Below are positions 1-32,000 of a DNA stretch of 32,000 nt, one piece after another. The notes below the pieces were generated by a model. It was not told the DNA's origin, did not search any database, and worked only from the letters and a program-made list of their open reading frames with translations. The DNA comes from Haloarcula halobia. Lineage in GTDB: Archaea; Halobacteriota; Halobacteria; Halobacteriales; Haloarculaceae. The translations under genes and the position numbers were made by a program. The stretch is taken from contig NZ_CP119787.1 of the NCBI RefSeq assembly GCF_029338255.1, positions 2,587,631 to 2,619,630 on the forward strand, given 5' to 3'. Within the stretch, counting starts at the first letter, position 1. Each line of letters begins with the position of its first letter.

Positions 1-124
1 TCACAGAACTCCCTGACCTCCGCATTCAACTCATCAAACTGCATACGCCCCCCTTTACCGGACATTCATAAAGAAGTACGGCAGCACGAATCACGAAGAG
101 AAACCAAACACACAGCCACACCCG

Positions 125-232
125 TCACTCGCTTCGCAGAATACACGGCTTCACATCGGAATCGTCCTCAACTGCGCGTGAGCTGCTGCACGAAATTGAA
201 TAGCACGTTGGCATGGAGAATGTCTTTCCAAA
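125..232 (-). pseudogene. Short remnant of the 3' end of a paralog of the 6740..7864 gene
   Basis: By hand alignment, 179..230 matches 6841..6892 at 42 of 52 positions without gaps. 125..166 aligns with 6740..6783, including the stop codon (TCA on the + strand at 125..127 and at 6740..6742). The minus-strand translation gives WKDILHANVLFNFVQQL and DDSDVKPCILRSE*, against WKDIIRTNVLFNFVQQL and YDPDAKPWVLREAR* in the intact gene. The two blocks are separated by a deletion of about 45 nt and a frame break. A stop codon (246..248) lies just upstream of the homology. Confidence 0.55.
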
Positions 233-277
233 TGGTAGTAAGTAGCTACAAGACTCTGGCCGTTAATCACCCGATTC

Positions 278-1558
278 GTGGAGGATTTAGAATCACGACT
301 AGAAGAGTTCGCAAATGCAATACACGGGTTGTCCACAGATGCTGCCCATCCGAAAACTGCATTCGAACTACTGGACATGGGGCGGTACGAAGACGCCTGG
401 CAGTCGTACCTTCGGTACTTTCTGGCCCCAGACCAACCACATCAATTCGAGGGTGAGTTTCTGAGTCGGTTCTTCGACCTTCTTGAGAGCAACGAGATGA
501 TCTCGTTTTCACCTCCGGAGACGGGTCTCCGGGCAAACCAGGGTGTCGAGGTCACAGCAGAGCGTCAATCTTCAGACGACAATCGACCCGATCTCATCAT
601 CACGAGTGGCTCAGAGTGGTTTCTCTGTATCGAACTGAAAGTGCATGCCTCTGAAGGCGGAGGAGAACAGCCTCAAACCACCCGGTATGCAAACGACGAT
701 TCCATTGTCCCGAACGGGGTCTCGACCTACGAAGACGGGGATTTCATTTACATCAAACCGACAGAAGCTGCGCCTTCGGTCTCGCCAGCGTTTTCTGACC
801 TCGCCTGGCGAGATGTTCAGTCGGTTGTCCAGGACACTCTGGCAAATTCGACGGGACACGCCCCAGCACGATCGCTCGCACAGCTCTCAGATTTCTCGAC
901 GCTCATCGATTCCCAACTAGCCATGACCGAGATAGACGAAGATACACGACAGCGTAAGGATCTCTACTTCGAATACCGCGACGAAATCACCGAGGCGCGA
1001 GACGCTATCGAAACGTTCGTCAAGACCATCCTTCAGCAAAACTGGGGACAGGCACTAGAGGAATCGTACCAGCCCAGCAACGACCACGAGATGGAGTGGC
1101 AGTACGACGATATCGGACAGGGATACGGTCAGGCCCGTGTTCCCCGGTGGGTGACAGCCAAATCTGGCTCAGAGAACCTTGACATACACTGGGAACACAA
1201 ACCAACGGAGGACGACTTCACGAAAGGACAGCTTCGATTCATCCTCGAACTTGAAGAGCCAGACCGCTCAACAATTACCAACAGTAGCGGTGAACGATAC
1301 CACCAGTTCCGAGACGACATCCTCGCCCAAATTGAAAGATCCGTTCAATCAATCGAGGACCCGCGATGGGAGGAATCAGATAAGAACCCAGGGCAGTCAC
1401 AGAAGAAGTTAGCTCGATTCGTATACGAGTATGAGCCTGGCGACGAGGACGGATACTACCAAAACCTCCAGTTCGCATTAGAGGACTCAGAACCGGTCAC
1501 CCGACTAGTGACGGAGATTCTGGAGGCACAAGATTACACGCAATACTCAAAGGAGTAA
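278..1558 (+). CDS. PD-(D/E)XK nuclease superfamily-like protein
   Basis: A 426-aa ORF with acidic composition. It starts with GTG at 278, and the first ATG is codon 34. The segment DNRPDLIITSGSEWFLCIELKVHA fits the D...E-x-K nuclease core pattern. No finer family assignment is possible by eye. Confidence 0.5.
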   Translation: MEDLESRLEEFANAIHGLSTDAAHPKTAFELLDMGRYEDAWQSYLRYFLAPDQPHQFEGEFLSRFFDLLESNEMISFSPPETGLRANQGVEVTAERQSSDDNRPDLIITSGSEWFLCIELKVHASEGGGEQPQTTRYANDDSIVPNGVSTYEDGDFIYIKPTEAAPSVSPAFSDLAWRDVQSVVQDTLANSTGHAPARSLAQLSDFSTLIDSQLAMTEIDEDTRQRKDLYFEYRDEITEARDAIETFVKTILQQNWGQALEESYQPSNDHEMEWQYDDIGQGYGQARVPRWVTAKSGSENLDIHWEHKPTEDDFTKGQLRFILELEEPDRSTITNSSGERYHQFRDDILAQIERSVQSIEDPRWEESDKNPGQSQKKLARFVYEYEPGDEDGYYQNLQFALEDSEPVTRLVTEILEAQDYTQYSKE

Positions 1559-1644
1559 ACAAATATCATCGGCGATGCAGAATCTGAAGGTCACAGTGAC
1601 GCGGCATCCCACCGACTTAGGTACTGCACTGTCATAAGACATGC

Positions 1645-2112
1645 ATGAACTTGTGGCTCGTGCCTGTAGACGAACCGTCGTTTCAGCGAACACTTGCCGA
1701 ACCAATCGACCTGTCGGACTGGGACGACCGACCAGACTCATTTCCTGATCGCGCCCGTGTTTGGGGCGTCCGGACTGATCCGGAACAGGGTTCTTGGAAG
1801 CGAAACCGCCGGAATCTCGAACGGATGGAGCGCGGCGACCCGATCCTGATCTACCGTAACTCGGAGAGCCAGTATACGGGGACCGGGCGTGTCGGTCCGA
1901 TGGCGCACACCGAACACGTCCGCGACGAGTATTGGGACGGTGGCCCGGCACTCGATGTCTACGTCGTGGAGGGCTACGACGACTCGGTCGATGTCGAACC
2001 GGAGACAGTCAATCGATTGCTCGGCTACGAGGAATCATTCTGGCCACAGGGACTCTGGCGGGTAAGTGACGACCGTCCGACGGAACGAGTTGTTCGTAAG
2101 TTCGACATCTGA
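1645..2112 (+). CDS. Small PUA-like protein, possibly an EVE-type modified-base reader domain
   Basis: A 155-aa ORF. The segment ARVWGVRTDPEQGSWKRNRRNLERMERGDPILIYRNSESQYTGTGRVG resembles the EVE pattern W-x-GVRN...ARN-x-L...M-x-x-GD-x-v-l-f-Y-h-S...ivG-x-x-x-V. The match is to a remembered consensus only. Confidence 0.4.
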   Translation: MNLWLVPVDEPSFQRTLAEPIDLSDWDDRPDSFPDRARVWGVRTDPEQGSWKRNRRNLERMERGDPILIYRNSESQYTGTGRVGPMAHTEHVRDEYWDGGPALDVYVVEGYDDSVDVEPETVNRLLGYEESFWPQGLWRVSDDRPTERVVRKFDI

Positions 2113-2162
2113 ATTGGCGGTAGTAAAAACCTTAACAACGGGTCGGCTACCTGTTCGAATAA

Positions 2163-3380
2163 ATGTCGAGGTCGTCTCAGCCGCTCTTCTCAGACAATCA
2201 TCTCTCCGAACACGAGCGAAGCCAACGCAAGAAAATGCGGCAGGAGATCGAACAGCTCTCCTCTGCTGAACTGGATAACAGCACGGACTCTCTCGCCCTC
2301 ATCTTCGCCTCCAAATACACGCCGACTCCGATCCGGCTTCACGAACCGAAAACGGAGGATGTCGGCCAAGTCAAGAAAACCATCGAACGCCTCGGACCTT
2401 CACGGAACCTTCCCGGCGGCGGCAAGGTTACCAAGAAAGTTCAACGCCTGAAATTGAAAGTGCCGTACAGCGGCGAGAAACATCTTCTCTTGAAGCGACC
2501 GAAGAGAACCACTCATCCGTTGCCAACATACGACGAGCTCACTCAGAGCCAGATAGTTTACAACGTTGATTACGAGGTCAAAGGGAAAGACGCGGACGAG
2601 ATCAAGAAAACGATCGACAGCGAGATATCCAAGTGGGAGGAGCGGCTGGAGCGCGAGGTCGAACACTTGAACCGGGATATCCGGAAGATGCAGGAAGACT
2701 TCGAGAACCGTGCCCGACGCCACATCGAAACTCACCGGGAGAACATGGAGGCGAAGGAAGAGGCCCTAGACGAGCTCGGGATCTCAACCGAATCCGTGGA
2801 CGAAGGTTTCGTCGAACCAGAAAAAAAGAAGGACCTTGAGCTCCCCGATCTCGAAGGCGAGGCGGAGCAGCGGCAGCGGATCCGGGATCGGACTTTCGTC
2901 GACATCCTGGACATCATCAACGGCATGAGGGTGAACATCGAACGGTCAAAGAACCGGCTCCGAGAACTCGACGAGGAGTCACTCCGCGACATCTTCCTCG
3001 GAGCAATTGACTCGCACTACGGCTCGGCGACCGGTGAAAGCTTCAACCGCGGTGGGAAGACGGACATCCTTCTCCGCCACGATAGTGTGAACCTATTCAT
3101 CGCGGAGTGCAAGTTCTGGCAGGGGAAATCCCATTTCCAAGACGCGGTTGACCAGCTGCTCGGCAACCTGACCGTTGACGACGGCCACGCCGCTCTCCTT
3201 GTCTTTTCTAATAGAGGGGACGTGGTCCAGGTTCGTAACCGGATTGAGGAAGCTATCGAAGCCCACGAGAACTTTGAGACGGATCTGACGCGGTTTGAGG
3301 ACCACGAAGTCTACCGGTTCCAGGCTCCTTCGGGTTCCGAGGTAAAAGTCGCGGTGAAGGTCGTCGATCTTGGGGCCTGA
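2163..3380 (+). CDS. Coiled-coil protein with a C-terminal PD-(D/E)XK (restriction-endonuclease-like) domain
   Basis: A 405-aa ORF. The central part is charged and heptad-like (EISKWEERLEREVEHLNRDIRKMQEDFENRARRHIETHRENMEAKEEALDEL). The C-terminal GGKTDILLRHDSVNLFIAECKFWQGK fits the D...E-x-K nuclease core. Confidence 0.55.
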   Translation: MSRSSQPLFSDNHLSEHERSQRKKMRQEIEQLSSAELDNSTDSLALIFASKYTPTPIRLHEPKTEDVGQVKKTIERLGPSRNLPGGGKVTKKVQRLKLKVPYSGEKHLLLKRPKRTTHPLPTYDELTQSQIVYNVDYEVKGKDADEIKKTIDSEISKWEERLEREVEHLNRDIRKMQEDFENRARRHIETHRENMEAKEEALDELGISTESVDEGFVEPEKKKDLELPDLEGEAEQRQRIRDRTFVDILDIINGMRVNIERSKNRLRELDEESLRDIFLGAIDSHYGSATGESFNRGGKTDILLRHDSVNLFIAECKFWQGKSHFQDAVDQLLGNLTVDDGHAALLVFSNRGDVVQVRNRIEEAIEAHENFETDLTRFEDHEVYRFQAPSGSEVKVAVKVVDLGA

Positions 3381-3445
3381 CAAGCCTTGATCTTTAAAAA
3401 CGATTTCTCCCCATTCTCTCTTAACCTGCGAGGTCGCCCTCTTGG

Positions 3446-3697
3446 ATGGATCACACCGATATCTCAGAGCGGGATATAGAGTTCGAGTTCTGGAACGGCC
3501 TGTACTTCCTTCTCGTAGGATTCCCGGCAGCACAATGTCGATCTACGGTTCTAACCACGGCAATTTCAGAGGCTATGGAACCGATGAGCTACATTATCGA
3601 GGCCGCGATCATCCTCAACGCACTCACCGTCATAGTCGTCGTCTGGGGGATTGGCGTGAGAGCGTACCGATACCTAGCTTTGACCCTTCATCTCTAA
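3446..3697 (+). CDS. Possible small membrane protein
   Basis: An 83-aa ORF with an acidic N-terminus and a hydrophobic C-terminal stretch (SYIIEAAIILNALTVIVVVWGIGV). The overlapping frame (3442..3756) is extremely basic (R/H-rich), which is atypical for this proteome. There is no homology evidence. Confidence 0.3.
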   Translation: MDHTDISERDIEFEFWNGLYFLLVGFPAAQCRSTVLTTAISEAMEPMSYIIEAAIILNALTVIVVVWGIGVRAYRYLALTLHL

Positions 3698-3756
3698 CCA
3701 ATTTCCGCCTTGAAGACAGCCGGCGAGAATTTTCTATCCGCAAAATTGATACTTGC

Positions 3757-4318
3757 ATGCTATGTGGTACCACTAACGTGCCCAGTCTCGAACAGATCAA
3801 GCAGAAAGGTGGGGTGGGTCTTGGAGCCCTATACCTTGTTTCGCTCCTGATAGCTGGGTACTACCTCGATGCATCCACTTTTGATCGAAGCGTGTCCGCC
3901 GGAATCATCGCAGTTATCCCGCCATTCATGGTCTGGGGAGCGGCGAAACAGTTCTACAAGAAGTGGGCGAAAATATTCGCCACGGAGAAAGTCGCCGAAG
4001 CCTTCGTCCGGATCAAGTTTCACCAGGGCTCGAAGAGATTCTACAACGAGTACAGCGAGGAGCTTCCAGGAAGAACTGGATGACCTTGACGAGAAGTTCT
4101 TCAACCAGATAGTCAACATTCTCTCAGGGATAGTCATCACCGCCGCGATCCCTGTATCCGCAGTACTCGAATTCGGTGAATTCGGGTACACCGGGATAGT
4201 CGCAGGCTTCGGACTGGCAGCCGTGTTCGGCTACGGCCTCAGCATAGCCTCGTACAGGAAAATGAACGAAGTCCTCGAATACTCAACACAAGTAGCAAAG
4301 GTGACAGATGAGGCTTGA
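3757..4318 (+). pseudogene. Membrane protein gene interrupted by an apparent +1 frameshift near 4060..4066
   Basis: Frame 1 (ATG at 3757) encodes hydrophobic segments (GVGLGALYLVSLLIAGYYL, AGIIAVIPPFMVWGAA) and stops at 4081..4083. Frame 2 continues without any ATG/GTG/TTG start before codon GTG at about 4223. It reads QEELDDLDEKFFNQIVNILSGIVITAAIPVSAVLEFGEFGYTGIVAGFGLAAVFGYGLSIASY and ends at 4316..4318, overlapping the ATG (4308) of the next gene. This could be a real frameshift, a sequencing error or recoding. Confidence 0.4.
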
Positions 4319-6026
4319 TTCAATCGAAATCCGCGAGTTCTCGCAGCAAGATGAATATACCGCCGAAACACACCCTGAAAAAGAAGACGTCAACGGAGAC
4401 TCGCTGTTGATCAAAGGGACGAACCGTAGTGGGAAAACACTAACCTTCAACGCGCTTCGATACGCCGTTCTCGGCGAAACTGTCGGAATGTCTCCTGGCC
4501 GCGGCAACGAAGTCGAAATCGGGTTTACCGACGGGTCACGGTTCTTCCGCGGCCACCCAAGCGCGTGGTACGAAACAAGGGACAACGAGTTCGAGGCGGG
4601 CGAGGCTCAAACACAGCTCCGGGAAGATACAGGGCCAGAGAACATCTTGGAGAACTATTTCCTGAATTCCCGTATCGAGATGCTGCCGCTGGAGAACCTG
4701 TCGCGTCCGGAGCGGTTAGATTTGATCCGGAGCGTTACTGACCCTGAGCACCAGGTGCTTATCGAGCGGCACTCCAAGGCCTGGGATCAGCTTGACTGGT
4801 GGATCTCCGAGGAAGACGACGAGTTACGGAAAGTAGAGGAAAGCATCGATGAGGTCCGCAGCAAGATTCAGAGCTTTGAGTCGCAGGAACGACGTATGAA
4901 AACGGTTGTCACGATGGGTGAGTCCGGGCAGCTGGAGAAGATTCGACGCGTCCTCGATGAGCACCAGGAACTGGAAGAGGAACTGGATGACTTGTTTGCA
5001 CGGAAGGAAGGGATTCGGAAGCAGTTGGATCGGCTGCGGAACCGTCGTGACTACGCCGAGTCCTACAGGGCCGAGGTCAACGAATTGATCGCCGAGGCTG
5101 TAAGCGATTTCGTCTGCCCGGCGTGCAAGACATCGGTCACCAGTCGAAAGGCCGAGAACCGGATCGATGATAATCGCTGTCCGTTCTGTGCACGTAAGAA
5201 GTCGACCAGCGAACTCAGAGAGGAGCTAGAGGAGAAGCAGGAGGATACAGAAGGGGTGGCAGAGGAACTCCAAGAGGAGATTGACGAGTTGAAGGAGGAA
5301 CGTGAAGAAGTGCAACACGAGATCGAACGCCTCAAAGCCGAGCAACCGTCGTTGGAGGACTTGGATCCGAACGCTAAGCGTAAGCTGGATGATCACGACG
5401 GTGATATCAAGGCCGTTGTCGACGAAGCGGTGAACGCTCTGGAAGAGGTACGTGAAAAGCTGGAACACCGGCGGGAAGAGCTAGAACAATTGGAAGAACA
5501 ACGCGACGTCATCGAGGACCGACTTGAGTTCTTGAGAGAGTCGAGAAGATTTGCGGAGGAACGGTTAAGCGAACTTGAGGAGGACAGTTACAGGGCTGCG
5601 GTGAGAGAGTTCGCCGATGCATGGACCGAAGTCTTCCAAGAGTTGTCGCCGGAGATCGGCCAGCAGATCTGGGTCAGTAATGAGGGTGAAATATTCCTAC
5701 CGGGCTCACCAGCTGACCGACCGTACAACGGCGACGATCTCAGTGATTCGGAGCGGCAACTATTGAATATCTCCTTCGTGATCACGTTGCAGAACTTCGC
5801 CACCGACAGTGGCTTAGCTGCCGTCAACACGTTGGTTTTAGATGAGCCGTTCAACCATCTGGATCGGACCAGCACCAGCGACCTGCTCGGATACCTGTTA
5901 GAAGACGAGAACCGGCAGTACGTCTTCACATCGTCCGACGAGAACGTCTGGGATGTAATCCCCACCTCGCAGATTATGGAGTTGCAGCGGAACACGATTC
6001 AGAGCAAGCTCACAGACTTCCCCTGA
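4308..6026 (+). CDS. Rad50/SbcC/SMC-like ABC ATPase with a coiled coil and a CxxC...CxxC hook
   Basis: A 572-aa ORF. The N-terminal Walker A is LLIKGTNRSGKTLTFNALRYAVLG. A long charged coiled-coil middle is interrupted by CPACKTSVTSRKAENRIDDNRCPFC. The C-terminus has a signature-like LSDSERQLL and a Walker B/D-loop, LVLDEPFNHLD. Confidence 0.75.
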   Translation: MRLDSIEIREFSQQDEYTAETHPEKEDVNGDSLLIKGTNRSGKTLTFNALRYAVLGETVGMSPGRGNEVEIGFTDGSRFFRGHPSAWYETRDNEFEAGEAQTQLREDTGPENILENYFLNSRIEMLPLENLSRPERLDLIRSVTDPEHQVLIERHSKAWDQLDWWISEEDDELRKVEESIDEVRSKIQSFESQERRMKTVVTMGESGQLEKIRRVLDEHQELEEELDDLFARKEGIRKQLDRLRNRRDYAESYRAEVNELIAEAVSDFVCPACKTSVTSRKAENRIDDNRCPFCARKKSTSELREELEEKQEDTEGVAEELQEEIDELKEEREEVQHEIERLKAEQPSLEDLDPNAKRKLDDHDGDIKAVVDEAVNALEEVREKLEHRREELEQLEEQRDVIEDRLEFLRESRRFAEERLSELEEDSYRAAVREFADAWTEVFQELSPEIGQQIWVSNEGEIFLPGSPADRPYNGDDLSDSERQLLNISFVITLQNFATDSGLAAVNTLVLDEPFNHLDRTSTSDLLGYLLEDENRQYVFTSSDENVWDVIPTSQIMELQRNTIQSKLTDFP

Positions 6027-6035
6027 TAACCAAAC

Positions 6036-6521
6036 ATGAGTGAAAAAGACCCCCGGCCGGACATCCCGATGCCGTTGGAAGAGGCGGCTCACCACCCGCA
6101 TCTCCTTCTCCTCGACGAGTTCGAGGGAGAAATCGACGGCCGGTTAAAGTACCATAAGTCGCTTTACCAGTACCGGAACGCGCAGGAACTGGACGAGACA
6201 GACTGGCCTTTCCGCAGCGAAGAACGAGGCCCGATGGACGAGGGCTTCACCGCCCTCATGGAGGAATACGAGAAACTGGGCCTGGTCGAAGTAGACGATG
6301 AAGAGGGGAAGATCTACATCTACCGGACGACCGAAACCGGGTCACGAGTCATACGAGGACTGCGACGCGGCCTGCGGAAGATCCGCGGTGAAGAGGCGGA
6401 GGACCGGGAGGAGACAGCAGAGCTGATCGCGGAGTTGAACATCGATAGAAGCGGGAATGAAATCGTGGAGGATGAGGATGTTCAGGAGGCGAAAGAGAAC
6501 CCGTACCAATCCGACGTCTGA
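6036..6521 (+). CDS. Hypothetical acidic protein, possibly winged-helix
   Basis: A 161-aa ORF starting 9 nt after the ATPase stop, with very acidic composition. The segment LGLVEVDDEEGKIYIYRTTETGSRVIRGL resembles a wHTH wing. The assignment is weak. Confidence 0.45.
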   Translation: MSEKDPRPDIPMPLEEAAHHPHLLLLDEFEGEIDGRLKYHKSLYQYRNAQELDETDWPFRSEERGPMDEGFTALMEEYEKLGLVEVDDEEGKIYIYRTTETGSRVIRGLRRGLRKIRGEEAEDREETAELIAELNIDRSGNEIVEDEDVQEAKENPYQSDV

Positions 6522-6739
6522 ACGCGGATTTACCCCTCATCTCTATAGCAGGTTTACCGCTAAATATGCGCCTCAACTTTCAAAACAACTCCTGAGAGCC
6601 GCCTCGCCAGGAGACTTCGAATACCGCGCACGAATATGGCAAATGAACGCAACTCAGCAATCCGTCAACTGAAACTCACACACATGGTGTGCGTCTAGCA
6701 CACTCTGGACTCCACCAACCAGATCACCTCCGCCACGTC

Positions 6740-7864
6740 TCACCGAGCTTCGCGCAACACCCACGGCTTCGCATCCGGGTCGTATTCGCTGATTTTCCCG
6801 CTGTGACTGCGTGTCTCCGCGGCAAGCACGCCGATGTGCTTGAGTTGCTGGACGAAATTGAACAGCACGTTCGTTCGAATAATGTCCTTCCAGACGGCCT
6901 CCTCCTCGTAGATGCGGGACACTTGCCCTGCCTCGATCAGTTCCCGGGCCCGTGTTCGGCCTGCCCGCGTGCAGAACGTGTTCAGGAAGACGTTCGGGTA
7001 CTCGTGAACCAACCGACGAACCAAGTCCGGGAAGTGGATCCGCGGCCCCTCTTTCCGCAACGCGTCAAGTAACAACCGGAACTCCGGGTGTCGCTCGTAG
7101 CAGTTCCGAAGCAGAATAGCGAGCGGCTGGTGCTCCGCGACGACCGTCGAACGGCCGACCTCATCTTTGACTGCATCGAGCTCCTGGAGTGTCGATATCC
7201 CGTATCCGCGAAGCACTGTCGCTGCAAGTTCCCCCTGGTCAGTTAGCGAGAACCGATCAGTACCCTCCAACAGTCCAAGTGACAGCGCACTCCGCCGGGC
7301 CTGGGTGCCCGCGCCGAAGCCGTACTCAGCTTCGATCACATCCGCTAATTCATCGCCAGCCAGCGGGCCCTGCTGATCGACCGCGACGACCGGCGCGAGA
7401 TAATTCAGCGGTTGGGCAAGCGAAAGACTCGCAATATCACCGGAAATGTCACTCCGGCGCAGTCGAACCGACAATTGCCCCTCAATATCAACGACCTGCT
7501 CGTGGGACTCCGAGGTCGGTGGACTCGACCATCGCGTCACCCCATCGTCCGTCGCACCGATCACGCCGACACCTTTCGACCGGAGCAAATCAGTATGTTG
7601 CCCGACCGTGTCGGCAGCCGCCGCAAGATAGGAGACGTGCGCCCCCTGCTGGTACGTGAGTGCCTGCCCGATCCCGCGGAGTAACCCGTTCGATCCCTTC
7701 ACCTCGACGGCGAACACGCGATCAGCATGCGTAAACCCAAGCACATCCGGATACCGCCCACCAATCGTGATCTGGTGGGTCTCGCAACGGTTCAAAACAT
7801 CCGCGTACGTATCTTGATGCCACCCGGGCACATGGACGAGTGGCTGGTAGTCGCGTGTTTCCAA
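6740..7864 (-). CDS. Protein with an N-terminal PD-(D/E)XK/Hjc-like motif; paralog of the 29822..31099 product
   Basis: A 374-aa ORF with a TTG start in the track, so the true start is uncertain. The motif GGRYPDVLGFTHADRVFAVEVKGS fits the PD...E-x-K pattern. The C-terminal blocks HFPDLVRRLVHEYPNVFLNTF and VLFNFVQQLKHIGVLAAE parallel TLPKLVQSMYDKRPAYTVELF and TVYQFKMMLRHSGILHSD in the 425-aa ORF. The gene lies 21 nt downstream of the nuclease-helicase gene on the same strand. Confidence 0.55.
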   Translation of the reverse strand: METRDYQPLVHVPGWHQDTYADVLNRCETHQITIGGRYPDVLGFTHADRVFAVEVKGSNGLLRGIGQALTYQQGAHVSYLAAAADTVGQHTDLLRSKGVGVIGATDDGVTRWSSPPTSESHEQVVDIEGQLSVRLRRSDISGDIASLSLAQPLNYLAPVVAVDQQGPLAGDELADVIEAEYGFGAGTQARRSALSLGLLEGTDRFSLTDQGELAATVLRGYGISTLQELDAVKDEVGRSTVVAEHQPLAILLRNCYERHPEFRLLLDALRKEGPRIHFPDLVRRLVHEYPNVFLNTFCTRAGRTRARELIEAGQVSRIYEEEAVWKDIIRTNVLFNFVQQLKHIGVLAAETRSHSGKISEYDPDAKPWVLREAR

Positions 7865-7885
7865 GTCTATCCACTCATATTGTCC

Positions 7886-10800
7886 TCACAATATTTCTTC
7901 GAATTCGAATTCTGAGTCATATCCATCTCGAACAAACACATCGGGATCATCTGTCGGGCGTACGAACGTCTCCGCGATGATCTCCTCATACCTCCCAATA
8001 TCAATGACATCACCGAGATCAATGGCCTCTGAATGACCAAACCCACCCATATGCCCGTAGAAGTCGAGCCAAAGTGAGTGGTCGTCAAAGTCATCAGTAC
8101 TCTGGCTACTAGCTTGGAATAGTCCCTTCCCGCCAATAACAATCACTTTCCGCATCATTCGACTTGCTGCGACATTGAATCTGTTCGGGTCGAAAAGGAA
8201 GTCGGCCAGTCGATTGATGTAGCTTGGATCAGTACTTGTGGCCGCGACAATAATCAAATCCCTCTCGCGCCCTTGAAACTTCTCGACAGTATCGACCTTT
8301 ACCTCCTCAGGGACCTCATCAGAGGTGTTGAGTGCTTCTTTCTGCCGATTAAACGGTACAACAACCCCGACAGTAATTTCATTTTCCGGGTCCGTAGTGT
8401 CAGAGTGTTCGTCGACTACATCGTAATGAGAGACGATCTCCTCAATAAGCGACTGTTCGATCGGACTTCGCTTTTCGGCTGTTGAGTCCGTGTGTTCTAA
8501 TAATGATATGCGAGTCTCAGGTTCAAACACCGGCTCTAACGGCTCGGGTACGTCCCCCTGTGGAGTAGGGAATGGCGGGTGGTTGGCGCAACTGGTCAAC
8601 TCAATTCCGTCCTGCTGGTAGACGAGGTCTGTATGCATCTGTGCAGGCTCGTCGGGGAGTCGATATGTGTATGTGAGCTGGTGGAGCGGAATAGTGTCAT
8701 CTTCGTTCTCAAGGTCTGGCGGTTCTCGACGGATGTGTTCAAGGGTGTCTGGATCGATTTCTCCACGTAGGAAACGATGGAAGTTCAATGCCGATAGGAA
8801 GGGTGTGTTCAATTCGATTGGCCGCCGATCTTCTCTCTCCCATTCGTGTTGCTGGATCGGTTCCATCTGCCGATGGTCCCCTACTAATCCAATCTGACCG
8901 TCTTGGCGCAGGAAGGCTCCAACGAGGAGATACAACGGCAGATCCATCATACTGGCCTCGTCAACTAGGATCATATCTGCATACCTGGCATCACCGTTGC
9001 TCATAACCGTCTCCCCATCGCTATCTTCGGCGTACTCTGCCATCTTGTCGATAGCTCGATAGAGGGAGGCGGGTGTGCCAGCCATGATGAGTTGGTCTGT
9101 CTGCTCATCAGCCTCATCATTAATATAGGAGTCATACAGTTCCTCAAGCCGGTCGGCAGCATCGTCGTCACTGTAGTGGATATGTTCGACGGAATCTAGG
9201 TCAACGCCCTGTCCCTCACTAGAGCAAATCCGTACGATATCGAGATCATCAAACTCAGTATCGAGGTCGGCATGGAGTTCAGCTACACTCCGCAACGCTT
9301 CATCAACCGCATCGTGAGATAACGCCGAAATAAGACCAACAAACCGAGAATCCGACGTCTCGACAGTGGTAGCATGATGGACTCGACTAAGTAATGTCGG
9401 TGCAAGAGTGAATTTTGTTTTTCCCGTTCCAGGTGGACCCTGTAGAAGCATCACACCGCTGTTCGTGTCGGTTATAAACCCATGCTGATCTTCATTAGGC
9501 CCCGGCACAGCGCATTCCTCGTCGACATCAGCGTCGTCCTCTGAATCTGGATTATCGTCTAACTCACGAATGAGATCAATAAATGGTTCTAGAGCATCAG
9601 GGTCAGGGCCAGCGACTGAGAGGTCCTCCCGATCACCATTGAACACTTGAGCGAGCCGCTGATAGACGACGTTTTCATCGATGCGACCGGGTTCAAGGGC
9701 CGTCGCAGCACGAGATTGGGGAATCATATCTACACTGGGATCGAGCACATATTCGAGGGGATCGCCACTAAGCGACTCTTCTAAAGAAACGCCCCAATCG
9801 GAGGGATCATGATCGTCTGCAGTCATCCAGTCCTGGTGCTCGACACAATACATTTCGTCTGCAGTGTCACCTTGAGGCCAATCTCCGAGTACCGATCCTT
9901 CAATAGTCCCACTATCCAAATCGACGTCATCGACGATCGTCGTCGGATGGCGCTCGATGTATATTGGGTTATCCTGGTACACTTCTTCTGGTATCTCGCC
10001 AGTGTCGGTCAATTGGGTTAGCACGCACCACTCGTCAACCGAAAGCGGGTTCGGCGCGATACTGTCGTGGTGCTCTGGATCATACGGCTCACGGTTGTAG
10101 CGCAACAAGTCACCATCGATGTATGCATCATCGAAACCCGAGTCGTTTCTGTCGATTCGGGGCCGTGTATTCTCGAAAATAACGGCTTCGCCTGATGCAG
10201 CCCGTTCGATGAGTGGTTGCCGATAGTACGATTCTAACCGATTCTGTTCAGACCAGAACTCTAATTGCTGGTACTCACGAACCGCATCAGCCAACGAACG
10301 GGGCCGGAAGTGAATATCACGGAACGAGCCGGTTCGAAGTGGCTCCTTATCAACGAAAGCATCCTTGTTCCAAGTGCTCCGCTCGATATGGCGAATCGCG
10401 TACGAGAACTGCTGGGCAAGAAGCGTCACATCCTCTTCGGTGATGCGTTCAGAGTGGGTCGCAGAACGATAGAGGTAGTCTCGAACGAGATCAGGATCAT
10501 CGCTCACATCCGGATCTAACTCGTTATGAATTCCCCAGATATATTCTAAGGGTATCTGGTCAGCCTCACGGTTGGAAACTGGATACGCCCAACTCGCCAA
10601 ATTATGACTGTCTGGATCTACATTACGCGAGACCGCATGATCAAGTTCAATCCCGCCAGACGGGTTACCGTGACCTACGAGTCCATCGAAGAGCCCCCTC
10701 TCAAAGAGAGTGGTTAAATCGACTTCCTCACCATCCTCACGTGTTGCGATCCATTGGAACCAGCCACTGTCATCAGTCCACTGATCCGATGTGTTGCGCA

Positions 10801-12475
10801 TATACTGGGCAGTCGTTTGCAACAACCCCAATCCAGCAAAGCGGAAAGCGTACCGTTCCCGGAAGTCTTGCTGCAACACCGACACCATCTCTTGATCGAT
10901 TCCCGGCCGAAGCCCTAACAGCGTCCGGACAGCCTCTGAACCGTGAACATCGGGATGGCGACGCAATGCAGCAAGTAACGACTGGCGCTGGTGGTAACTA
11001 TAAAAATACAGGTGAGGGAACCCTTCTGATTCAGCTAAGCCTTCCGACCGCAAATCGGGTGCGACCTGAGCGATTGCCTCCCCAAGTTGTGCGAAAAATT
11101 CACGGAGAAGTTGTCGCTCCTGATAATCCTTGTCGTCAGGGTCGGTGTGGATGGCATCAATTATCTGGCTTACGTCTCTTCCTTCGTCGGACCTCGAATT
11201 CTCAACATAGGCATTCAGCAGCGTGACACGATCAAGCGCAGGGTCATGTTGAACAAAGAGATAAATCCGAATAAGCGCACCTGACGGATAGTCGGCCCCG
11301 CCCGGATAAGAGCGCCCATGCTCATCTCGCGGTAGGTTATACCCTGACCCTTGCAGGTGGTGCCCCCATAAGTCTGGGTCTGAACCATAGTCAGCGTCCA
11401 ATTCGGTCAGAAAATGATACGCGATCTGCGACCGCATCTGCAAATTAGTGAGGTCTGTTTGTTCCCGGACTGCCTCAACTAGCTCGTGATTTCGCGGAGT
11501 GAGTGCCCCCGCATCCGTGTGCGAGCTATCTGATCCCGGTTGGTCAAATAACAGTGCAAAATCTTCGAGGTCAGTAATCCCGCCATCTATCTCAATCCCT
11601 TCCAAAGCGTCCTGAGTACTGGGATCGAATCCAAGGAGTTCCAATCCTTTTGACTCAGCAGCACGCGTCATACAGACAGACTCATACTCACATCCCGAAC
11701 AACGCCGATCAATTCGATTCCGCGTCATATCGAACTCAGCGTCAAGTATCTGATCGAATTCATTCCCTGGACTAAGCTTCAATCTGAGTTTCCCCAGATA
11801 CCGGGAATAGTCGAAGTCTTCGACGCTACCCATCCCACCCCGGAAATCATTCTGCTGTGTAATGACCGTCGCAAAAATTCGATCGAGAGAGCACTCGACT
11901 CCTACGTCTGTCGCTACTTGGTTTACCAAACTCGCATATGCCGCTGCCTGATACGAATGAGGAACTTTCCGCTCGTCCGAGTTCTTCAACTCGGCGAGAA
12001 GGACTCGAATCGAATCCTGTTCTGCAGTCAGGAACACCAAGTCTGCAGTTCCAGAGACATCGTAGGCCCCGATCTCACCCGAAAGACTAGGTTGGTGGAC
12101 AACCATCACATCATCCTCAGGCCCGCGTGTCCCTGCCTCTCGAAGAAGGTCAGCTACGGCCGACTCGGGAATAGACCGGTCATCACCGATCGTCCGGTCG
12201 TATCCATCCCAATCACTCTCAGCAGGACCAATGAACTCGTACGTCGCCTCGTCTAAGGCGTCTAACTGCCGGTATTCGAAATCGACACCCTCTCCCATCA
12301 AAACAGGACTTTTTTCATCAGTATCCCACTGGCGGCTATGCAGTTCCACCTGCGCGTCGTCATCATACTTCCACGTCAAATACATCTGACAAGACTCTAC
12401 AGAGAAATACCGACCAATCGTACTCGGATTTAGTGTTGGGCGGGTAGTCGACATCTGCTCCTTCCATCGCACCAT
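7886..12475 (-). CDS. Dna2-like nuclease-helicase: N-terminal Cas4/RecB-type Fe-S nuclease plus C-terminal SF1 (Upf1/Dna2-like) helicase
   Basis: A 1529-aa ORF. In the N-terminus, ADLVFLTAE...LLAELKNS...HSYQAAAYA matches the D...E-x-K...Q-x-x-x-Y pattern. A Cys in ESCQMY plus CSGCEYESVC (C-x2-C-x5-C) matches the Cas4/AddB-type 4-Cys cluster pattern. The C-terminus has Walker A LLQGPPGTGKTKF (nt 9416..9439), Walker B ILVDEASMM, and the late helicase motifs TVEKFQGRERDLIIV and NVAASRMMRKVIVIG. About 750 aa between the two domains have no recognisable motifs. Confidence 0.8.
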   Translation of the reverse strand: MVRWKEQMSTTRPTLNPSTIGRYFSVESCQMYLTWKYDDDAQVELHSRQWDTDEKSPVLMGEGVDFEYRQLDALDEATYEFIGPAESDWDGYDRTIGDDRSIPESAVADLLREAGTRGPEDDVMVVHQPSLSGEIGAYDVSGTADLVFLTAEQDSIRVLLAELKNSDERKVPHSYQAAAYASLVNQVATDVGVECSLDRIFATVITQQNDFRGGMGSVEDFDYSRYLGKLRLKLSPGNEFDQILDAEFDMTRNRIDRRCSGCEYESVCMTRAAESKGLELLGFDPSTQDALEGIEIDGGITDLEDFALLFDQPGSDSSHTDAGALTPRNHELVEAVREQTDLTNLQMRSQIAYHFLTELDADYGSDPDLWGHHLQGSGYNLPRDEHGRSYPGGADYPSGALIRIYLFVQHDPALDRVTLLNAYVENSRSDEGRDVSQIIDAIHTDPDDKDYQERQLLREFFAQLGEAIAQVAPDLRSEGLAESEGFPHLYFYSYHQRQSLLAALRRHPDVHGSEAVRTLLGLRPGIDQEMVSVLQQDFRERYAFRFAGLGLLQTTAQYMRNTSDQWTDDSGWFQWIATREDGEEVDLTTLFERGLFDGLVGHGNPSGGIELDHAVSRNVDPDSHNLASWAYPVSNREADQIPLEYIWGIHNELDPDVSDDPDLVRDYLYRSATHSERITEEDVTLLAQQFSYAIRHIERSTWNKDAFVDKEPLRTGSFRDIHFRPRSLADAVREYQQLEFWSEQNRLESYYRQPLIERAASGEAVIFENTRPRIDRNDSGFDDAYIDGDLLRYNREPYDPEHHDSIAPNPLSVDEWCVLTQLTDTGEIPEEVYQDNPIYIERHPTTIVDDVDLDSGTIEGSVLGDWPQGDTADEMYCVEHQDWMTADDHDPSDWGVSLEESLSGDPLEYVLDPSVDMIPQSRAATALEPGRIDENVVYQRLAQVFNGDREDLSVAGPDPDALEPFIDLIRELDDNPDSEDDADVDEECAVPGPNEDQHGFITDTNSGVMLLQGPPGTGKTKFTLAPTLLSRVHHATTVETSDSRFVGLISALSHDAVDEALRSVAELHADLDTEFDDLDIVRICSSEGQGVDLDSVEHIHYSDDDAADRLEELYDSYINDEADEQTDQLIMAGTPASLYRAIDKMAEYAEDSDGETVMSNGDARYADMILVDEASMMDLPLYLLVGAFLRQDGQIGLVGDHRQMEPIQQHEWEREDRRPIELNTPFLSALNFHRFLRGEIDPDTLEHIRREPPDLENEDDTIPLHQLTYTYRLPDEPAQMHTDLVYQQDGIELTSCANHPPFPTPQGDVPEPLEPVFEPETRISLLEHTDSTAEKRSPIEQSLIEEIVSHYDVVDEHSDTTDPENEITVGVVVPFNRQKEALNTSDEVPEEVKVDTVEKFQGRERDLIIVAATSTDPSYINRLADFLFDPNRFNVAASRMMRKVIVIGGKGLFQASSQSTDDFDDHSLWLDFYGHMGGFGHSEAIDLGDVIDIGRYEEIIAETFVRPTDDPDVFVRDGYDSEFEFEEIL

Positions 12476-12637
12476 TGAAATAAATAACCCCGGCTATTTT
12501 CGCTTTCTAGACTCCGGAACATTACGGATTACTAACTCCTCGTACTGTGTCTACTACTTGTGCTTATATCAAAATTCCCGAATGTACAGACATCCGGGAA
12601 GCAGCGTTACTCGATGTGATACGAGCCCTACCTTCCC

Positions 12638-13351
12638 TCACAGCTCAGCGTAATTCGGACGTTCCTTGTATTGAATAGGATCCTCGACGCCAGCTTCCTG
12701 GAAGGCTTTGAGGCGATAGGCACAGGCGTCACAGGTGCCACAGGCCGGGGCTTCTTCCCGGTAACAGCTCCACGTCAGTTCGTACGGGACATCCAGTTCG
12801 AGGCCGCGTTCCGCAATCGCTGTCTTCGTCCAGTCCACGAACGGCGCTACTAACTCGATCGATGTCTCCGGTTTCGTCCCCACGTCGATAACCTGCTGAA
12901 ACGCGTCAAAGAACTCGGGACGGCAGTCGGGATACCCGGAATAGTCCTCGCTGTGCGTTCCGATAAACACTGCACTGCAGTCATTGGCTTCGGCGTACGA
13001 AGTCGCCATTGACAGCAGGTTCGAGTTCCTGAACGGGACGTAACTCGACGGAATCTCATCGCTGCCGAGATCAACTTCCTCGACATCGATACTGTCGTCG
13101 GTCAGGCTGGAGGCACCGATCCTGGCCAAGTGGTCGGTCTCGATATGGAGAAAGTCAGCCACCTCCATATACTCGGCCAACTGTTGAGCACATGCAGACT
13201 CCTTGTCCGCTGTCTGCTGGCCGTAGGTCGTGTGGAGAAAATACAGGTTGTATCCTCGTCGCTGTGCCTCGAAGGCTGCCGTTGCACTATCCATTCCGCC
13301 CGATACCAAGACAACCGCACCGTCCCGCTCCTTCGTTTGTTCAGTCGTCAT
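12638..13351 (-). CDS. queC: 7-cyano-7-deazaguanine (preQ0) synthase QueC
   Basis: A 237-aa ORF with the PP-loop VVLVSGGMDSATAA, a conserved FVPFRN-like segment (YVPFRNSNLL), and a C-terminal Zn-binding Cys cluster (WSCY...CGTCDACAYR). Confidence 0.9.
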   Translation of the reverse strand: MTTEQTKERDGAVVLVSGGMDSATAAFEAQRRGYNLYFLHTTYGQQTADKESACAQQLAEYMEVADFLHIETDHLARIGASSLTDDSIDVEEVDLGSDEIPSSYVPFRNSNLLSMATSYAEANDCSAVFIGTHSEDYSGYPDCRPEFFDAFQQVIDVGTKPETSIELVAPFVDWTKTAIAERGLELDVPYELTWSCYREEAPACGTCDACAYRLKAFQEAGVEDPIQYKERPNYAEL

Positions 13352-13360
13352 AGCTGTGTT

Positions 13361-14143
13361 CTATGTTTCTGGTGCGTCGTTCCAGAGGTCGACGTGGAGC
13401 CGTGGTGTATACTGGTAGCCGTGCTCCATAGCCACCTCCGCAGCCACTTCACGCGTTTCCGCCAATCGATCCCGGGTCGCTCCCTCCGGCATCAACAATA
13501 CGTCCGAATCCCGGATCGGAACACTGGCTGACTCCCGGAGGCGATCAACCAGCCGGTTGATCTCCGGCATATCGTCCCGGCCAGTCACCACGAACTTCAG
13601 CTGGAAGTCGTAGTTCTCCACCAACCGGCAGAGAGCGTCTATGTCTATCCGTCGATCCTTGTGCCGGTCCGCCCATTCGCCGTCGCCCTGTGGATCCTTC
13701 TCTTGGGTCGGCGTGCTGCTCGCCAGTTTTGGACTGATGCTCGCCAGGTCAATAGCGGTGTCTCGGTAGATGGTGCCGTTTGTTTCGACCGTTATATGAT
13801 AGCCGGCGGCACTGAGGCGTTCTATCAGGGTGACTATCTCATCGTGAATCATTGGCTCCCCGCCAGTCACCACGACATGGCCTGCTTCCCCGTGGTCGTT
13901 GACACGATCAACGATAGTGCCGACATCGAGCCAGGAGTGGGTTGGCTGCCAGCTGGTATGGTACGAATCACAGAACCAACACCGTAGATTGCACCCGCTG
14001 GTCCGAACGAAAACGGTCGGCATCCCCGCAAGCTTCCCCTCGCCCTGCAGCGAATAGAACAACTCATTAACCGGCAACCCCTCTTGGGCTTCCGTAGTGG
14101 TTACATCGTCATCGATCGTTTCGGCATCCGAGCTTACCGGCAT
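13361..14143 (-). CDS. queE: 7-carboxy-7-deazaguanine synthase QueE (radical SAM)
   Basis: Contains FYSLQGEGKLAGMPTVFVRTSGCNLRCWFCDS, the QueE-type N-terminal motif plus the radical-SAM Cys triad C-x3-C-x2-C. I place the start at the internal ATG (MPVSSDAE) at 14143, which leaves 4 nt after the queD stop. The track ORF extends to 14176. Confidence 0.88.
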   Translation of the reverse strand: MPVSSDAETIDDDVTTTEAQEGLPVNELFYSLQGEGKLAGMPTVFVRTSGCNLRCWFCDSYHTSWQPTHSWLDVGTIVDRVNDHGEAGHVVVTGGEPMIHDEIVTLIERLSAAGYHITVETNGTIYRDTAIDLASISPKLASSTPTQEKDPQGDGEWADRHKDRRIDIDALCRLVENYDFQLKFVVTGRDDMPEINRLVDRLRESASVPIRDSDVLLMPEGATRDRLAETREVAAEVAMEHGYQYTPRLHVDLWNDAPET

Positions 14144-14147
14144 CGCT

Positions 14148-14615
14148 CTACACCGGCCCTCCAGCAGCAAGTTCACCAGTCTCCCGAACCTCGACTACGA
14201 TATCACTGACCGTGTCCGGCAACGTTTCTTTAAGCCGTCGTTCAAGAGTGATTCCCATCACTTCGGCTGTCGGTGGCTGATTGAGGACGATCAGAGCATC
14301 GCCGTCGCCACTGGCCTCAAAAGCCTCGATCAGTGGATCACCCTTCTCCACGAGAAATCGGTGATCCCACTCAGATAATACAGAAGTGATGTCTCCCTTG
14401 TCGATGACCCACCCTTCGCTGGTCAGAGTGCCAGTTATCGAGACGCTGACTTTGTAGTTATGCCCATGAGGACGGCTGCACTTGCCGTCATGGTGTAGAA
14501 TCCGGTGTCCTGTACTCAGGCGAATCGGCCGCTCACGTCCGACGTGTAAGGTTCGCTCAGTCTCGGAGAGATCCTTCGATGTGAAGAAGTACTCCTCAGA
14601 TAGGTCTTGGGCCAT
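14148..14615 (-). CDS. queD: 6-carboxy-5,6,7,8-tetrahydropterin synthase QueD
   Basis: A 155-aa ORF of PTPS/QueD-typical size. It carries the QueD/PTPS motif CSRPHGHNYKV, which holds the catalytic Cys and the Zn-binding His residues. Confidence 0.85.
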   Translation of the reverse strand: MAQDLSEEYFFTSKDLSETERTLHVGRERPIRLSTGHRILHHDGKCSRPHGHNYKVSVSITGTLTSEGWVIDKGDITSVLSEWDHRFLVEKGDPLIEAFEASGDGDALIVLNQPPTAEVMGITLERRLKETLPDTVSDIVVEVRETGELAAGGPV

Positions 14616-14758
14616 ACTGCAATATTATCTGAGGCATACTTAACTTTGAACCACTTGCCGAAAGTTATGGTAACTTCGGAAATGTGTCTGTGATGTGACG
14701 GTTTTGAGAACGAGAAGTTAATTGAGGGCAACGATAGAGTTACTACACAGGTCATTTG
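14616..14758. promoter_or_regulatory. AT-rich divergent intergenic region between queDEC and the TGT operon; presumed bidirectional promoter
   Basis: A 143-nt gap between divergently oriented start codons. It is visibly AT-richer than the flanking genes and has TATA-like stretches (cttaacttt, aagttatgg, aagttaattg). No transcription start evidence is available. Confidence 0.3.
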
Positions 14759-16660
14759 ATGTCGGCATTCAGGACTCTTGGAAAGGCTACATACGGCCGT
14801 CGAGGCGAAATAGACACGCCTGCCGGCCGTATCCAGACGCCCGAACTTCTGCCTGTGGTAAACCTAATCGGAGGAACGACAACAGAATCCGGTGGTATCT
14901 GGCGGTATACCCGTCGCCATCTCTTCGAGAGTGACAGCGTCCAGGGAATTATGTTTCAAGCGATGTCGTTTCTCGACTACAATCTCACCCCCGACAATTT
15001 GGAGGAGTGGCGTGAGAAGCCGCTCAAACAGCATTTCGAGGAGAGTGACGTTGAACCAGGGTTTGATCAACCGCTATTTATCGACTCGGGCGGATTTAAG
15101 CTGATGAACTCGACGAAGTTCGGACAGACGCCTGGCGAAGGCGGTAGTGAGAACGACTGGGATATTTACACGAATCCAGAGAGCATCTTGGACTTGCAGC
15201 TTGACTACGGCGCGGATATCATTGCCACGTTGGACTTTCCGATTCCACAGAACCTGAATAAGGAAGAAACCACTGAACGGATGGAGAAGAGTATCGATAA
15301 CGCGGTTGAGACTCTCCAGTTGCTCGACGAACGCGAACTGGAGGAGACGCCGTCGATGTATGTGGCCATACACGGCCACAACTACGAGGATGTCAACTGG
15401 TATGTCAGTCAATTTCTGGACCGCGCCGATGAACTTGATGAAGCCTTCGAGGGGTTCGCACTCGGTTCGCTCGTCCCTCTCAGTAGCTCCCCTGACACCT
15501 TGGTCGATATCGTCCAAGGGGCAAGAGACGCGATACCCGAGGACCGTTACGACGAAATCGCATTCCACGTCTTCGGCATAAGCGGAAGGCTGTGTCCTCT
15601 ACTATCTCTCCTCGGGGTAGATACGTTCGATTCGAGAAGCTATCAGTACGCAGCCCGGAACAAGAAATTCATCCACCCAGACACCTGGCAACGGATTAGC
15701 CTGGATCAGATTGATGACTGGGATGACTGGCCCTGTGACTGCCAGGCCTGTCAGAACATCCACTTAGACGATATGCGACACGCCCTGCTGGAATCCGAGG
15801 TCAGTAACAAGCCCATCGAAGGTGAACACGGGACTCATTTCAAGAGCGAATACTACGCGCAGATAGCTCATCATAACTTCGAGCTGTACAGCCGCCAGAT
15901 GCAACAAGTTCGTAACGCCATTGACGAGGGGCGTTTACTCGAACGTGTTGCCAACTTCGCTCAGGGAAAGAATATCGTAGAGAAGGGGTTGAAGCGGGCT
16001 CAACTACACAATCCTGAACTCCGTGAACAGCTTGCAGACATTGGTTATGAAGGGTTAGTTGCTGGACCGGATGACGAGACGTTCCAGACCAAGCTATCTA
16101 GCTTCCTCGAAGGGGTCGAGGACACGACACGCAAGAAACGGACCATATCGTTGAAGCACGGGCCAAATGACTTTGACATCCTCCAACGCAACGATTATCA
16201 GCCGCCGAGCGAGGCAGACGTACTGCTGATTCTACCCTGTAGCCAGGAGAAGCCGTATTCGGAATCACGGACACATCAGGCTGTCCTCTCCCGTCTTGAG
16301 GACTACCGTGAGCGATATCATAAGGTGTCCATCTCAGGGCTATACGGGCCGGTACCTGAGGACTTCGAGGAGGCCGACCCGGTGATGAGCTACGAATATG
16401 TATTGACGACTGCCGATGACGACCAAGTTGAACTTGTTGCGAACCGACTTGCTCGTTACCTGAACCGGTACGGTGAGCAATTTGACCAAATTATAGCCTA
16501 CACCACGAACAAAGCCTACCGACGTGCTATCGATACGGCATTCAACCGGTATGGCCGCGGTGAAATATACCCATCTGACCCGCGAGCTCTTCAGCTGACC
16601 GAGCATTTCCGTAATGAAAATATCGACGAGCTCGTTGGCCGATTTGCCAGTTCACAGTAA
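14759..16660 (+). CDS. TGT-family protein fused to an ArcS-type (archaeosine synthase-like) C-terminal domain; no PUA domain evident
   Basis: The N-terminal IQTPELLPVVN, FIDSGGFKL, FHVFGISGRLCPLLSLLGVDTFDS and the Zn motif CDCQAC are tRNA-guanine transglycosylase hallmarks. The C-terminal LPCSQEKPYSESRTHQ (nt 16235..16276) matches the ArcS motif PC-x3-KPY-x2-S-x2-H exactly. The protein ends about 15 aa after that domain. I place the start at ATG 14759; the track begins at TTG 14756. Confidence 0.75.
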   Translation: MSAFRTLGKATYGRRGEIDTPAGRIQTPELLPVVNLIGGTTTESGGIWRYTRRHLFESDSVQGIMFQAMSFLDYNLTPDNLEEWREKPLKQHFEESDVEPGFDQPLFIDSGGFKLMNSTKFGQTPGEGGSENDWDIYTNPESILDLQLDYGADIIATLDFPIPQNLNKEETTERMEKSIDNAVETLQLLDERELEETPSMYVAIHGHNYEDVNWYVSQFLDRADELDEAFEGFALGSLVPLSSSPDTLVDIVQGARDAIPEDRYDEIAFHVFGISGRLCPLLSLLGVDTFDSRSYQYAARNKKFIHPDTWQRISLDQIDDWDDWPCDCQACQNIHLDDMRHALLESEVSNKPIEGEHGTHFKSEYYAQIAHHNFELYSRQMQQVRNAIDEGRLLERVANFAQGKNIVEKGLKRAQLHNPELREQLADIGYEGLVAGPDDETFQTKLSSFLEGVEDTTRKKRTISLKHGPNDFDILQRNDYQPPSEADVLLILPCSQEKPYSESRTHQAVLSRLEDYRERYHKVSISGLYGPVPEDFEEADPVMSYEYVLTTADDDQVELVANRLARYLNRYGEQFDQIIAYTTNKAYRRAIDTAFNRYGRGEIYPSDPRALQLTEHFRNENIDELVGRFASSQ

Positions 16661-16719
16661 TACGTAACCAACCATCCTGCAGACGTCTAGTGGTTATCCC
16701 CAAGAACTAAGGTCTCCTC

Positions 16720-17199
16720 ATGCGATCAGCAGAGTATATGACGTCGTTATTAGTCCAATCGTGTTCTGCAACGAAGGAACAGGTGGATACACCGGTTCCT
16801 GCTCTTGATTTGTACGATGGATACTTCTTCAGGATCATAAAGAAGGCATTGCGCACGGGTCGATTTCAGTCTGGAATTGACATTATGATTATATCTGCGG
16901 AGCACGGAGTTGTAGAACCTGATCAGGAAATCGAATATTATGACCGGCGGATGGACACAGAACGTGCTGACAAACTGAATGACCAAGTCGTCAGCGCTAT
17001 TGCCAGCAAAGTCACTACTAACGGGTATGACAAGGTATGGATCAATCTTGGAAAGGACTATCTTCCCGCTATCGATGGGGTTGAATCTGCCGTTGATGTA
17101 CCCGTTGACTATATCGAAGGCACCGGTATCGGAATGAAGGGAAAGCGGCTGAAGCACCTGGTTTCCAGTGGCCGTTCTATCCCGACGCACGGTGACTGA
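16720..17199 (+). CDS. Stand-alone domain related to the ArcS-type/DUF328-like domain of the upstream ORF
   Basis: A 159-aa ORF. LLVQSCSATKE parallels LLILPCSQEKP in the upstream ORF. IMIISAEHGVVEPDQEIEYYDRRM parallels KVSISGLYGPVPEDFEEADPVMSYEYVL, and also the SGLYGVLRPLD...YRLEM block as I recall it from YaaA/DUF328 proteins. The KPY and S-x2-H parts of the ArcS motif are absent. Confidence 0.5.
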   Translation: MRSAEYMTSLLVQSCSATKEQVDTPVPALDLYDGYFFRIIKKALRTGRFQSGIDIMIISAEHGVVEPDQEIEYYDRRMDTERADKLNDQVVSAIASKVTTNGYDKVWINLGKDYLPAIDGVESAVDVPVDYIEGTGIGMKGKRLKHLVSSGRSIPTHGD

Positions 17200-17203
17200 C
17201 ACT

Positions 17204-18451
17204 ATGGTTTCGTTTGATATTGTTGCAGAGGCGGGCGAGGCAAGACGTGGACAGCTCCGAATAAATGACCGGACTTTAGAGACTCCTCACCTATTCCCCG
17301 TCATCAACTTCTACGGCGGTGGTAATGAGGGTGCTCTGTTCGGTGGCGGCGTTCACCGCACGGTCAAGGAATTCCTAACTCACGATAACGAAATCACTGG
17401 TGGTGAAGACTATAGTGACCTTTTCCGCGGTGTGATGACGTCGATCTCCTCGCTGGCCGACTATGGCATTCGAGAGAAGAAACTGGACTGGTATCTCGGC
17501 AATGAAATCCGCGAGTGGGATTGTTTCAGCGACTATAATGGGATGATCTTCGCAGACTCCGGCGGCTACAAAATCCTGAAGCAGGGCGGTCTAGAAGGTC
17601 AGGACTTTGAGAAGGACATCGACCAGGATAAGGCGCTAGATATACAGCTGGCTCTTGGACCAGACATCGTGGTCAATCTGGACCACCCGATCCATCCGGA
17701 TGACGAGTTCGAGGAGCGGATCGAAAAGATGGAGCAGACAGCTGCCAACGCTGCTCGGTTCGCAGAGCGTCGTGACGAGGTTGACGGGGCCTGCTACCTC
17801 ACGGTGCATGGCTATTATGAAGCGATGCTCGAACGATCCTTCGACCTCATCGAGGACGAACTCTCAGAACCAATCCCCGAAGCGTTCGATGGGATTGCGT
17901 TGGGTAGCCTCGTCCCGCGAAAAGACAACGTCGAGATTCTCGTCGAAGCAGTATCTGATTGTAAACGGGAGATGCAACAGCGAGGTTACGAAGACCTCCC
18001 TCTACACGTATTAGGAATCTCGGGGAACGCAATGCCGCTACTCGTTGCTGTCGGGGCCGATACCTTCGATTCTGCCTCCTACCTACACCAAGCGATCAAC
18101 GGGAAGTATTGCGTCAACCTGTTCGAGACTGTTCCGATTGATGAAGCTAACTTCGACTCCTGTGAATGCCGCGTCTGTAACGACGACTTCCACCGAGCAC
18201 GTATGCGGAACGAGATGGAGGACCTGTATCAGAAGGATATCCTCGGCTCGGTGGCAGCGCATAATCTCGCGGTTCAGCAACGGGAGCTTCGCAAGTTTCG
18301 CCAATTGATCGCTGAGGGAGACAAAGAACGGGTTGCTGAGTATTTGGAGGAGGCAGTGAAGGATCAGAAAGGCTTCCGGAAGTTCGCCTACCAGCTAATT
18401 AACGAACGAATTAACCCATACTTCGAGGAAATAGACACAACCTATGCATAA
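17204..18451 (+). CDS. Second TGT-family paralog (DpdA-like candidate DNA transglycosylase)
   Basis: Contains LETPHLFPVINFYGG, FADSGGYKIL, LHVLGISGNAMPLLVAVGADTFDSASY and the Zn motif CECRVC. It is a single TGT domain of about 415 aa with no PUA or C-terminal extension. I choose ATG 17204, 5 nt after the upstream stop; the track starts at GTG 17168. Confidence 0.75.
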   Translation: MVSFDIVAEAGEARRGQLRINDRTLETPHLFPVINFYGGGNEGALFGGGVHRTVKEFLTHDNEITGGEDYSDLFRGVMTSISSLADYGIREKKLDWYLGNEIREWDCFSDYNGMIFADSGGYKILKQGGLEGQDFEKDIDQDKALDIQLALGPDIVVNLDHPIHPDDEFEERIEKMEQTAANAARFAERRDEVDGACYLTVHGYYEAMLERSFDLIEDELSEPIPEAFDGIALGSLVPRKDNVEILVEAVSDCKREMQQRGYEDLPLHVLGISGNAMPLLVAVGADTFDSASYLHQAINGKYCVNLFETVPIDEANFDSCECRVCNDDFHRARMRNEMEDLYQKDILGSVAAHNLAVQQRELRKFRQLIAEGDKERVAEYLEEAVKDQKGFRKFAYQLINERINPYFEEIDTTYA

Positions 18452-19979
18452 GACACCACAAGTCAACGAGGTCAACGAGTTCATCGAGATAGCTAGCGAC
18501 TTTGAAGATCCGTTAGAGGTCATTAGGGAAGCTCTGTCAAATTCCTACGATGCGAACGCAACGCAGGTCGACATCAATATTGAACAAGATGACGAGGGGC
18601 GGAACACCTTGGTCATCAAGGACAACGGCCACGGGATGGACGAAGATGACCTCTCGTCGTTCTTCGACCTCGGGAACTCGAACAAAAATGACGCTATCGG
18701 GTACAAAGGCCACGGCACCAAGATCTACTACAAGAGCGATAAGGTCCGTGTCGAGACCGTCAAGGACGGGACGCGGATCGAATCGGTGATGAACCAGCCG
18801 TGGGCGAAGCTGAACAACCGCGAACTCCCCACGTACTCCATCGACACGACAGACGTCGACGAGCCATCACGTACCCGGATCGAGGTACACGGTTTCCGTG
18901 CTGGCCAGGGGTTCGACCCAAAACAGCTCACCTACAACAAGATTGAGCATTATATCAAGTGGAAAACGATCGGCGGGTCGACGGCGTGGTACTTCAACGA
19001 CGACTTCCACGAGATGGAGATCAAAGTTGAGCTTTCACCCTCGATTGACGACACGCAGGATCCGATAGAGACCGATAACCGGTTGAAATTCCCGGCTGAA
19101 AACCTGGATCCGGACGGTGAGTTCGTGGCTGAAGAGATGTGTAAGCACTACCCACCACAGGAACTGACCGTCACGCTCGATGACAGCCGTGAATTGACGG
19201 TTGAGGTCGTCGGGATGGTCGGTGGTAAGGAAGCTCGGAACAAGCTGCCGACCTATGGGAAGCATTCCGCCCAATTCGGTATCTGGCTGGCGAAGGATCA
19301 CATCAAGGTCGAACGGTACAACGATGCTATCGGTGCGGACAACGAGTTCTTCCACTTCTTCTTCATCGCTAACTGCCAGGGTCTCGAACTCTCCGCGAAT
19401 CGAGAAAAGATCCGGAACAAATCCGGCGATGTCTACCAGGCCATCACGGACGAACTCGACCGGTTTATGACCAAAGTATGCCAAGATTCCTGGTACCAGA
19501 ACTATATCGAACGCCGCAAGCTGGAGGACAAGAAACGCAGCATCCAATCGCAGGAAAGTACGCTCGAAGAACGTCTCCAGCGGACCAGGGATGAAGGTGG
19601 ACTCTCACCATCAAATCCTGCGGAGGTCATTGCCGCCCTGGAACGATACAGTGCAAATGGAGCGCCGGAGACCGTCCGGATCGCAGACTTCCAAATGGAT
19701 GATGAAGTGAACGCGATCCTTGAGACCGACAACGGTTTCGAGAACGCTGCCCTCCACGTCAAGCTGAGTGATTTCTTCGAGGAAGAAGCTGCACTGTCAC
19801 ACATCGACCGGCTCATCTGCTGGAAACTCGGTGACTTAGATGCACTCACAAAGATTGAACGCTCCTCATACCTCGGAGAACCTATCCGGTTCGACTTCCA
19901 GAGCAGGGAGGTCCATTACGGCGGGGACACGAAGCGGACGATCCCAATCTTGGAGTTAGCCGATAGCGTCTCTTCGTAG
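18444..19979 (+). CDS. GHKL (Bergerat-fold, HATPase_c/MORC-Hsp90-like) ATPase
   Basis: Has the N-box IREALSNSYDANA, the G1 box VIKDNGHGMDEDDL and the G2 box IGYKGHGTKIYY in the first 100 aa. Its start overlaps the stop of the upstream TGT gene by 8 nt (ATGCATAA). Confidence 0.75.
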   Translation: MHKTPQVNEVNEFIEIASDFEDPLEVIREALSNSYDANATQVDINIEQDDEGRNTLVIKDNGHGMDEDDLSSFFDLGNSNKNDAIGYKGHGTKIYYKSDKVRVETVKDGTRIESVMNQPWAKLNNRELPTYSIDTTDVDEPSRTRIEVHGFRAGQGFDPKQLTYNKIEHYIKWKTIGGSTAWYFNDDFHEMEIKVELSPSIDDTQDPIETDNRLKFPAENLDPDGEFVAEEMCKHYPPQELTVTLDDSRELTVEVVGMVGGKEARNKLPTYGKHSAQFGIWLAKDHIKVERYNDAIGADNEFFHFFFIANCQGLELSANREKIRNKSGDVYQAITDELDRFMTKVCQDSWYQNYIERRKLEDKKRSIQSQESTLEERLQRTRDEGGLSPSNPAEVIAALERYSANGAPETVRIADFQMDDEVNAILETDNGFENAALHVKLSDFFEEEAALSHIDRLICWKLGDLDALTKIERSSYLGEPIRFDFQSREVHYGGDTKRTIPILELADSVSS

Positions 19980-19987
19980 ATCCTTGG

Positions 19988-21220
19988 TTAGAGGAACTCC
20001 TCAAGTTTGGCGCTGTCGCCAGCATGCCAGCTTCTTCGGGGCCGGATCTTCACAGGGACCATTTCCTCGCTGCTGTCGTTCATGACGTATGCGTAGCCGG
20101 GGTCTTTCGGGATGTTCTCCATATAGTGGCCAAGGGCATTCGTGTCGTGCAGTTCAGACACTTTGTCGCCAACCGCATCGGAGTCCTGTCCGGCTGTCAG
20201 CCGATGGATCACGACCGTGTCACACTGCGATAGAATCCTGCTGTCTAATGCGCCCGGCTGCTGGGTTGCCATGACGACTGAAAGACCTGGCCGCCGTCCC
20301 TGCCGAACCCACTCTACAAGCGGCTCTGTACTTGGGACAGTCTGACCCGATGGTGCGAACAGGTGTGCCTCATCGAGGAACAGCCAGACAAGGGGGAAAT
20401 CAATCTCTGAGTCGGCACCTCGAATCCGGGCAACTTCCTCACGGCTGCGCTCGAAGCTCCGCTCATTATATGCTTTCCGAGCAAGGATCCCAGTCAACAG
20501 AGTCCGCAGGTTCCACGGTAATGCACCCGCGCCACTCAGATCGAGGACAACGAATTCGCCTCCTTTCACGATCTCGTCGATAGTGTTACCCGTGGAACTG
20601 AAGACACCCCACGAATCAGCCTTCTCCAACCGTCGGAGCAGAGCCTCCTTGATGTTGGCACTCTCCTCAGACCGTTCGACGCGTTCGATAACGTCGTGAA
20701 GGCCGTAGTACTGCCCGAATTCCTCTTCGACTTCCTCAATAACTTGAGCTAATAATCCGGCCTGCGCTTGCGTCTCATCGATATCCAGCACATAGAACCA
20801 GTCGTCCAAGGTGAGTTCCGAGGGGTAGAGCTCGAACCCCTCGTGGAAATACTCACTCACATCCTCGTAGCGTTCCTCCAGTCCCGCTGGATAATACACG
20901 GTGATAGGGTACTCTTCAGGCGTCAAATCCCAGTCGCTCAACGCATCCTTGGACTGAGTCTCAACCTGCAAACTCCAATAGATCCCCATCGCATCGACCA
21001 CTAGACCCGACAGGTTGTCCTGCACCATCCTTGGCAGCGACATCAATTCCTCCATGAATACCCCGAGTGTGTGGGACTTGCCGGAGCCCCGCTTCCCACA
21101 CACGGTTACCATATGCGGGTTATTCAGGTCAATATGGACATCCTCCCGCAACTCGCCTTGAGATGAGAACTTCCGGCCGATGTATCCGGCCAGTTGCTCG
21201 TTATCGCCACCGATGATCAT
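19988..21220 (-). CDS. HerA/FtsK-like (DUF87-type) P-loop ATPase
   Basis: Has Walker A HMVTVCGKRGSGKSHTLG, Walker B VWLFLDEAHLFAP, and RQGRRPGLSVVMATQQPGALDSRILSQCDTVVIHRL, typical of HerA/VirB4-like ATPases. Its start overlaps the upstream stop (ATGA at 21217..21220). Confidence 0.75.
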   Translation of the reverse strand: MIIGGDNEQLAGYIGRKFSSQGELREDVHIDLNNPHMVTVCGKRGSGKSHTLGVFMEELMSLPRMVQDNLSGLVVDAMGIYWSLQVETQSKDALSDWDLTPEEYPITVYYPAGLEERYEDVSEYFHEGFELYPSELTLDDWFYVLDIDETQAQAGLLAQVIEEVEEEFGQYYGLHDVIERVERSEESANIKEALLRRLEKADSWGVFSSTGNTIDEIVKGGEFVVLDLSGAGALPWNLRTLLTGILARKAYNERSFERSREEVARIRGADSEIDFPLVWLFLDEAHLFAPSGQTVPSTEPLVEWVRQGRRPGLSVVMATQQPGALDSRILSQCDTVVIHRLTAGQDSDAVGDKVSELHDTNALGHYMENIPKDPGYAYVMNDSSEEMVPVKIRPRRSWHAGDSAKLEEFL

Positions 21221-24200
21221 TCTTCTTCACCTAGTTCACTTCGGACGCGTTGCTTAATTAGGGTTCGACGAAGGGACTGGATATCATCGTCCTCCCCGTT
21301 CAGGGCGTTAATGACCTGTTCAAAGTCCGAATCCGACAGCGCCATCAAGGAATCGTCAACATCCACTTCCTCCGTCTCAAGGATCGTATCGGGTGATTCT
21401 GATGCCCCATACCTGTCGAGCACCTCCGAGATCTCGTCCTCGTCGTAAGCCTCCTCTTCGATATGCTGCTTGATCTGGTTCCTCCACCTGTCCCACGGAT
21501 TCTTAAACTGGTCGTAGTCGAAGTCAGTAGCTGATTCGTCGAGGGCGTCCTCGCAGCTATCTAGCACCCGGTCACCTTGCCCAGACCACGAACTCCCCTC
21601 AGGAAGCCGGTCCTCCTGATTCTCCAAGTACTCGCGTTCCTCCTCTACCTGTTCCTCAAGCTCTTCGATTTCGTCCCCGATCTCCCCAATGAGGAACTCC
21701 TTATCAGACTCCAGATCCGCAACGTCATCGTCCGCCTCATAGTCTTCAACGTCAGGTATGATCTGTCGTCGATGCCGTTCGAGTTCAGATACAGTCGGGT
21801 CCAGATCCCGCCCATCATCACTGAATTCGGACAGCACGTCGCCAATTGACAGATCTTCGATTAAGTCTTCGACAGTGGTTCGGTCATAGTGGTCGTTGAC
21901 CGTCGAGACAACAGAGACATCGATATCATCGAGGTTCAGATCAGGATCGGTGCCCTTCAGTGAGGTGTAAGTCGATTCTAATTCCTCGACATCGTTCATC
22001 AACTCGTATACATCCTCAGCCGCTTCCAACTGCTCGACCAACTGCTCGACAGCCGGTGTAATCAGGAACAATACCTCGGTTTCCAGTTGTCCAAGGGGAC
22101 GCAACTCCGCGATATAGTTGGGAACTTTGGTGCCGCTGAAAGCAGGACTGCTTCCCAGAGTCCTGAGCCGCTGGTCGAGATTGCCATGTTCTACGGAGAG
22201 GTCCGTATCGCAGCGTTCTTCTAAGTCATCAAGCCGGCCAGCTGCTGGGATATCATCGACGTCTGTGTAGGCCTCGCGGAGTGATGCAAGCTCGTCAGTA
22301 TCAATGTCCTCTCCGCGGGCGCTCTTCAGCACCTGCTTCTCAACCGTTTTGCGGAGATTATCCTGGATCGTTTCCCATCTTGCTTCTTGATCGCTTTCAA
22401 CGCCGATGATCGTCTCGGTATCGTCGAGAATCCACTCCTCGGTGTAGTCCCCAATGACGAACAGGAGGAATATGAGTGCCCGAGTAACGCTGTCGATCTC
22501 CGTCGTCCCGAAAATGAGGTCATACACCTCGTCTTCGGTGACCTCATCATCCTCCAGCATTTCTTTCAAGTCGTCTATATTACTCTGGAAGTTGGCTGTA
22601 TAGTTATCAGTGATATCGCCATCATTCACGAAGGACTCGTTCTCCTCAAAGTCCTCAAGAGTATCACGGAGGTCATCACCAAACATCGGATCAAAGCTCA
22701 AATACGGATAATTAGGCATTATGGCCTCAGGGATGTCTGGGTCAGTGAATTCGAGCGAGTCCTCGTACTTCAGATGCTGCACAGCATAGGCGAGATTCAT
22801 TGCTTCCTTCCCGTTGTAGGTGCCGTCGTACCCCAACCGGTTGAGAACATAATCAGATCTGTATATCCCGGATAGACCGTCATTCAGGTTTACCGGCGAG
22901 AAGAGGTAGTTGGTTTGGGTAAGCATCCGGAGCTGGCCGTCAGGGAGCCGTTCCTCGCCTGGATTTTCTTCCTCAAGACCTCGGATCAGACAGAGTTTCG
23001 TCCAGAGCAGGTACCGGTCGAATTCAGACGAACTGGGGTACTCCGAACGAAGCGTTGAGAGTACCTCTTCGGTTTGATCCCGTTCCGTCTGATCATGCCG
23101 AATATCCGGGTTCAGGTCATTTTCTAGGTCCTCAGCAAGGTCTTCAGCTCGTTCATAGCGTTCAGATACCTCATACAGTGCAGCGACATCGTCGTCCTCG
23201 TCGGCCTCTGTGAGGCAGACGATGAACTCAAGGGCAGTTGGCGGGTCATCCGATGAATCGATCTGCAGTTCCTCCGGTGTCTCCTTGAAGCACAAATAGA
23301 CCTTGTCCGTGTAGCTCAGCTGGCCATCGACATCGAATTCGATGTAGCTTGAGCTATCCGCATCAAACGGGATGTCGAAGACTGTTCGGGCGTCATACCA
23401 TTCCCGATAGAGCTGAATCGGGCTGGTACTTCGCAAATCTTCATCAGTGATGACGTCGTTGATTTCTTCGGAGAGATTGACCTCGGAGTCTGGAGCAGCT
23501 TCTGCCGTTAGTTCACCTGAGTCAAATATCAGGCTACCGTCATCATCAATATCGAAGTAATCGGTTCTCGTGCTTGCGGTGTCGATCAGGTGAGTTAATT
23601 CCTCGTCACTGATGTCTATCGTATACTGGTCTGCGAGGTTTCCCAGCTGTTCGGAACTGTAGAGAGCGGGATTTTGACTCCGGTACAGAATTCCGTCTTC
23701 AGCTACCGCAAAAAGTAGCCGTTGTTGCGTGTATGTACAGTCATCAAAGTCTCCCTCAATACGCTCCTCAATGCTATCTCGTCCCGGGAGGTCATCGAGG
23801 TTCCCGCGATCCAACTCTCCCAGTTCATCACGCACCTCGTCGCCATACCGATACAGCATGTCGAGGTCGATAATACCGTCCTGATCCCATCGCTTGAAAT
23901 ACTCGTTCGCAATCAGTTTGAAGTCCCGGAATCCCCGAACAACGCGGTCTCCGCCTTCCTCCCTGTACCCCTCTGTGATCGATAAAGCGAAATTCAGGAA
24001 ATCCTCAGTGAAGGGATACACATAGGTCTCGTCATCGTCTGCATTCAGACGGGTTTCCCAGTCGTCCTTATCATAGTCTTGGAGCAGTGGAAGGGCGTAG
24101 CGGCGATATAGGTCGGCAAAGAGTTCCTTGCTCTCCTCCCGAGACAGGTCAATATTATACGCAATACTCTCTCTAACTCGATCGGTCAGGTCACTTCTTG

Positions 24201-25059
24201 CGTTCAGGATTTCCGGCCAGTCTTGGAGTGGGAGCGTATTTGCAATGAGAAGATATGGTGGATCCTCAACGTCTTCGAACCCCACCACGGACTTCCGAAT
24301 CATTTTGCGCACAATCGCCCGGAGTTTCAGTTCTTCATCAGTCACCGGCCCGATATCGAATGCCTGCTCAAACTCATCCAGGCAGATAACCGGATATCGG
24401 CCTGTCTCCTCTTTATAAAGCCGAGTGAACCACGTAAGTGTCTCGTGGATATCTCCTGTAGTCAGCTCCTTCACAATCATTGCGACATCAGCAACCGTTG
24501 AAGGATCGTCAAACACCTCCTCCAGGCGATCCTGCTGTGAGGACGGCAACGCCTGAAGATCGCTCACCGTGAGATTCGCCTTCTTCTGTTGGAACTCATC
24601 AACTAGGTCACCTTCGGACAGCCCATCAGCAGGGGACACCAGTCCCTCAAAAACCCGTCCGAGCATCCGATTCGGGCTGTCACAGTCCTCAAGGCTAACC
24701 TCAACTGGATCAATAGGAGTCTCTCCATAGGTGAATTGATCATATTCCACCTGTTCACCATCCTTCGTAAATTCCTTCGATTGGCTGCACAGGTCAACCA
24801 GATTGTTCATCAGCACCGTCTTGCCGGAACCGTATGCTCCGTGCAGGACAACCCCCGGACTCTGTTTATCGGAAAGGCCAGAGTGGATCCCCCGGATGAT
24901 AGCATCCCGCTTGTCGGTGAGGATAAAACCAGAGTCTGACTCGATAAAGTCCCGGAAATTAGGATGTTCGTCCGTAGCAAGGGTTTCGCAATCTCGCTCG
25001 AATCCCTTGATGGTCTGTGCCTCAAGGAGCGTGACGATGTGCGTTTGTGCTTGATCCAT
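21217..25059 (-). CDS. Large P-loop NTPase, BrxC/PglY-like (DUF499-like) candidate
   Basis: A 1280-aa ORF with an N-terminal Walker A VVLHGAYGSGKTVLMNNL (about nt 24818..24846) and Walker B PVICLDEFEQ. A very long acidic C-terminal region has no other motifs. The size, N-terminal P-loop and linkage to a PglZ gene resemble BrxC/PglY. This is not verified by a profile search. Confidence 0.5.
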   Translation of the reverse strand: MDQAQTHIVTLLEAQTIKGFERDCETLATDEHPNFRDFIESDSGFILTDKRDAIIRGIHSGLSDKQSPGVVLHGAYGSGKTVLMNNLVDLCSQSKEFTKDGEQVEYDQFTYGETPIDPVEVSLEDCDSPNRMLGRVFEGLVSPADGLSEGDLVDEFQQKKANLTVSDLQALPSSQQDRLEEVFDDPSTVADVAMIVKELTTGDIHETLTWFTRLYKEETGRYPVICLDEFEQAFDIGPVTDEELKLRAIVRKMIRKSVVGFEDVEDPPYLLIANTLPLQDWPEILNARSDLTDRVRESIAYNIDLSREESKELFADLYRRYALPLLQDYDKDDWETRLNADDDETYVYPFTEDFLNFALSITEGYREEGGDRVVRGFRDFKLIANEYFKRWDQDGIIDLDMLYRYGDEVRDELGELDRGNLDDLPGRDSIEERIEGDFDDCTYTQQRLLFAVAEDGILYRSQNPALYSSEQLGNLADQYTIDISDEELTHLIDTASTRTDYFDIDDDGSLIFDSGELTAEAAPDSEVNLSEEINDVITDEDLRSTSPIQLYREWYDARTVFDIPFDADSSSYIEFDVDGQLSYTDKVYLCFKETPEELQIDSSDDPPTALEFIVCLTEADEDDDVAALYEVSERYERAEDLAEDLENDLNPDIRHDQTERDQTEEVLSTLRSEYPSSSEFDRYLLWTKLCLIRGLEEENPGEERLPDGQLRMLTQTNYLFSPVNLNDGLSGIYRSDYVLNRLGYDGTYNGKEAMNLAYAVQHLKYEDSLEFTDPDIPEAIMPNYPYLSFDPMFGDDLRDTLEDFEENESFVNDGDITDNYTANFQSNIDDLKEMLEDDEVTEDEVYDLIFGTTEIDSVTRALIFLLFVIGDYTEEWILDDTETIIGVESDQEARWETIQDNLRKTVEKQVLKSARGEDIDTDELASLREAYTDVDDIPAAGRLDDLEERCDTDLSVEHGNLDQRLRTLGSSPAFSGTKVPNYIAELRPLGQLETEVLFLITPAVEQLVEQLEAAEDVYELMNDVEELESTYTSLKGTDPDLNLDDIDVSVVSTVNDHYDRTTVEDLIEDLSIGDVLSEFSDDGRDLDPTVSELERHRRQIIPDVEDYEADDDVADLESDKEFLIGEIGDEIEELEEQVEEEREYLENQEDRLPEGSSWSGQGDRVLDSCEDALDESATDFDYDQFKNPWDRWRNQIKQHIEEEAYDEDEISEVLDRYGASESPDTILETEEVDVDDSLMALSDSDFEQVINALNGEDDDIQSLRRTLIKQRVRSELGEEE

Positions 25060-25066
25060 AGTATCT

Positions 25067-25381
25067 TTATGTAGAAGGGCGGACTCGGAAGCGCATTAGT
25101 CCGGATTTGATGTATGATTCCTCGGGGACAACATAAACACGGCGACCAGCGACGTGCTCTTTAAGTGGACGTGTCATCAGGACGATTTTATCTCCCTCCC
25201 CATCATCTTCATCATCTGGACCGACGAACGCGATATCGAAGTCGCCGGAGAGACGGAACTGGAGCTCGTAGACGAATTCGAATACAGATCCCTGGGCAGC
25301 TTTGGCGTCCCCTGCTGTTACGATAACGAGTCTATTCCAGGGTTTGTTCAACTCGTCCATTACGGGTGCTACAAGCGCCAT
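25067..25381 (-). CDS. Hypothetical small protein (104 aa)
   Basis: The ORF sits 7 nt upstream of the BrxC-like start and 6 nt downstream of the preceding stop. It has acidic composition and no recognisable motif. Confidence 0.5.
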   Translation of the reverse strand: MALVAPVMDELNKPWNRLVIVTAGDAKAAQGSVFEFVYELQFRLSGDFDIAFVGPDDEDDGEGDKIVLMTRPLKEHVAGRRVYVVPEESYIKSGLMRFRVRPST

Positions 25382-25387
25382 GAGAGG

Positions 25388-26197
25388 TCAGTCGACTACC
25401 TCCATAATTTTCCTGCCGTGGTACCTACGGGTTGAAATATGTCCACCGTCCTCTAATTCACCTAACACTTCATCGATGCGTGATGAATCCCAGTCAAAAT
25501 CCATTTTCAGGATATGTTCAAGATCCGAATACGGCATATGGCGGTCATTCTCTTCGAGAATCTGTAACACGATCTCTTCGTCATTCTGTCGGAAGTAGAG
25601 GTACTGCGTGGGGTCGATTTTCCATCGCCGGCCCTCCTTTTTCAGTATTCCCAGGTCATTGAGAATGCCGCCGATCGTCCCTGCGGTGTTCGAATTCCCC
25701 TTTGCATCGAATTTCATCATGTCATTGATCGCATTTCCTCGGTTGGTGCCGAGATCGTAATTCCGCTCTGCAATTCGTTTGTCGACACCTTTGATGGCTC
25801 TCCAGAAATATACGAAGTTGTCCCGGGATTTCTCGACTAGGAGTCGGAAGGCAGCGACATCCTGAGGTGAGGCCTCAACGAGGTCACGCCCTTCCTCGGT
25901 GAGATAGATCCCGTCCTCACGTTGTTCGATGACTTCTACGGAGCCGGCGTATCCGGGCAGCGTGAAGGTGAACCACTCGTCCAGCGGATGACTGAATAGA
26001 TTGTTGTCGCGTTCTTCGTTGATGGTCTCCATCTGTTCACGGAGCTCTTCTTCAGTGATACCGGGATTTCTGGAGACTAAGCGGACAAACCGCTGTAGAC
26101 CTTCGATAACCCGTTGGTTCCCTAACTGGGGGAGAGCGAGATCCAGGTCCTCTTTCTTTGCCGCTGCTCCGACAGCCTCGTCAGTACTGTCACTCAT
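25388..26197 (-). CDS. Hypothetical protein (269 aa), possible winged-helix regions
   Basis: Its start overlaps the PglZ stop (ATGA at 26194..26197). The C-terminal MPYSDLEHILKMDFDWDSSRIDEVLGELEDGGHISTRRYHGRKI looks wHTH-like. There is no family assignment. Confidence 0.5.
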   Translation of the reverse strand: MSDSTDEAVGAAAKKEDLDLALPQLGNQRVIEGLQRFVRLVSRNPGITEEELREQMETINEERDNNLFSHPLDEWFTFTLPGYAGSVEVIEQREDGIYLTEEGRDLVEASPQDVAAFRLLVEKSRDNFVYFWRAIKGVDKRIAERNYDLGTNRGNAINDMMKFDAKGNSNTAGTIGGILNDLGILKKEGRRWKIDPTQYLYFRQNDEEIVLQILEENDRHMPYSDLEHILKMDFDWDSSRIDEVLGELEDGGHISTRRYHGRKIMEVVD

Positions 26198-28992
26198 GAT
26201 TGTAGTTCAAATTCTAAGCGGACACCACATAATTCTCCAAGTGACGTCCCGCCGTGGTGGCCGTGGTCGGTTGCCCGTGGTCCCTTAACCGCATACCGTG
26301 ACAGCGTCCCGATCGTTGGCGAATCAAATATTGCCTCGCCCGAAGGTAGATCAACGTCAATACCGGGCTGCTGTTCCAGTCGTGTCATCGTGTCGTTTTC
26401 GACACTACTCGTCCATCCGTACATGTACTTTGACCCAGAGTTTAGATAGGGCTTAACCCGGACTGCCTCCGCGATTGTCTCATCTGAGAGTGTTTCGTCA
26501 TCCGAGATATAGCGACGTGCCTCATCAAATGGAATTGATCGGCCCGAGCCTGCGAGGCCAAGGGGGACACGGGTCGTATTGGATCTGGTTTTCCCCTCTA
26601 ACCGTTCGCAATTCAACTCGAATACCTCGTCCACATCCAAGGCTTCCGTCAGCATGGACGTATTGAACCGGTAGTCGGATCGGACAGAATCGATGATTTG
26701 CTCCCGCTCATACGTGGTGATTTTCCCGTGGTCCGATGCAACAACGAGAGATATGGATTCAGACTCAAATTCAGGTTCTGCATCTTCGTACGCATTCTCG
26801 ATAGCTGATTCAATATCTTCGTAGATCTGATCAATAAATCCCCCCAGCGCCTGGTAGTAGTTAGAGAACTCAGAGAAATCGAGCGCCGTGTGCAGGAAGG
26901 AATCGAAATCGCTGACGTATAATACGAAATCCGACTTCATCGCCTCTCGGGCTTCTGGCGGCCGGGACGGATCAGTGTACACCTCAATGCGTTGCCGAAG
27001 CGCGTTCTCTAGTTCACCAGTCAACTCTTCTCTCACATCACGGAGAGATGCCTGCGACCCGGTCAGATCTCGTGCCGTTGTCTGGCGAATATCCGCTATC
27101 TGCTCGGCAACTCGTGTAATGCCCCGTTCGGAAAGATGGGTGGACTGGATGAGCTCGAAACTGTGGGGGGTTGTCCGGTCGATGAAATCGAATGCATCGG
27201 AGCCATAGTCCTGATGGAGGTCATAGACATTGTCGCCCCGACGCGGCGCCCATCCATAGATTCCCGTCTCGGAGGCAGGAAGTCCAGAGAGAAGTGTTGC
27301 CATCGCAGAGGGTGTATACGAGGGAAGATTCGAATAGAGCACATCGACATCCGCAGGGTCTCTCCCCAAGGCATCCAACTGCTGAATCACCTCGAAGTCT
27401 ATCAGGCCGAAGCTATCAATAACCAGGAAGATGCGGACGTCGCTCTCCGACCCCGGTTCTAACAGATCTGCGATGTGGGGATGCTCGTTCGAGCTGACAA
27501 TTTCTGGATAGGATGAGACAACAAGGTCGGTAAACGCATCGTATTTCCGCACCAGCGTTGTCAGCAAATCCGACTCAGACGGAGCAGTCGGTGTCGATTC
27601 CAAGACGAACTCAGACCACCGACGAAGGAACTCAGGAAGATTCTCCAACGAGACTTCCATCGCCTGGATCTCTGCCGCTTCTTCCTCCAACTCAAGGTGA
27701 TCGAGCAGCCGGCCCCTCGCCTCATTCATCACGGTCAAGTGAGGATAGGCAACGACCTCCTCCGCTTCTAATTCCATTGCCGCCCGCCAATACGGTACAG
27801 CAATATCTATCCACTCCTCACCAGAGAGTTCCTGGTTAACGGCTTCCCCACCAGAGATCATAACAAGCTCTGTAACGTGCTGGAGGAAACGCCCAAATCG
27901 ATCAAGGGCGTCCCGGGTCGGTCGCTCCCCCAGTTCGCCGCTCGCAAGTTGCTCGGCCTCGTCACCAAAGGTATCCTGAGCTGCGGCGAAACGCCGTGAT
28001 ATCTCGTCGTCGTCAGCCCCAGCAAACACGAGCCCAAAGTGGGACGCTAAAAGCTCTCCTGCATCAGAGGGATCAGCGTACCGTAACTCGATGTCATCGC
28101 CGCCGATCTCGTTGACCGCTGCCTGCAGCGTATCGATAAAGTCCCGGTCAACTGTTGTCGGGGCAAGATCCTCGATATTCCGTGAGGATTCCCGAGAAAT
28201 CACGGTTTCCAAAGCTAACCGCCGAAACGTCACAATCACCTCCTCCCCCAGCTGCCGAAGATGCAGTAAGACATCGCGCTTCCCCGTGCCTGTCGGGATA
28301 TCTTCGCCATAATGATCGACACACTGCACGGTGAAGACGTTCCGCTGCTGATTATCTTCCAGCCGATCAAACACCGTCTTCTCCTGGAGGTTCAGAACAC
28401 GCAGAAAGAACTCGGCTAATGGTTCAGGAGCGTCCGAGAGTTCATCGTACTGGATGTAAACATCCTCATAAACGTCTTCCTGCGTTCGCTGCAGTGCTCC
28501 AGTGTCGACCGTTTTCCCGACAGCACCGGCTACCACAAGCCGGGTCAGATACTCAGCCAACGACAAATCGTGTCTATCAAGCGAGGCATCGACTGTAGCC
28601 CCGTAGGCCTCTCGCTGAGCAACGTTCGAATCCTCAATCCCCAACCGCGCGAACTCCAAAAACGATGAGCCGACGACATCGTCTCGTCGATCGATGAAGG
28701 CGGGCGGACAAATAACAACTGCAGAGTTAGCGCCCGGCTCGCGGGCTATGAAATCGATCGCACTGTGTACTGTTTCTTCGAATTCTTGGAAGGTACGGGG
28801 ATAATGAAGACATCGCACGGAATCATCCGCGAGTTCTGTTAAAAACGTCCGGCCCAGCGGAACGGGGTGTGTAGATGGAACGTAGTACAGGATTCCGACC
28901 GTTTCAGTGATCTTTGAGCTGGTTTCGGTGAGGTTGGTAATACCGTCGAATTGGAGAGAGGGTTCAGCAGAATCCTCTAAATCCGTGATCAT
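26194..28992 (-). CDS. pglZ: PglZ-domain (alkaline-phosphatase superfamily) protein
   Basis: A 932-aa ORF. The C-terminal 400 aa (about nt 26230..27440) carry VRIFLVIDSFGLID (metal-binding Asp), LPSYTPSAMATLLSGLPASETGIYGW (nucleophile Thr/Ser region), LVVASDHGK and ATDHGHHGGTSLGE. This is the order expected for PglZ/alkaline-phosphatase-fold proteins. Confidence 0.65.
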   Translation of the reverse strand: MITDLEDSAEPSLQFDGITNLTETSSKITETVGILYYVPSTHPVPLGRTFLTELADDSVRCLHYPRTFQEFEETVHSAIDFIAREPGANSAVVICPPAFIDRRDDVVGSSFLEFARLGIEDSNVAQREAYGATVDASLDRHDLSLAEYLTRLVVAGAVGKTVDTGALQRTQEDVYEDVYIQYDELSDAPEPLAEFFLRVLNLQEKTVFDRLEDNQQRNVFTVQCVDHYGEDIPTGTGKRDVLLHLRQLGEEVIVTFRRLALETVISRESSRNIEDLAPTTVDRDFIDTLQAAVNEIGGDDIELRYADPSDAGELLASHFGLVFAGADDDEISRRFAAAQDTFGDEAEQLASGELGERPTRDALDRFGRFLQHVTELVMISGGEAVNQELSGEEWIDIAVPYWRAAMELEAEEVVAYPHLTVMNEARGRLLDHLELEEEAAEIQAMEVSLENLPEFLRRWSEFVLESTPTAPSESDLLTTLVRKYDAFTDLVVSSYPEIVSSNEHPHIADLLEPGSESDVRIFLVIDSFGLIDFEVIQQLDALGRDPADVDVLYSNLPSYTPSAMATLLSGLPASETGIYGWAPRRGDNVYDLHQDYGSDAFDFIDRTTPHSFELIQSTHLSERGITRVAEQIADIRQTTARDLTGSQASLRDVREELTGELENALRQRIEVYTDPSRPPEAREAMKSDFVLYVSDFDSFLHTALDFSEFSNYYQALGGFIDQIYEDIESAIENAYEDAEPEFESESISLVVASDHGKITTYEREQIIDSVRSDYRFNTSMLTEALDVDEVFELNCERLEGKTRSNTTRVPLGLAGSGRSIPFDEARRYISDDETLSDETIAEAVRVKPYLNSGSKYMYGWTSSVENDTMTRLEQQPGIDVDLPSGEAIFDSPTIGTLSRYAVKGPRATDHGHHGGTSLGELCGVRLEFELQS

Positions 28993-29057
28993 TGTCTAAT
29001 CCACTGACTGCCCGGCACTAAGTGTTTGCCCACCGCCTCTGTCAGGGATTAGACAAT
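28991..29057. repeat. Perfect 12-bp inverted repeat ATTGTCTAATCC / GGATTAGACAAT spanning the pglZ start codon and 5' region
   Basis: 28991..29002 is attgtctaatcc and 29046..29057 is ggattagacaat, its exact reverse complement, with a 43-nt spacer. The left arm overlaps the pglZ ATG (28990..28992, minus strand). Confidence 0.4.
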
Positions 29058-29067
29058 CTGTTTCAGG

Positions 29068-29811
29068 GGCACTATCTAGTTCTGAATCTCGGTAGCTGGC
29101 GTTCGTCCATCAGGCGCTTGATTGGGTCGATCCTGGTTGTAGTAGTGTCTGAACCGCCGCAATCACCGACGAGCTCTTGACTGACTGCCCCGCCAAAATG
29201 AATGAATGCGGTCAATTCGCATCGCCACGATCTGAAACCACTTTTTGATGTGGTTCCGCTCTGTGTAGTTGACCTGACCGCTCAACTCGTGGCAAGCAAA
29301 GGCAGTTAGATAGCCACCAATATCGACGAGAAACTCTTTGTCGGCGACATCCTGTTTCTCGGTGAGGCGATGCAGGAACACCGCCGCGGGGTCAGTCCCG
29401 CGGCGGCTGAACACGTCAACTTCGAGCAGCAGTTTCGAGTCCGTGTCGATGGCGGCGTAGAGCCACTGTTCCTCGCCATCTACTTCGATCTATTTCTCAT
29501 CGACTACGACCGTGACGGCGCTGCCATCAGCGGATCACACTGTTTTTTTTCGGTGTCGTTTTCTTCCAGTACTATATCATTTGGTGACAGCGATCGACAC
29601 CCACCCAGTCTAAGACAAATTCGACTTCAAGCAACGATAGCCTCATCGAGTGACTTCGCACCGCGAAACAGCGTACGGATGTCGGCGTGTACTCGTTTGC
29701 CCAAGTATCTTGATTCCCCACGTCTAAGCGTTCTCTGAGGAGGTCTGCGAGTTTCATGGACAGAACTCATTACGACCTCCTCGCTTCTCAATCCCTCAAC
29801 TAGACAGTGCC
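29068..29811 (-). mobile_element. Degenerate IS6-family (haloarchaeal ISH-type) insertion sequence
   Basis: The terminal inverted repeats are GGGCACTATCTAGTT (29067..29081) and the reverse complement of 29798..29812, GGGCACTGTCTAGTT (14 of 15 identical). They begin GGCACTGT, as in the IS26 IR. The element is about 744 bp and encloses transposase remnants. No 8-bp target duplication is visible. Confidence 0.7.
29076..29757 (-). pseudogene. IS6-family DDE transposase, disrupted
   Basis: The minus-strand translation gives MKLADLLRERLDVGNQDTWANEYTP...VGVDRCHQ (29572..29757). After a break containing a T8 run it continues ...VVVDEK*IEVDGEEQWLYAAIDTDSKLLLEVDVFSRRGTDPAAVFLHRL...NYTERNHIKKWFQIVAMRIDRIHSFWRGSQSRARR*LRRFRHYYNQDRPNQAPDGRTPATEIQN*. 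There are two in-frame stops (29490..29492 and 29163..29165) plus an internal deletion or frameshift. Confidence 0.7.
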
Positions 29812-29821
29812 CTTATGTCTA

Positions 29822-31099
29822 TTATGTAGTATTGCGAAGTGTCCAATAATCGGTGGCGGGTGTTAATCGATCTGTTGAACTCGCAGTCACATCCGAATGC
29901 AGAATGCCACTGTGACGAAGCATCATTTTAAATTGATATACTGTTGTACTCTGGTAGACATCGGCCGTTTTCAGCGCTTCAGGAGATAGAGAATCATCTT
30001 CTGAGAACACTTTTTCCCGAGCACCGCTACCTTGCCGGATGAATAGTTCAACCGTGTATGCGGGGCGCTTGTCGTACATAGACTGTACGAGTTTAGGCAG
30101 TGTTGGACCAGCTGTTGATTCTTCGATATTGGTACTGTCTGGCGTTTCCTTTTCGATGGTATCCACAAGGAATGGAGTTGCAGGATATTGGAACAATAGA
30201 TTTCTCGTAAACTCACCCCACCCTCTATGCTCTTCGATCAAATCTTCCTGTTTTCCTCGGCCACCCCAGTCATCCATTTCTTCAAGGGTATCCCCGACTG
30301 TGCCATGTGTTCTTAATGCAAATCGAATTACTTCTTTGCCCAAAGATGTGACTACTAATTCTCTACTGTGGTCACTTCTAACAAGTCCTAAAAATTTAGC
30401 ACCAGACTTGCCAGATTTGAACCCATGAACGATATTTGACTCAAACAACTCCTCGCTCCCTCTATCGCTTGCAATCACTAATGGAATCCCGAGATATGTC
30501 TTTGGATGATTGTAGTGGAATGATTGATCAGCGATTCGTTGTGCACCGGCTTGCCATCGGACAGCAGACGCGGTGTCATCTGTCGCTACCCCTTTTGGAA
30601 CGGGTGGTTCCCGAACAGCGACATCATTATCTGTTACTGCTAATAGACCAATATCTAATTCCCGGGCCAATTGACGGGTACGTCCAGTAATTGCAGTTGA
30701 GGGAACTGTCGCAATAGAAGCATTACTCTCAGATAGCCGGTCGTACGCCTGCAGAATTGCTTTTTTTACTGGCACTTGCGTACCAGTCCGCTGCTTGGTC
30801 TCTCCCTTCGCTTCTACAGCAATTACCGGAAGTGAATCTTGGGGAATGTCTAGGTGCTCTATGAACGCGGGCGGTGGCCCAGCAAATACCATATCGGGGT
30901 AGCCGGATCCAAGTGAGACATGGTTAAACGGTGAAAGAACATCCCGGATTTCAGGTTCGATTGACCCAACATTCTGCCATTCGTCTTTTCGAAACTGTGT
31001 GTCTACAGTTGCATAGCGAATTGTATCAGCTGTGGATGGAATCGCATCAGAAAGCATGAACTCTTTCGTACGGGCCAGCACTTTCGGTTCAGATAACAT
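29822..31099 (-). CDS. Protein with an N-terminal PD-(D/E)XK/Hjc-like motif; paralog of the 6740..7864 product
   Basis: A 425-aa ORF. GSGYPDMVFAGPP...LPVIAVEAKGETKQ fits the PD...E-x-K pattern. The C-terminal blocks are similar to those of the 374-aa ORF (see that feature). Confidence 0.55.
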   Translation of the reverse strand: MLSEPKVLARTKEFMLSDAIPSTADTIRYATVDTQFRKDEWQNVGSIEPEIRDVLSPFNHVSLGSGYPDMVFAGPPPAFIEHLDIPQDSLPVIAVEAKGETKQRTGTQVPVKKAILQAYDRLSESNASIATVPSTAITGRTRQLARELDIGLLAVTDNDVAVREPPVPKGVATDDTASAVRWQAGAQRIADQSFHYNHPKTYLGIPLVIASDRGSEELFESNIVHGFKSGKSGAKFLGLVRSDHSRELVVTSLGKEVIRFALRTHGTVGDTLEEMDDWGGRGKQEDLIEEHRGWGEFTRNLLFQYPATPFLVDTIEKETPDSTNIEESTAGPTLPKLVQSMYDKRPAYTVELFIRQGSGAREKVFSEDDSLSPEALKTADVYQSTTVYQFKMMLRHSGILHSDVTASSTDRLTPATDYWTLRNTT

Positions 31100-31276
31100 T
31101 ACAGCACCTTTGGGTTGCTAAATGTGACCAAGTGTATTAGACCTACTGTCTATTATGAATATGTATAACTTATTATTTGCAACTAGTCGGCACTGAAGAA
31201 AATATGGATAAATTCTCCCTATCAGTGGTACAAGAGGGTTCTCAAGAACAGAGCCGGCAAATTTCGATTTAAGTAT

Positions 31277-31498
31277 TCAAGAGTTTCGTGACCCCCTCGG
31301 ATCCTCCACTAAGCGCCAGAGAGCTGTTGGTTCGTGAAGGTATTCGATATAATCTGCTGCGTGTAAGCGATCAAGCCTTTTTGTTACTGTCGGACGAGAT
31401 AATCCGGTGAAGTCTACCAGTGAACCAGTAGTTAGATTACCCTTTTCAACGAATTCGTCAATCACCCTCTCAGTGTTCTCATCGATCTTGAGTGGCAT
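31277..31498 (-). CDS. Small winged-helix DNA-binding protein (putative transcriptional regulator)
   Basis: A 73-aa ORF. LTTGSLVDFTGLSRPTVTKRLDRLHAADYIEY is a classic HTH (recognition helix SRPTVTKRL), followed by a wing (PTALWRLV). Confidence 0.6.
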   Translation of the reverse strand: MPLKIDENTERVIDEFVEKGNLTTGSLVDFTGLSRPTVTKRLDRLHAADYIEYLHEPTALWRLVEDPRGSRNS

Positions 31499-31628
31499 TT
31501 GTTGGTATATATTTTTGCATCTCCATTATTCCCACCACATTAGATGTGTATTTACTATTAACCTTTACTATCCGTTAAGCATATAACTAAGGCCGCCATA
31601 GGAATGAGTGAACACCCGGTCCCGTTGG

Positions 31629-31668
31629 GGTATTTGTACCAAAATACCCGCGTGTTGGATCACGCGGG
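31629..31668. other. Two adjacent perfect hairpins in an intergenic region
   Basis: GGTATTT (31629..31635) pairs with AAATACC (31642..31648). CCCGCGTG (31647..31654) pairs with CACGCGGG (31661..31668) around the 6-nt loop ttggat. Their function is unknown. Confidence 0.3.
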
Positions 31669-31697
31669 CCGGGTTCCCACTCCAAAGGTAAGAACCC

Positions 31698-32000
31698 ATG
31701 CACGACATAGAGTTCGCTGGACAAGAGTCCGATGATCAGCTGATTAAAGATATAAGCCAAATAAAGTTGATTGCGCTCGGGGAAGGGGCCGCGGCTTGCG
31801 AAGCCTGCGGTGAAAAACTGCGGGAAGGCGCTCCGCTCGTTGCGTTCGCCTTCCGGCTGGCCGACCAGCCGACCTTCCAGTTCGGGCACGTGAAGTGCAC
31901 TGAGTGTCGGCACGAGCCAACGGAGTACTTTACGCTCGGCGTGCGCGAACTCGTGCTTGACGGCCGCGTCGGGACCTGTGCTGACCCTGCAACACAGTCG
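31698..32000 (+). CDS. Partial CDS (5' part) of a Cys-rich (CxxC...CxxC) acidic protein, running off the window
   Basis: An ATG at 31698 opens a frame that stays open to 32000: MHDIEFAGQESDDQLIKDISQIKLIALGEGAAACEACGEKLREGAPLVAFAFRLADQPTFQFGHVKCTECRHEPTEYF.... It is acidic with GC-rich codons typical of haloarchaeal core genes. I prefer it to the antisense ORF 31587..31913. Confidence 0.5.
   Translation, partial: MHDIEFAGQESDDQLIKDISQIKLIALGEGAAACEACGEKLREGAPLVAFAFRLADQPTFQFGHVKCTECRHEPTEYFTLGVRELVLDGRVGTCADPATQS

Follow-up and report, generated by a model that had tools for sequence, protein, structure and literature searches.

The bacterial Dpd system (dpdA-K) has reportedly been described by Thiaville 2016, Yuan 2018 and Gedara 2023, and BREX types 1-6 reportedly by Goldfarb 2015, with type 4 BREX said to use phosphorothioate chemistry in place of a methyltransferase. 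According to PMC12839542, summarising PMC10164549, DpdA depends on an ATPase as its partner, and dPreQ0 is turned into dADG by DpdC. Viral deazaguanine systems (DpdA1-4, ArcS2 and Gat-QueC; PMC6884629, PMC10516641) include that of phage nt-1, whose ArcS2 yields dG+, and the ArcS2 of phages, which lacks PUA, has been linked to DNA-borne dG+ (PMC10516641); for Haloarcula vallismortis, Hutinet et al. 2019 (PMC6884629) noted a 'host DpdA' that had yet to be explored. The pairing of a deazaguanine mark with BREX-like machinery has been predicted only recently, and computationally, as BREX-Related Capture (BRC; PMC12839542, NAR, January 2026; preprint October 2025), a proposed system of PglZ, a BrxC-like DUF6079 protein and HerA in which a GNAT or TGT is considered a possible alternative self-mark. 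Homologues of DpdB and DpdC are stated to be absent from BRC, and queCDE goes unmentioned (PMC12839542).

We analysed a 32,000-nucleotide window of the Haloarcula halobia chromosome, in which an ORF check recovered every ORF of a first-pass annotation at its coordinates, and Pfam, NCBIfam and PADLOC profiles confirmed the positions of QueD, QueE, QueC, the TGT paralogs, DUF5591, GHKL and HerA. We propose that this island is probably a mobile, restriction-modification-like defence system, in which a 7-deazaguanine self-mark, replacing a methyltransferase, would be joined to a BREX-related machine. The genes queD-queE-queC lie on the minus strand, the TGT/DUF6884/TGT/GHKL genes on the plus strand and a five-gene PglZ-like/HerA operon on the minus strand, such that the modification and PglZ-like/HerA halves are convergent in the window and are not co-transcribed. 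The window is crowded with genes of defence type, and so are its flanks for roughly 10 kb either way; among them are GmrSD, which lies just upstream of the window, MazG, an SLFN-like helicase, PDDEXK_4 and HNH.

Precursor supply is encoded by QueC (preQ0 synthase; 12638..13351; Pfam QueC 5e-73, 245 bits; TIGR00364 183.6 bits, cutoff 150.3), the radical-SAM 7-carboxy-7-deazaguanine synthase QueE (13361..14176; Pfam Radical_SAM), whose top NCBIfam matches are all QueE (e.g. 2e-27) and fall below the equivalog cutoffs, and the 6-carboxytetrahydropterin synthase QueD (14148..14615; Pfam PTPS 1.5e-18; TIGR03367 QueD 1.8e-19). The first plus-strand gene (14756..16660, 634 aa) joins a TGT domain (Pfam TGT 7.5e-31) to an ArcS-type C1 domain (DUF5591, 1.6e-19); Pfam detected neither a C2 nor a PUA domain in it, and its NCBIfam ArcS score of 127 bits stays below the cutoff (440). 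The ArcS signature PC-X3-KPY-X2-S-X2-H, defined in PMC10516641, which also ascribes RNA binding to PUA, is intact at residues 494-507 (PCSQEKPYSESRTH), and FIDSGGFK and DTFDS motifs are also present. We regard this ArcS2-like protein as a candidate enzyme that would convert preQ0 further after its insertion into DNA. The next gene (16720..17199, 159 aa; Pfam DUF6884 1.6e-14) belongs to the YaaA/DpdC-like 'cantaloupe' fold family, matches the PADLOC models PDC-M57A (4e-11) and DpdC (1.3e-4), and carries CSATK (CxxxK) and ISAEHG (LSAxxG-like) motifs of the kinds described in PMC11701544, features that make it a candidate analogue of DpdC or a candidate partner that flips DNA bases.

The third plus-strand gene encodes a stand-alone TGT catalytic domain of 415 aa (17204..18451, with an alternative GTG start at 17168; Pfam TGT 1e-30), which resembles tRNA-type TgtA (124 bits, cutoff 350) more than any DpdA model (27 bits, cutoff 200). 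Its DSGG(F/Y)K and DxFD motifs and CxCxxC...H zinc site are invariant across 23 homologues, and its 291 homologues are scattered sporadically through Halobacteria and Nanohaloarchaea, with zero tblastn matches in 50,697 phage genomes. By its sequence it is a candidate DNA guanine transglycosylase, functionally analogous to DpdA. An 8-nt overlap translationally couples it to a 511-aa GHKL (MutL/MORC-type) ATPase (18444..19979; Pfam HATPase_c_3 9e-16), whose family profile matched MutL (1.6e-5) and MORC2 in the PDB and which, by analogy with DpdB, may be the ATP-dependent partner of the TGT.

All Halobacteria are reported to make archaeosine tRNA, a general trait that would fit an alternative in which the que, TGT and ArcS-type genes form an alternative or duplicated archaeosine pathway acting on RNA and unrelated to DNA marking, as would best family matches to TgtA and ArcS, not DpdA, and the intact ArcS catalytic motif. 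However, the TGT paralogs of the window are probably not housekeeping tRNA enzymes, because they score well short of the equivalog cutoffs for TgtA and ArcS, they lack the PUA RNA-binding domain and their distribution is sporadic. Moreover, the cassette is plasmid-borne and horizontally transferred, in nearly all loci is coupled to a MutL/MORC-type GHKL ATPase and a DNA-binding-fold DUF6884 protein, has DNA helicases and nucleases as its consistent neighbours, and in Nanohaloarchaea occurs with a precursor transporter. We therefore consider a tRNA pathway very improbable.

The five genes of the PglZ-like/HerA operon lie tightly together, overlapping by 4 nt at 21217/21220 and at 26194/26197 and otherwise separated by 6-7 nt. 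The first-pass annotation's 'PglZ' label, given to a 932-aa protein (26194..28992) with a C-terminal alkaline-phosphatase-superfamily domain (residues ~520-932), holds in part. Pfam Phosphodiest is matched above threshold (4.8e-8; 33 bits, cutoff 23), whereas Pfam PglZ reaches only 13 bits against 25, being sub-threshold in 5/7 family members, and the PglZ models of PADLOC and NCBIfam are unmatched. At the family level, by contrast, the best solved relative of the profile is the PglZ-domain protein PorX (E 3e-5), hhalign pairs the protein with Escherichia fergusonii PglZ (probability 58%, E 1e-4), and distant members match Pfam PglZ (L049) and NCBIfam BREX_PglZ_3 (L043). The residues D526, T560-P561, D754-H755-G756 and H913-G914-G915-x-S917-x-x-E920 are invariant in the family alignment, and the AlphaFold (AF2) model has a pLDDT of 34. 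We consider the protein, from its sequence, a candidate effector phosphodiesterase or nuclease.

The 'BrxC-like' label stands on fold and not on family. The 1280-aa protein concerned (21217..25059) is an ORC/Cdc6-type AAA+ (STAND-like) ATPase matched by AAA_22, AAA_16, NACHT and similar models, with a conserved Walker A (G74-x2-G77-x-G79-K80) and Walker B (D228-E229), and has just 24 relatives among 1.84 billion representatives. DUF499 and DUF6079 are absent from all 20 scanned members of its family, but Foldseek places its AF2 model (pLDDT 83) beside Cdc6 (3e-5) and then the N-terminal half of BrxC (PDB 9ZLL; 3e-4, ~580 aligned columns), and hhalign against BrxC returns a probability of 22% (E 1e-3) in the Walker B region. 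Its predicted likeness to BrxC is thus one of fold and operon position rather than of a family model.

Two small proteins lie between the large ones. The 269-aa protein (25388..26197) has a probable C-terminal winged helix (weak Pfam DUF7343 at residues 205-259; weak GntR/MarR hints in the PDB) and homologues in 6 other operons; no similarity to BrxA was detected, and its sequence suggests a candidate DNA-binding wHTH subunit. The 104-aa protein (25067..25381) is conserved in 7 other operons and sits where BrxB/STAND sits in BREX/BRC, with no P-loop, no family match and no similarity to BrxB or any PDB sequence. The last gene of the operon encodes a 410-aa HerA/FtsK-type ATPase (19988..21220; Pfam DUF87 2.9e-12, HerA_C; PADLOC mad8 3e-24 plus HerA models), the best-conserved component, at 52-76% identity to its operon homologues.

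The first-pass annotation regarded the combination as undescribed, a view that no longer stands in full: the BRC proposal comes close, although its components differ. In BRC as in the window, a phosphodiesterase of PglZ type is combined with a large BrxC-like ORC/Cdc6-type ATPase, two small proteins, HerA/FtsK and a TGT that replaces the methyltransferase; both occur in Halobacteria and other archaea, and for both a 7-deazaguanine self-mark is proposed. PglZ and DUF6079 are recognisable by Pfam only in BRC, which also uses an active STAND NTPase (~170 aa, GKT), DUF4007 and often a GNAT, whereas the window has a sub-threshold PglZ, no DUF6079 or DUF4007 match, a P-loop-free small subunit and no GNAT, and adds QueCDE, a DpdC-like DUF6884, an ArcS-type enzyme and a GHKL ATPase. 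Neither the window nor 38 related loci contain a relative of the STAND and GNAT sequences published for haloarchaeal BRC, and the species of these loci do not overlap with the haloarchaeal species that the consulted portion of the BRC supplement names.

The locus is neither canonical BREX nor canonical Dpd, since it reaches the threshold of none of the models for PglZ, BrxC, DpdA and DpdB; by family it does not belong to BREX, nor is it an orthologue of Dpd. With BREX types 1-6 it shares a PglZ-like/BrxC-like core, encoded in an operon of several genes that include small accessory proteins, and a mechanism thought to rely on an epigenetic mark, but it has a HerA and no PglX, BrxL or BrxH, and no detectable homologue of BrxA or BrxB. 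With Dpd it shares a route to preQ0, a TGT paralog that works with an ATPase, a YaaA-fold enzyme and a helicase/nuclease restriction arm, but its TGT is of the archaeal TgtA type and not a DpdA orthologue, GHKL replaces the absent ParB-like DpdB, a distant DUF6884 replaces DpdC (DUF328), an ArcS-type enzyme is additional, and the restriction arm in the window is BREX-related. Viral deazaguanine systems have in common with it QueCDE, a transglycosylase, a PUA-less ArcS-type domain and a DNA context, whereas the genes compared here are cellular, chromosomal or plasmid-borne, and tied to restriction-type genes.

The claim that the window encodes no methyltransferase withstood three checks. Domain profiles identified no methyltransferase family on the 23 window ORFs, precomputed Pfam matches contained none in the ~10 kb past each window end, where a pglX might have lain, and no ORF carries N6-MTase motif I together with motif IV. 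PglX and BrxL are both absent from the system.

The nuclease-helicase previously noted at 7886..12475 (minus strand, 1529 aa) was borne out by Pfam, with an N-terminal PD-(D/E)XK domain (PDDEXK_1, residues 134-268) and a C-terminal SF1 helicase (AAA_11/AAA_12/AAA_19/AAA_30, 1001-1449) whose DpdJ/MkoA-like C-terminus adds to the likeness to Dpd (PADLOC MkoA 2.7e-31, DpdJ 3e-12). In L031 and L032 the TGT core is flanked by homologues at 33% identity, and we consider this nuclease-helicase a candidate restriction component on the basis of its domains. Two further minus-strand proteins, paralogs of a family that we call c9, are predicted PD-(D/E)XK nucleases: one of 374 aa (6740..7864), unmatched in Pfam, PADLOC, NCBIfam and PHROG, and one of 425 aa (29822..31099). 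An alignment of 8 members shows an invariant P68-D69...E96-x-K98-G99 (a PD..ExK motif); the family adjoins the TGT core in 9 other loci, and homologues 38-60% identical to the 425-aa protein lie directly beside the TGT cassette in L016, L023, L026, L027, L029 and L038.

Related loci were compared from two anchors, the 415-aa TGT and the 1280-aa ATPase. The TGT-anchored search returned about 33-34 loci, mostly haloarchaeal, with a DUF6884-TGT-GHKL core: a DUF6884 member adjoins the TGT in 34/37 compared loci, and a GHKL member is held by 35/37 sources (36 loci and the window), directly downstream of the TGT in nearly all. Precursor supply is encoded near the cassette by QueCDE in about 12 loci, and in others, including those of Nanohaloarchaea, by a YhhQ-type queuosine-precursor transporter (Vut_1 2e-49; TIGR00697 above cutoff). 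The partners of the cassette are interchangeable, comprising DpdJ/PLD-like, DruE/BrxHI-like and PbeA-like modules, GmrSD (5 loci), canonical PglZ and the PglZ-like/HerA operon. A DpdJ-like helicase (8e-52) with a PLD nuclease, comparable to DpdJ/DpdK, is the partner in 12 loci, and the TGT cassette evidently works with partners other than the PglZ-like module, since the latter is found in only 5-6 of about 33 TGT-anchored loci. Dnd/Ssp systems (DndFGH, PbeABCD, SspE) similarly combine one modification cassette with alternative restriction modules and share HerA-type and PbeA-type components, the DndH-HerA parallel having been noted in PMC12839542, but there the chemistry is backbone sulfur and in the window it would be base exchange.

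The PglZ-like/HerA operon recurs beside the cassette in L008/L009, L012 and L032, the last of which matches the overall architecture of the window, nuclease-helicase included. Conversely, the ATPase-anchored search gave eight loci at seven distinct places (L040, L041, L042, L043, L045, L047, L048 and L049), whose ATPases are 21-37% identical to that of the window, and at every place with a readable flank the five-gene operon lies beside deazaguanine genes. The linkage of TGT, PglZ-like protein and ATPase, a check that the first-pass annotation had suggested, is thus conserved from both anchors and across deep divergence. In L045, L048 and L049 the two gene sets form single co-directional arrays, with L049 reading TGT-DUF6884-PglZ-240aa-105aa-1296aa-HerA-QueD-QueC-QueE-FolE2 in one direction.

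Such linkage could in principle reflect co-mobility of defence islands and not a shared mechanism, with a Dpd-like system that has its own nuclease-helicase and a mark-free HerA/PglZ-like 'capture' system being independent neighbours that are merely clustered. The density of defence-type genes in the window and its ~10-kb flanks, the many different modules paired with the TGT cassette, the convergent orientation of the two operons in the window, and the presence of TGT/GNAT in only a subset of BRC systems (PMC12839542) are all in keeping with this. Yet every ATPase-anchored locus with a readable flank has adjacent deazaguanine genes, co-directional arrays exist, and the linkage persists where the deazaguanine module itself differs (a small TGT, YhhQ and GATase in L043; a full FolE2-QueDEC set in L049). 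As chance co-location is not expected to outlast such divergence and rearrangement, we judge independent neighbours unlikely. Comparative genomics, through the two-way linkage and the lack of a nearby methyltransferase, instead supports the earlier suggestion that the preQ0/TGT module supplies the self-mark for the PglZ-like machinery.

Under this self-marking model, QueD, QueE and QueC would raise preQ0 supply and the 415-aa TGT would swap guanine for preQ0 in double-stranded DNA, assisted by the GHKL ATPase just as bacterial DpdA is by the ParB-like ATPase DpdB. DUF6884, the PUA-less TGT-DUF5591 protein or both may then turn dPreQ0 into the final mark, for which dADG, dG+ (2'-deoxyarchaeosine) or a related adduct are candidates. 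The PglZ-like phosphodiesterase, wHTH protein, 104-aa adaptor, BrxC-like ATPase and HerA translocase would assemble into a BREX-related complex that senses unmarked DNA and blocks or degrades it, with the DpdJ-like nuclease-helicase and the two PD-(D/E)XK proteins possibly serving as additional or alternative effectors.

The polarity of such a system might also be reversed, or the island selfish, with the mark shielding the island, a plasmid or any cell DNA against other restriction systems in the way that viruses use it, or with the complex or the PD-(D/E)XK proteins attacking deazaguanine-containing viral DNA in a type IV-like manner while the TGT cassette plays a different role. DNA modification with preQ0, preQ1 or G+ is widespread in haloarchaeal tailed viruses (PMC8651126, PMC6884629), modification-dependent GmrSD-type enzymes accompany the cassette in 5 loci and lie next to the window, and one island copy is plasmid-borne. 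A cell marking its own DNA with a base could not, however, restrict that same base; the constant presence of precursor synthesis or uptake argues for base insertion into resident DNA, and the DpdJ, PbeA and BREX-like partners are homologues of restriction arms that attack unmodified DNA. These considerations make a reversed polarity decidedly unlikely.

The distribution of the island is accessory, sporadic and mobile, with horizontal transfer. TGT copies at 95-97% identity turn up in the different genera Halorubrum and Halorussus and on plasmid p1 of Halorubrum xinjiangense, and a member of the 1280-aa ATPase family at least 90% identical occurs in Haloprofundus salilacus.

All genes that the first-pass annotation had named between window positions 6740 and 31099 were recovered in place by ORF listing and profile searches. 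QueC, which matches Pfam at 5e-73 and exceeds the TIGR00364 cutoff, is encoded on the minus strand at 12638-14615 together with a radical-SAM enzyme of the QueE type and with QueD. Divergent from these que genes, the ORF listing places four closely packed plus-strand genes (14756-19979), which encode a 634-aa protein with a TGT domain fused to DUF5591 (TGT-DUF5591; 14756-16660), a 159-aa DUF6884 protein (16720-17199), a stand-alone TGT of 415 aa (17204-18451) and a 511-aa GHKL ATPase (18444-19979), whose gene overlaps the TGT gene by 8 nt. Tail-to-tail with the TGT genes, the minus strand carries an operon of five genes, which either overlap by 4 nt or stand 6-7 nt apart: a 932-aa alkaline-phosphatase-superfamily (PglZ-like) protein (26194-28992), proteins of 269 and 104 aa, a 1280-aa P-loop protein (21217-25059) and, as the final gene, a 410-aa HerA/DUF87 ATPase (19988-21220). 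On the far side of the que genes, a 1529-aa protein (7886-12475) combines a PD-(D/E)XK nuclease with an SF1 helicase and has PADLOC MkoA and DpdJ C-terminal matches. The outermost genes (6740-7864 and 29822-31099) are paralogs of an uncharacterised family, c9, in whose alignment a PD...ExK nuclease motif is invariant and whose profile had no significant match among PDB sequences. A PHROGs search added nothing on the window proteins of unknown function. The G+C content of the window ranges from 0.47 to 0.59, and no tRNA gene that could mark an integration site occurs in it.

To our knowledge, the BREX systems studied experimentally all use methylation, or phosphorothioation in type 4, and the first-pass annotation had proposed that a 7-deazaguanine mark serves here as the self signal of a BREX-like machine that has no methyltransferase. 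The absence of a methyltransferase holds: profile searches found no such family in the 23 window ORFs, and a crude scan of these ORFs for methyltransferase motifs I and IV was negative. We also inspected the flanks, read on a 911-kb contig (JBHSYN010000007.1) of Halomicroarcula sp. XH51 (GCA_042662805.1), and found neither pglX nor any other methyltransferase among the precomputed Pfam matches for about 10 kb past either window end. Similarly, the PAPS-reductase family of BREX type 4 (BrxP) is missing from the window and from the 10 kb on each side. The flanks that were read, some 10 kb ahead of the window start (L002, 1-9800) and a stretch downstream of its end (L001, 1-7000), instead encode MazG, GmrSD (a type IV nuclease that depends on DNA modification), a helicase of the SLFN-g3 type, a Metallophos protein, DUF8574, a weak HNH match and unknowns. 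Taken together, the region exceeds 50 kb and has the look of a defence island.

The 7-deazaguanine genes could in principle be the organism's ordinary tRNA-modification set. Against the corresponding NCBIfam equivalogs, the stand-alone TGT scores 124 on TgtA (cutoff 350) and TGT-DUF5591 scores 127 on ArcS (cutoff 440), and Pfam finds no PUA domain in either paralog; judged by sequence, these genes are probably not the housekeeping tRNA set. TGT-DUF5591 shares the C1 motif with tRNA ArcS, retaining the signature PC-X3-KPY-X2-S-X2-H (PCSQEKPYSESRTH, residues 494-507), whereas tRNA ArcS also carries C2 and the tRNA-binding PUA, the latter not found here. Because its C-terminus falls right after DUF5591 (30 residues past the domain) and PUA is lacking, we liken it to the PUA-less viral ArcS2, which acts in a DNA context (PMC10516641). 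The stand-alone TGT retains DSGG(F/Y)K, DxFD and a CxCxxC...H zinc site; it matches the TGT superfamily clearly and the PADLOC DpdA model at 3.5e-6, with 26.8 bits on the DpdA equivalog (cutoff 200). The DUF6884 protein retains CxxxK and LSAxxG-like motifs. DUF6884 is a distant relative of YaaA (PMC11701544), to whose family (DUF328, PF03883) DpdC belongs (PMC12839542); PADLOC DpdC models match the window protein weakly (1.3e-4), and its homologues in two related loci, L005 and L045, have weak PF03883 matches.

The distribution of these genes is accessory and mobile. The TGT family comprises 291 homologues that occur sporadically in Halobacteria and Nanohaloarchaea. TGT copies in Haloarcula, Halorubrum and Halorussus (loci L006-L009) are 95-97% identical to that of the window, one of them residing on plasmid p1 of Halorubrum xinjiangense, and Haloprofundus salilacus holds an at least 90% identical copy of the 1280-aa ATPase. 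Such near-identical copies in other genera and on a plasmid imply horizontal transfer. The effector modules that flank the TGT differ between L006-L009 and the window, a pattern that indicates recent horizontal transfer with module shuffling. No match to the TGT was found by tblastn among phages, nor to the PglZ-like protein among plasmids.

The label PglZ, as first assigned, is indicated by family-level results, but the window protein itself falls below the Pfam PglZ cutoff (13.1 bits on PF08665; cutoff 25) and is not matched by the PglZ models of PADLOC and NCBIfam. It passes Pfam Phosphodiest, which belongs to the same alkaline-phosphatase superfamily as PglZ, and the metal-ligand/nucleophile motifs D526, T560-P561, D754-H755-G756 and H913-G914-G915-x-S-x-x-E are invariant in its family. 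When a broadened family profile was compared with the PDB, the best solved relative was PorX, a PglZ-domain response regulator (E 3e-5), with sulfatases and NPP enzymes appearing only at E 0.1 or worse; hhalign gave a 58% probability against PglZ of the E. fergusonii BREX system (pEFER). Furthermore, distant members of the operon family are recognised by Pfam PglZ (PF08665, in L049) or by NCBIfam BREX_PglZ_3 (3e-7, in L043). Given its sub-threshold score and this family-level affinity, we call the protein PglZ-like rather than PglZ. Only 5 close relatives came out of word-indexed homologue searches, whether the query was the protein or its family profile, and an AlphaFold model built from a 5-sequence alignment (pLDDT 34) was too poor for a fold search.

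For the 1280-aa protein, the earlier label BrxC-like stands on fold and operon position, but no BrxC family model matches: DUF499, DUF6079 and BrxC models hit neither the protein nor 19 relatives, all of which match only generic STAND/ORC-type P-loop models. The family is tiny, with 24 relatives among 1.84 billion representatives. The AlphaFold model (pLDDT 83) is most similar to archaeal Cdc6 (3e-5) and next to the N-terminal half of BrxC in 9ZLL, a 2026 structure of the BrxC-BrxB-PglZ complex (E 3e-4; about 580 aligned columns; TM 0.36-0.42), with ORC subunits ranking after it, and hhalign of the family against BrxC gave a probability of 22%. As modelled, the protein is BrxC-like in fold and operon position only. 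The small subunits show no similarity to BrxA or BrxB: the 104-aa and 269-aa families aligned with pEFER BrxB (DUF1788) and BrxA (DUF1819) at an hhalign probability of 0.2%, Pfam matches neither BrxA nor BrxB in the window, the two family profiles had no significant match among PDB sequences, and the 104-aa family has no Walker A motif. HerA/DUF87 is kept in every related operon.

Two further readings of these proteins were considered and set aside. A DPPY sequence at residue 266 of the 1280-aa ATPase resembles N6-methyltransferase motif IV, but it lies inside the AAA+ domain and is accompanied by neither motif I or another SAM-binding motif nor a methyltransferase model match; the proline that follows it is nearly invariant in the family, and the identity to motif IV of N6-adenine methyltransferases is probably coincidental. 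A match of HerA to PADLOC mad8 suggested the MADS system, which was set aside because MADS is methylation-based.

To place the locus among known systems, we compared it with BREX, Dpd and the recently proposed BREX-Related Capture (BRC). The designation BREX was too strong: the BrxC family models are unmatched and the PglZ model scores below its cutoff, PglX, BrxA, BrxB and BrxL are absent, and the locus belongs to no BREX type. Where BREX has the DNA-modifying PglX, no methyltransferase is found here in the window or about 10 kb on each side. With Dpd the locus shares the preQ0 synthesis genes (QueC, QueD, QueE) and a helicase/nuclease restriction arm, the window nuclease-helicase having a DpdJ-like C-terminus (3e-12). 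However, the ParB-like DpdB is absent from the window, a GHKL ATPase occupying the coupled position; with DpdB missing and the DpdA model well below its cutoff, the locus does not count as an orthologous Dpd system.

Among published ideas, BRC comes nearest. It is a purely computational proposal that unites PglZ, DUF6079, an active STAND NTPase, DUF4007 and HerA across 45 taxa including Halobacteria, some of the systems also having GNAT and TGT (PMC12839542), so that describing the present combination as undescribed was also an overstatement. In that proposal, DUF6079, DUF4007 and the active STAND NTPase are the counterparts of BrxC, BrxA and BrxB, respectively, the HerA/FtsK translocase is universal with PglZ, and no counterparts of DpdB or DpdC are reported (PMC12839542). 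The parallel with the present family is a general one: HerA together with a PglZ-like protein, a make-up of five genes plus TGT, and an ORC/Cdc6-type ATPase fold. In contrast to BRC, neither DUF6079 nor DUF4007 is matched here, the small subunit lacks the P-loop expected of an enzymatically active STAND NTPase, and GNAT is absent; TGT is represented in the window by two paralogs. QueCDE, FolE2, YhhQ and DUF6884 are additional in the present family, as are GHKL and the ArcS-type protein in haloarchaea. Published BRC STAND and GNAT sequences, taken from the machine-read supplement of PMC12839542, had no significant tblastn match in the window or in 38 related loci, and the haloarchaeal species named in the accessible portion of that supplement differ from those of our loci. 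Hutinet et al. 2019 devote one sentence to a possible host DpdA in Haloarcula vallismortis, which might modify the DNA of virus HVTV-1 (PMC6884629). A full-text literature search found no other paper that combines PglZ, HerA and a transglycosylase.

We then asked whether the two gene sets are linked in other genomes, anchoring the comparison once on the TGT and once on the 1280-aa ATPase. The TGT-anchored set comprised 34 loci from a scan of one genome per species and three from protein look-ups, analysed by ORF calling, blastp and clustering. The DUF6884-TGT-GHKL cassette is fixed in essentially all of them; the TGT-DUF5591 gene adjoins it in most, about 12 loci have QueCDE no more than 10 kb away, and a YhhQ-type queuosine-precursor transporter (Vut_1 2e-49; TIGR00697 above cutoff) occurs in five, including both nanohaloarchaeal loci. 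The other genes around the cassette belong to restriction-type modules that can replace one another. A helicase resembling DpdJ (PADLOC 8e-52), paired with a PLD nuclease, is found in 12 loci. Further modules are a DEAD+MZB helicase of DruE/BrxHI/DpdJ-like type, a PbeA-like protein, proteins of the GmrSD and GIY-YIG kinds and, in Natronosalvus, a PglZ that is canonical by Pfam and PADLOC. The PglZ-like/HerA operon is a module as well, found again in Halorussus halobius, on Halorubrum xinjiangense plasmid p1, in a nanohaloarchaeon and in Halorussus amylolyticus. The locus of the last species (L032) has the full architecture of the window, nuclease-helicase included, at 45% identity for the TGT and 26-30% for the ATPase and PglZ-like protein. 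Outside the window, GmrSD-family genes like that of the flank adjoin the cassette in 5 other loci (e.g. L004).

From the ATPase side, we found eight operon loci in seven distinct places, with ATPase relatives at 21-37% identity, and all eight contain the five-gene operon (PglZ-like, 850-930 aa; about 250 aa; about 100-120 aa; about 1275-1300 aa; HerA, about 410-430 aa). In every place with a readable flank, deazaguanine genes stand beside the operon. QueCDE, TGT-DUF5591, DUF6884, TGT and GHKL do so in L040; in L045, DUF6884-TGT-GHKL-TGT-DUF5591 follows immediately after HerA in the same direction; L042 has QueD and QueC up to the contig end, and L043 has GATase, YhhQ and a small TGT. In L048, TGT-DUF6884 lies upstream of the operon and YhhQ downstream, and L049 forms one co-directional array, TGT-DUF6884-PglZ-240-105-1296-HerA-QueD-QueC-QueE-FolE2. 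L041 carries GHKL and TGT-DUF5591 only (7286-10729) and is a minimal variant devoid of stand-alone TGT and DUF6884; this gene content suggests that the fused TGT-DUF5591 may itself be an active transglycosylase, and the window protein retains DSGGFK and DTFDS motifs. HerA is the best-conserved operon component (52-76%), while the ATPase and PglZ-like protein evolve fast (21-37%), which fits the expectation for specificity or sensor subunits.

The linkage between TGT and five-gene operon is thus seen in both directions and outlasts rearrangement and differing deazaguanine modules, and the case for joint action of the mark and the PglZ-like machine rests chiefly on it. The original reading of such a coupling is well supported in silico by this linkage, even though its terms BREX and undescribed went too far. 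By its gene content, the locus can be described as a Dpd-type modification crossed with BREX-related capture, and the comparison brings to light, more broadly, a TGT-GHKL-DUF6884 cassette of haloarchaea whose restriction arms can be swapped. In the mechanism that we envisage, QueDEC would raise the supply of preQ0, and the stand-alone TGT would put preQ0 into DNA, aided by the coupled GHKL ATPase as the counterpart of DpdB, on whose ATPase activity DpdA depends (summary in PMC12839542). DUF6884 and/or the ArcS-type protein would then turn the inserted base into dADG, dG+ or a related adduct, and the PglZ-like/BrxC-like/HerA complex, the DpdJ-like nuclease-helicase and the PD-(D/E)XK proteins would attack DNA devoid of the mark.

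Tentatively, and with confidence a little short of even, we extend this to a general proposal: that haloarchaea and their nanohaloarchaeal symbionts possess a widespread, previously unrecognised cellular DNA hypermodification, in which archaeosine-like or other 7-deazaguanines are written into chromosomal DNA by a core of TgtA-type transglycosylase, GHKL ATPase and DUF6884, optionally joined by an ArcS-type enzyme. Several restriction machines, unrelated but exchangeable, would recognise this one mark, among them a BREX-like PglZ/BrxC-like/HerA complex that has no methyltransferase. If true, this would give a BREX-type system its first base-exchange self-mark and archaea their first cellular 7-deazaguanine modification of DNA, extending Dpd-type modification from bacteria and viruses to archaeal cells. 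It would show the PglZ/BrxC sensing-effector core to be independent of mark chemistry and provide a new handle on the unsolved self/non-self discrimination of BREX. The enzymology would likewise be new, with a GHKL ATPase in place of DpdB and with ArcS-type and DUF6884 finishing enzymes that could yield dG+ or a new adduct in chromosomal DNA, and the proposal would bear on virus-host biology in hypersaline environments, where many tailed viruses share the base chemistry.

The arrangement of one cassette with many restriction arms also points directly to candidates for new restriction modules in archaea. A four-gene module (about 310, 278, 975 and 233 aa) accompanies the cassette in L005, L026 (1387-6761), L029, L030 and L038, with two of its genes also in L022 and L033, and is a candidate new restriction arm; its 975-aa protein has weak STAND/AAA matches and its 233-aa protein a weak ZorA-like match. 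In a Symbiobacteriaceae bacterium (L039), a relative of the 975-aa protein neighbours QueC and a pair of TGT-DUF5591 genes. In Natronosalvus hydrolyticus (L003, 12908-20546), the canonical PglZ and two unknown proteins occupy one side of the cassette, and the other side carries a four-gene HerA-NurA-SMC/Rad50-Mre11-like set, unusual for Halobacteria, which may serve in defence and not in repair. A family of about 157 aa (c10), absent from the window and matched by neither Pfam nor NCBIfam, sits directly beside QueC or the cassette in 9 loci (L003 4914-5387, L006 4895-5395 and 7 others) and may be a further pathway enzyme. About six unknown genes (c30, c17, c18, c20, c21, c31), not present in the window, are conserved downstream of the c9 gene in L016, L023, L026, L027, L029 and L038 (about 16-21 kb in each), an array that accompanies the cassette in several Halorubrum and Halovenus genomes. 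Finally, upstream of the genes described here, a separate co-directional plus-strand set (278-6521) encodes a PDDEXK_4 nuclease (278-1558) and four proteins without known function, as well as an SMC/Rad50-like coiled-coil protein of 572 aa, which matches the 'archaea-specific SMC-related protein' model at 7.5e-23, below cutoff; this set may be another defence system.

What the first reader, a model, noticed from the sequence alone, without database searches (positions are those of the whole stretch)
14759..18451. Two island-borne TGT paralogs, one carrying the exact ArcS PC-x3-KPY-x2-S-x2-H motif but no PUA domain: predicted DNA modification beyond preQ0
Seen in the sequence: both ORFs keep TGT hallmarks (DSGG[F/Y]K, the FG-x-SG...G-x-DTFDS block, a CxCxxC zinc site). 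The first ORF carries LPCSQEKPYSESRTHQ (16235..16276), a perfect match to the ArcS signature. It ends shortly after that domain, leaving no room for the C-terminal PUA domain that canonical ArcTGT/ArcS use to grip tRNA.

Established knowledge: ArcS modifies preQ0 at tRNA position 15 on the way to archaeosine. It has been reported to act as a lysine transferase whose product a separate radical-SAM partner converts to G+. DpdA-type TGTs exchange guanine in DNA for preQ0, and some phages carry dG+ in their DNA.

Inference: one paralog may insert preQ0 into DNA and the ArcS-like fusion may derivatise it in situ to dG+ or an amino-acid adduct. The only radical-SAM gene in the island is queE, so the end product is open.
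Basis: partly seen in the sequence, partly recalled or inferred. Interest (0 to 1): 0.8.

Follow-up and report, generated by a model that had tools for sequence, protein, structure and literature searches.

The report
Archaeal island that likely rewrites DNA guanines
A mobile gene cluster in a salt-loving archaeon carries two enzymes of the kind that swap guanine for a 7-deazaguanine base, plus two archaeosine-synthase-like domains and an ATPase, and it most likely marks the cell's own DNA with a modified base as part of an antiviral defence system.

Summary
ORF1 (14759-16660) is a TGT domain fused to a DUF5591/ArcS-C1 domain, with PCSQEKPYSESRTH at 16235-16276 and no PUA. ORF3 (17204-18451) is a second TGT.

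- ORF2 (16720-17199) is a DUF6884 protein. Its only significant PDB fold match is the ArcS-C1 protein AF0587.
- ORF4 (18444-19979) is a MutL/MORC-type GHKL ATPase.

These four genes recur together in 29 of 33 haloarchaeal loci, often beside queCDE. They occur on plasmids and are 97% identical across genera. PUA-less TGT-DUF5591 fusions also occur in Cyanobacteria, Chloroflexota and Poribacteria, next to DpdJ-like helicases, an HKD (PLD)-SNF2 helicase or GmrSD-like nucleases.

Both TGT domains keep the catalytic aspartates and the zinc site. Both carry His where tRNA TGTs have Gln, as Salmonella DpdA does. Neither reaches the TgtA, ArcS or DpdA equivalog cut-offs.

Best reading: this is the writer module of a Dpd-like/BRC-like defence island. 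It inserts preQ0 into DNA and derivatises the nitrile. The target (DNA) and the product (dG+, dADG or an adduct) are inferred, not shown. I rate it a new variant of a known kind.

The parts
14759..16660 (+). ORF1: a PUA-less TGT-DUF5591 (ArcS-C1) fusion. TGT domain about 14795-15964; DUF5591 about 16190-16567; catalytic Asp codons at 15083 (D110) and 15629 (D292).
   Evidence: Pfam TGT 7.5e-31 plus DUF5591 1.6e-19. NCBIfam ArcS 127 bits against a cut-off of 440, and TgtA 115 against 350. Alignment to ArcTGT 1IQ8. Family conservation. AF2 model with pLDDT 68.6 whose best PDB match is 1iq8.
16235..16276 (+). The ArcS signature PCSQEKPYSESRTH (PC-x3-KPY-x2-S-x2-H) inside ORF1.
   Evidence: Translation. 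Conserved in 52-56 of 56 representatives at the C, K/R, P, Y and S positions.
16720..17199 (+). ORF2: a 159-aa DUF6884 protein with CSxxK and SAxxG motifs. It has an ArcS-C1-like fold and is weakly DpdC-like.
   Evidence: Pfam DUF6884 1.6e-14. PADLOC PDC-M57A 4e-11 and DpdC 1.3e-4. AF2 pLDDT 86.8. The only significant PDB fold hit is 2q07 (AF0587), E 3.8e-5. Invariant C15, S16 and K19.
17204..18451 (+). ORF3: a second PUA-less TGT (alternative GTG start at 17168), paralogous to the ORF1 TGT domain.
   Evidence: Pfam TGT 1e-30. TgtA 124.5 bits against 350 and DpdA 26.8 against 200. hhalign against ORF1-N gives E 4e-58 at 30% identity. Alignment to 1IQ8 keeps the D95 and D249 equivalents and the Zn site.
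18444..19979 (+). ORF4: a GHKL (MutL/MORC-type) ATPase whose start overlaps the ORF3 stop codon. Proposed functional analogue of DpdB.
   Evidence: Pfam HATPase_c_3 9e-16. PDB sequence hits to the MutL and MORC2 N-terminal ATPase domains. Contiguous with ORF2-ORF3 in all 29 quartet loci.
12638..14615 (-). queC (12638-13351), queE (13361-14176) and queD (14148-14615): the preQ0 synthesis genes, transcribed divergently from ORF1.
   Evidence: Pfam QueC 5e-73, Radical_SAM 6e-16 and PTPS 1.5e-18. Adjacent to the quartet in 13 other loci.
7886..12475 (-). A 1529-aa PD-(D/E)XK nuclease plus SF1 helicase. Candidate restriction component.
   Evidence: Pfam AAA_11, AAA_12 and PDDEXK_1. PADLOC MkoA 3e-31 and DpdJ 3e-12. 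Homologues lie next to the module in L008, L029, L076 and L079.
19988..28992 (-). A convergent operon: HerA-like ATPase (19988-21220), a 1280-aa P-loop protein (21217-25059), a 104-aa ORF (25067-25381), a 269-aa wHTH-like protein (25388-26197) and a 932-aa alkaline-phosphatase-fold, weakly PglZ-like protein (26194-28992). It looks like a BRC-type 'capture' arm.
   Evidence: Pfam DUF87 3e-12 and PADLOC mad8/HerA. Phosphodiest 4.8e-8 and PglZ 0.095. Homologues of several of these genes recur beside the quartet in L005, L029, L031 and L080. BRC systems are described in PMC12839542.
6740..7864 (-). A 374-aa protein with an N-terminal PD..(D/E)xK-like motif. It is a paralogue of 29822-31099 and a recurrent neighbour of the module.
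   Evidence: Motif GRYPDVLGF..VFAVEVKG. No family hit. Homologues are adjacent to the quartet in L022, L024 and L025.
29822..31099 (-). A 425-aa paralogue with a PD..(D/E)xK-like motif.
   Evidence: Motif GYPDMVFAG..VIAVEAKG. Homologues lie directly beside ORF1 in L009, L013, L018-L020 and L023.

Best explanation
Region 12638-19979 is the 'writer' half of a horizontally mobile, Dpd-like DNA-marking defence island in a Haloarcula genome.

Proposed mechanism:
1. queD, queE and queC supply preQ0.
2. Two paralogous PUA-less transglycosylases (the ORF1 N-terminal domain and ORF3) exchange guanine in double-stranded DNA for preQ0. They would use the standard TGT double-displacement chemistry: ORF1 D110/D292 and ORF3 D118/D289, plus the Zn site.
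3. The MutL/MORC-type GHKL ATPase ORF4 supplies the ATP-dependent DNA handling that ParB-like DpdB supplies in bacteria.
4. Two ArcS-C1-type Cys-x3-Lys domains, one fused to TGT-1 and one free-standing (ORF2, encoded directly upstream of TGT-2), act on the nitrile of DNA-borne preQ0. The product would be an amidine or amide derivative: dG+, dADG or an amino-acid adduct.
5. By analogy with preQ0-Lys in tRNA, this makes the mark irreversible to the transglycosylase.
6. The flanking nuclease-helicase, the HerA/P-loop/phosphatase-fold operon and the PD-(D/E)xK-motif proteins would use the mark to tell self DNA from foreign DNA.

Shown here: domain identities, intact active sites, paralogy, synteny, mobility and the defence neighbourhood.

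Inferred: DNA as the substrate, the ATPase role, catalytic activity of the Cys-x3-Lys domains on DNA, the identity of the product, and the restriction logic.
For: Domains. TGT+DUF5591, DUF6884, TGT, GHKL and QueCDE are all identified by Pfam.

Not housekeeping enzymes.
- Scores are 127/440 for ArcS, 115-125/350 for TgtA and 27 or less/200 for DpdA.
- Ten proteins sampled from the lower ranks of the 150 best representatives are also non-canonical.

Active sites.
- D95, D130 and D249 equivalents and the CxCxxC..H Zn site are kept in both paralogs.
- The same residues are kept in 54-56 of 56 fusion-family representatives.
- Both have His-Gly where ArcTGT and bTGT have Gln-Gly. Salmonella DpdA uses His181-Gly182 at that position (PMC10164549).

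Synteny.
- The quartet is present in 29 of 33 haloarchaeal loci, with ORF2-3-4 always contiguous and queCDE often adjacent.

Mobility.
- Copies are 97% identical between Haloarcula, Halorussus and Halorubrum, and some sit on plasmids.
- The window has 47-59% G+C.

Bacterial homologues.
- Full-length fusions occur in Cyanobacteria, Chloroflexota and Poribacteria.
- They lie beside DpdJ-like helicases (E 1e-62 and 5e-58), an HKD (PLD)-SNF2 helicase, or GmrSD_N plus HEPN.
- Haloarchaeal loci carry a DpdK-like PLD (4e-11) and DpdJ-like helicases.

ORF2.
- Its model matches only the ArcS-C1 protein AF0587.
- It has the same order of secondary-structure elements as ORF1 residues 480-634.

Precedents.
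- Phage nt-1 DpdA2 plus a stand-alone DUF5591 (ArcS2) makes dG+ in DNA (PMC10516641).
- DpdA needs the ATPase DpdB, and DpdC then converts dPreQ0 to dADG (PMC10164549).
- ArcS accepts a bare preQ0 nucleotide, and its product blocks the reverse TGT reaction (PMC11298593).
Against: - There is no direct evidence that DNA rather than tRNA is the substrate.
- Lack of PUA does not exclude tRNA. PUA is reportedly dispensable for ArcTGT (title of reference 31 of PMC11298593, seen; paper not read).
- T. kodakarensis ArcS is inactive without its radical-SAM partner RaSEA. No RaSEA-like gene is in the island.
- Sequence support for DUF5591-DUF6884 homology is weak: hhalign probability 5%, E 0.008.
- ORF2 matches DpdC only at E 1e-4.
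- The ORF1 model is of moderate confidence, pLDDT 68.6.
- The NJ tree placing the two TGT domains as sisters has low bootstrap support, 46%.
- I could not check whether this genome also has canonical tgtA and arcS.
- No true DpdA sequence was available for a joint phylogeny.
Confidence: 0.68

Rival explanations
1. The module modifies RNA, not DNA. It would be an accessory archaeosine-type pathway, for example extra tRNA positions or protection of tRNAs against viral nucleases. The TGTs would insert preQ0 into tRNA and the C1-like domains would finish G+.
For: - Among curated families, both TGT domains score best against archaeal TgtA, and their closest solved structure is ArcTGT.
- The ArcS motif is exact.
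- ArcS does not need the tRNA L-shape.
- PUA is reportedly dispensable for ArcTGT (title of reference 31 of PMC11298593, seen; paper not read).
Against: - The family lacks the C2 and PUA domains throughout.
- It carries the DpdA-type His rather than the tRNA-TGT Gln.
- It is mobile and plasmid-borne.
- It occurs in bacteria that have no G+.
- It is flanked by nucleases, helicases, HerA and DpdJ/DpdK-like genes rather than translation genes.
- It is always linked to a MutL/MORC-type DNA ATPase.
Confidence: 0.1
2. Only dPreQ0 is written. The DUF5591 and DUF6884 domains would not be catalytic here. They would act as DNA-binding or base-flipping 'reader' or targeting modules, like the YaaA-type DNA binders.
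For: - The Pfam curators relate DUF6884 to the DNA-binding protein YaaA and model YfjM flipping a base (PMC11701544).
- The BRC paper expected modification to stop at dPreQ0.
- No RaSEA partner is present.
Against: - The Cys, Lys, Pro-Tyr and Ser of the ArcS catalytic motif are kept in 52-56 of 56 diverse representatives.
- C15, S16 and K19 are invariant in the ORF2 family. That is the pattern expected of an active site.
- A stand-alone DUF5591 from phage nt-1 does convert DNA preQ0 to dG+.
Confidence: 0.1
3. The module is an anti-viral eraser or effector. The TGTs would attack invading DNA, for example exchanging or excising the 7-deazaguanines that haloviruses use to evade restriction, or flooding viral DNA with a toxic base, rather than labelling self DNA.
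For: - Haloviruses such as HVTV-1 carry dPreQ1 and DpdA4 (PMC10516641).
- TGT exchange is reversible for preQ0.
- The GmrSD-type neighbours in Nostoc belong to a family of modification-dependent nucleases.
Against: - Tight linkage to queCDE argues that the module consumes preQ0.
- The architecture parallels the DpdABC writers.
- ORF3 has no similarity to viral DpdA at E 1e-3 or better.
Confidence: 0.07
4. The cluster makes a free 7-deazapurine nucleoside or base as a secondary metabolite rather than a nucleic-acid mark.
For: queCDE clusters also feed 7-deazapurine natural products (bioRxiv 10.64898/2026.04.15.718813).
Against: - That study treats the presence of a TGT/DpdA-type enzyme as the sign of nucleic-acid modification.
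- Two polymer-acting transglycosylases, a DNA-type GHKL ATPase and nuclease/helicase neighbours do not fit a biosynthetic cluster.
- ArcS does not act on the free preQ0 base.
Confidence: 0.02

Closest known systems
Bacterial Dpd system (DpdA/DpdB/DpdC writers plus DpdD-K restriction; Salmonella Montevideo)
   Same: - A TGT-superfamily enzyme with the Asp/Asp/Asp plus His active site and a CxCxxC..H zinc site.
- An obligatory-looking ATPase partner.
- A separate nitrile-converting protein.
- Linkage to preQ0 genes.
- DpdJ-like and DpdK-like helicase and nuclease neighbours in this and related loci.
   Different: - Neither TGT reaches the DpdA equivalog cut-off: 27 bits or less against 200.
- There are two TGT paralogs instead of one.
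- The ATPase is GHKL (MutL/MORC-type), not ParB-like.
- The nitrile-converting parts are ArcS-C1/DUF5591 and DUF6884, not a clear DUF328 DpdC.
- The host is archaeal.
Phage DpdA2 plus ArcS2 (Vibrio phage nt-1; Sulfolobus virus STSV2)
   Same: A PUA-less DUF5591 catalytic core works with a DNA transglycosylase. The pair was shown to give dG+ in plasmid DNA (PMC10516641). The ORF1 C-domain weakly matches the STSV1/2 proteins, about 25% identity, E 3e-4.
   Different: - Here the DUF5591 domain is fused to the TGT, and a second, diverged C1-like protein is present.
- The system is cellular and sits in a defence island, not in a virus as an anti-restriction device.
- ORF3 has no detectable similarity to phage DpdA sequences.
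Canonical archaeosine synthase ArcS (with RaSEA) and ArcTGT
   Same: - ORF1 has the same order of a TGT-like N-domain followed by a C1 domain, with the exact PC-x3-KPY-x2-S-x2-H motif.
- The closest solved structures are ArcTGT 1IQ8 and AF0587 2q07.
   Different: - No C2 or PUA domain.
- Scores are far below the equivalog cut-offs.
- His replaces the base-binding Gln.
- No RaSEA gene in the island.
- The distribution is mobile, patchy and crosses domains of life.
BREX-related capture (BRC) systems (PMC12839542)
   Same: - A HerA/FtsK-type ATPase, a large P-loop protein, a phosphatase-fold (weakly PglZ-like) protein and a PUA-less TGT sit in one island.
- The window HerA is 32% identical to the HerA genes that flank TGTs in Methanofastidiosa.
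   Different: - That paper reports no DpdB or DpdC counterparts and expects dPreQ0 only.
- This island adds two C1-like domains, a second TGT, a GHKL ATPase and queCDE.
- It has no GNAT.
- DUF6079, DUF4007 and the STAND NTPase were not detected by Pfam.

Membership tests
Canonical ArcS (archaeosine synthase alpha, NF040592) | C1/DUF5591 domain with the PC-x3-KPY-x2-S-x2-H motif | tested here: met
   Pfam DUF5591 1.6e-19. The exact motif lies at 16235-16276 and is conserved across the family.
Canonical ArcS (archaeosine synthase alpha, NF040592) | C-terminal C2 and PUA tRNA-binding domains | tested here: not met
   No PUA or TGT_C hit in ORF1 or in any of 56 representatives. Only 140 residues run from the motif Cys to the C-terminus.
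Canonical ArcS (archaeosine synthase alpha, NF040592) | Score at or above the curated equivalog cut-off | tested here: not met
   127 bits against a cut-off of 440. NF053620 gives 68 bits against 600.
Canonical ArcS (archaeosine synthase alpha, NF040592) | Radical-SAM partner RaSEA | tested here: not met
   QueE is the only Radical_SAM hit in the window and in loci L078-L080. A host copy elsewhere in the genome could not be checked.
Canonical ArcS (archaeosine synthase alpha, NF040592) | Converts preQ0 at tRNA position 15 | not testable with these tools
   Needs biochemistry.
ArcTGT (TgtA, TIGR00432) | TIM-barrel TGT with Asp95 and Asp249 and the CxCxxC..H zinc site | tested here: met
   Alignments of ORF1 and ORF3 to 1IQ8. 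The residues are invariant in both families.
ArcTGT (TgtA, TIGR00432) | Gln-Gly base-recognition pair, C1-C2-PUA extension, and the equivalog score | tested here: not met
   Both paralogs have His-Gly. There is no C-terminal extension. Scores are 115 and 124.5 bits against a cut-off of 350.
Bacterial DpdA / Dpd system | Active site Asp95/Asp130/Asp256 plus His181-Gly182, and a Zn site | tested here: met
   The equivalents in ORF1 are D110, D160, D292 and H206-G207, and ORF3 has the same set. The DpdA residues are taken from PMC10164549. Correspondence was inferred through ArcTGT/bTGT alignments, not through a direct DpdA alignment.
Bacterial DpdA / Dpd system | NCBIfam DpdA equivalog score of 200 or more | tested here: not met
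   ORF3 scores 26.8 bits. ORF1 has no hit. PADLOC DpdA gives 24 bits for ORF3 only.
Bacterial DpdA / Dpd system | ParB-like ATPase DpdB | tested here: not met
   No ParB-like gene is present. The linked ATPase is GHKL, MutL/MORC-type.
Bacterial DpdA / Dpd system | DpdC (DUF328) nitrile hydratase-type partner | tested here: inconclusive
   ORF2 matches PADLOC DpdC at 1.3e-4 and 2e-4. Some close homologues carry a precomputed PF03883 hit. The best fold match, however, is ArcS-C1 AF0587.
Bacterial DpdA / Dpd system | DpdD-K restriction genes nearby | tested here: inconclusive
   The window nuclease-helicase matches DpdJ at 3e-12, but its best match is MkoA. Related loci carry DpdJ-like proteins (1e-62, 5e-58, 9e-28) and a DpdK-like protein (4e-11).
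Bacterial DpdA / Dpd system | dPreQ0 or dADG present in genomic DNA | not testable with these tools
   Needs LC-MS/MS.
BRC (BREX-related capture) system | HerA/FtsK translocase plus a PUA-less TGT | tested here: met
   DUF87 3e-12 and PADLOC HerA/mad8. 32% identity to the TGT-linked HerA of Methanofastidiosa.
BRC (BREX-related capture) system | PglZ, DUF6079 (BrxC-like), DUF4007 and the STAND NTPase | tested here: inconclusive
   The 932-aa protein gives Phosphodiest 4.8e-8 and PglZ only 0.095. The 1280-aa protein gives only weak AAA hits. The 104-aa and 269-aa ORFs have no DUF4007 or STAND hit.
BRC (BREX-related capture) system | GNAT acetyltransferase (present in a subset of BRC loci) | tested here: not met
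   No GNAT hit in any window ORF scanned.
Phage ArcS2 / DpdA2 pair | Stand-alone DUF5591 core beside a phage-type DpdA | tested here: not met
   DUF5591 is fused to a TGT. ORF3 has no match in 50,697 phage records. The C-domain gives only about 25% identity to the STSV proteins.

The most novel reading that the evidence does not exclude
Cellular genomes would carry a 7-deazaguanine mark beyond dPreQ0/dADG. This would apply first to haloarchaea, and through the stand-alone fusion also to some cyanobacteria and Chloroflexota. The mark would be dG+ or a previously unseen amino-acid (lysine-type) adduct. In haloarchaea it would be written by a dual-writer machine: two TGT/C1-like pairs that deposit two chemically different marks, or act at two sequence contexts, loaded by a MORC/MutL-type ATPase clamp.
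Probability: 0.25. Interest if true: 0.85.

Novelty: new variant of a known kind. Interest (0 to 1): 0.65.

Why it matters
To my knowledge and within the literature I could search, 7-deazaguanines in DNA are documented for bacterial Dpd islands (dPreQ0, dADG) and for viruses (eight derivatives, including dG+).

If this module works as inferred, three things follow:
- It would be the first chromosomal or plasmid-borne 7-deazaguanine DNA-marking system of archaea.
- It would show that the ArcS catalytic core has been recruited repeatedly from tRNA to DNA chemistry. This happened as a TGT fusion that also spread into bacteria.
- It would give the recently described BRC/BREX-like systems a concrete, chemically richer self-marking arm.

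The module is compact: four genes plus queCDE. It occurs in cultivable strains and on plasmids. The prediction can therefore be tested directly by nucleoside mass spectrometry and by transfer into Haloferax.

Tried and rejected
I redid it with database homologues.
- A tblastn of ORF3 against 50,697 phage records found nothing, so no link to viral DpdA1-4 could be shown.
- hhalign of DUF5591 against DUF6884 aligned the Cys-x3-Lys and S-[GA]-x-x-G motifs, but with only 5% probability. I therefore rest the relationship on the fold hit, not on sequence.
- A neighbour-joining tree of TGT domains gave the expected grouping but weak bootstraps: 27% for the ORF1 family and 46% for ORF1+ORF3 as sisters. 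The first attempt timed out. I treat the tree as suggestive only.
- No sequence that reaches the DpdA equivalog cut-off was among the fetched loci, so a joint phylogeny with DpdA was not possible.
- I could not test whether the host encodes canonical tgtA/arcS.
- Phillips et al. 2010 (the ArcS discovery paper) is not held.
- The literature search for 'ArcS2' returned only unrelated papers.
- No tRNA gene marks an island border in the window.
- The paralogues at 6740-7864 and 29822-31099 gave no Pfam or PHROG hit even at E 5. Their nuclease assignment rests on a motif only.
- I considered that ORF1 might be the housekeeping haloarchaeal ArcS and rejected it, on scores, missing domains, mobility and bacterial homologues.

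Full report
**Observation.** The window is an acidic-proteome, 47-59% G+C stretch. It is identical to a contig of a Haloarcula assembly, GCA_042662805.1.

At the reported coordinates there are two TGT-superfamily ORFs.
- ORF1 (14756/14759-16660) has a Pfam TGT domain (aa 14-403, E 7.5e-31) and a DUF5591 domain (aa 479-604, E 1.6e-19).
- ORF3 (17168/17204-18451) has a TGT domain (E 1e-30).

Nucleotides 16235-16276 encode PCSQEKPYSESRTH, an exact ArcS PC-x3-KPY-x2-S-x2-H signature. The DSGG, G-x-DTFDS and CxCxxC blocks are present in both ORFs. Neither ORF has a PUA or C2 domain, and ORF1 ends 140 residues after the motif cysteine. QueE is the only radical-SAM hit among the ORFs scanned.

Two further genes belong to the same operon.
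- Between the two TGT genes lies ORF2 (16720-17199), a 159-aa DUF6884 protein (E 1.6e-14).
- Overlapping the ORF3 stop codon is ORF4 (18444-19979), a GHKL ATPase. Pfam gives HATPase_c_3, and the PDB sequence matches are MutL and MORC2.

Divergent from ORF1 are queD, queE and queC. Further out are:
- a 1529-aa PD-(D/E)XK plus SF1 helicase protein, with PADLOC matches to MkoA and DpdJ;
- a convergent operon encoding a HerA-like ATPase, a 1280-aa P-loop protein, two small ORFs and a 932-aa phosphatase-fold protein that is weakly PglZ-like.

**A conserved, mobile four-gene module.** A scan of one genome per species with an alignment of ORF1 relatives returned 74 loci. In 29 of 33 haloarchaeal loci, ORF1, ORF2, ORF3 and ORF4 homologues occur together.
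- ORF2-ORF3-ORF4 are always contiguous, often with overlapping stop and start codons.
- ORF1 lies before, after or opposite them.
- queCDE is adjacent in 12 of the 29 loci, and also in L080.

ORF1 is 97% identical between Haloarcula, Halorussus and Halorubrum. The module sits on plasmids in Halorubrum xinjiangense, Natrinema and Haladaptatus. That pattern fits a horizontally moving accessory element, not a housekeeping tRNA enzyme.

The partners next to the module vary but are always of the defence type:
- the nuclease-helicase (L008, L029, L076, L079);
- the phosphatase-fold, P-loop and HerA-type genes, in varying combinations (L005, L029, L031, L080);
- DEAD/MZB helicases that match DpdJ;
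- a DpdK-like PLD;
- a pair of uncharacterised paralogues with a PD..(D/E)xK-like motif, at window 6740-7864 and 29822-31099.

**The fusion family reaches beyond archaea.** A search of 1.84 billion representative proteins gave 725 hits.
- I took 55 long representatives that match both domains. Together with ORF1 they make a set of 56; 54 have TGT, 54 have DUF5591 and none has PUA.
- Ten lower-ranked representatives that I sampled also score far below the ArcS and TgtA cut-offs. ORF1 therefore does not nest in the housekeeping clades.

Full-length homologues (34-37% identity) occur in Cyanobacteria, Chloroflexota and Poribacteria, which have no archaeosine. There the fusion stands without ORF2-4. 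It lies beside DpdJ-like helicases (E 1e-62, 5e-58), an HKD (PLD)-SNF2 helicase, or a GmrSD_N protein plus HEPN.

**Active sites.** Alignment to P. horikoshii ArcTGT shows that both paralogs keep the Asp95 and Asp249 equivalents, Asp130 and the Cys-x-Cys-x2-Cys...His zinc site. These residues are invariant in the ORF3 family and are kept in 54-56 of 56 fusion representatives.

Both paralogs have His-Gly and Gly-Ser where ArcTGT and bacterial TGT have Gln-Gly and Gly-Gly. The HerA-linked TGTs of Methanofastidiosa and a further haloarchaeal plasmid TGT share the same signature. [quoted passage not shown] So the His is a feature shared with the one biochemically proven cellular DNA transglycosylase. 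I inferred this correspondence through the ArcTGT and bTGT alignments.

The two TGT domains are each other's closest relatives: hhalign gives E 4e-58 at 30% identity, and they share an N-terminal Gly-rich insertion. A crude NJ tree agrees, but with weak support.

On curated models both score best against archaeal TgtA (115 and 124.5 bits) but far below its cut-off of 350. ArcS gives 127 against 440, and DpdA gives 26.8 against 200 for ORF3 only. They belong to the TGT superfamily but to none of the curated equivalogs.

**ORF2 is a second ArcS-C1-like unit.**
- The ORF2 family has invariant Cys15-Ser16-x2-Lys19 and an S-A-x-x-G motif.
- Its AlphaFold model (pLDDT 86.8) has one significant match in the PDB: AF0587 (2q07), the stand-alone DUF5591/ArcS-C1 protein, at E 3.8e-5 and probability 1.00. 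The same chain is hit by the ORF1 C-domain at sequence level.
- The order of strands and helices in ORF2 matches that of ORF1 residues 480-634.
- Sequence-profile support is weak, although the motifs align.
- ORF2 also gives weak PADLOC matches to DpdC (1.3e-4) and a stronger one to the defence candidate PDC-M57A.

The locus therefore encodes two 'TGT plus Cys-x3-Lys domain' pairs. One is fused (ORF1). The other is split (ORF2 followed directly by ORF3).

**Mechanism proposed.** Established facts from the literature:
- DpdA needs the ATPase DpdB to insert preQ0 into DNA, and DpdC then converts dPreQ0 to dADG independently (PMC10164549).
- Phage nt-1 DpdA2 inserts dPreQ0, and co-expression of its stand-alone DUF5591 protein (ArcS2) yields dG+ (PMC10516641).
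- T. kodakarensis ArcS accepts a bare preQ0 nucleotide but not the free base. Its lysine adduct can no longer be exchanged by ArcTGT. It is inactive without RaSEA. M. jannaschii ArcS uses ammonium, Asn or Gln (PMC11298593).

By analogy I propose that queCDE feed preQ0 and that the His-type TGTs exchange guanine in dsDNA with help from the GHKL ATPase. The C1-like domains would then convert the nitrile in situ and lock the mark. The flanking nuclease, helicase and HerA genes would exploit the mark.

The fusion alone in bacteria suggests it can both insert and derivatise. The haloarchaeal trio may be a second writer with another specificity or product, or it may pair with ORF1 as a heterodimer.

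The product is open. With no RaSEA in the island, an amino-acid adduct, dG+ formed directly from ammonia or glutamine, or dADG are all possible.

**Caveats and rivals.**
- Nothing here shows the substrate directly.
- Absence of PUA is weak evidence, because PUA is reportedly dispensable for ArcTGT (title of reference 31 of PMC11298593, seen; paper not read).
- I could not scan the host genome for canonical tgtA, arcS or RaSEA.

A tRNA-directed role (about 0.1), non-catalytic reader roles for the C1-like domains (about 0.1), an anti-viral eraser role (about 0.07) and secondary metabolism (about 0.02) remain possible. Each fits the context less well.

**Relation to what is known.** The island works like a Dpd system, and in part it resembles the BRC systems described in 2026. 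Those combine HerA, PglZ, a BrxC-like protein and, in some loci, a TGT. That paper found no DpdB or DpdC counterparts and expected dPreQ0 only.

This island fails the membership tests for DpdA, DpdB, canonical ArcS and ArcTGT. The literature searches of the held library that I ran found no description of a PUA-less TGT-DUF5591 fusion, of the quartet, or of 7-deazaguanine DNA modification in archaeal cells.

I classify it as a new variant of a known kind. Interest is 0.65.

Noticed in passing
window 6740-7864 (-) and 29822-31099 (-): Two paralogous proteins (374 and 425 aa, about 23% identical) have no Pfam or PHROG hit but carry an N-terminal PD..(D/E)xK-like motif (YPDVLGF..AVEVKG and YPDMVFAG..AVEAKG). 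Homologues sit directly beside the TGT quartet in at least 9 other haloarchaeal loci. They are candidate nuclease partners.
   Followed up: partly
L077 (Haloarcula sinaiiensis plasmid pHsi139), locus positions about 875-13061: A different haloarchaeal TGT defence cluster. It has a 344-aa His-type TGT, a 'BREX system ATP-binding' protein, queD and queE, an EVE-domain protein, a wHTH regulator and a large PD-(D/E)XK nuclease. Similar short TGTs occur on 9 haloarchaeal plasmids in all, including pHsi139.
   Followed up: partly
L049-L058 and L061 (Methanofastidiosa and related MAGs): A 346-aa PUA-less His-type TGT is encoded divergently from a HerA that is 32% identical to the window HerA. This is probably the TGT-bearing BRC type of PMC12839542.
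   Followed up: partly
L076 (Haladaptatus sp. YSMS36 plasmid), locus positions 14001-29989: One plasmid locus carries two TGT-DUF5591 genes (673 and 654 aa), the ORF2-3-4 trio, a 1493-aa AAA helicase, a DpdK-like PLD (PADLOC 3.8e-11) and a DEAD/DEAH helicase.
   Followed up: partly
L037, L042, L045 (Nostoc and Microseira): The bacterial TGT-DUF5591 fusion is followed by a GmrSD_N/NsnA-like protein (PADLOC NsnA 1e-60) and a RiboL-PSP/MAE_28990 HEPN protein. The pairing of a putative writer with a protein from a modification-dependent-nuclease family is unexplained.
   Followed up: no
window 278-6521 (+): The left end of the window encodes a PDDEXK_4 nuclease-family protein (278-1558), a 572-aa SbcC-like coiled-coil protein (4308-6026, phrog_77 2e-17) and several ORFs with no hits. 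It is possibly another defence cluster.
   Followed up: no
window 16720-17199 (ORF2 family): DUF6884 proteins match two PHROG families of unknown function (phrog_5935 at 7e-15 and phrog_5436 at 1e-9). Relatives of this C1-like domain therefore also circulate in viruses.
   Followed up: no
P0345 (representative): A 418-aa protein combines an N-terminal TnpB-like segment with a DUF5591/ArcS-like C-terminal part. It may be a fusion or a gene-call artefact.
   Followed up: no

What the first reader, a model, noticed from the sequence alone, without database searches (positions are those of the whole stretch)
19988..28992. Non-canonical five-gene PglZ operon (PglZ / 269 aa / 104 aa / BrxC-like / HerA-like) with ATGA-type coupling
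Seen in the sequence: the gene junctions are a 4-nt overlap, a 6-nt gap, a 7-nt gap and a 4-nt overlap, which implies one transcription and translation unit. The gene order and content differ from the BREX layouts I know. There are no recognisable BrxA/BrxB-sized DUF genes in the usual upstream position, no PglX, and no BrxL/Lon. A HerA/FtsK-like ATPase sits at the 3' end, and two unassignable small proteins lie between PglZ and the BrxC-like gene.

Inference: this is either a new BREX subtype or a distinct PglZ-based system. HerA-like hexameric ATPases are effectors or partners in several other defence systems.
Basis: partly seen in the sequence, partly recalled or inferred. Interest (0 to 1): 0.7.

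Follow-up and report, generated by a model that had tools for sequence, protein, structure and literature searches.

The report
PglZ–HerA defence operon with deazaguanine cassette
This Haloarcula operon is real and looks like the DNA-attacking half of a rare archaeal virus-defence system, and the neighbouring genes probably mark the cell's own DNA with a 7-deazaguanine base instead of the usual methyl group.

Summary
Five co-directional minus-strand genes (932/269/104/1280/410 aa) have junctions of -4, +6, +7 and -4 nt, exactly as described.

The 932-aa protein fails Pfam's PglZ threshold, but its predicted fold best matches BREX PglZ. The 1280-aa protein has no BrxC sequence signature, but its N-terminal half best matches BrxC, then ORC/Cdc6. 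The 410-aa protein is a HerA/FtsK-type ATPase.

The operon abuts a 7-deazaguanine DNA-modification cassette: QueC/E/D, two TGT paralogues, a DpdC/YaaA-like DUF6884 protein and a GHKL ATPase. About 25 independent loci keep this pairing in different orders and orientations. In two metagenomic contigs all the genes form one co-directional array.

I read it as a modification-dependent defence system in which deazaguanine replaces the PglX methyl mark. The closest published relative is the computationally defined BREX-Related Capture (BRC) system (NAR 2026). This locus fails several BRC-defining components, so it is a new variant of a known kind.

Two further points stand out.

The parts
26194..28992 (-). 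P1, 932 aa: a divergent PglZ-like alkaline-phosphatase-superfamily phosphodiesterase. It has an N-terminal alpha/beta domain, a helical middle region and a C-terminal metal-site domain (residues ~515-932). It is the presumed effector.
   Evidence: - Pfam: Phosphodiest 4.8e-8; PglZ only 13.1 bits against a cut-off of 25.
- AF2 model: pLDDT 82.4.
- Foldseek PDB: top hit is Acinetobacter BREX PglZ 9zn5_B at E 1.8e-10 over 1025 aligned columns, then PorX, then NPPs.
- Invariant residues across the family: D526, S554-N-x-P-S-Y-T560-P-S-A, D697/H701, D754-H755-G, H910/H913-G-G.
25388..26197 (-). P2, 269 aa: an unassigned, mostly helical protein with a winged-helix-like C-terminus and no P-loop. It may be the DNA-binding subunit.
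   Evidence: - Conserved in every related locus. Alignment A5 shows no Walker A motif.
- Only weak winged-helix Pfam hits (DUF7343 at 0.0025). None of 13 members hits DUF4007, DUF1819 or DUF1788.
- hhalign against BrxA, BrxB or the BRC STAND NTPase gives at most 3% probability.
25067..25381 (-). P3, 104 aa: a small unassigned protein, probably alpha/beta.
   Evidence: - No family hit in Pfam, PADLOC or NCBIfam.
- Conserved in all haloarchaeal-type loci. A 114-118-aa gene occupies the same slot in divergent loci.
- hhalign against BrxA, BrxB or the BRC STAND NTPase gives at most 3% probability.
21217..25059 (-). P4, 1280 aa: a large ORC/Cdc6-STAND-type AAA+ ATPase with BrxC-like architecture. 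It is the presumed sensor or scaffold.
   Evidence: - Walker A motif HGAYGSGKT (residues 73-81) and Walker B motif DEFE (228-231) are invariant.
- All 18 family members hit AAA_16, AAA_22 and NACHT. None hits DUF6079, DUF499 or BrxC_BrxD.
- AF2 model of residues 1-1200: pLDDT 77.
- The only PDB match at E<=1e-3 is N-terminal BrxC 9zll_B (7.5e-4, ~550 columns), followed by ORC1/Cdc6.
19988..21220 (-). P5, 410 aa: a HerA/FtsK-type P-loop ATPase, presumed to be a hexameric dsDNA translocase.
   Evidence: - Pfam: DUF87 2.9e-12 and HerA_C.
- PADLOC: mad8 at 3.3e-24 over the full length.
- Walker A GKRGSGKS, Walker B VWLFLDEAH and ATQQP motifs are conserved.
- 35% identical (E 1e-67) to the HerA-like gene of a BRC-like Haloplanus plasmid locus.
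- 66-94% identical among haloarchaeal-type loci.
18444..19979 (+). GHKL-type ATPase, 511 aa. It is the most constant partner of the operon and is presumed to be the ATPase of the modification step, analogous in role to DpdB.
   Evidence: - Pfam: HATPase_c_3 at 9.3e-16. NCBIfam: the N-terminus is MutL/BbrUII/MzaB-like.
- Found next to the five-gene module in L004, L006-L013, L024, L029, L037 and L053.
17168..18451 (+). TGT paralogue, 427 aa, resembling DpdA or archaeal TgtA. It is the presumed DNA guanine transglycosylase.
   Evidence: - Pfam TGT at 1e-30. NCBIfam TgtA at 3.6e-36; DpdA scores 26.8 bits against a cut-off of 200. PADLOC DpdA at 3.5e-6.
- Orthologues lie beside the module in L004, L006, L007, L008, L018/19, L024, L028 and L029.
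16720..17199 (+). DUF6884 protein, 159 aa, with a YaaA/DpdC-like fold. It is presumed to be a base-flipping DNA enzyme that acts on the inserted deazaguanine.
   Evidence: - Pfam DUF6884 at 1.6e-14. PADLOC PDC-M57A at 4.3e-11 and DpdC at 1.3e-4.
- Orthologues in L004 and L006 also hit PF03883 (the DpdC/YaaA family).
- Pfam's authors describe DUF6884 as YaaA-related and DNA-binding (PMC11701544).
- The gene lies directly upstream of the PglZ-like gene in L016, L047 and L050.
14756..16660 (+). TGT-DUF5591 fusion, 634 aa, resembling archaeosine synthase ArcS. It is either a second transglycosylase or the enzyme that converts preQ0 in DNA.
   Evidence: - Pfam TGT at 7.5e-31 plus DUF5591 at 1.6e-19. 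NCBIfam ArcS at 8.4e-37, below its cut-off.
- In L009, L013 and L037 it is the only TGT next to the module, paired with the GHKL ATPase.
14148..14615 (-). QueD-like 6-carboxytetrahydropterin synthase, 155 aa. It performs step 1 of preQ0 synthesis.
   Evidence: - Pfam PTPS at 1.5e-18. NCBIfam QueD at 1.8e-19.
- Co-located with the module in L002, L007, L018/19, L031-34, L047 and L050.
13361..14176 (-). QueE-like radical-SAM 7-carboxy-7-deazaguanine synthase, 271 aa.
   Evidence: - Pfam Radical_SAM at 5.9e-16. The best NCBIfam hits are the QueE models, at 2e-27.
- Same co-location with the module as QueD.
12638..13351 (-). QueC, 7-cyano-7-deazaguanine (preQ0) synthase, 237 aa.
   Evidence: - Pfam QueC at 5.4e-73. 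NCBIfam TIGR00364 scores 183.6 bits, above its cut-off of 150.3.
- Same co-location with the module as QueD.

Best explanation
The five genes are the 'reader/effector' half of a two-module defence system of about 12 genes (window 12638-28992). The system's self-mark is a 7-deazaguanine base in DNA rather than a methyl group.

**Writer module (function inferred from domain identities).**
- QueD, QueE and QueC make preQ0.
- A DpdA/TgtA-like TGT and/or the ArcS-like TGT-DUF5591 exchanges guanine in genomic DNA for preQ0. The GHKL ATPase is presumed to power this step, playing the role that DpdB plays in Dpd systems.
- The YaaA/DpdC-like DUF6884 protein and/or the ArcS-like domain then converts dPreQ0 to a derivative such as dADG or dG+.

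**Reader/effector module (mechanism inferred by analogy with BREX, BRC and DndFGH).**
- P4 is a BrxC-like ORC/Cdc6-type AAA+ ATPase. It is presumed to assemble with the winged-helix protein P2, the small protein P3 and the PglZ-like phosphodiesterase P1 into a BREX-like complex that interrogates DNA.
- P5 is a HerA/FtsK-type ATPase, presumed to form a ring that pumps DNA through or towards that complex.
- DNA lacking the mark is then blocked or cut by the intact metal site of P1.
- As in type 1 BREX, the P1-P4 complex may also be needed for the modification step itself.

**Shown versus inferred.** Shown here: the gene structure, the domain and fold assignments, the intact catalytic motifs, the conservation and the genomic linkage. 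Inferred: the defence function, the identity of the DNA mark, which protein reads it, and the nuclease role of P1.
For: **1. Linkage between the operon and the deazaguanine genes.**
- In about 25 distinct loci the five-gene module has at least one gene of the cassette (GHKL ATPase, TGT, DUF6884 or QueCDE) within the DNA held. In L017 this is only a very divergent GHKL gene.
- The arrangement varies. The cassette lies downstream and convergent in the window, L006-L009 and L029. It lies upstream and divergent in L004 and L024. QueDEC lies upstream and co-directional with the module in L002, L018 and L032-34.
- This variety argues for selection on proximity, not inherited synteny.

**2. A single array in a distant lineage.** In L047 and L050 (GC 45%, P5 only 51-53% identical) every gene is co-directional with tight or overlapping junctions. 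The order is TGT, DUF6884, P1-like, P2-like, a 115-aa gene, P4-like, P5, QueD, QueC, QueE.

**3. The module parts have BREX-like folds.**
- P1's top PDB match is BREX PglZ (E 1.8e-10, full length).
- P4's top PDB match is N-terminal BrxC.
- A relative of P1 that passes Pfam's PglZ cut-off (P0045, 34.7 bits) matches the P1-family HMM at 1.7e-24. It sits between a DUF6884 gene and a P2-like gene.

**4. The enzymes look active.** P1's metal-site residues and the Walker motifs of P4 and P5 are invariant.

**5. There is no alternative self-marking enzyme.** No methyltransferase or PAPS reductase was found in the 32-kb window.

**6. The setting fits a mobile defence island.**
- GC is low, 47-59%.
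- Neighbouring genes include a nuclease-helicase resembling MkoA, PLuB and DpdJ.
- One copy is on a Halorubrum plasmid.
- The distribution is sparse: 3 of 185,579 species genomes, and 22 of 1.84 billion representative proteins.

**7. Published precedent.**
- The BRC system combines PglZ, a BrxC-like ATPase, HerA/FtsK and TGT (PMC12839542).
- Dpd systems use 7-deazaguanine as a restriction-modification mark (same source).
- MADS pairs a Mad8 HerA-like ATPase with DNA modification.
Against: - No experiment exists for this family or for BRC. The defence function and the DNA modification are both inferred.
- The two modules reassort. Close P1-P4 (80%) occur with distant writer genes (47-54%) in L006. 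Distant P1-P4 (35%) occur with close writer genes (68-96%) in L007, L018 and L019.
- L017 (Halorubrum glutamatedens) has the full module with 6-9 kb of flank on each side. It has no TGT, DUF6884 or Que gene there, only a very divergent GHKL gene.
- Some divergent loci (L043, L046) show no writer genes within the flanks held.
- The BrxC-like assignment of P4 rests on a modest Foldseek E-value (7.5e-4) and a model with pTM 0.40.
- P2 and P3 have no assignment.
- Whether either TGT paralogue acts on DNA rather than tRNA was not tested.
Confidence: 0.6

Rival explanations
1. The five genes are a self-sufficient HerA/FtsK 'capture'-type defence module: sensor ATPase, DNA pump and PglZ-like nuclease. 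On this reading the module needs no self-mark. It merely shares defence islands with an independent deazaguanine-modification cassette, for example one that protects host DNA from other restriction systems.
For: - The modules reassort freely.
- L017 carries the module without TGT or Que genes within 6-9 kb.
- The published HerA/FtsK capture model does not require modification, and only a subset of BRC loci carry TGT or GNAT.
Against: - The pairing recurs in about 25 loci across P5 identities from 51% to 94%. Gene orders differ, and two loci form one co-directional array with overlapping junctions.
- Random island neighbours would not be retained this consistently, while other neighbours (Hel1529, SLFN_AlbA_2, orf374) come and go.
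Confidence: 0.17
2. The five proteins are accessory machinery for writing the deazaguanine mark: a DNA pump plus a loader that gives the transglycosylase access to duplex DNA. Restriction, if there is any, would be done by other genes such as the PD-(D/E)XK-helicase at 7886-12475.
For: - From general knowledge of type 1 BREX, which I did not check against the literature here: BrxB, BrxC and PglZ are required for methylation in vivo.
- In Dpd systems, base insertion needs an ATPase, DpdB.
- The HerA-like protein is far more conserved than P1-P4, as expected of a part that contacts DNA and a conserved enzyme.
Against: - The GHKL ATPase already supplies an ATPase within the cassette.
- Phage DpdA systems modify DNA without any such module (PMC6884629).
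- The PD-(D/E)XK-helicase is found in only 2 loci.
- The fast, clade-wise divergence of P1-P4 (30-40%, against 66-78% for P5) looks like an arms-race signature, not that of a housekeeping loader.
Confidence: 0.1
3. The module is a modification-dependent (type IV-like) system that attacks viral DNA carrying 7-deazaguanines. The adjacent cassette would make a different derivative, or serve tRNA.
For: - Haloviruses do carry such bases. HVTV-1, which infects Haloarcula vallismortis, has about 30% of its G replaced by dPreQ1 (PMC6884629).
- DUF6884 and YaaA-type proteins bind and flip damaged or odd bases.
Against: - Encoding preQ0 synthesis and two extra TGT paralogues beside a system that attacks deazaguanine DNA would risk self-targeting.
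- No known type IV family signature (GmrSD, McrBC, SRA and similar) was found in P1-P5.
Confidence: 0.06
4. It is an ordinary member of an already defined BREX type, for example the haloarchaeal type 5, with its pglX simply lying nearby.
For: The operon has a PglZ-like fold, a BrxC-like fold and BREX-like protein sizes.
Against: - No methyltransferase, BrxA, BrxB, BrxH or BrxL was found anywhere in the 32 kb or in the related loci.
- PADLOC BREX models give no hit.
- hhalign of the family profiles against E. coli HS BrxA, BrxB, BrxC and PglZ gives at most 13% probability.
Confidence: 0.02

Closest known systems
BREX-Related Capture (BRC) system (Nucleic Acids Res 2026, PMC12839542, section 36). 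Computationally defined, reported in 45 taxa including haloarchaea.
   Same: - Same overall plan: a PglZ-type phosphodiesterase, a large BrxC-like ORC/Cdc6 AAA+ ATPase, a HerA/FtsK ATPase and a TGT-based deazaguanine module with QueCDE nearby.
- P5 is 35% identical (E 1e-67) to the HerA-like gene of a BRC-like Haloplanus plasmid locus. The QueCDE genes are 61-72% identical to those of that locus.
   Different: - P4 does not hit DUF6079 or BrxC_BrxD, whereas the Haloplanus large ATPase does. The P4 profile finds nothing in that locus, and hhalign gives 11% probability.
- There is no ~175-aa active STAND NTPase, no DUF4007 hit and no GNAT.
- This system has what the BRC authors say BRC lacks: a DpdC-family (DUF6884) gene. 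It also has a GHKL ATPase and an ArcS-like TGT-DUF5591.
- The gene order differs.
- The names Haloarcula and Halomicroarcula, and the two P1 accessions, do not occur in the supplements held for that paper. The full taxon table was not available.
BREX types 1-6 (Goldfarb et al. 2015)
   Same: - PglZ-like and BrxC-like folds are encoded together in one operon. The best PDB matches are the Acinetobacter BREX PglZ and N-terminal BrxC.
- The logic is presumably the same: modification-based discrimination of self from foreign DNA.
   Different: - There is no PglX methyltransferase or BrxP, no BrxA or BrxB signature, and no BrxL or BrxH. A HerA-type ATPase is present instead.
- Sequence profiles do not connect P1-P4 to E. 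coli BREX-1 proteins or to the PADLOC BREX models.
Dpd 7-deazaguanine restriction-modification system (dpdA-K; Thiaville 2016, Gedara 2023)
   Same: - The same chemistry is predicted: QueCDE make preQ0, a TGT-family enzyme is predicted to insert it into DNA, and a DpdC/YaaA-family protein is present.
- The modification genes lie adjacent to a presumed restriction module.
   Different: - There is no ParB-like DpdB; a GHKL ATPase is present instead.
- The DpdA model scores only 26.8 bits against a cut-off of 200.
- The DpdC-like protein is half-length (159 aa).
- No DpdD-K set is present. The only weak DpdJ-like hit is on a helicase that is not conserved with the module.
HerA/FtsK-anchored modification-linked systems: MADS (Mad8) and DndFGH/DptFGH (HerA-like C-terminal domain of DndH/DptH)
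   Same: - P5 matches PADLOC mad8 over its full length at 3.3e-24.
- Mad8 is HerA-like and is essential for MADS defence.
- In both cases a DNA-pump ATPase is coupled to a DNA-modification mark.
   Different: No Mad6 kinase, Mad7/DptG, methyltransferase or specificity subunit was detected. The mark is predicted to be a deazaguanine base, not methylation or phosphorothioate.

Membership tests
BREX (any type) | A PglZ-domain protein (Pfam PF08665 at or above the gathering score) | tested here: inconclusive
   - Sequence: 13.1 bits against a cut-off of 25. PADLOC PglZ models give no hit. hhalign against E. coli PglZ gives 2.8% probability.
- Fold: the top PDB match is BREX PglZ 9zn5_B at E 1.8e-10 over the full length.
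- Transitive link: P0045 passes the PF08665 cut-off and matches the P1 HMM at 1.7e-24.
BREX (any type) | A BrxC/PglY P-loop protein (DUF499, DUF6079 or BrxC_BrxD) | tested here: inconclusive
   - None of 18 family members hits these Pfam families.
- hhalign against E. coli BrxC gives 13% probability, over the P-loop region only.
- Fold: the only PDB hit at E<=1e-3 is N-terminal BrxC 9zll_B at 7.5e-4.
BREX (any type) | A dedicated modification enzyme of BREX type (PglX/PglXI methyltransferase, or BrxP PAPS reductase) | tested here: not met
   No methyltransferase or PAPS-reductase domain was found on any substantive ORF of the 32-kb window or in the called genes of the related loci.
BREX (any type) | BrxA (DUF1819) and BrxB (DUF1788) or their equivalents | tested here: not met
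   - Pfam gives no hit at E<=10 across the 13 P2 family members, and none on P3.
- hhalign of the P2 and P3 profiles against E. coli BrxA and BrxB gives at most 3% probability.
BRC (BREX-Related Capture) | A HerA/FtsK translocase, present in every BRC locus | tested here: met
   DUF87 and HerA_C hits. P5 is 35% identical (E 1e-67) to the HerA-like protein of the BRC-like Haloplanus locus L020.
BRC (BREX-Related Capture) | A DUF6079-type BrxC homologue | tested here: not met
   - No DUF6079 or BrxC_BrxD hit in 18 members, whereas the 1363-aa protein of L020 hits BrxC_BrxD at 2.3e-6.
- The P4 HMM finds nothing in L020 at E<10, and hhalign gives 11% probability.
BRC (BREX-Related Capture) | A small, enzymatically active STAND NTPase (BrxB counterpart, ~175 aa, motif NLxGxxGxGKTF) | tested here: not met
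   - P2 and P3 have no Walker A motif.
- hhalign against an alignment of published BRC STAND sequences gives 0.1% and 2.8% probability.
- No other small P-loop gene lies in the operon.
BRC (BREX-Related Capture) | A DUF4007 tripartite DNA-binding protein (BrxA counterpart) | tested here: inconclusive
   No DUF4007 hit in 13 P2 members at E<=10. P2 is helical with winged-helix-type weak hits and could be an analogue. No structure could be predicted to test this.
BRC (BREX-Related Capture) | GNAT and TGT modification genes (present in a subset of BRC loci) | tested here: inconclusive
   - TGT is present, in two paralogues.
- No GNAT domain was found in the window, and the L020 GNAT has no BLAST match in any related locus.
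- A DpdC-family gene is present here, which the BRC authors report as absent from BRC.
Dpd system | DpdA (a TGT-family DNA transglycosylase) | tested here: inconclusive
   The TGT superfamily match is strong (1e-30). The NCBIfam DpdA equivalog scores only 26.8 bits against 200, and PADLOC DpdA gives 3.5e-6. Activity on DNA cannot be tested here.
Dpd system | DpdB (a ParB-like ATPase) and the DpdD-K restriction genes | tested here: not met
   PADLOC gives no DpdB or DpdD-K hit. The exception is a weak DpdJ-like match (3.1e-12) on the 1529-aa helicase, which is not conserved with the module.
MADS | The mandatory set Mad6 kinase + Mad7 (DptG-like) + Mad8 (HerA-like) | tested here: not met
   Only mad8 is matched (3.3e-24). 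No kinase or DptG-like protein was found. The definition is taken from the MADS preprint.

The most novel reading that the evidence does not exclude
This would be a third, independent lineage of deazaguanine-based immunity, alongside bacterial Dpd and the recently proposed BRC.

- **Exclusion machine.** It is BREX-like: a PglZ-like protein, a BrxC-like protein, two unknown subunits and a HerA-type pump.
- **Self-mark.** The mark is a 7-deazaguanine derivative written by an undescribed writer set: a GHKL ATPase plus an ArcS-like TGT-DUF5591, with or without a DpdA-like TGT and a DUF6884 protein.

That logic differs from classical restriction-modification systems and from BREX.
Probability: 0.35. 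Interest if true: 0.8.

Novelty: new variant of a known kind. Interest (0 to 1): 0.6.

Why it matters
BREX is widespread, yet how it recognises and stops foreign DNA is still unclear. This system keeps the PglZ-like and BrxC-like core. It swaps the methyltransferase for a deazaguanine-writing cassette and adds a HerA-type DNA pump. That gives a natural 'swap experiment' for asking which parts read the mark and which parts act on DNA.

It would also extend genomic 7-deazaguanine DNA modification to archaeal chromosomes, where it has so far been characterised in bacteria and viruses. It would add a new writer set: a GHKL ATPase, an ArcS-like enzyme and a DUF6884 protein.

This is relevant to haloviruses that carry deazaguanines themselves, such as HVTV-1.

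Two further observations are testable clues about where the arms race acts:
- P1-P4 are 30-40% identical between clades, against 66-78% for the HerA-like ATPase.

The system is small enough (about 16 kb) to move into Haloferax volcanii.

Tried and rejected
**Sequence profiles for P1-P5.**
- PADLOC and NCBIfam returned nothing for P1-P3. P4 gave only P-loop noise.
- Profile searches of PDB sequences with the P1 and P4 families gave no meaningful hit.

**Searches for more family members.**
- The word-index homologue search with P1 found only 5 close relatives.
- The same search with the P2 family alignment found only 4.

**Structure prediction and fold searches.**
- P4 exceeds the 1200-aa limit, so I modelled residues 1-1200.

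**Direct comparisons with BREX and BRC proteins.**
- hhalign of P2 and P3 against the BRC STAND NTPase (sequences taken from OCR text) was negative.
- hhalign of P1-P4 against E. coli HS BrxA, BrxB, BrxC and PglZ was negative.
- hhalign of P4 against the Haloplanus BrxC-like protein was negative.
- tblastn of a published BRC PglZ N-terminus against plasmids found no match, so no BRC PglZ was available for direct comparison.

**Wider distribution.**
- Viral-contig scans for P4 and the GHKL ATPase found nothing.
- I considered the P5 relatives at 33-37% identity as possible further variants and rejected them. They sit in a conserved, housekeeping-looking synteny with none of the module genes.
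- Plasmid hits at 24-29% identity are canonical HerA-NurA-Mre11-Rad50 operons.

**Possible extra system components.** I considered the 1529-aa PD-(D/E)XK-helicase and the 374-aa gene as parts of the system and rejected them. They recur in only 2-3 loci.

Full report
**1. The observation**

The minus strand carries five ATG-started ORFs:
- P1, 26194-28992, 932 aa
- P2, 25388-26197, 269 aa
- P3, 25067-25381, 104 aa
- P4, 21217-25059, 1280 aa
- P5, 19988-21220, 410 aa

I read the junctions from the sequence. They are an ATGA overlap, a 6-nt gap (TGAcctctcATG), a 7-nt gap (TAAagatactATG) and a second ATGA overlap. The description is accurate.

The window comes from the 3.35-Mb chromosome contig of a Haloarcula (Halomicroarcula sp. 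XH51). NCBI names P1 'alkaline phosphatase family protein', P5 'ATP-binding protein' and the other three 'hypothetical'.

**2. What the five proteins are**

*P1.*
- It hits Pfam Phosphodiest (4.8e-8) but reaches only 13.1 bits on PglZ, against a cut-off of 25. PADLOC and NCBIfam give nothing.
- An AF2 model built on 13 family sequences has pLDDT 82.4.
- Its best PDB match is the PglZ chain of the Acinetobacter BREX complex, 9zn5_B, at E 1.8e-10 over 1025 columns. PorX follows at about 1e-6 and nucleotide pyrophosphatases at about 1e-5.
- The family keeps an intact alkaline-phosphatase-type site: D526, SNxPSYT560PSA, D697/H701, D754-H755 and H910/H913-GG.
- An exhaustive HMM search of 1.84 billion representative proteins found only 22 relatives.
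- The weak relatives are borderline between Phosphodiest and PglZ, and four pass Pfam's PglZ cut-off. One of these, P0045, matches a P1-family HMM at 1.7e-24. It lies between a DUF6884 gene and a P2-like gene.
- P1 is therefore a divergent branch of the PglZ family. This was shown by fold and by intermediate sequences, not by direct profile match.

*P4.*
- Walker A (HGAYGSGKT) and Walker B (DEFE) are invariant.
- All 18 family members hit AAA_16, AAA_22 and NACHT. None hits DUF6079, DUF499 or BrxC_BrxD.
- The model of residues 1-1200 (pLDDT 77, pTM 0.40) shows an AAA+ core, helical and winged-helix segments, a four-strand beta unit and a long helical tail.
- The only PDB hit at E<=1e-3 is the N-terminal half of BrxC, 9zll_B, at 7.5e-4 over about 550 columns. 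ORC1/Cdc6 follows.
- 'BrxC-like' is therefore plausible at the level of architecture but not firmly established.

*P5.*
- It is a HerA/FtsK-type ATPase: DUF87 at 2.9e-12, HerA_C, and PADLOC mad8 at 3.3e-24 over the full length.
- Its Walker A, Walker B and ATQQP motifs are intact.

*P2 and P3.*
- P2 has no P-loop and only weak C-terminal winged-helix hits. P3 has no hit at all.
- Profile comparisons of both proteins with E. coli HS BrxA and BrxB, and with the BRC STAND NTPase, are negative.

**3. The surroundings change the picture**

Convergent with the operon, with stop codons only 8 nt apart, lie four plus-strand genes:
- a TGT-DUF5591 fusion resembling archaeosine synthase ArcS (14756-16660)
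- a DUF6884 protein (16720-17199), with weak PADLOC DpdC hits
- a second TGT paralogue resembling TgtA and DpdA (17168-18451)
- a GHKL ATPase (18444-19979)

Next to them are QueD, QueE and QueC (12638-14615).

Pfam's authors describe DUF6884 as a DNA-binding, base-flipping relative of YaaA (PF03883), which is the DpdC family. Orthologues of the window's protein hit PF03883 directly.

Together these genes form a complete kit for making preQ0 and putting a 7-deazaguanine into nucleic acid. No methyltransferase was found anywhere in the window.

**4. Comparative evidence**

*The module is conserved.* P4 has 19 full-length relatives at 31-97% identity. Their contigs all carry the same five genes in the same order.

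*The module is rare.* A scan of 185,579 species genomes found it in only three: Halorubrum glutamatedens, Halorussus halobius and Halorubrum xinjiangense plasmid p1. No relative of P4 or of the GHKL ATPase was found in viral contigs.

*A metagenome scan with the P5 profile found 369 relatives*. The 80 retained fall into three tiers:
- At 67-94% identity: the haloarchaeal type. Wherever the contig is long enough, it carries the full module.
- At 50-55% identity: divergent versions of the module.
- At 33-37% identity: an unrelated HerA-like gene in a conserved synteny that looks like housekeeping.

*The module travels with the cassette.* In about 25 distinct loci the module has at least one cassette gene (GHKL ATPase, TGT, DUF6884 or QueCDE) within the DNA held. 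In L017 this is only a very divergent GHKL gene. The cassette can lie upstream or downstream, and can be convergent, divergent or co-directional.

*In two loci everything is one array.* In L047 and L050 (GC 45%) the genes form a single co-directional array with overlapping junctions. The order is TGT, DUF6884, P1-like (910 aa), P2-like (254 aa), a 115-aa gene, P4-like (1287 aa), P5 (427 aa), QueD, QueC, QueE. This is the strongest evidence that module and cassette form one functional unit.

*Exceptions exist.* L017 has only a very divergent GHKL gene nearby. A few divergent loci show no cassette within the flanks held.

**5. Two unexpected patterns**

*Unequal rates of divergence.* P1-P4 co-vary in discrete clades that are only 30-40% identical to one another. 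P5 stays 66-78% identical across the same clades.

*Incongruent modules.*

| Loci (compared with the window) | P1-P4 identity | Writer-gene identity |
|---|---|---|
| L006 | 80% | 47-54% |
| L007, L018, L019 | about 35% | 68-96% |

All four combinations of the two main reader clades and the two main writer clades occur. The modules therefore reassort.

In loci L009, L013 and L037 the writer is reduced to the GHKL ATPase plus TGT-DUF5591. This pair may be the minimal writer.

**6. Mechanism**

My preferred reading (confidence 0.6) is a modification-dependent defence system with two modules.
- The cassette writes a 7-deazaguanine mark on host DNA.
- A BREX-like complex (the P4 ATPase, P2, P3 and the PglZ-like P1), fed by the P5 DNA pump, blocks or cuts unmarked DNA.
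- As in type 1 BREX, the complex may also be needed for the marking step.

Only the anatomy, the motifs, the folds and the genomic linkage are shown here. The defence role, the chemical identity of the mark and the nuclease role of P1 are inferred.

The main rival (0.17) is that the module works alone and the cassette is merely a frequent island neighbour.

**7. Comparison with what is known**

*BRC.* The closest published system is BRC (PMC12839542). Its components are PglZ, a DUF6079 protein, an active STAND NTPase, a DUF4007 protein, HerA/FtsK, GNAT and TGT. It was reported in 45 taxa, including several haloarchaea.

I retrieved a BRC-like locus from a Haloplanus plasmid. It carries:
- QueCDE
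- a TGT (326 aa)
- a small AAA protein
- a 1363-aa protein that hits BrxC_BrxD
- a HerA-like protein (389 aa)
- a GNAT
- a QueF-like protein

Only the HerA-like protein (35% identity) and QueCDE match the window's proteins. The P1, P2 and P4 profiles find nothing in that locus.

The window's system lacks the STAND NTPase, the GNAT and the DUF6079 and DUF4007 signatures. It has a DpdC-family gene, which the BRC authors say BRC lacks, plus a GHKL ATPase and an ArcS-like fusion. I therefore class it as a sister variant, not a demonstrated member.

*Other systems.*
- It is not a defined BREX type. There is no PglX or BrxP, no BrxA or BrxB, no BrxL, and no sequence link to E. coli BREX-1.
- It is not Dpd. 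There is no DpdB and no DpdD-K.
- It is not MADS. Only the Mad8-like protein is present.

*Literature.*
- The only paper in the library that contains PglZ, HerA and transglycosylase together is the BRC paper.
- Hutinet et al. (PMC6884629) noted a genomic DpdA homologue in Haloarcula vallismortis, and dPreQ1 in its virus HVTV-1. Deazaguanine is therefore already part of haloarchaeon-virus conflict.

**8. Verdict**

| Question | Answer |
|---|---|
| Observation | Confirmed |
| Novelty | New variant of a known kind (BREX-related, HerA-anchored, deazaguanine-linked) |
| Interest | 0.6 |

The system is rare and has no experimental study. It has two unexplained evolutionary patterns and a compact gene set that can be tested directly. 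However, the general concept was published in 2026.

Noticed in passing
window 7886-12475 (-): A 1529-aa protein with an N-terminal PD-(D/E)XK nuclease and a C-terminal SF1 (Upf1-like) helicase. It hits PADLOC MkoA at 2.7e-31, NCBIfam PLuB_AAA at 5e-23 and DpdJ at 3e-12. This is probably a separate defence gene in the same island. A 43%-identical homologue lies 8 kb from the module in L017 (22707-23831), and none was found in the other loci.
   Followed up: partly
window 6740-7864 (-); L008 9779-10912; L053 767-2107: A 374-aa protein with no family hit. It has 48%-identical homologues directly adjacent to the five-gene module in two other loci. It may be an occasional accessory gene.
   Followed up: partly
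window 278-6521 (+): Six co-directional genes: a PDDEXK_4 nuclease-like protein (426 aa), then proteins of 155, 405, 213/149, 572 and 161 aa. Two of them give coiled-coil-type weak hits. This may be another uncharacterised defence operon. A weak homologue (24% identity) of the 426-aa protein lies downstream of the module in L002 (17430-18281).
   Followed up: no
window 1-32000: The whole window has 47-59% GC. From general knowledge, Haloarcula chromosomes have higher GC than this. No tRNA gene and no integrase was seen in the window. This fits the interior of a large horizontally acquired island.
   Followed up: partly
window 19979-19988: The stop codons of the GHKL ATPase gene (+) and the HerA-like gene (-) are convergent and only 8 nt apart. 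This leaves no room for separate terminators.
   Followed up: no
window 25067-25381 (-): NCBI annotates P3 as 97 aa from a downstream start. The alignment of 11 homologues conserves the N-terminal M-x-L/I-V segment, which supports the 104-aa start.
   Followed up: yes
L002 4047-5216; L003 3462-4805; L017 17254-18615: Genes with a Schlafen/AlbA_2 domain (389-453 aa) recur beside the module in three loci. The window has none.
   Followed up: no
L020 (Haloplanus sp. HW8-1 plasmid NZ_CP098519.1, 103351-124451): This BRC-like reference locus has no annotated PglZ. It carries a QueF-like gene (132 aa) after the GNAT and an AddAB-like nuclease-helicase pair downstream. The published seven-component BRC layout is therefore itself variable.
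   Followed up: partly
L057-L102 (metagenome contigs): A large family of ~440-aa HerA-like ATPases, 33-37% identical to P5, sits in a conserved multi-gene synteny with no large ATPase or PglZ-like gene. It looks like a lineage-specific housekeeping paralogue, not a defence gene.
   Followed up: partly
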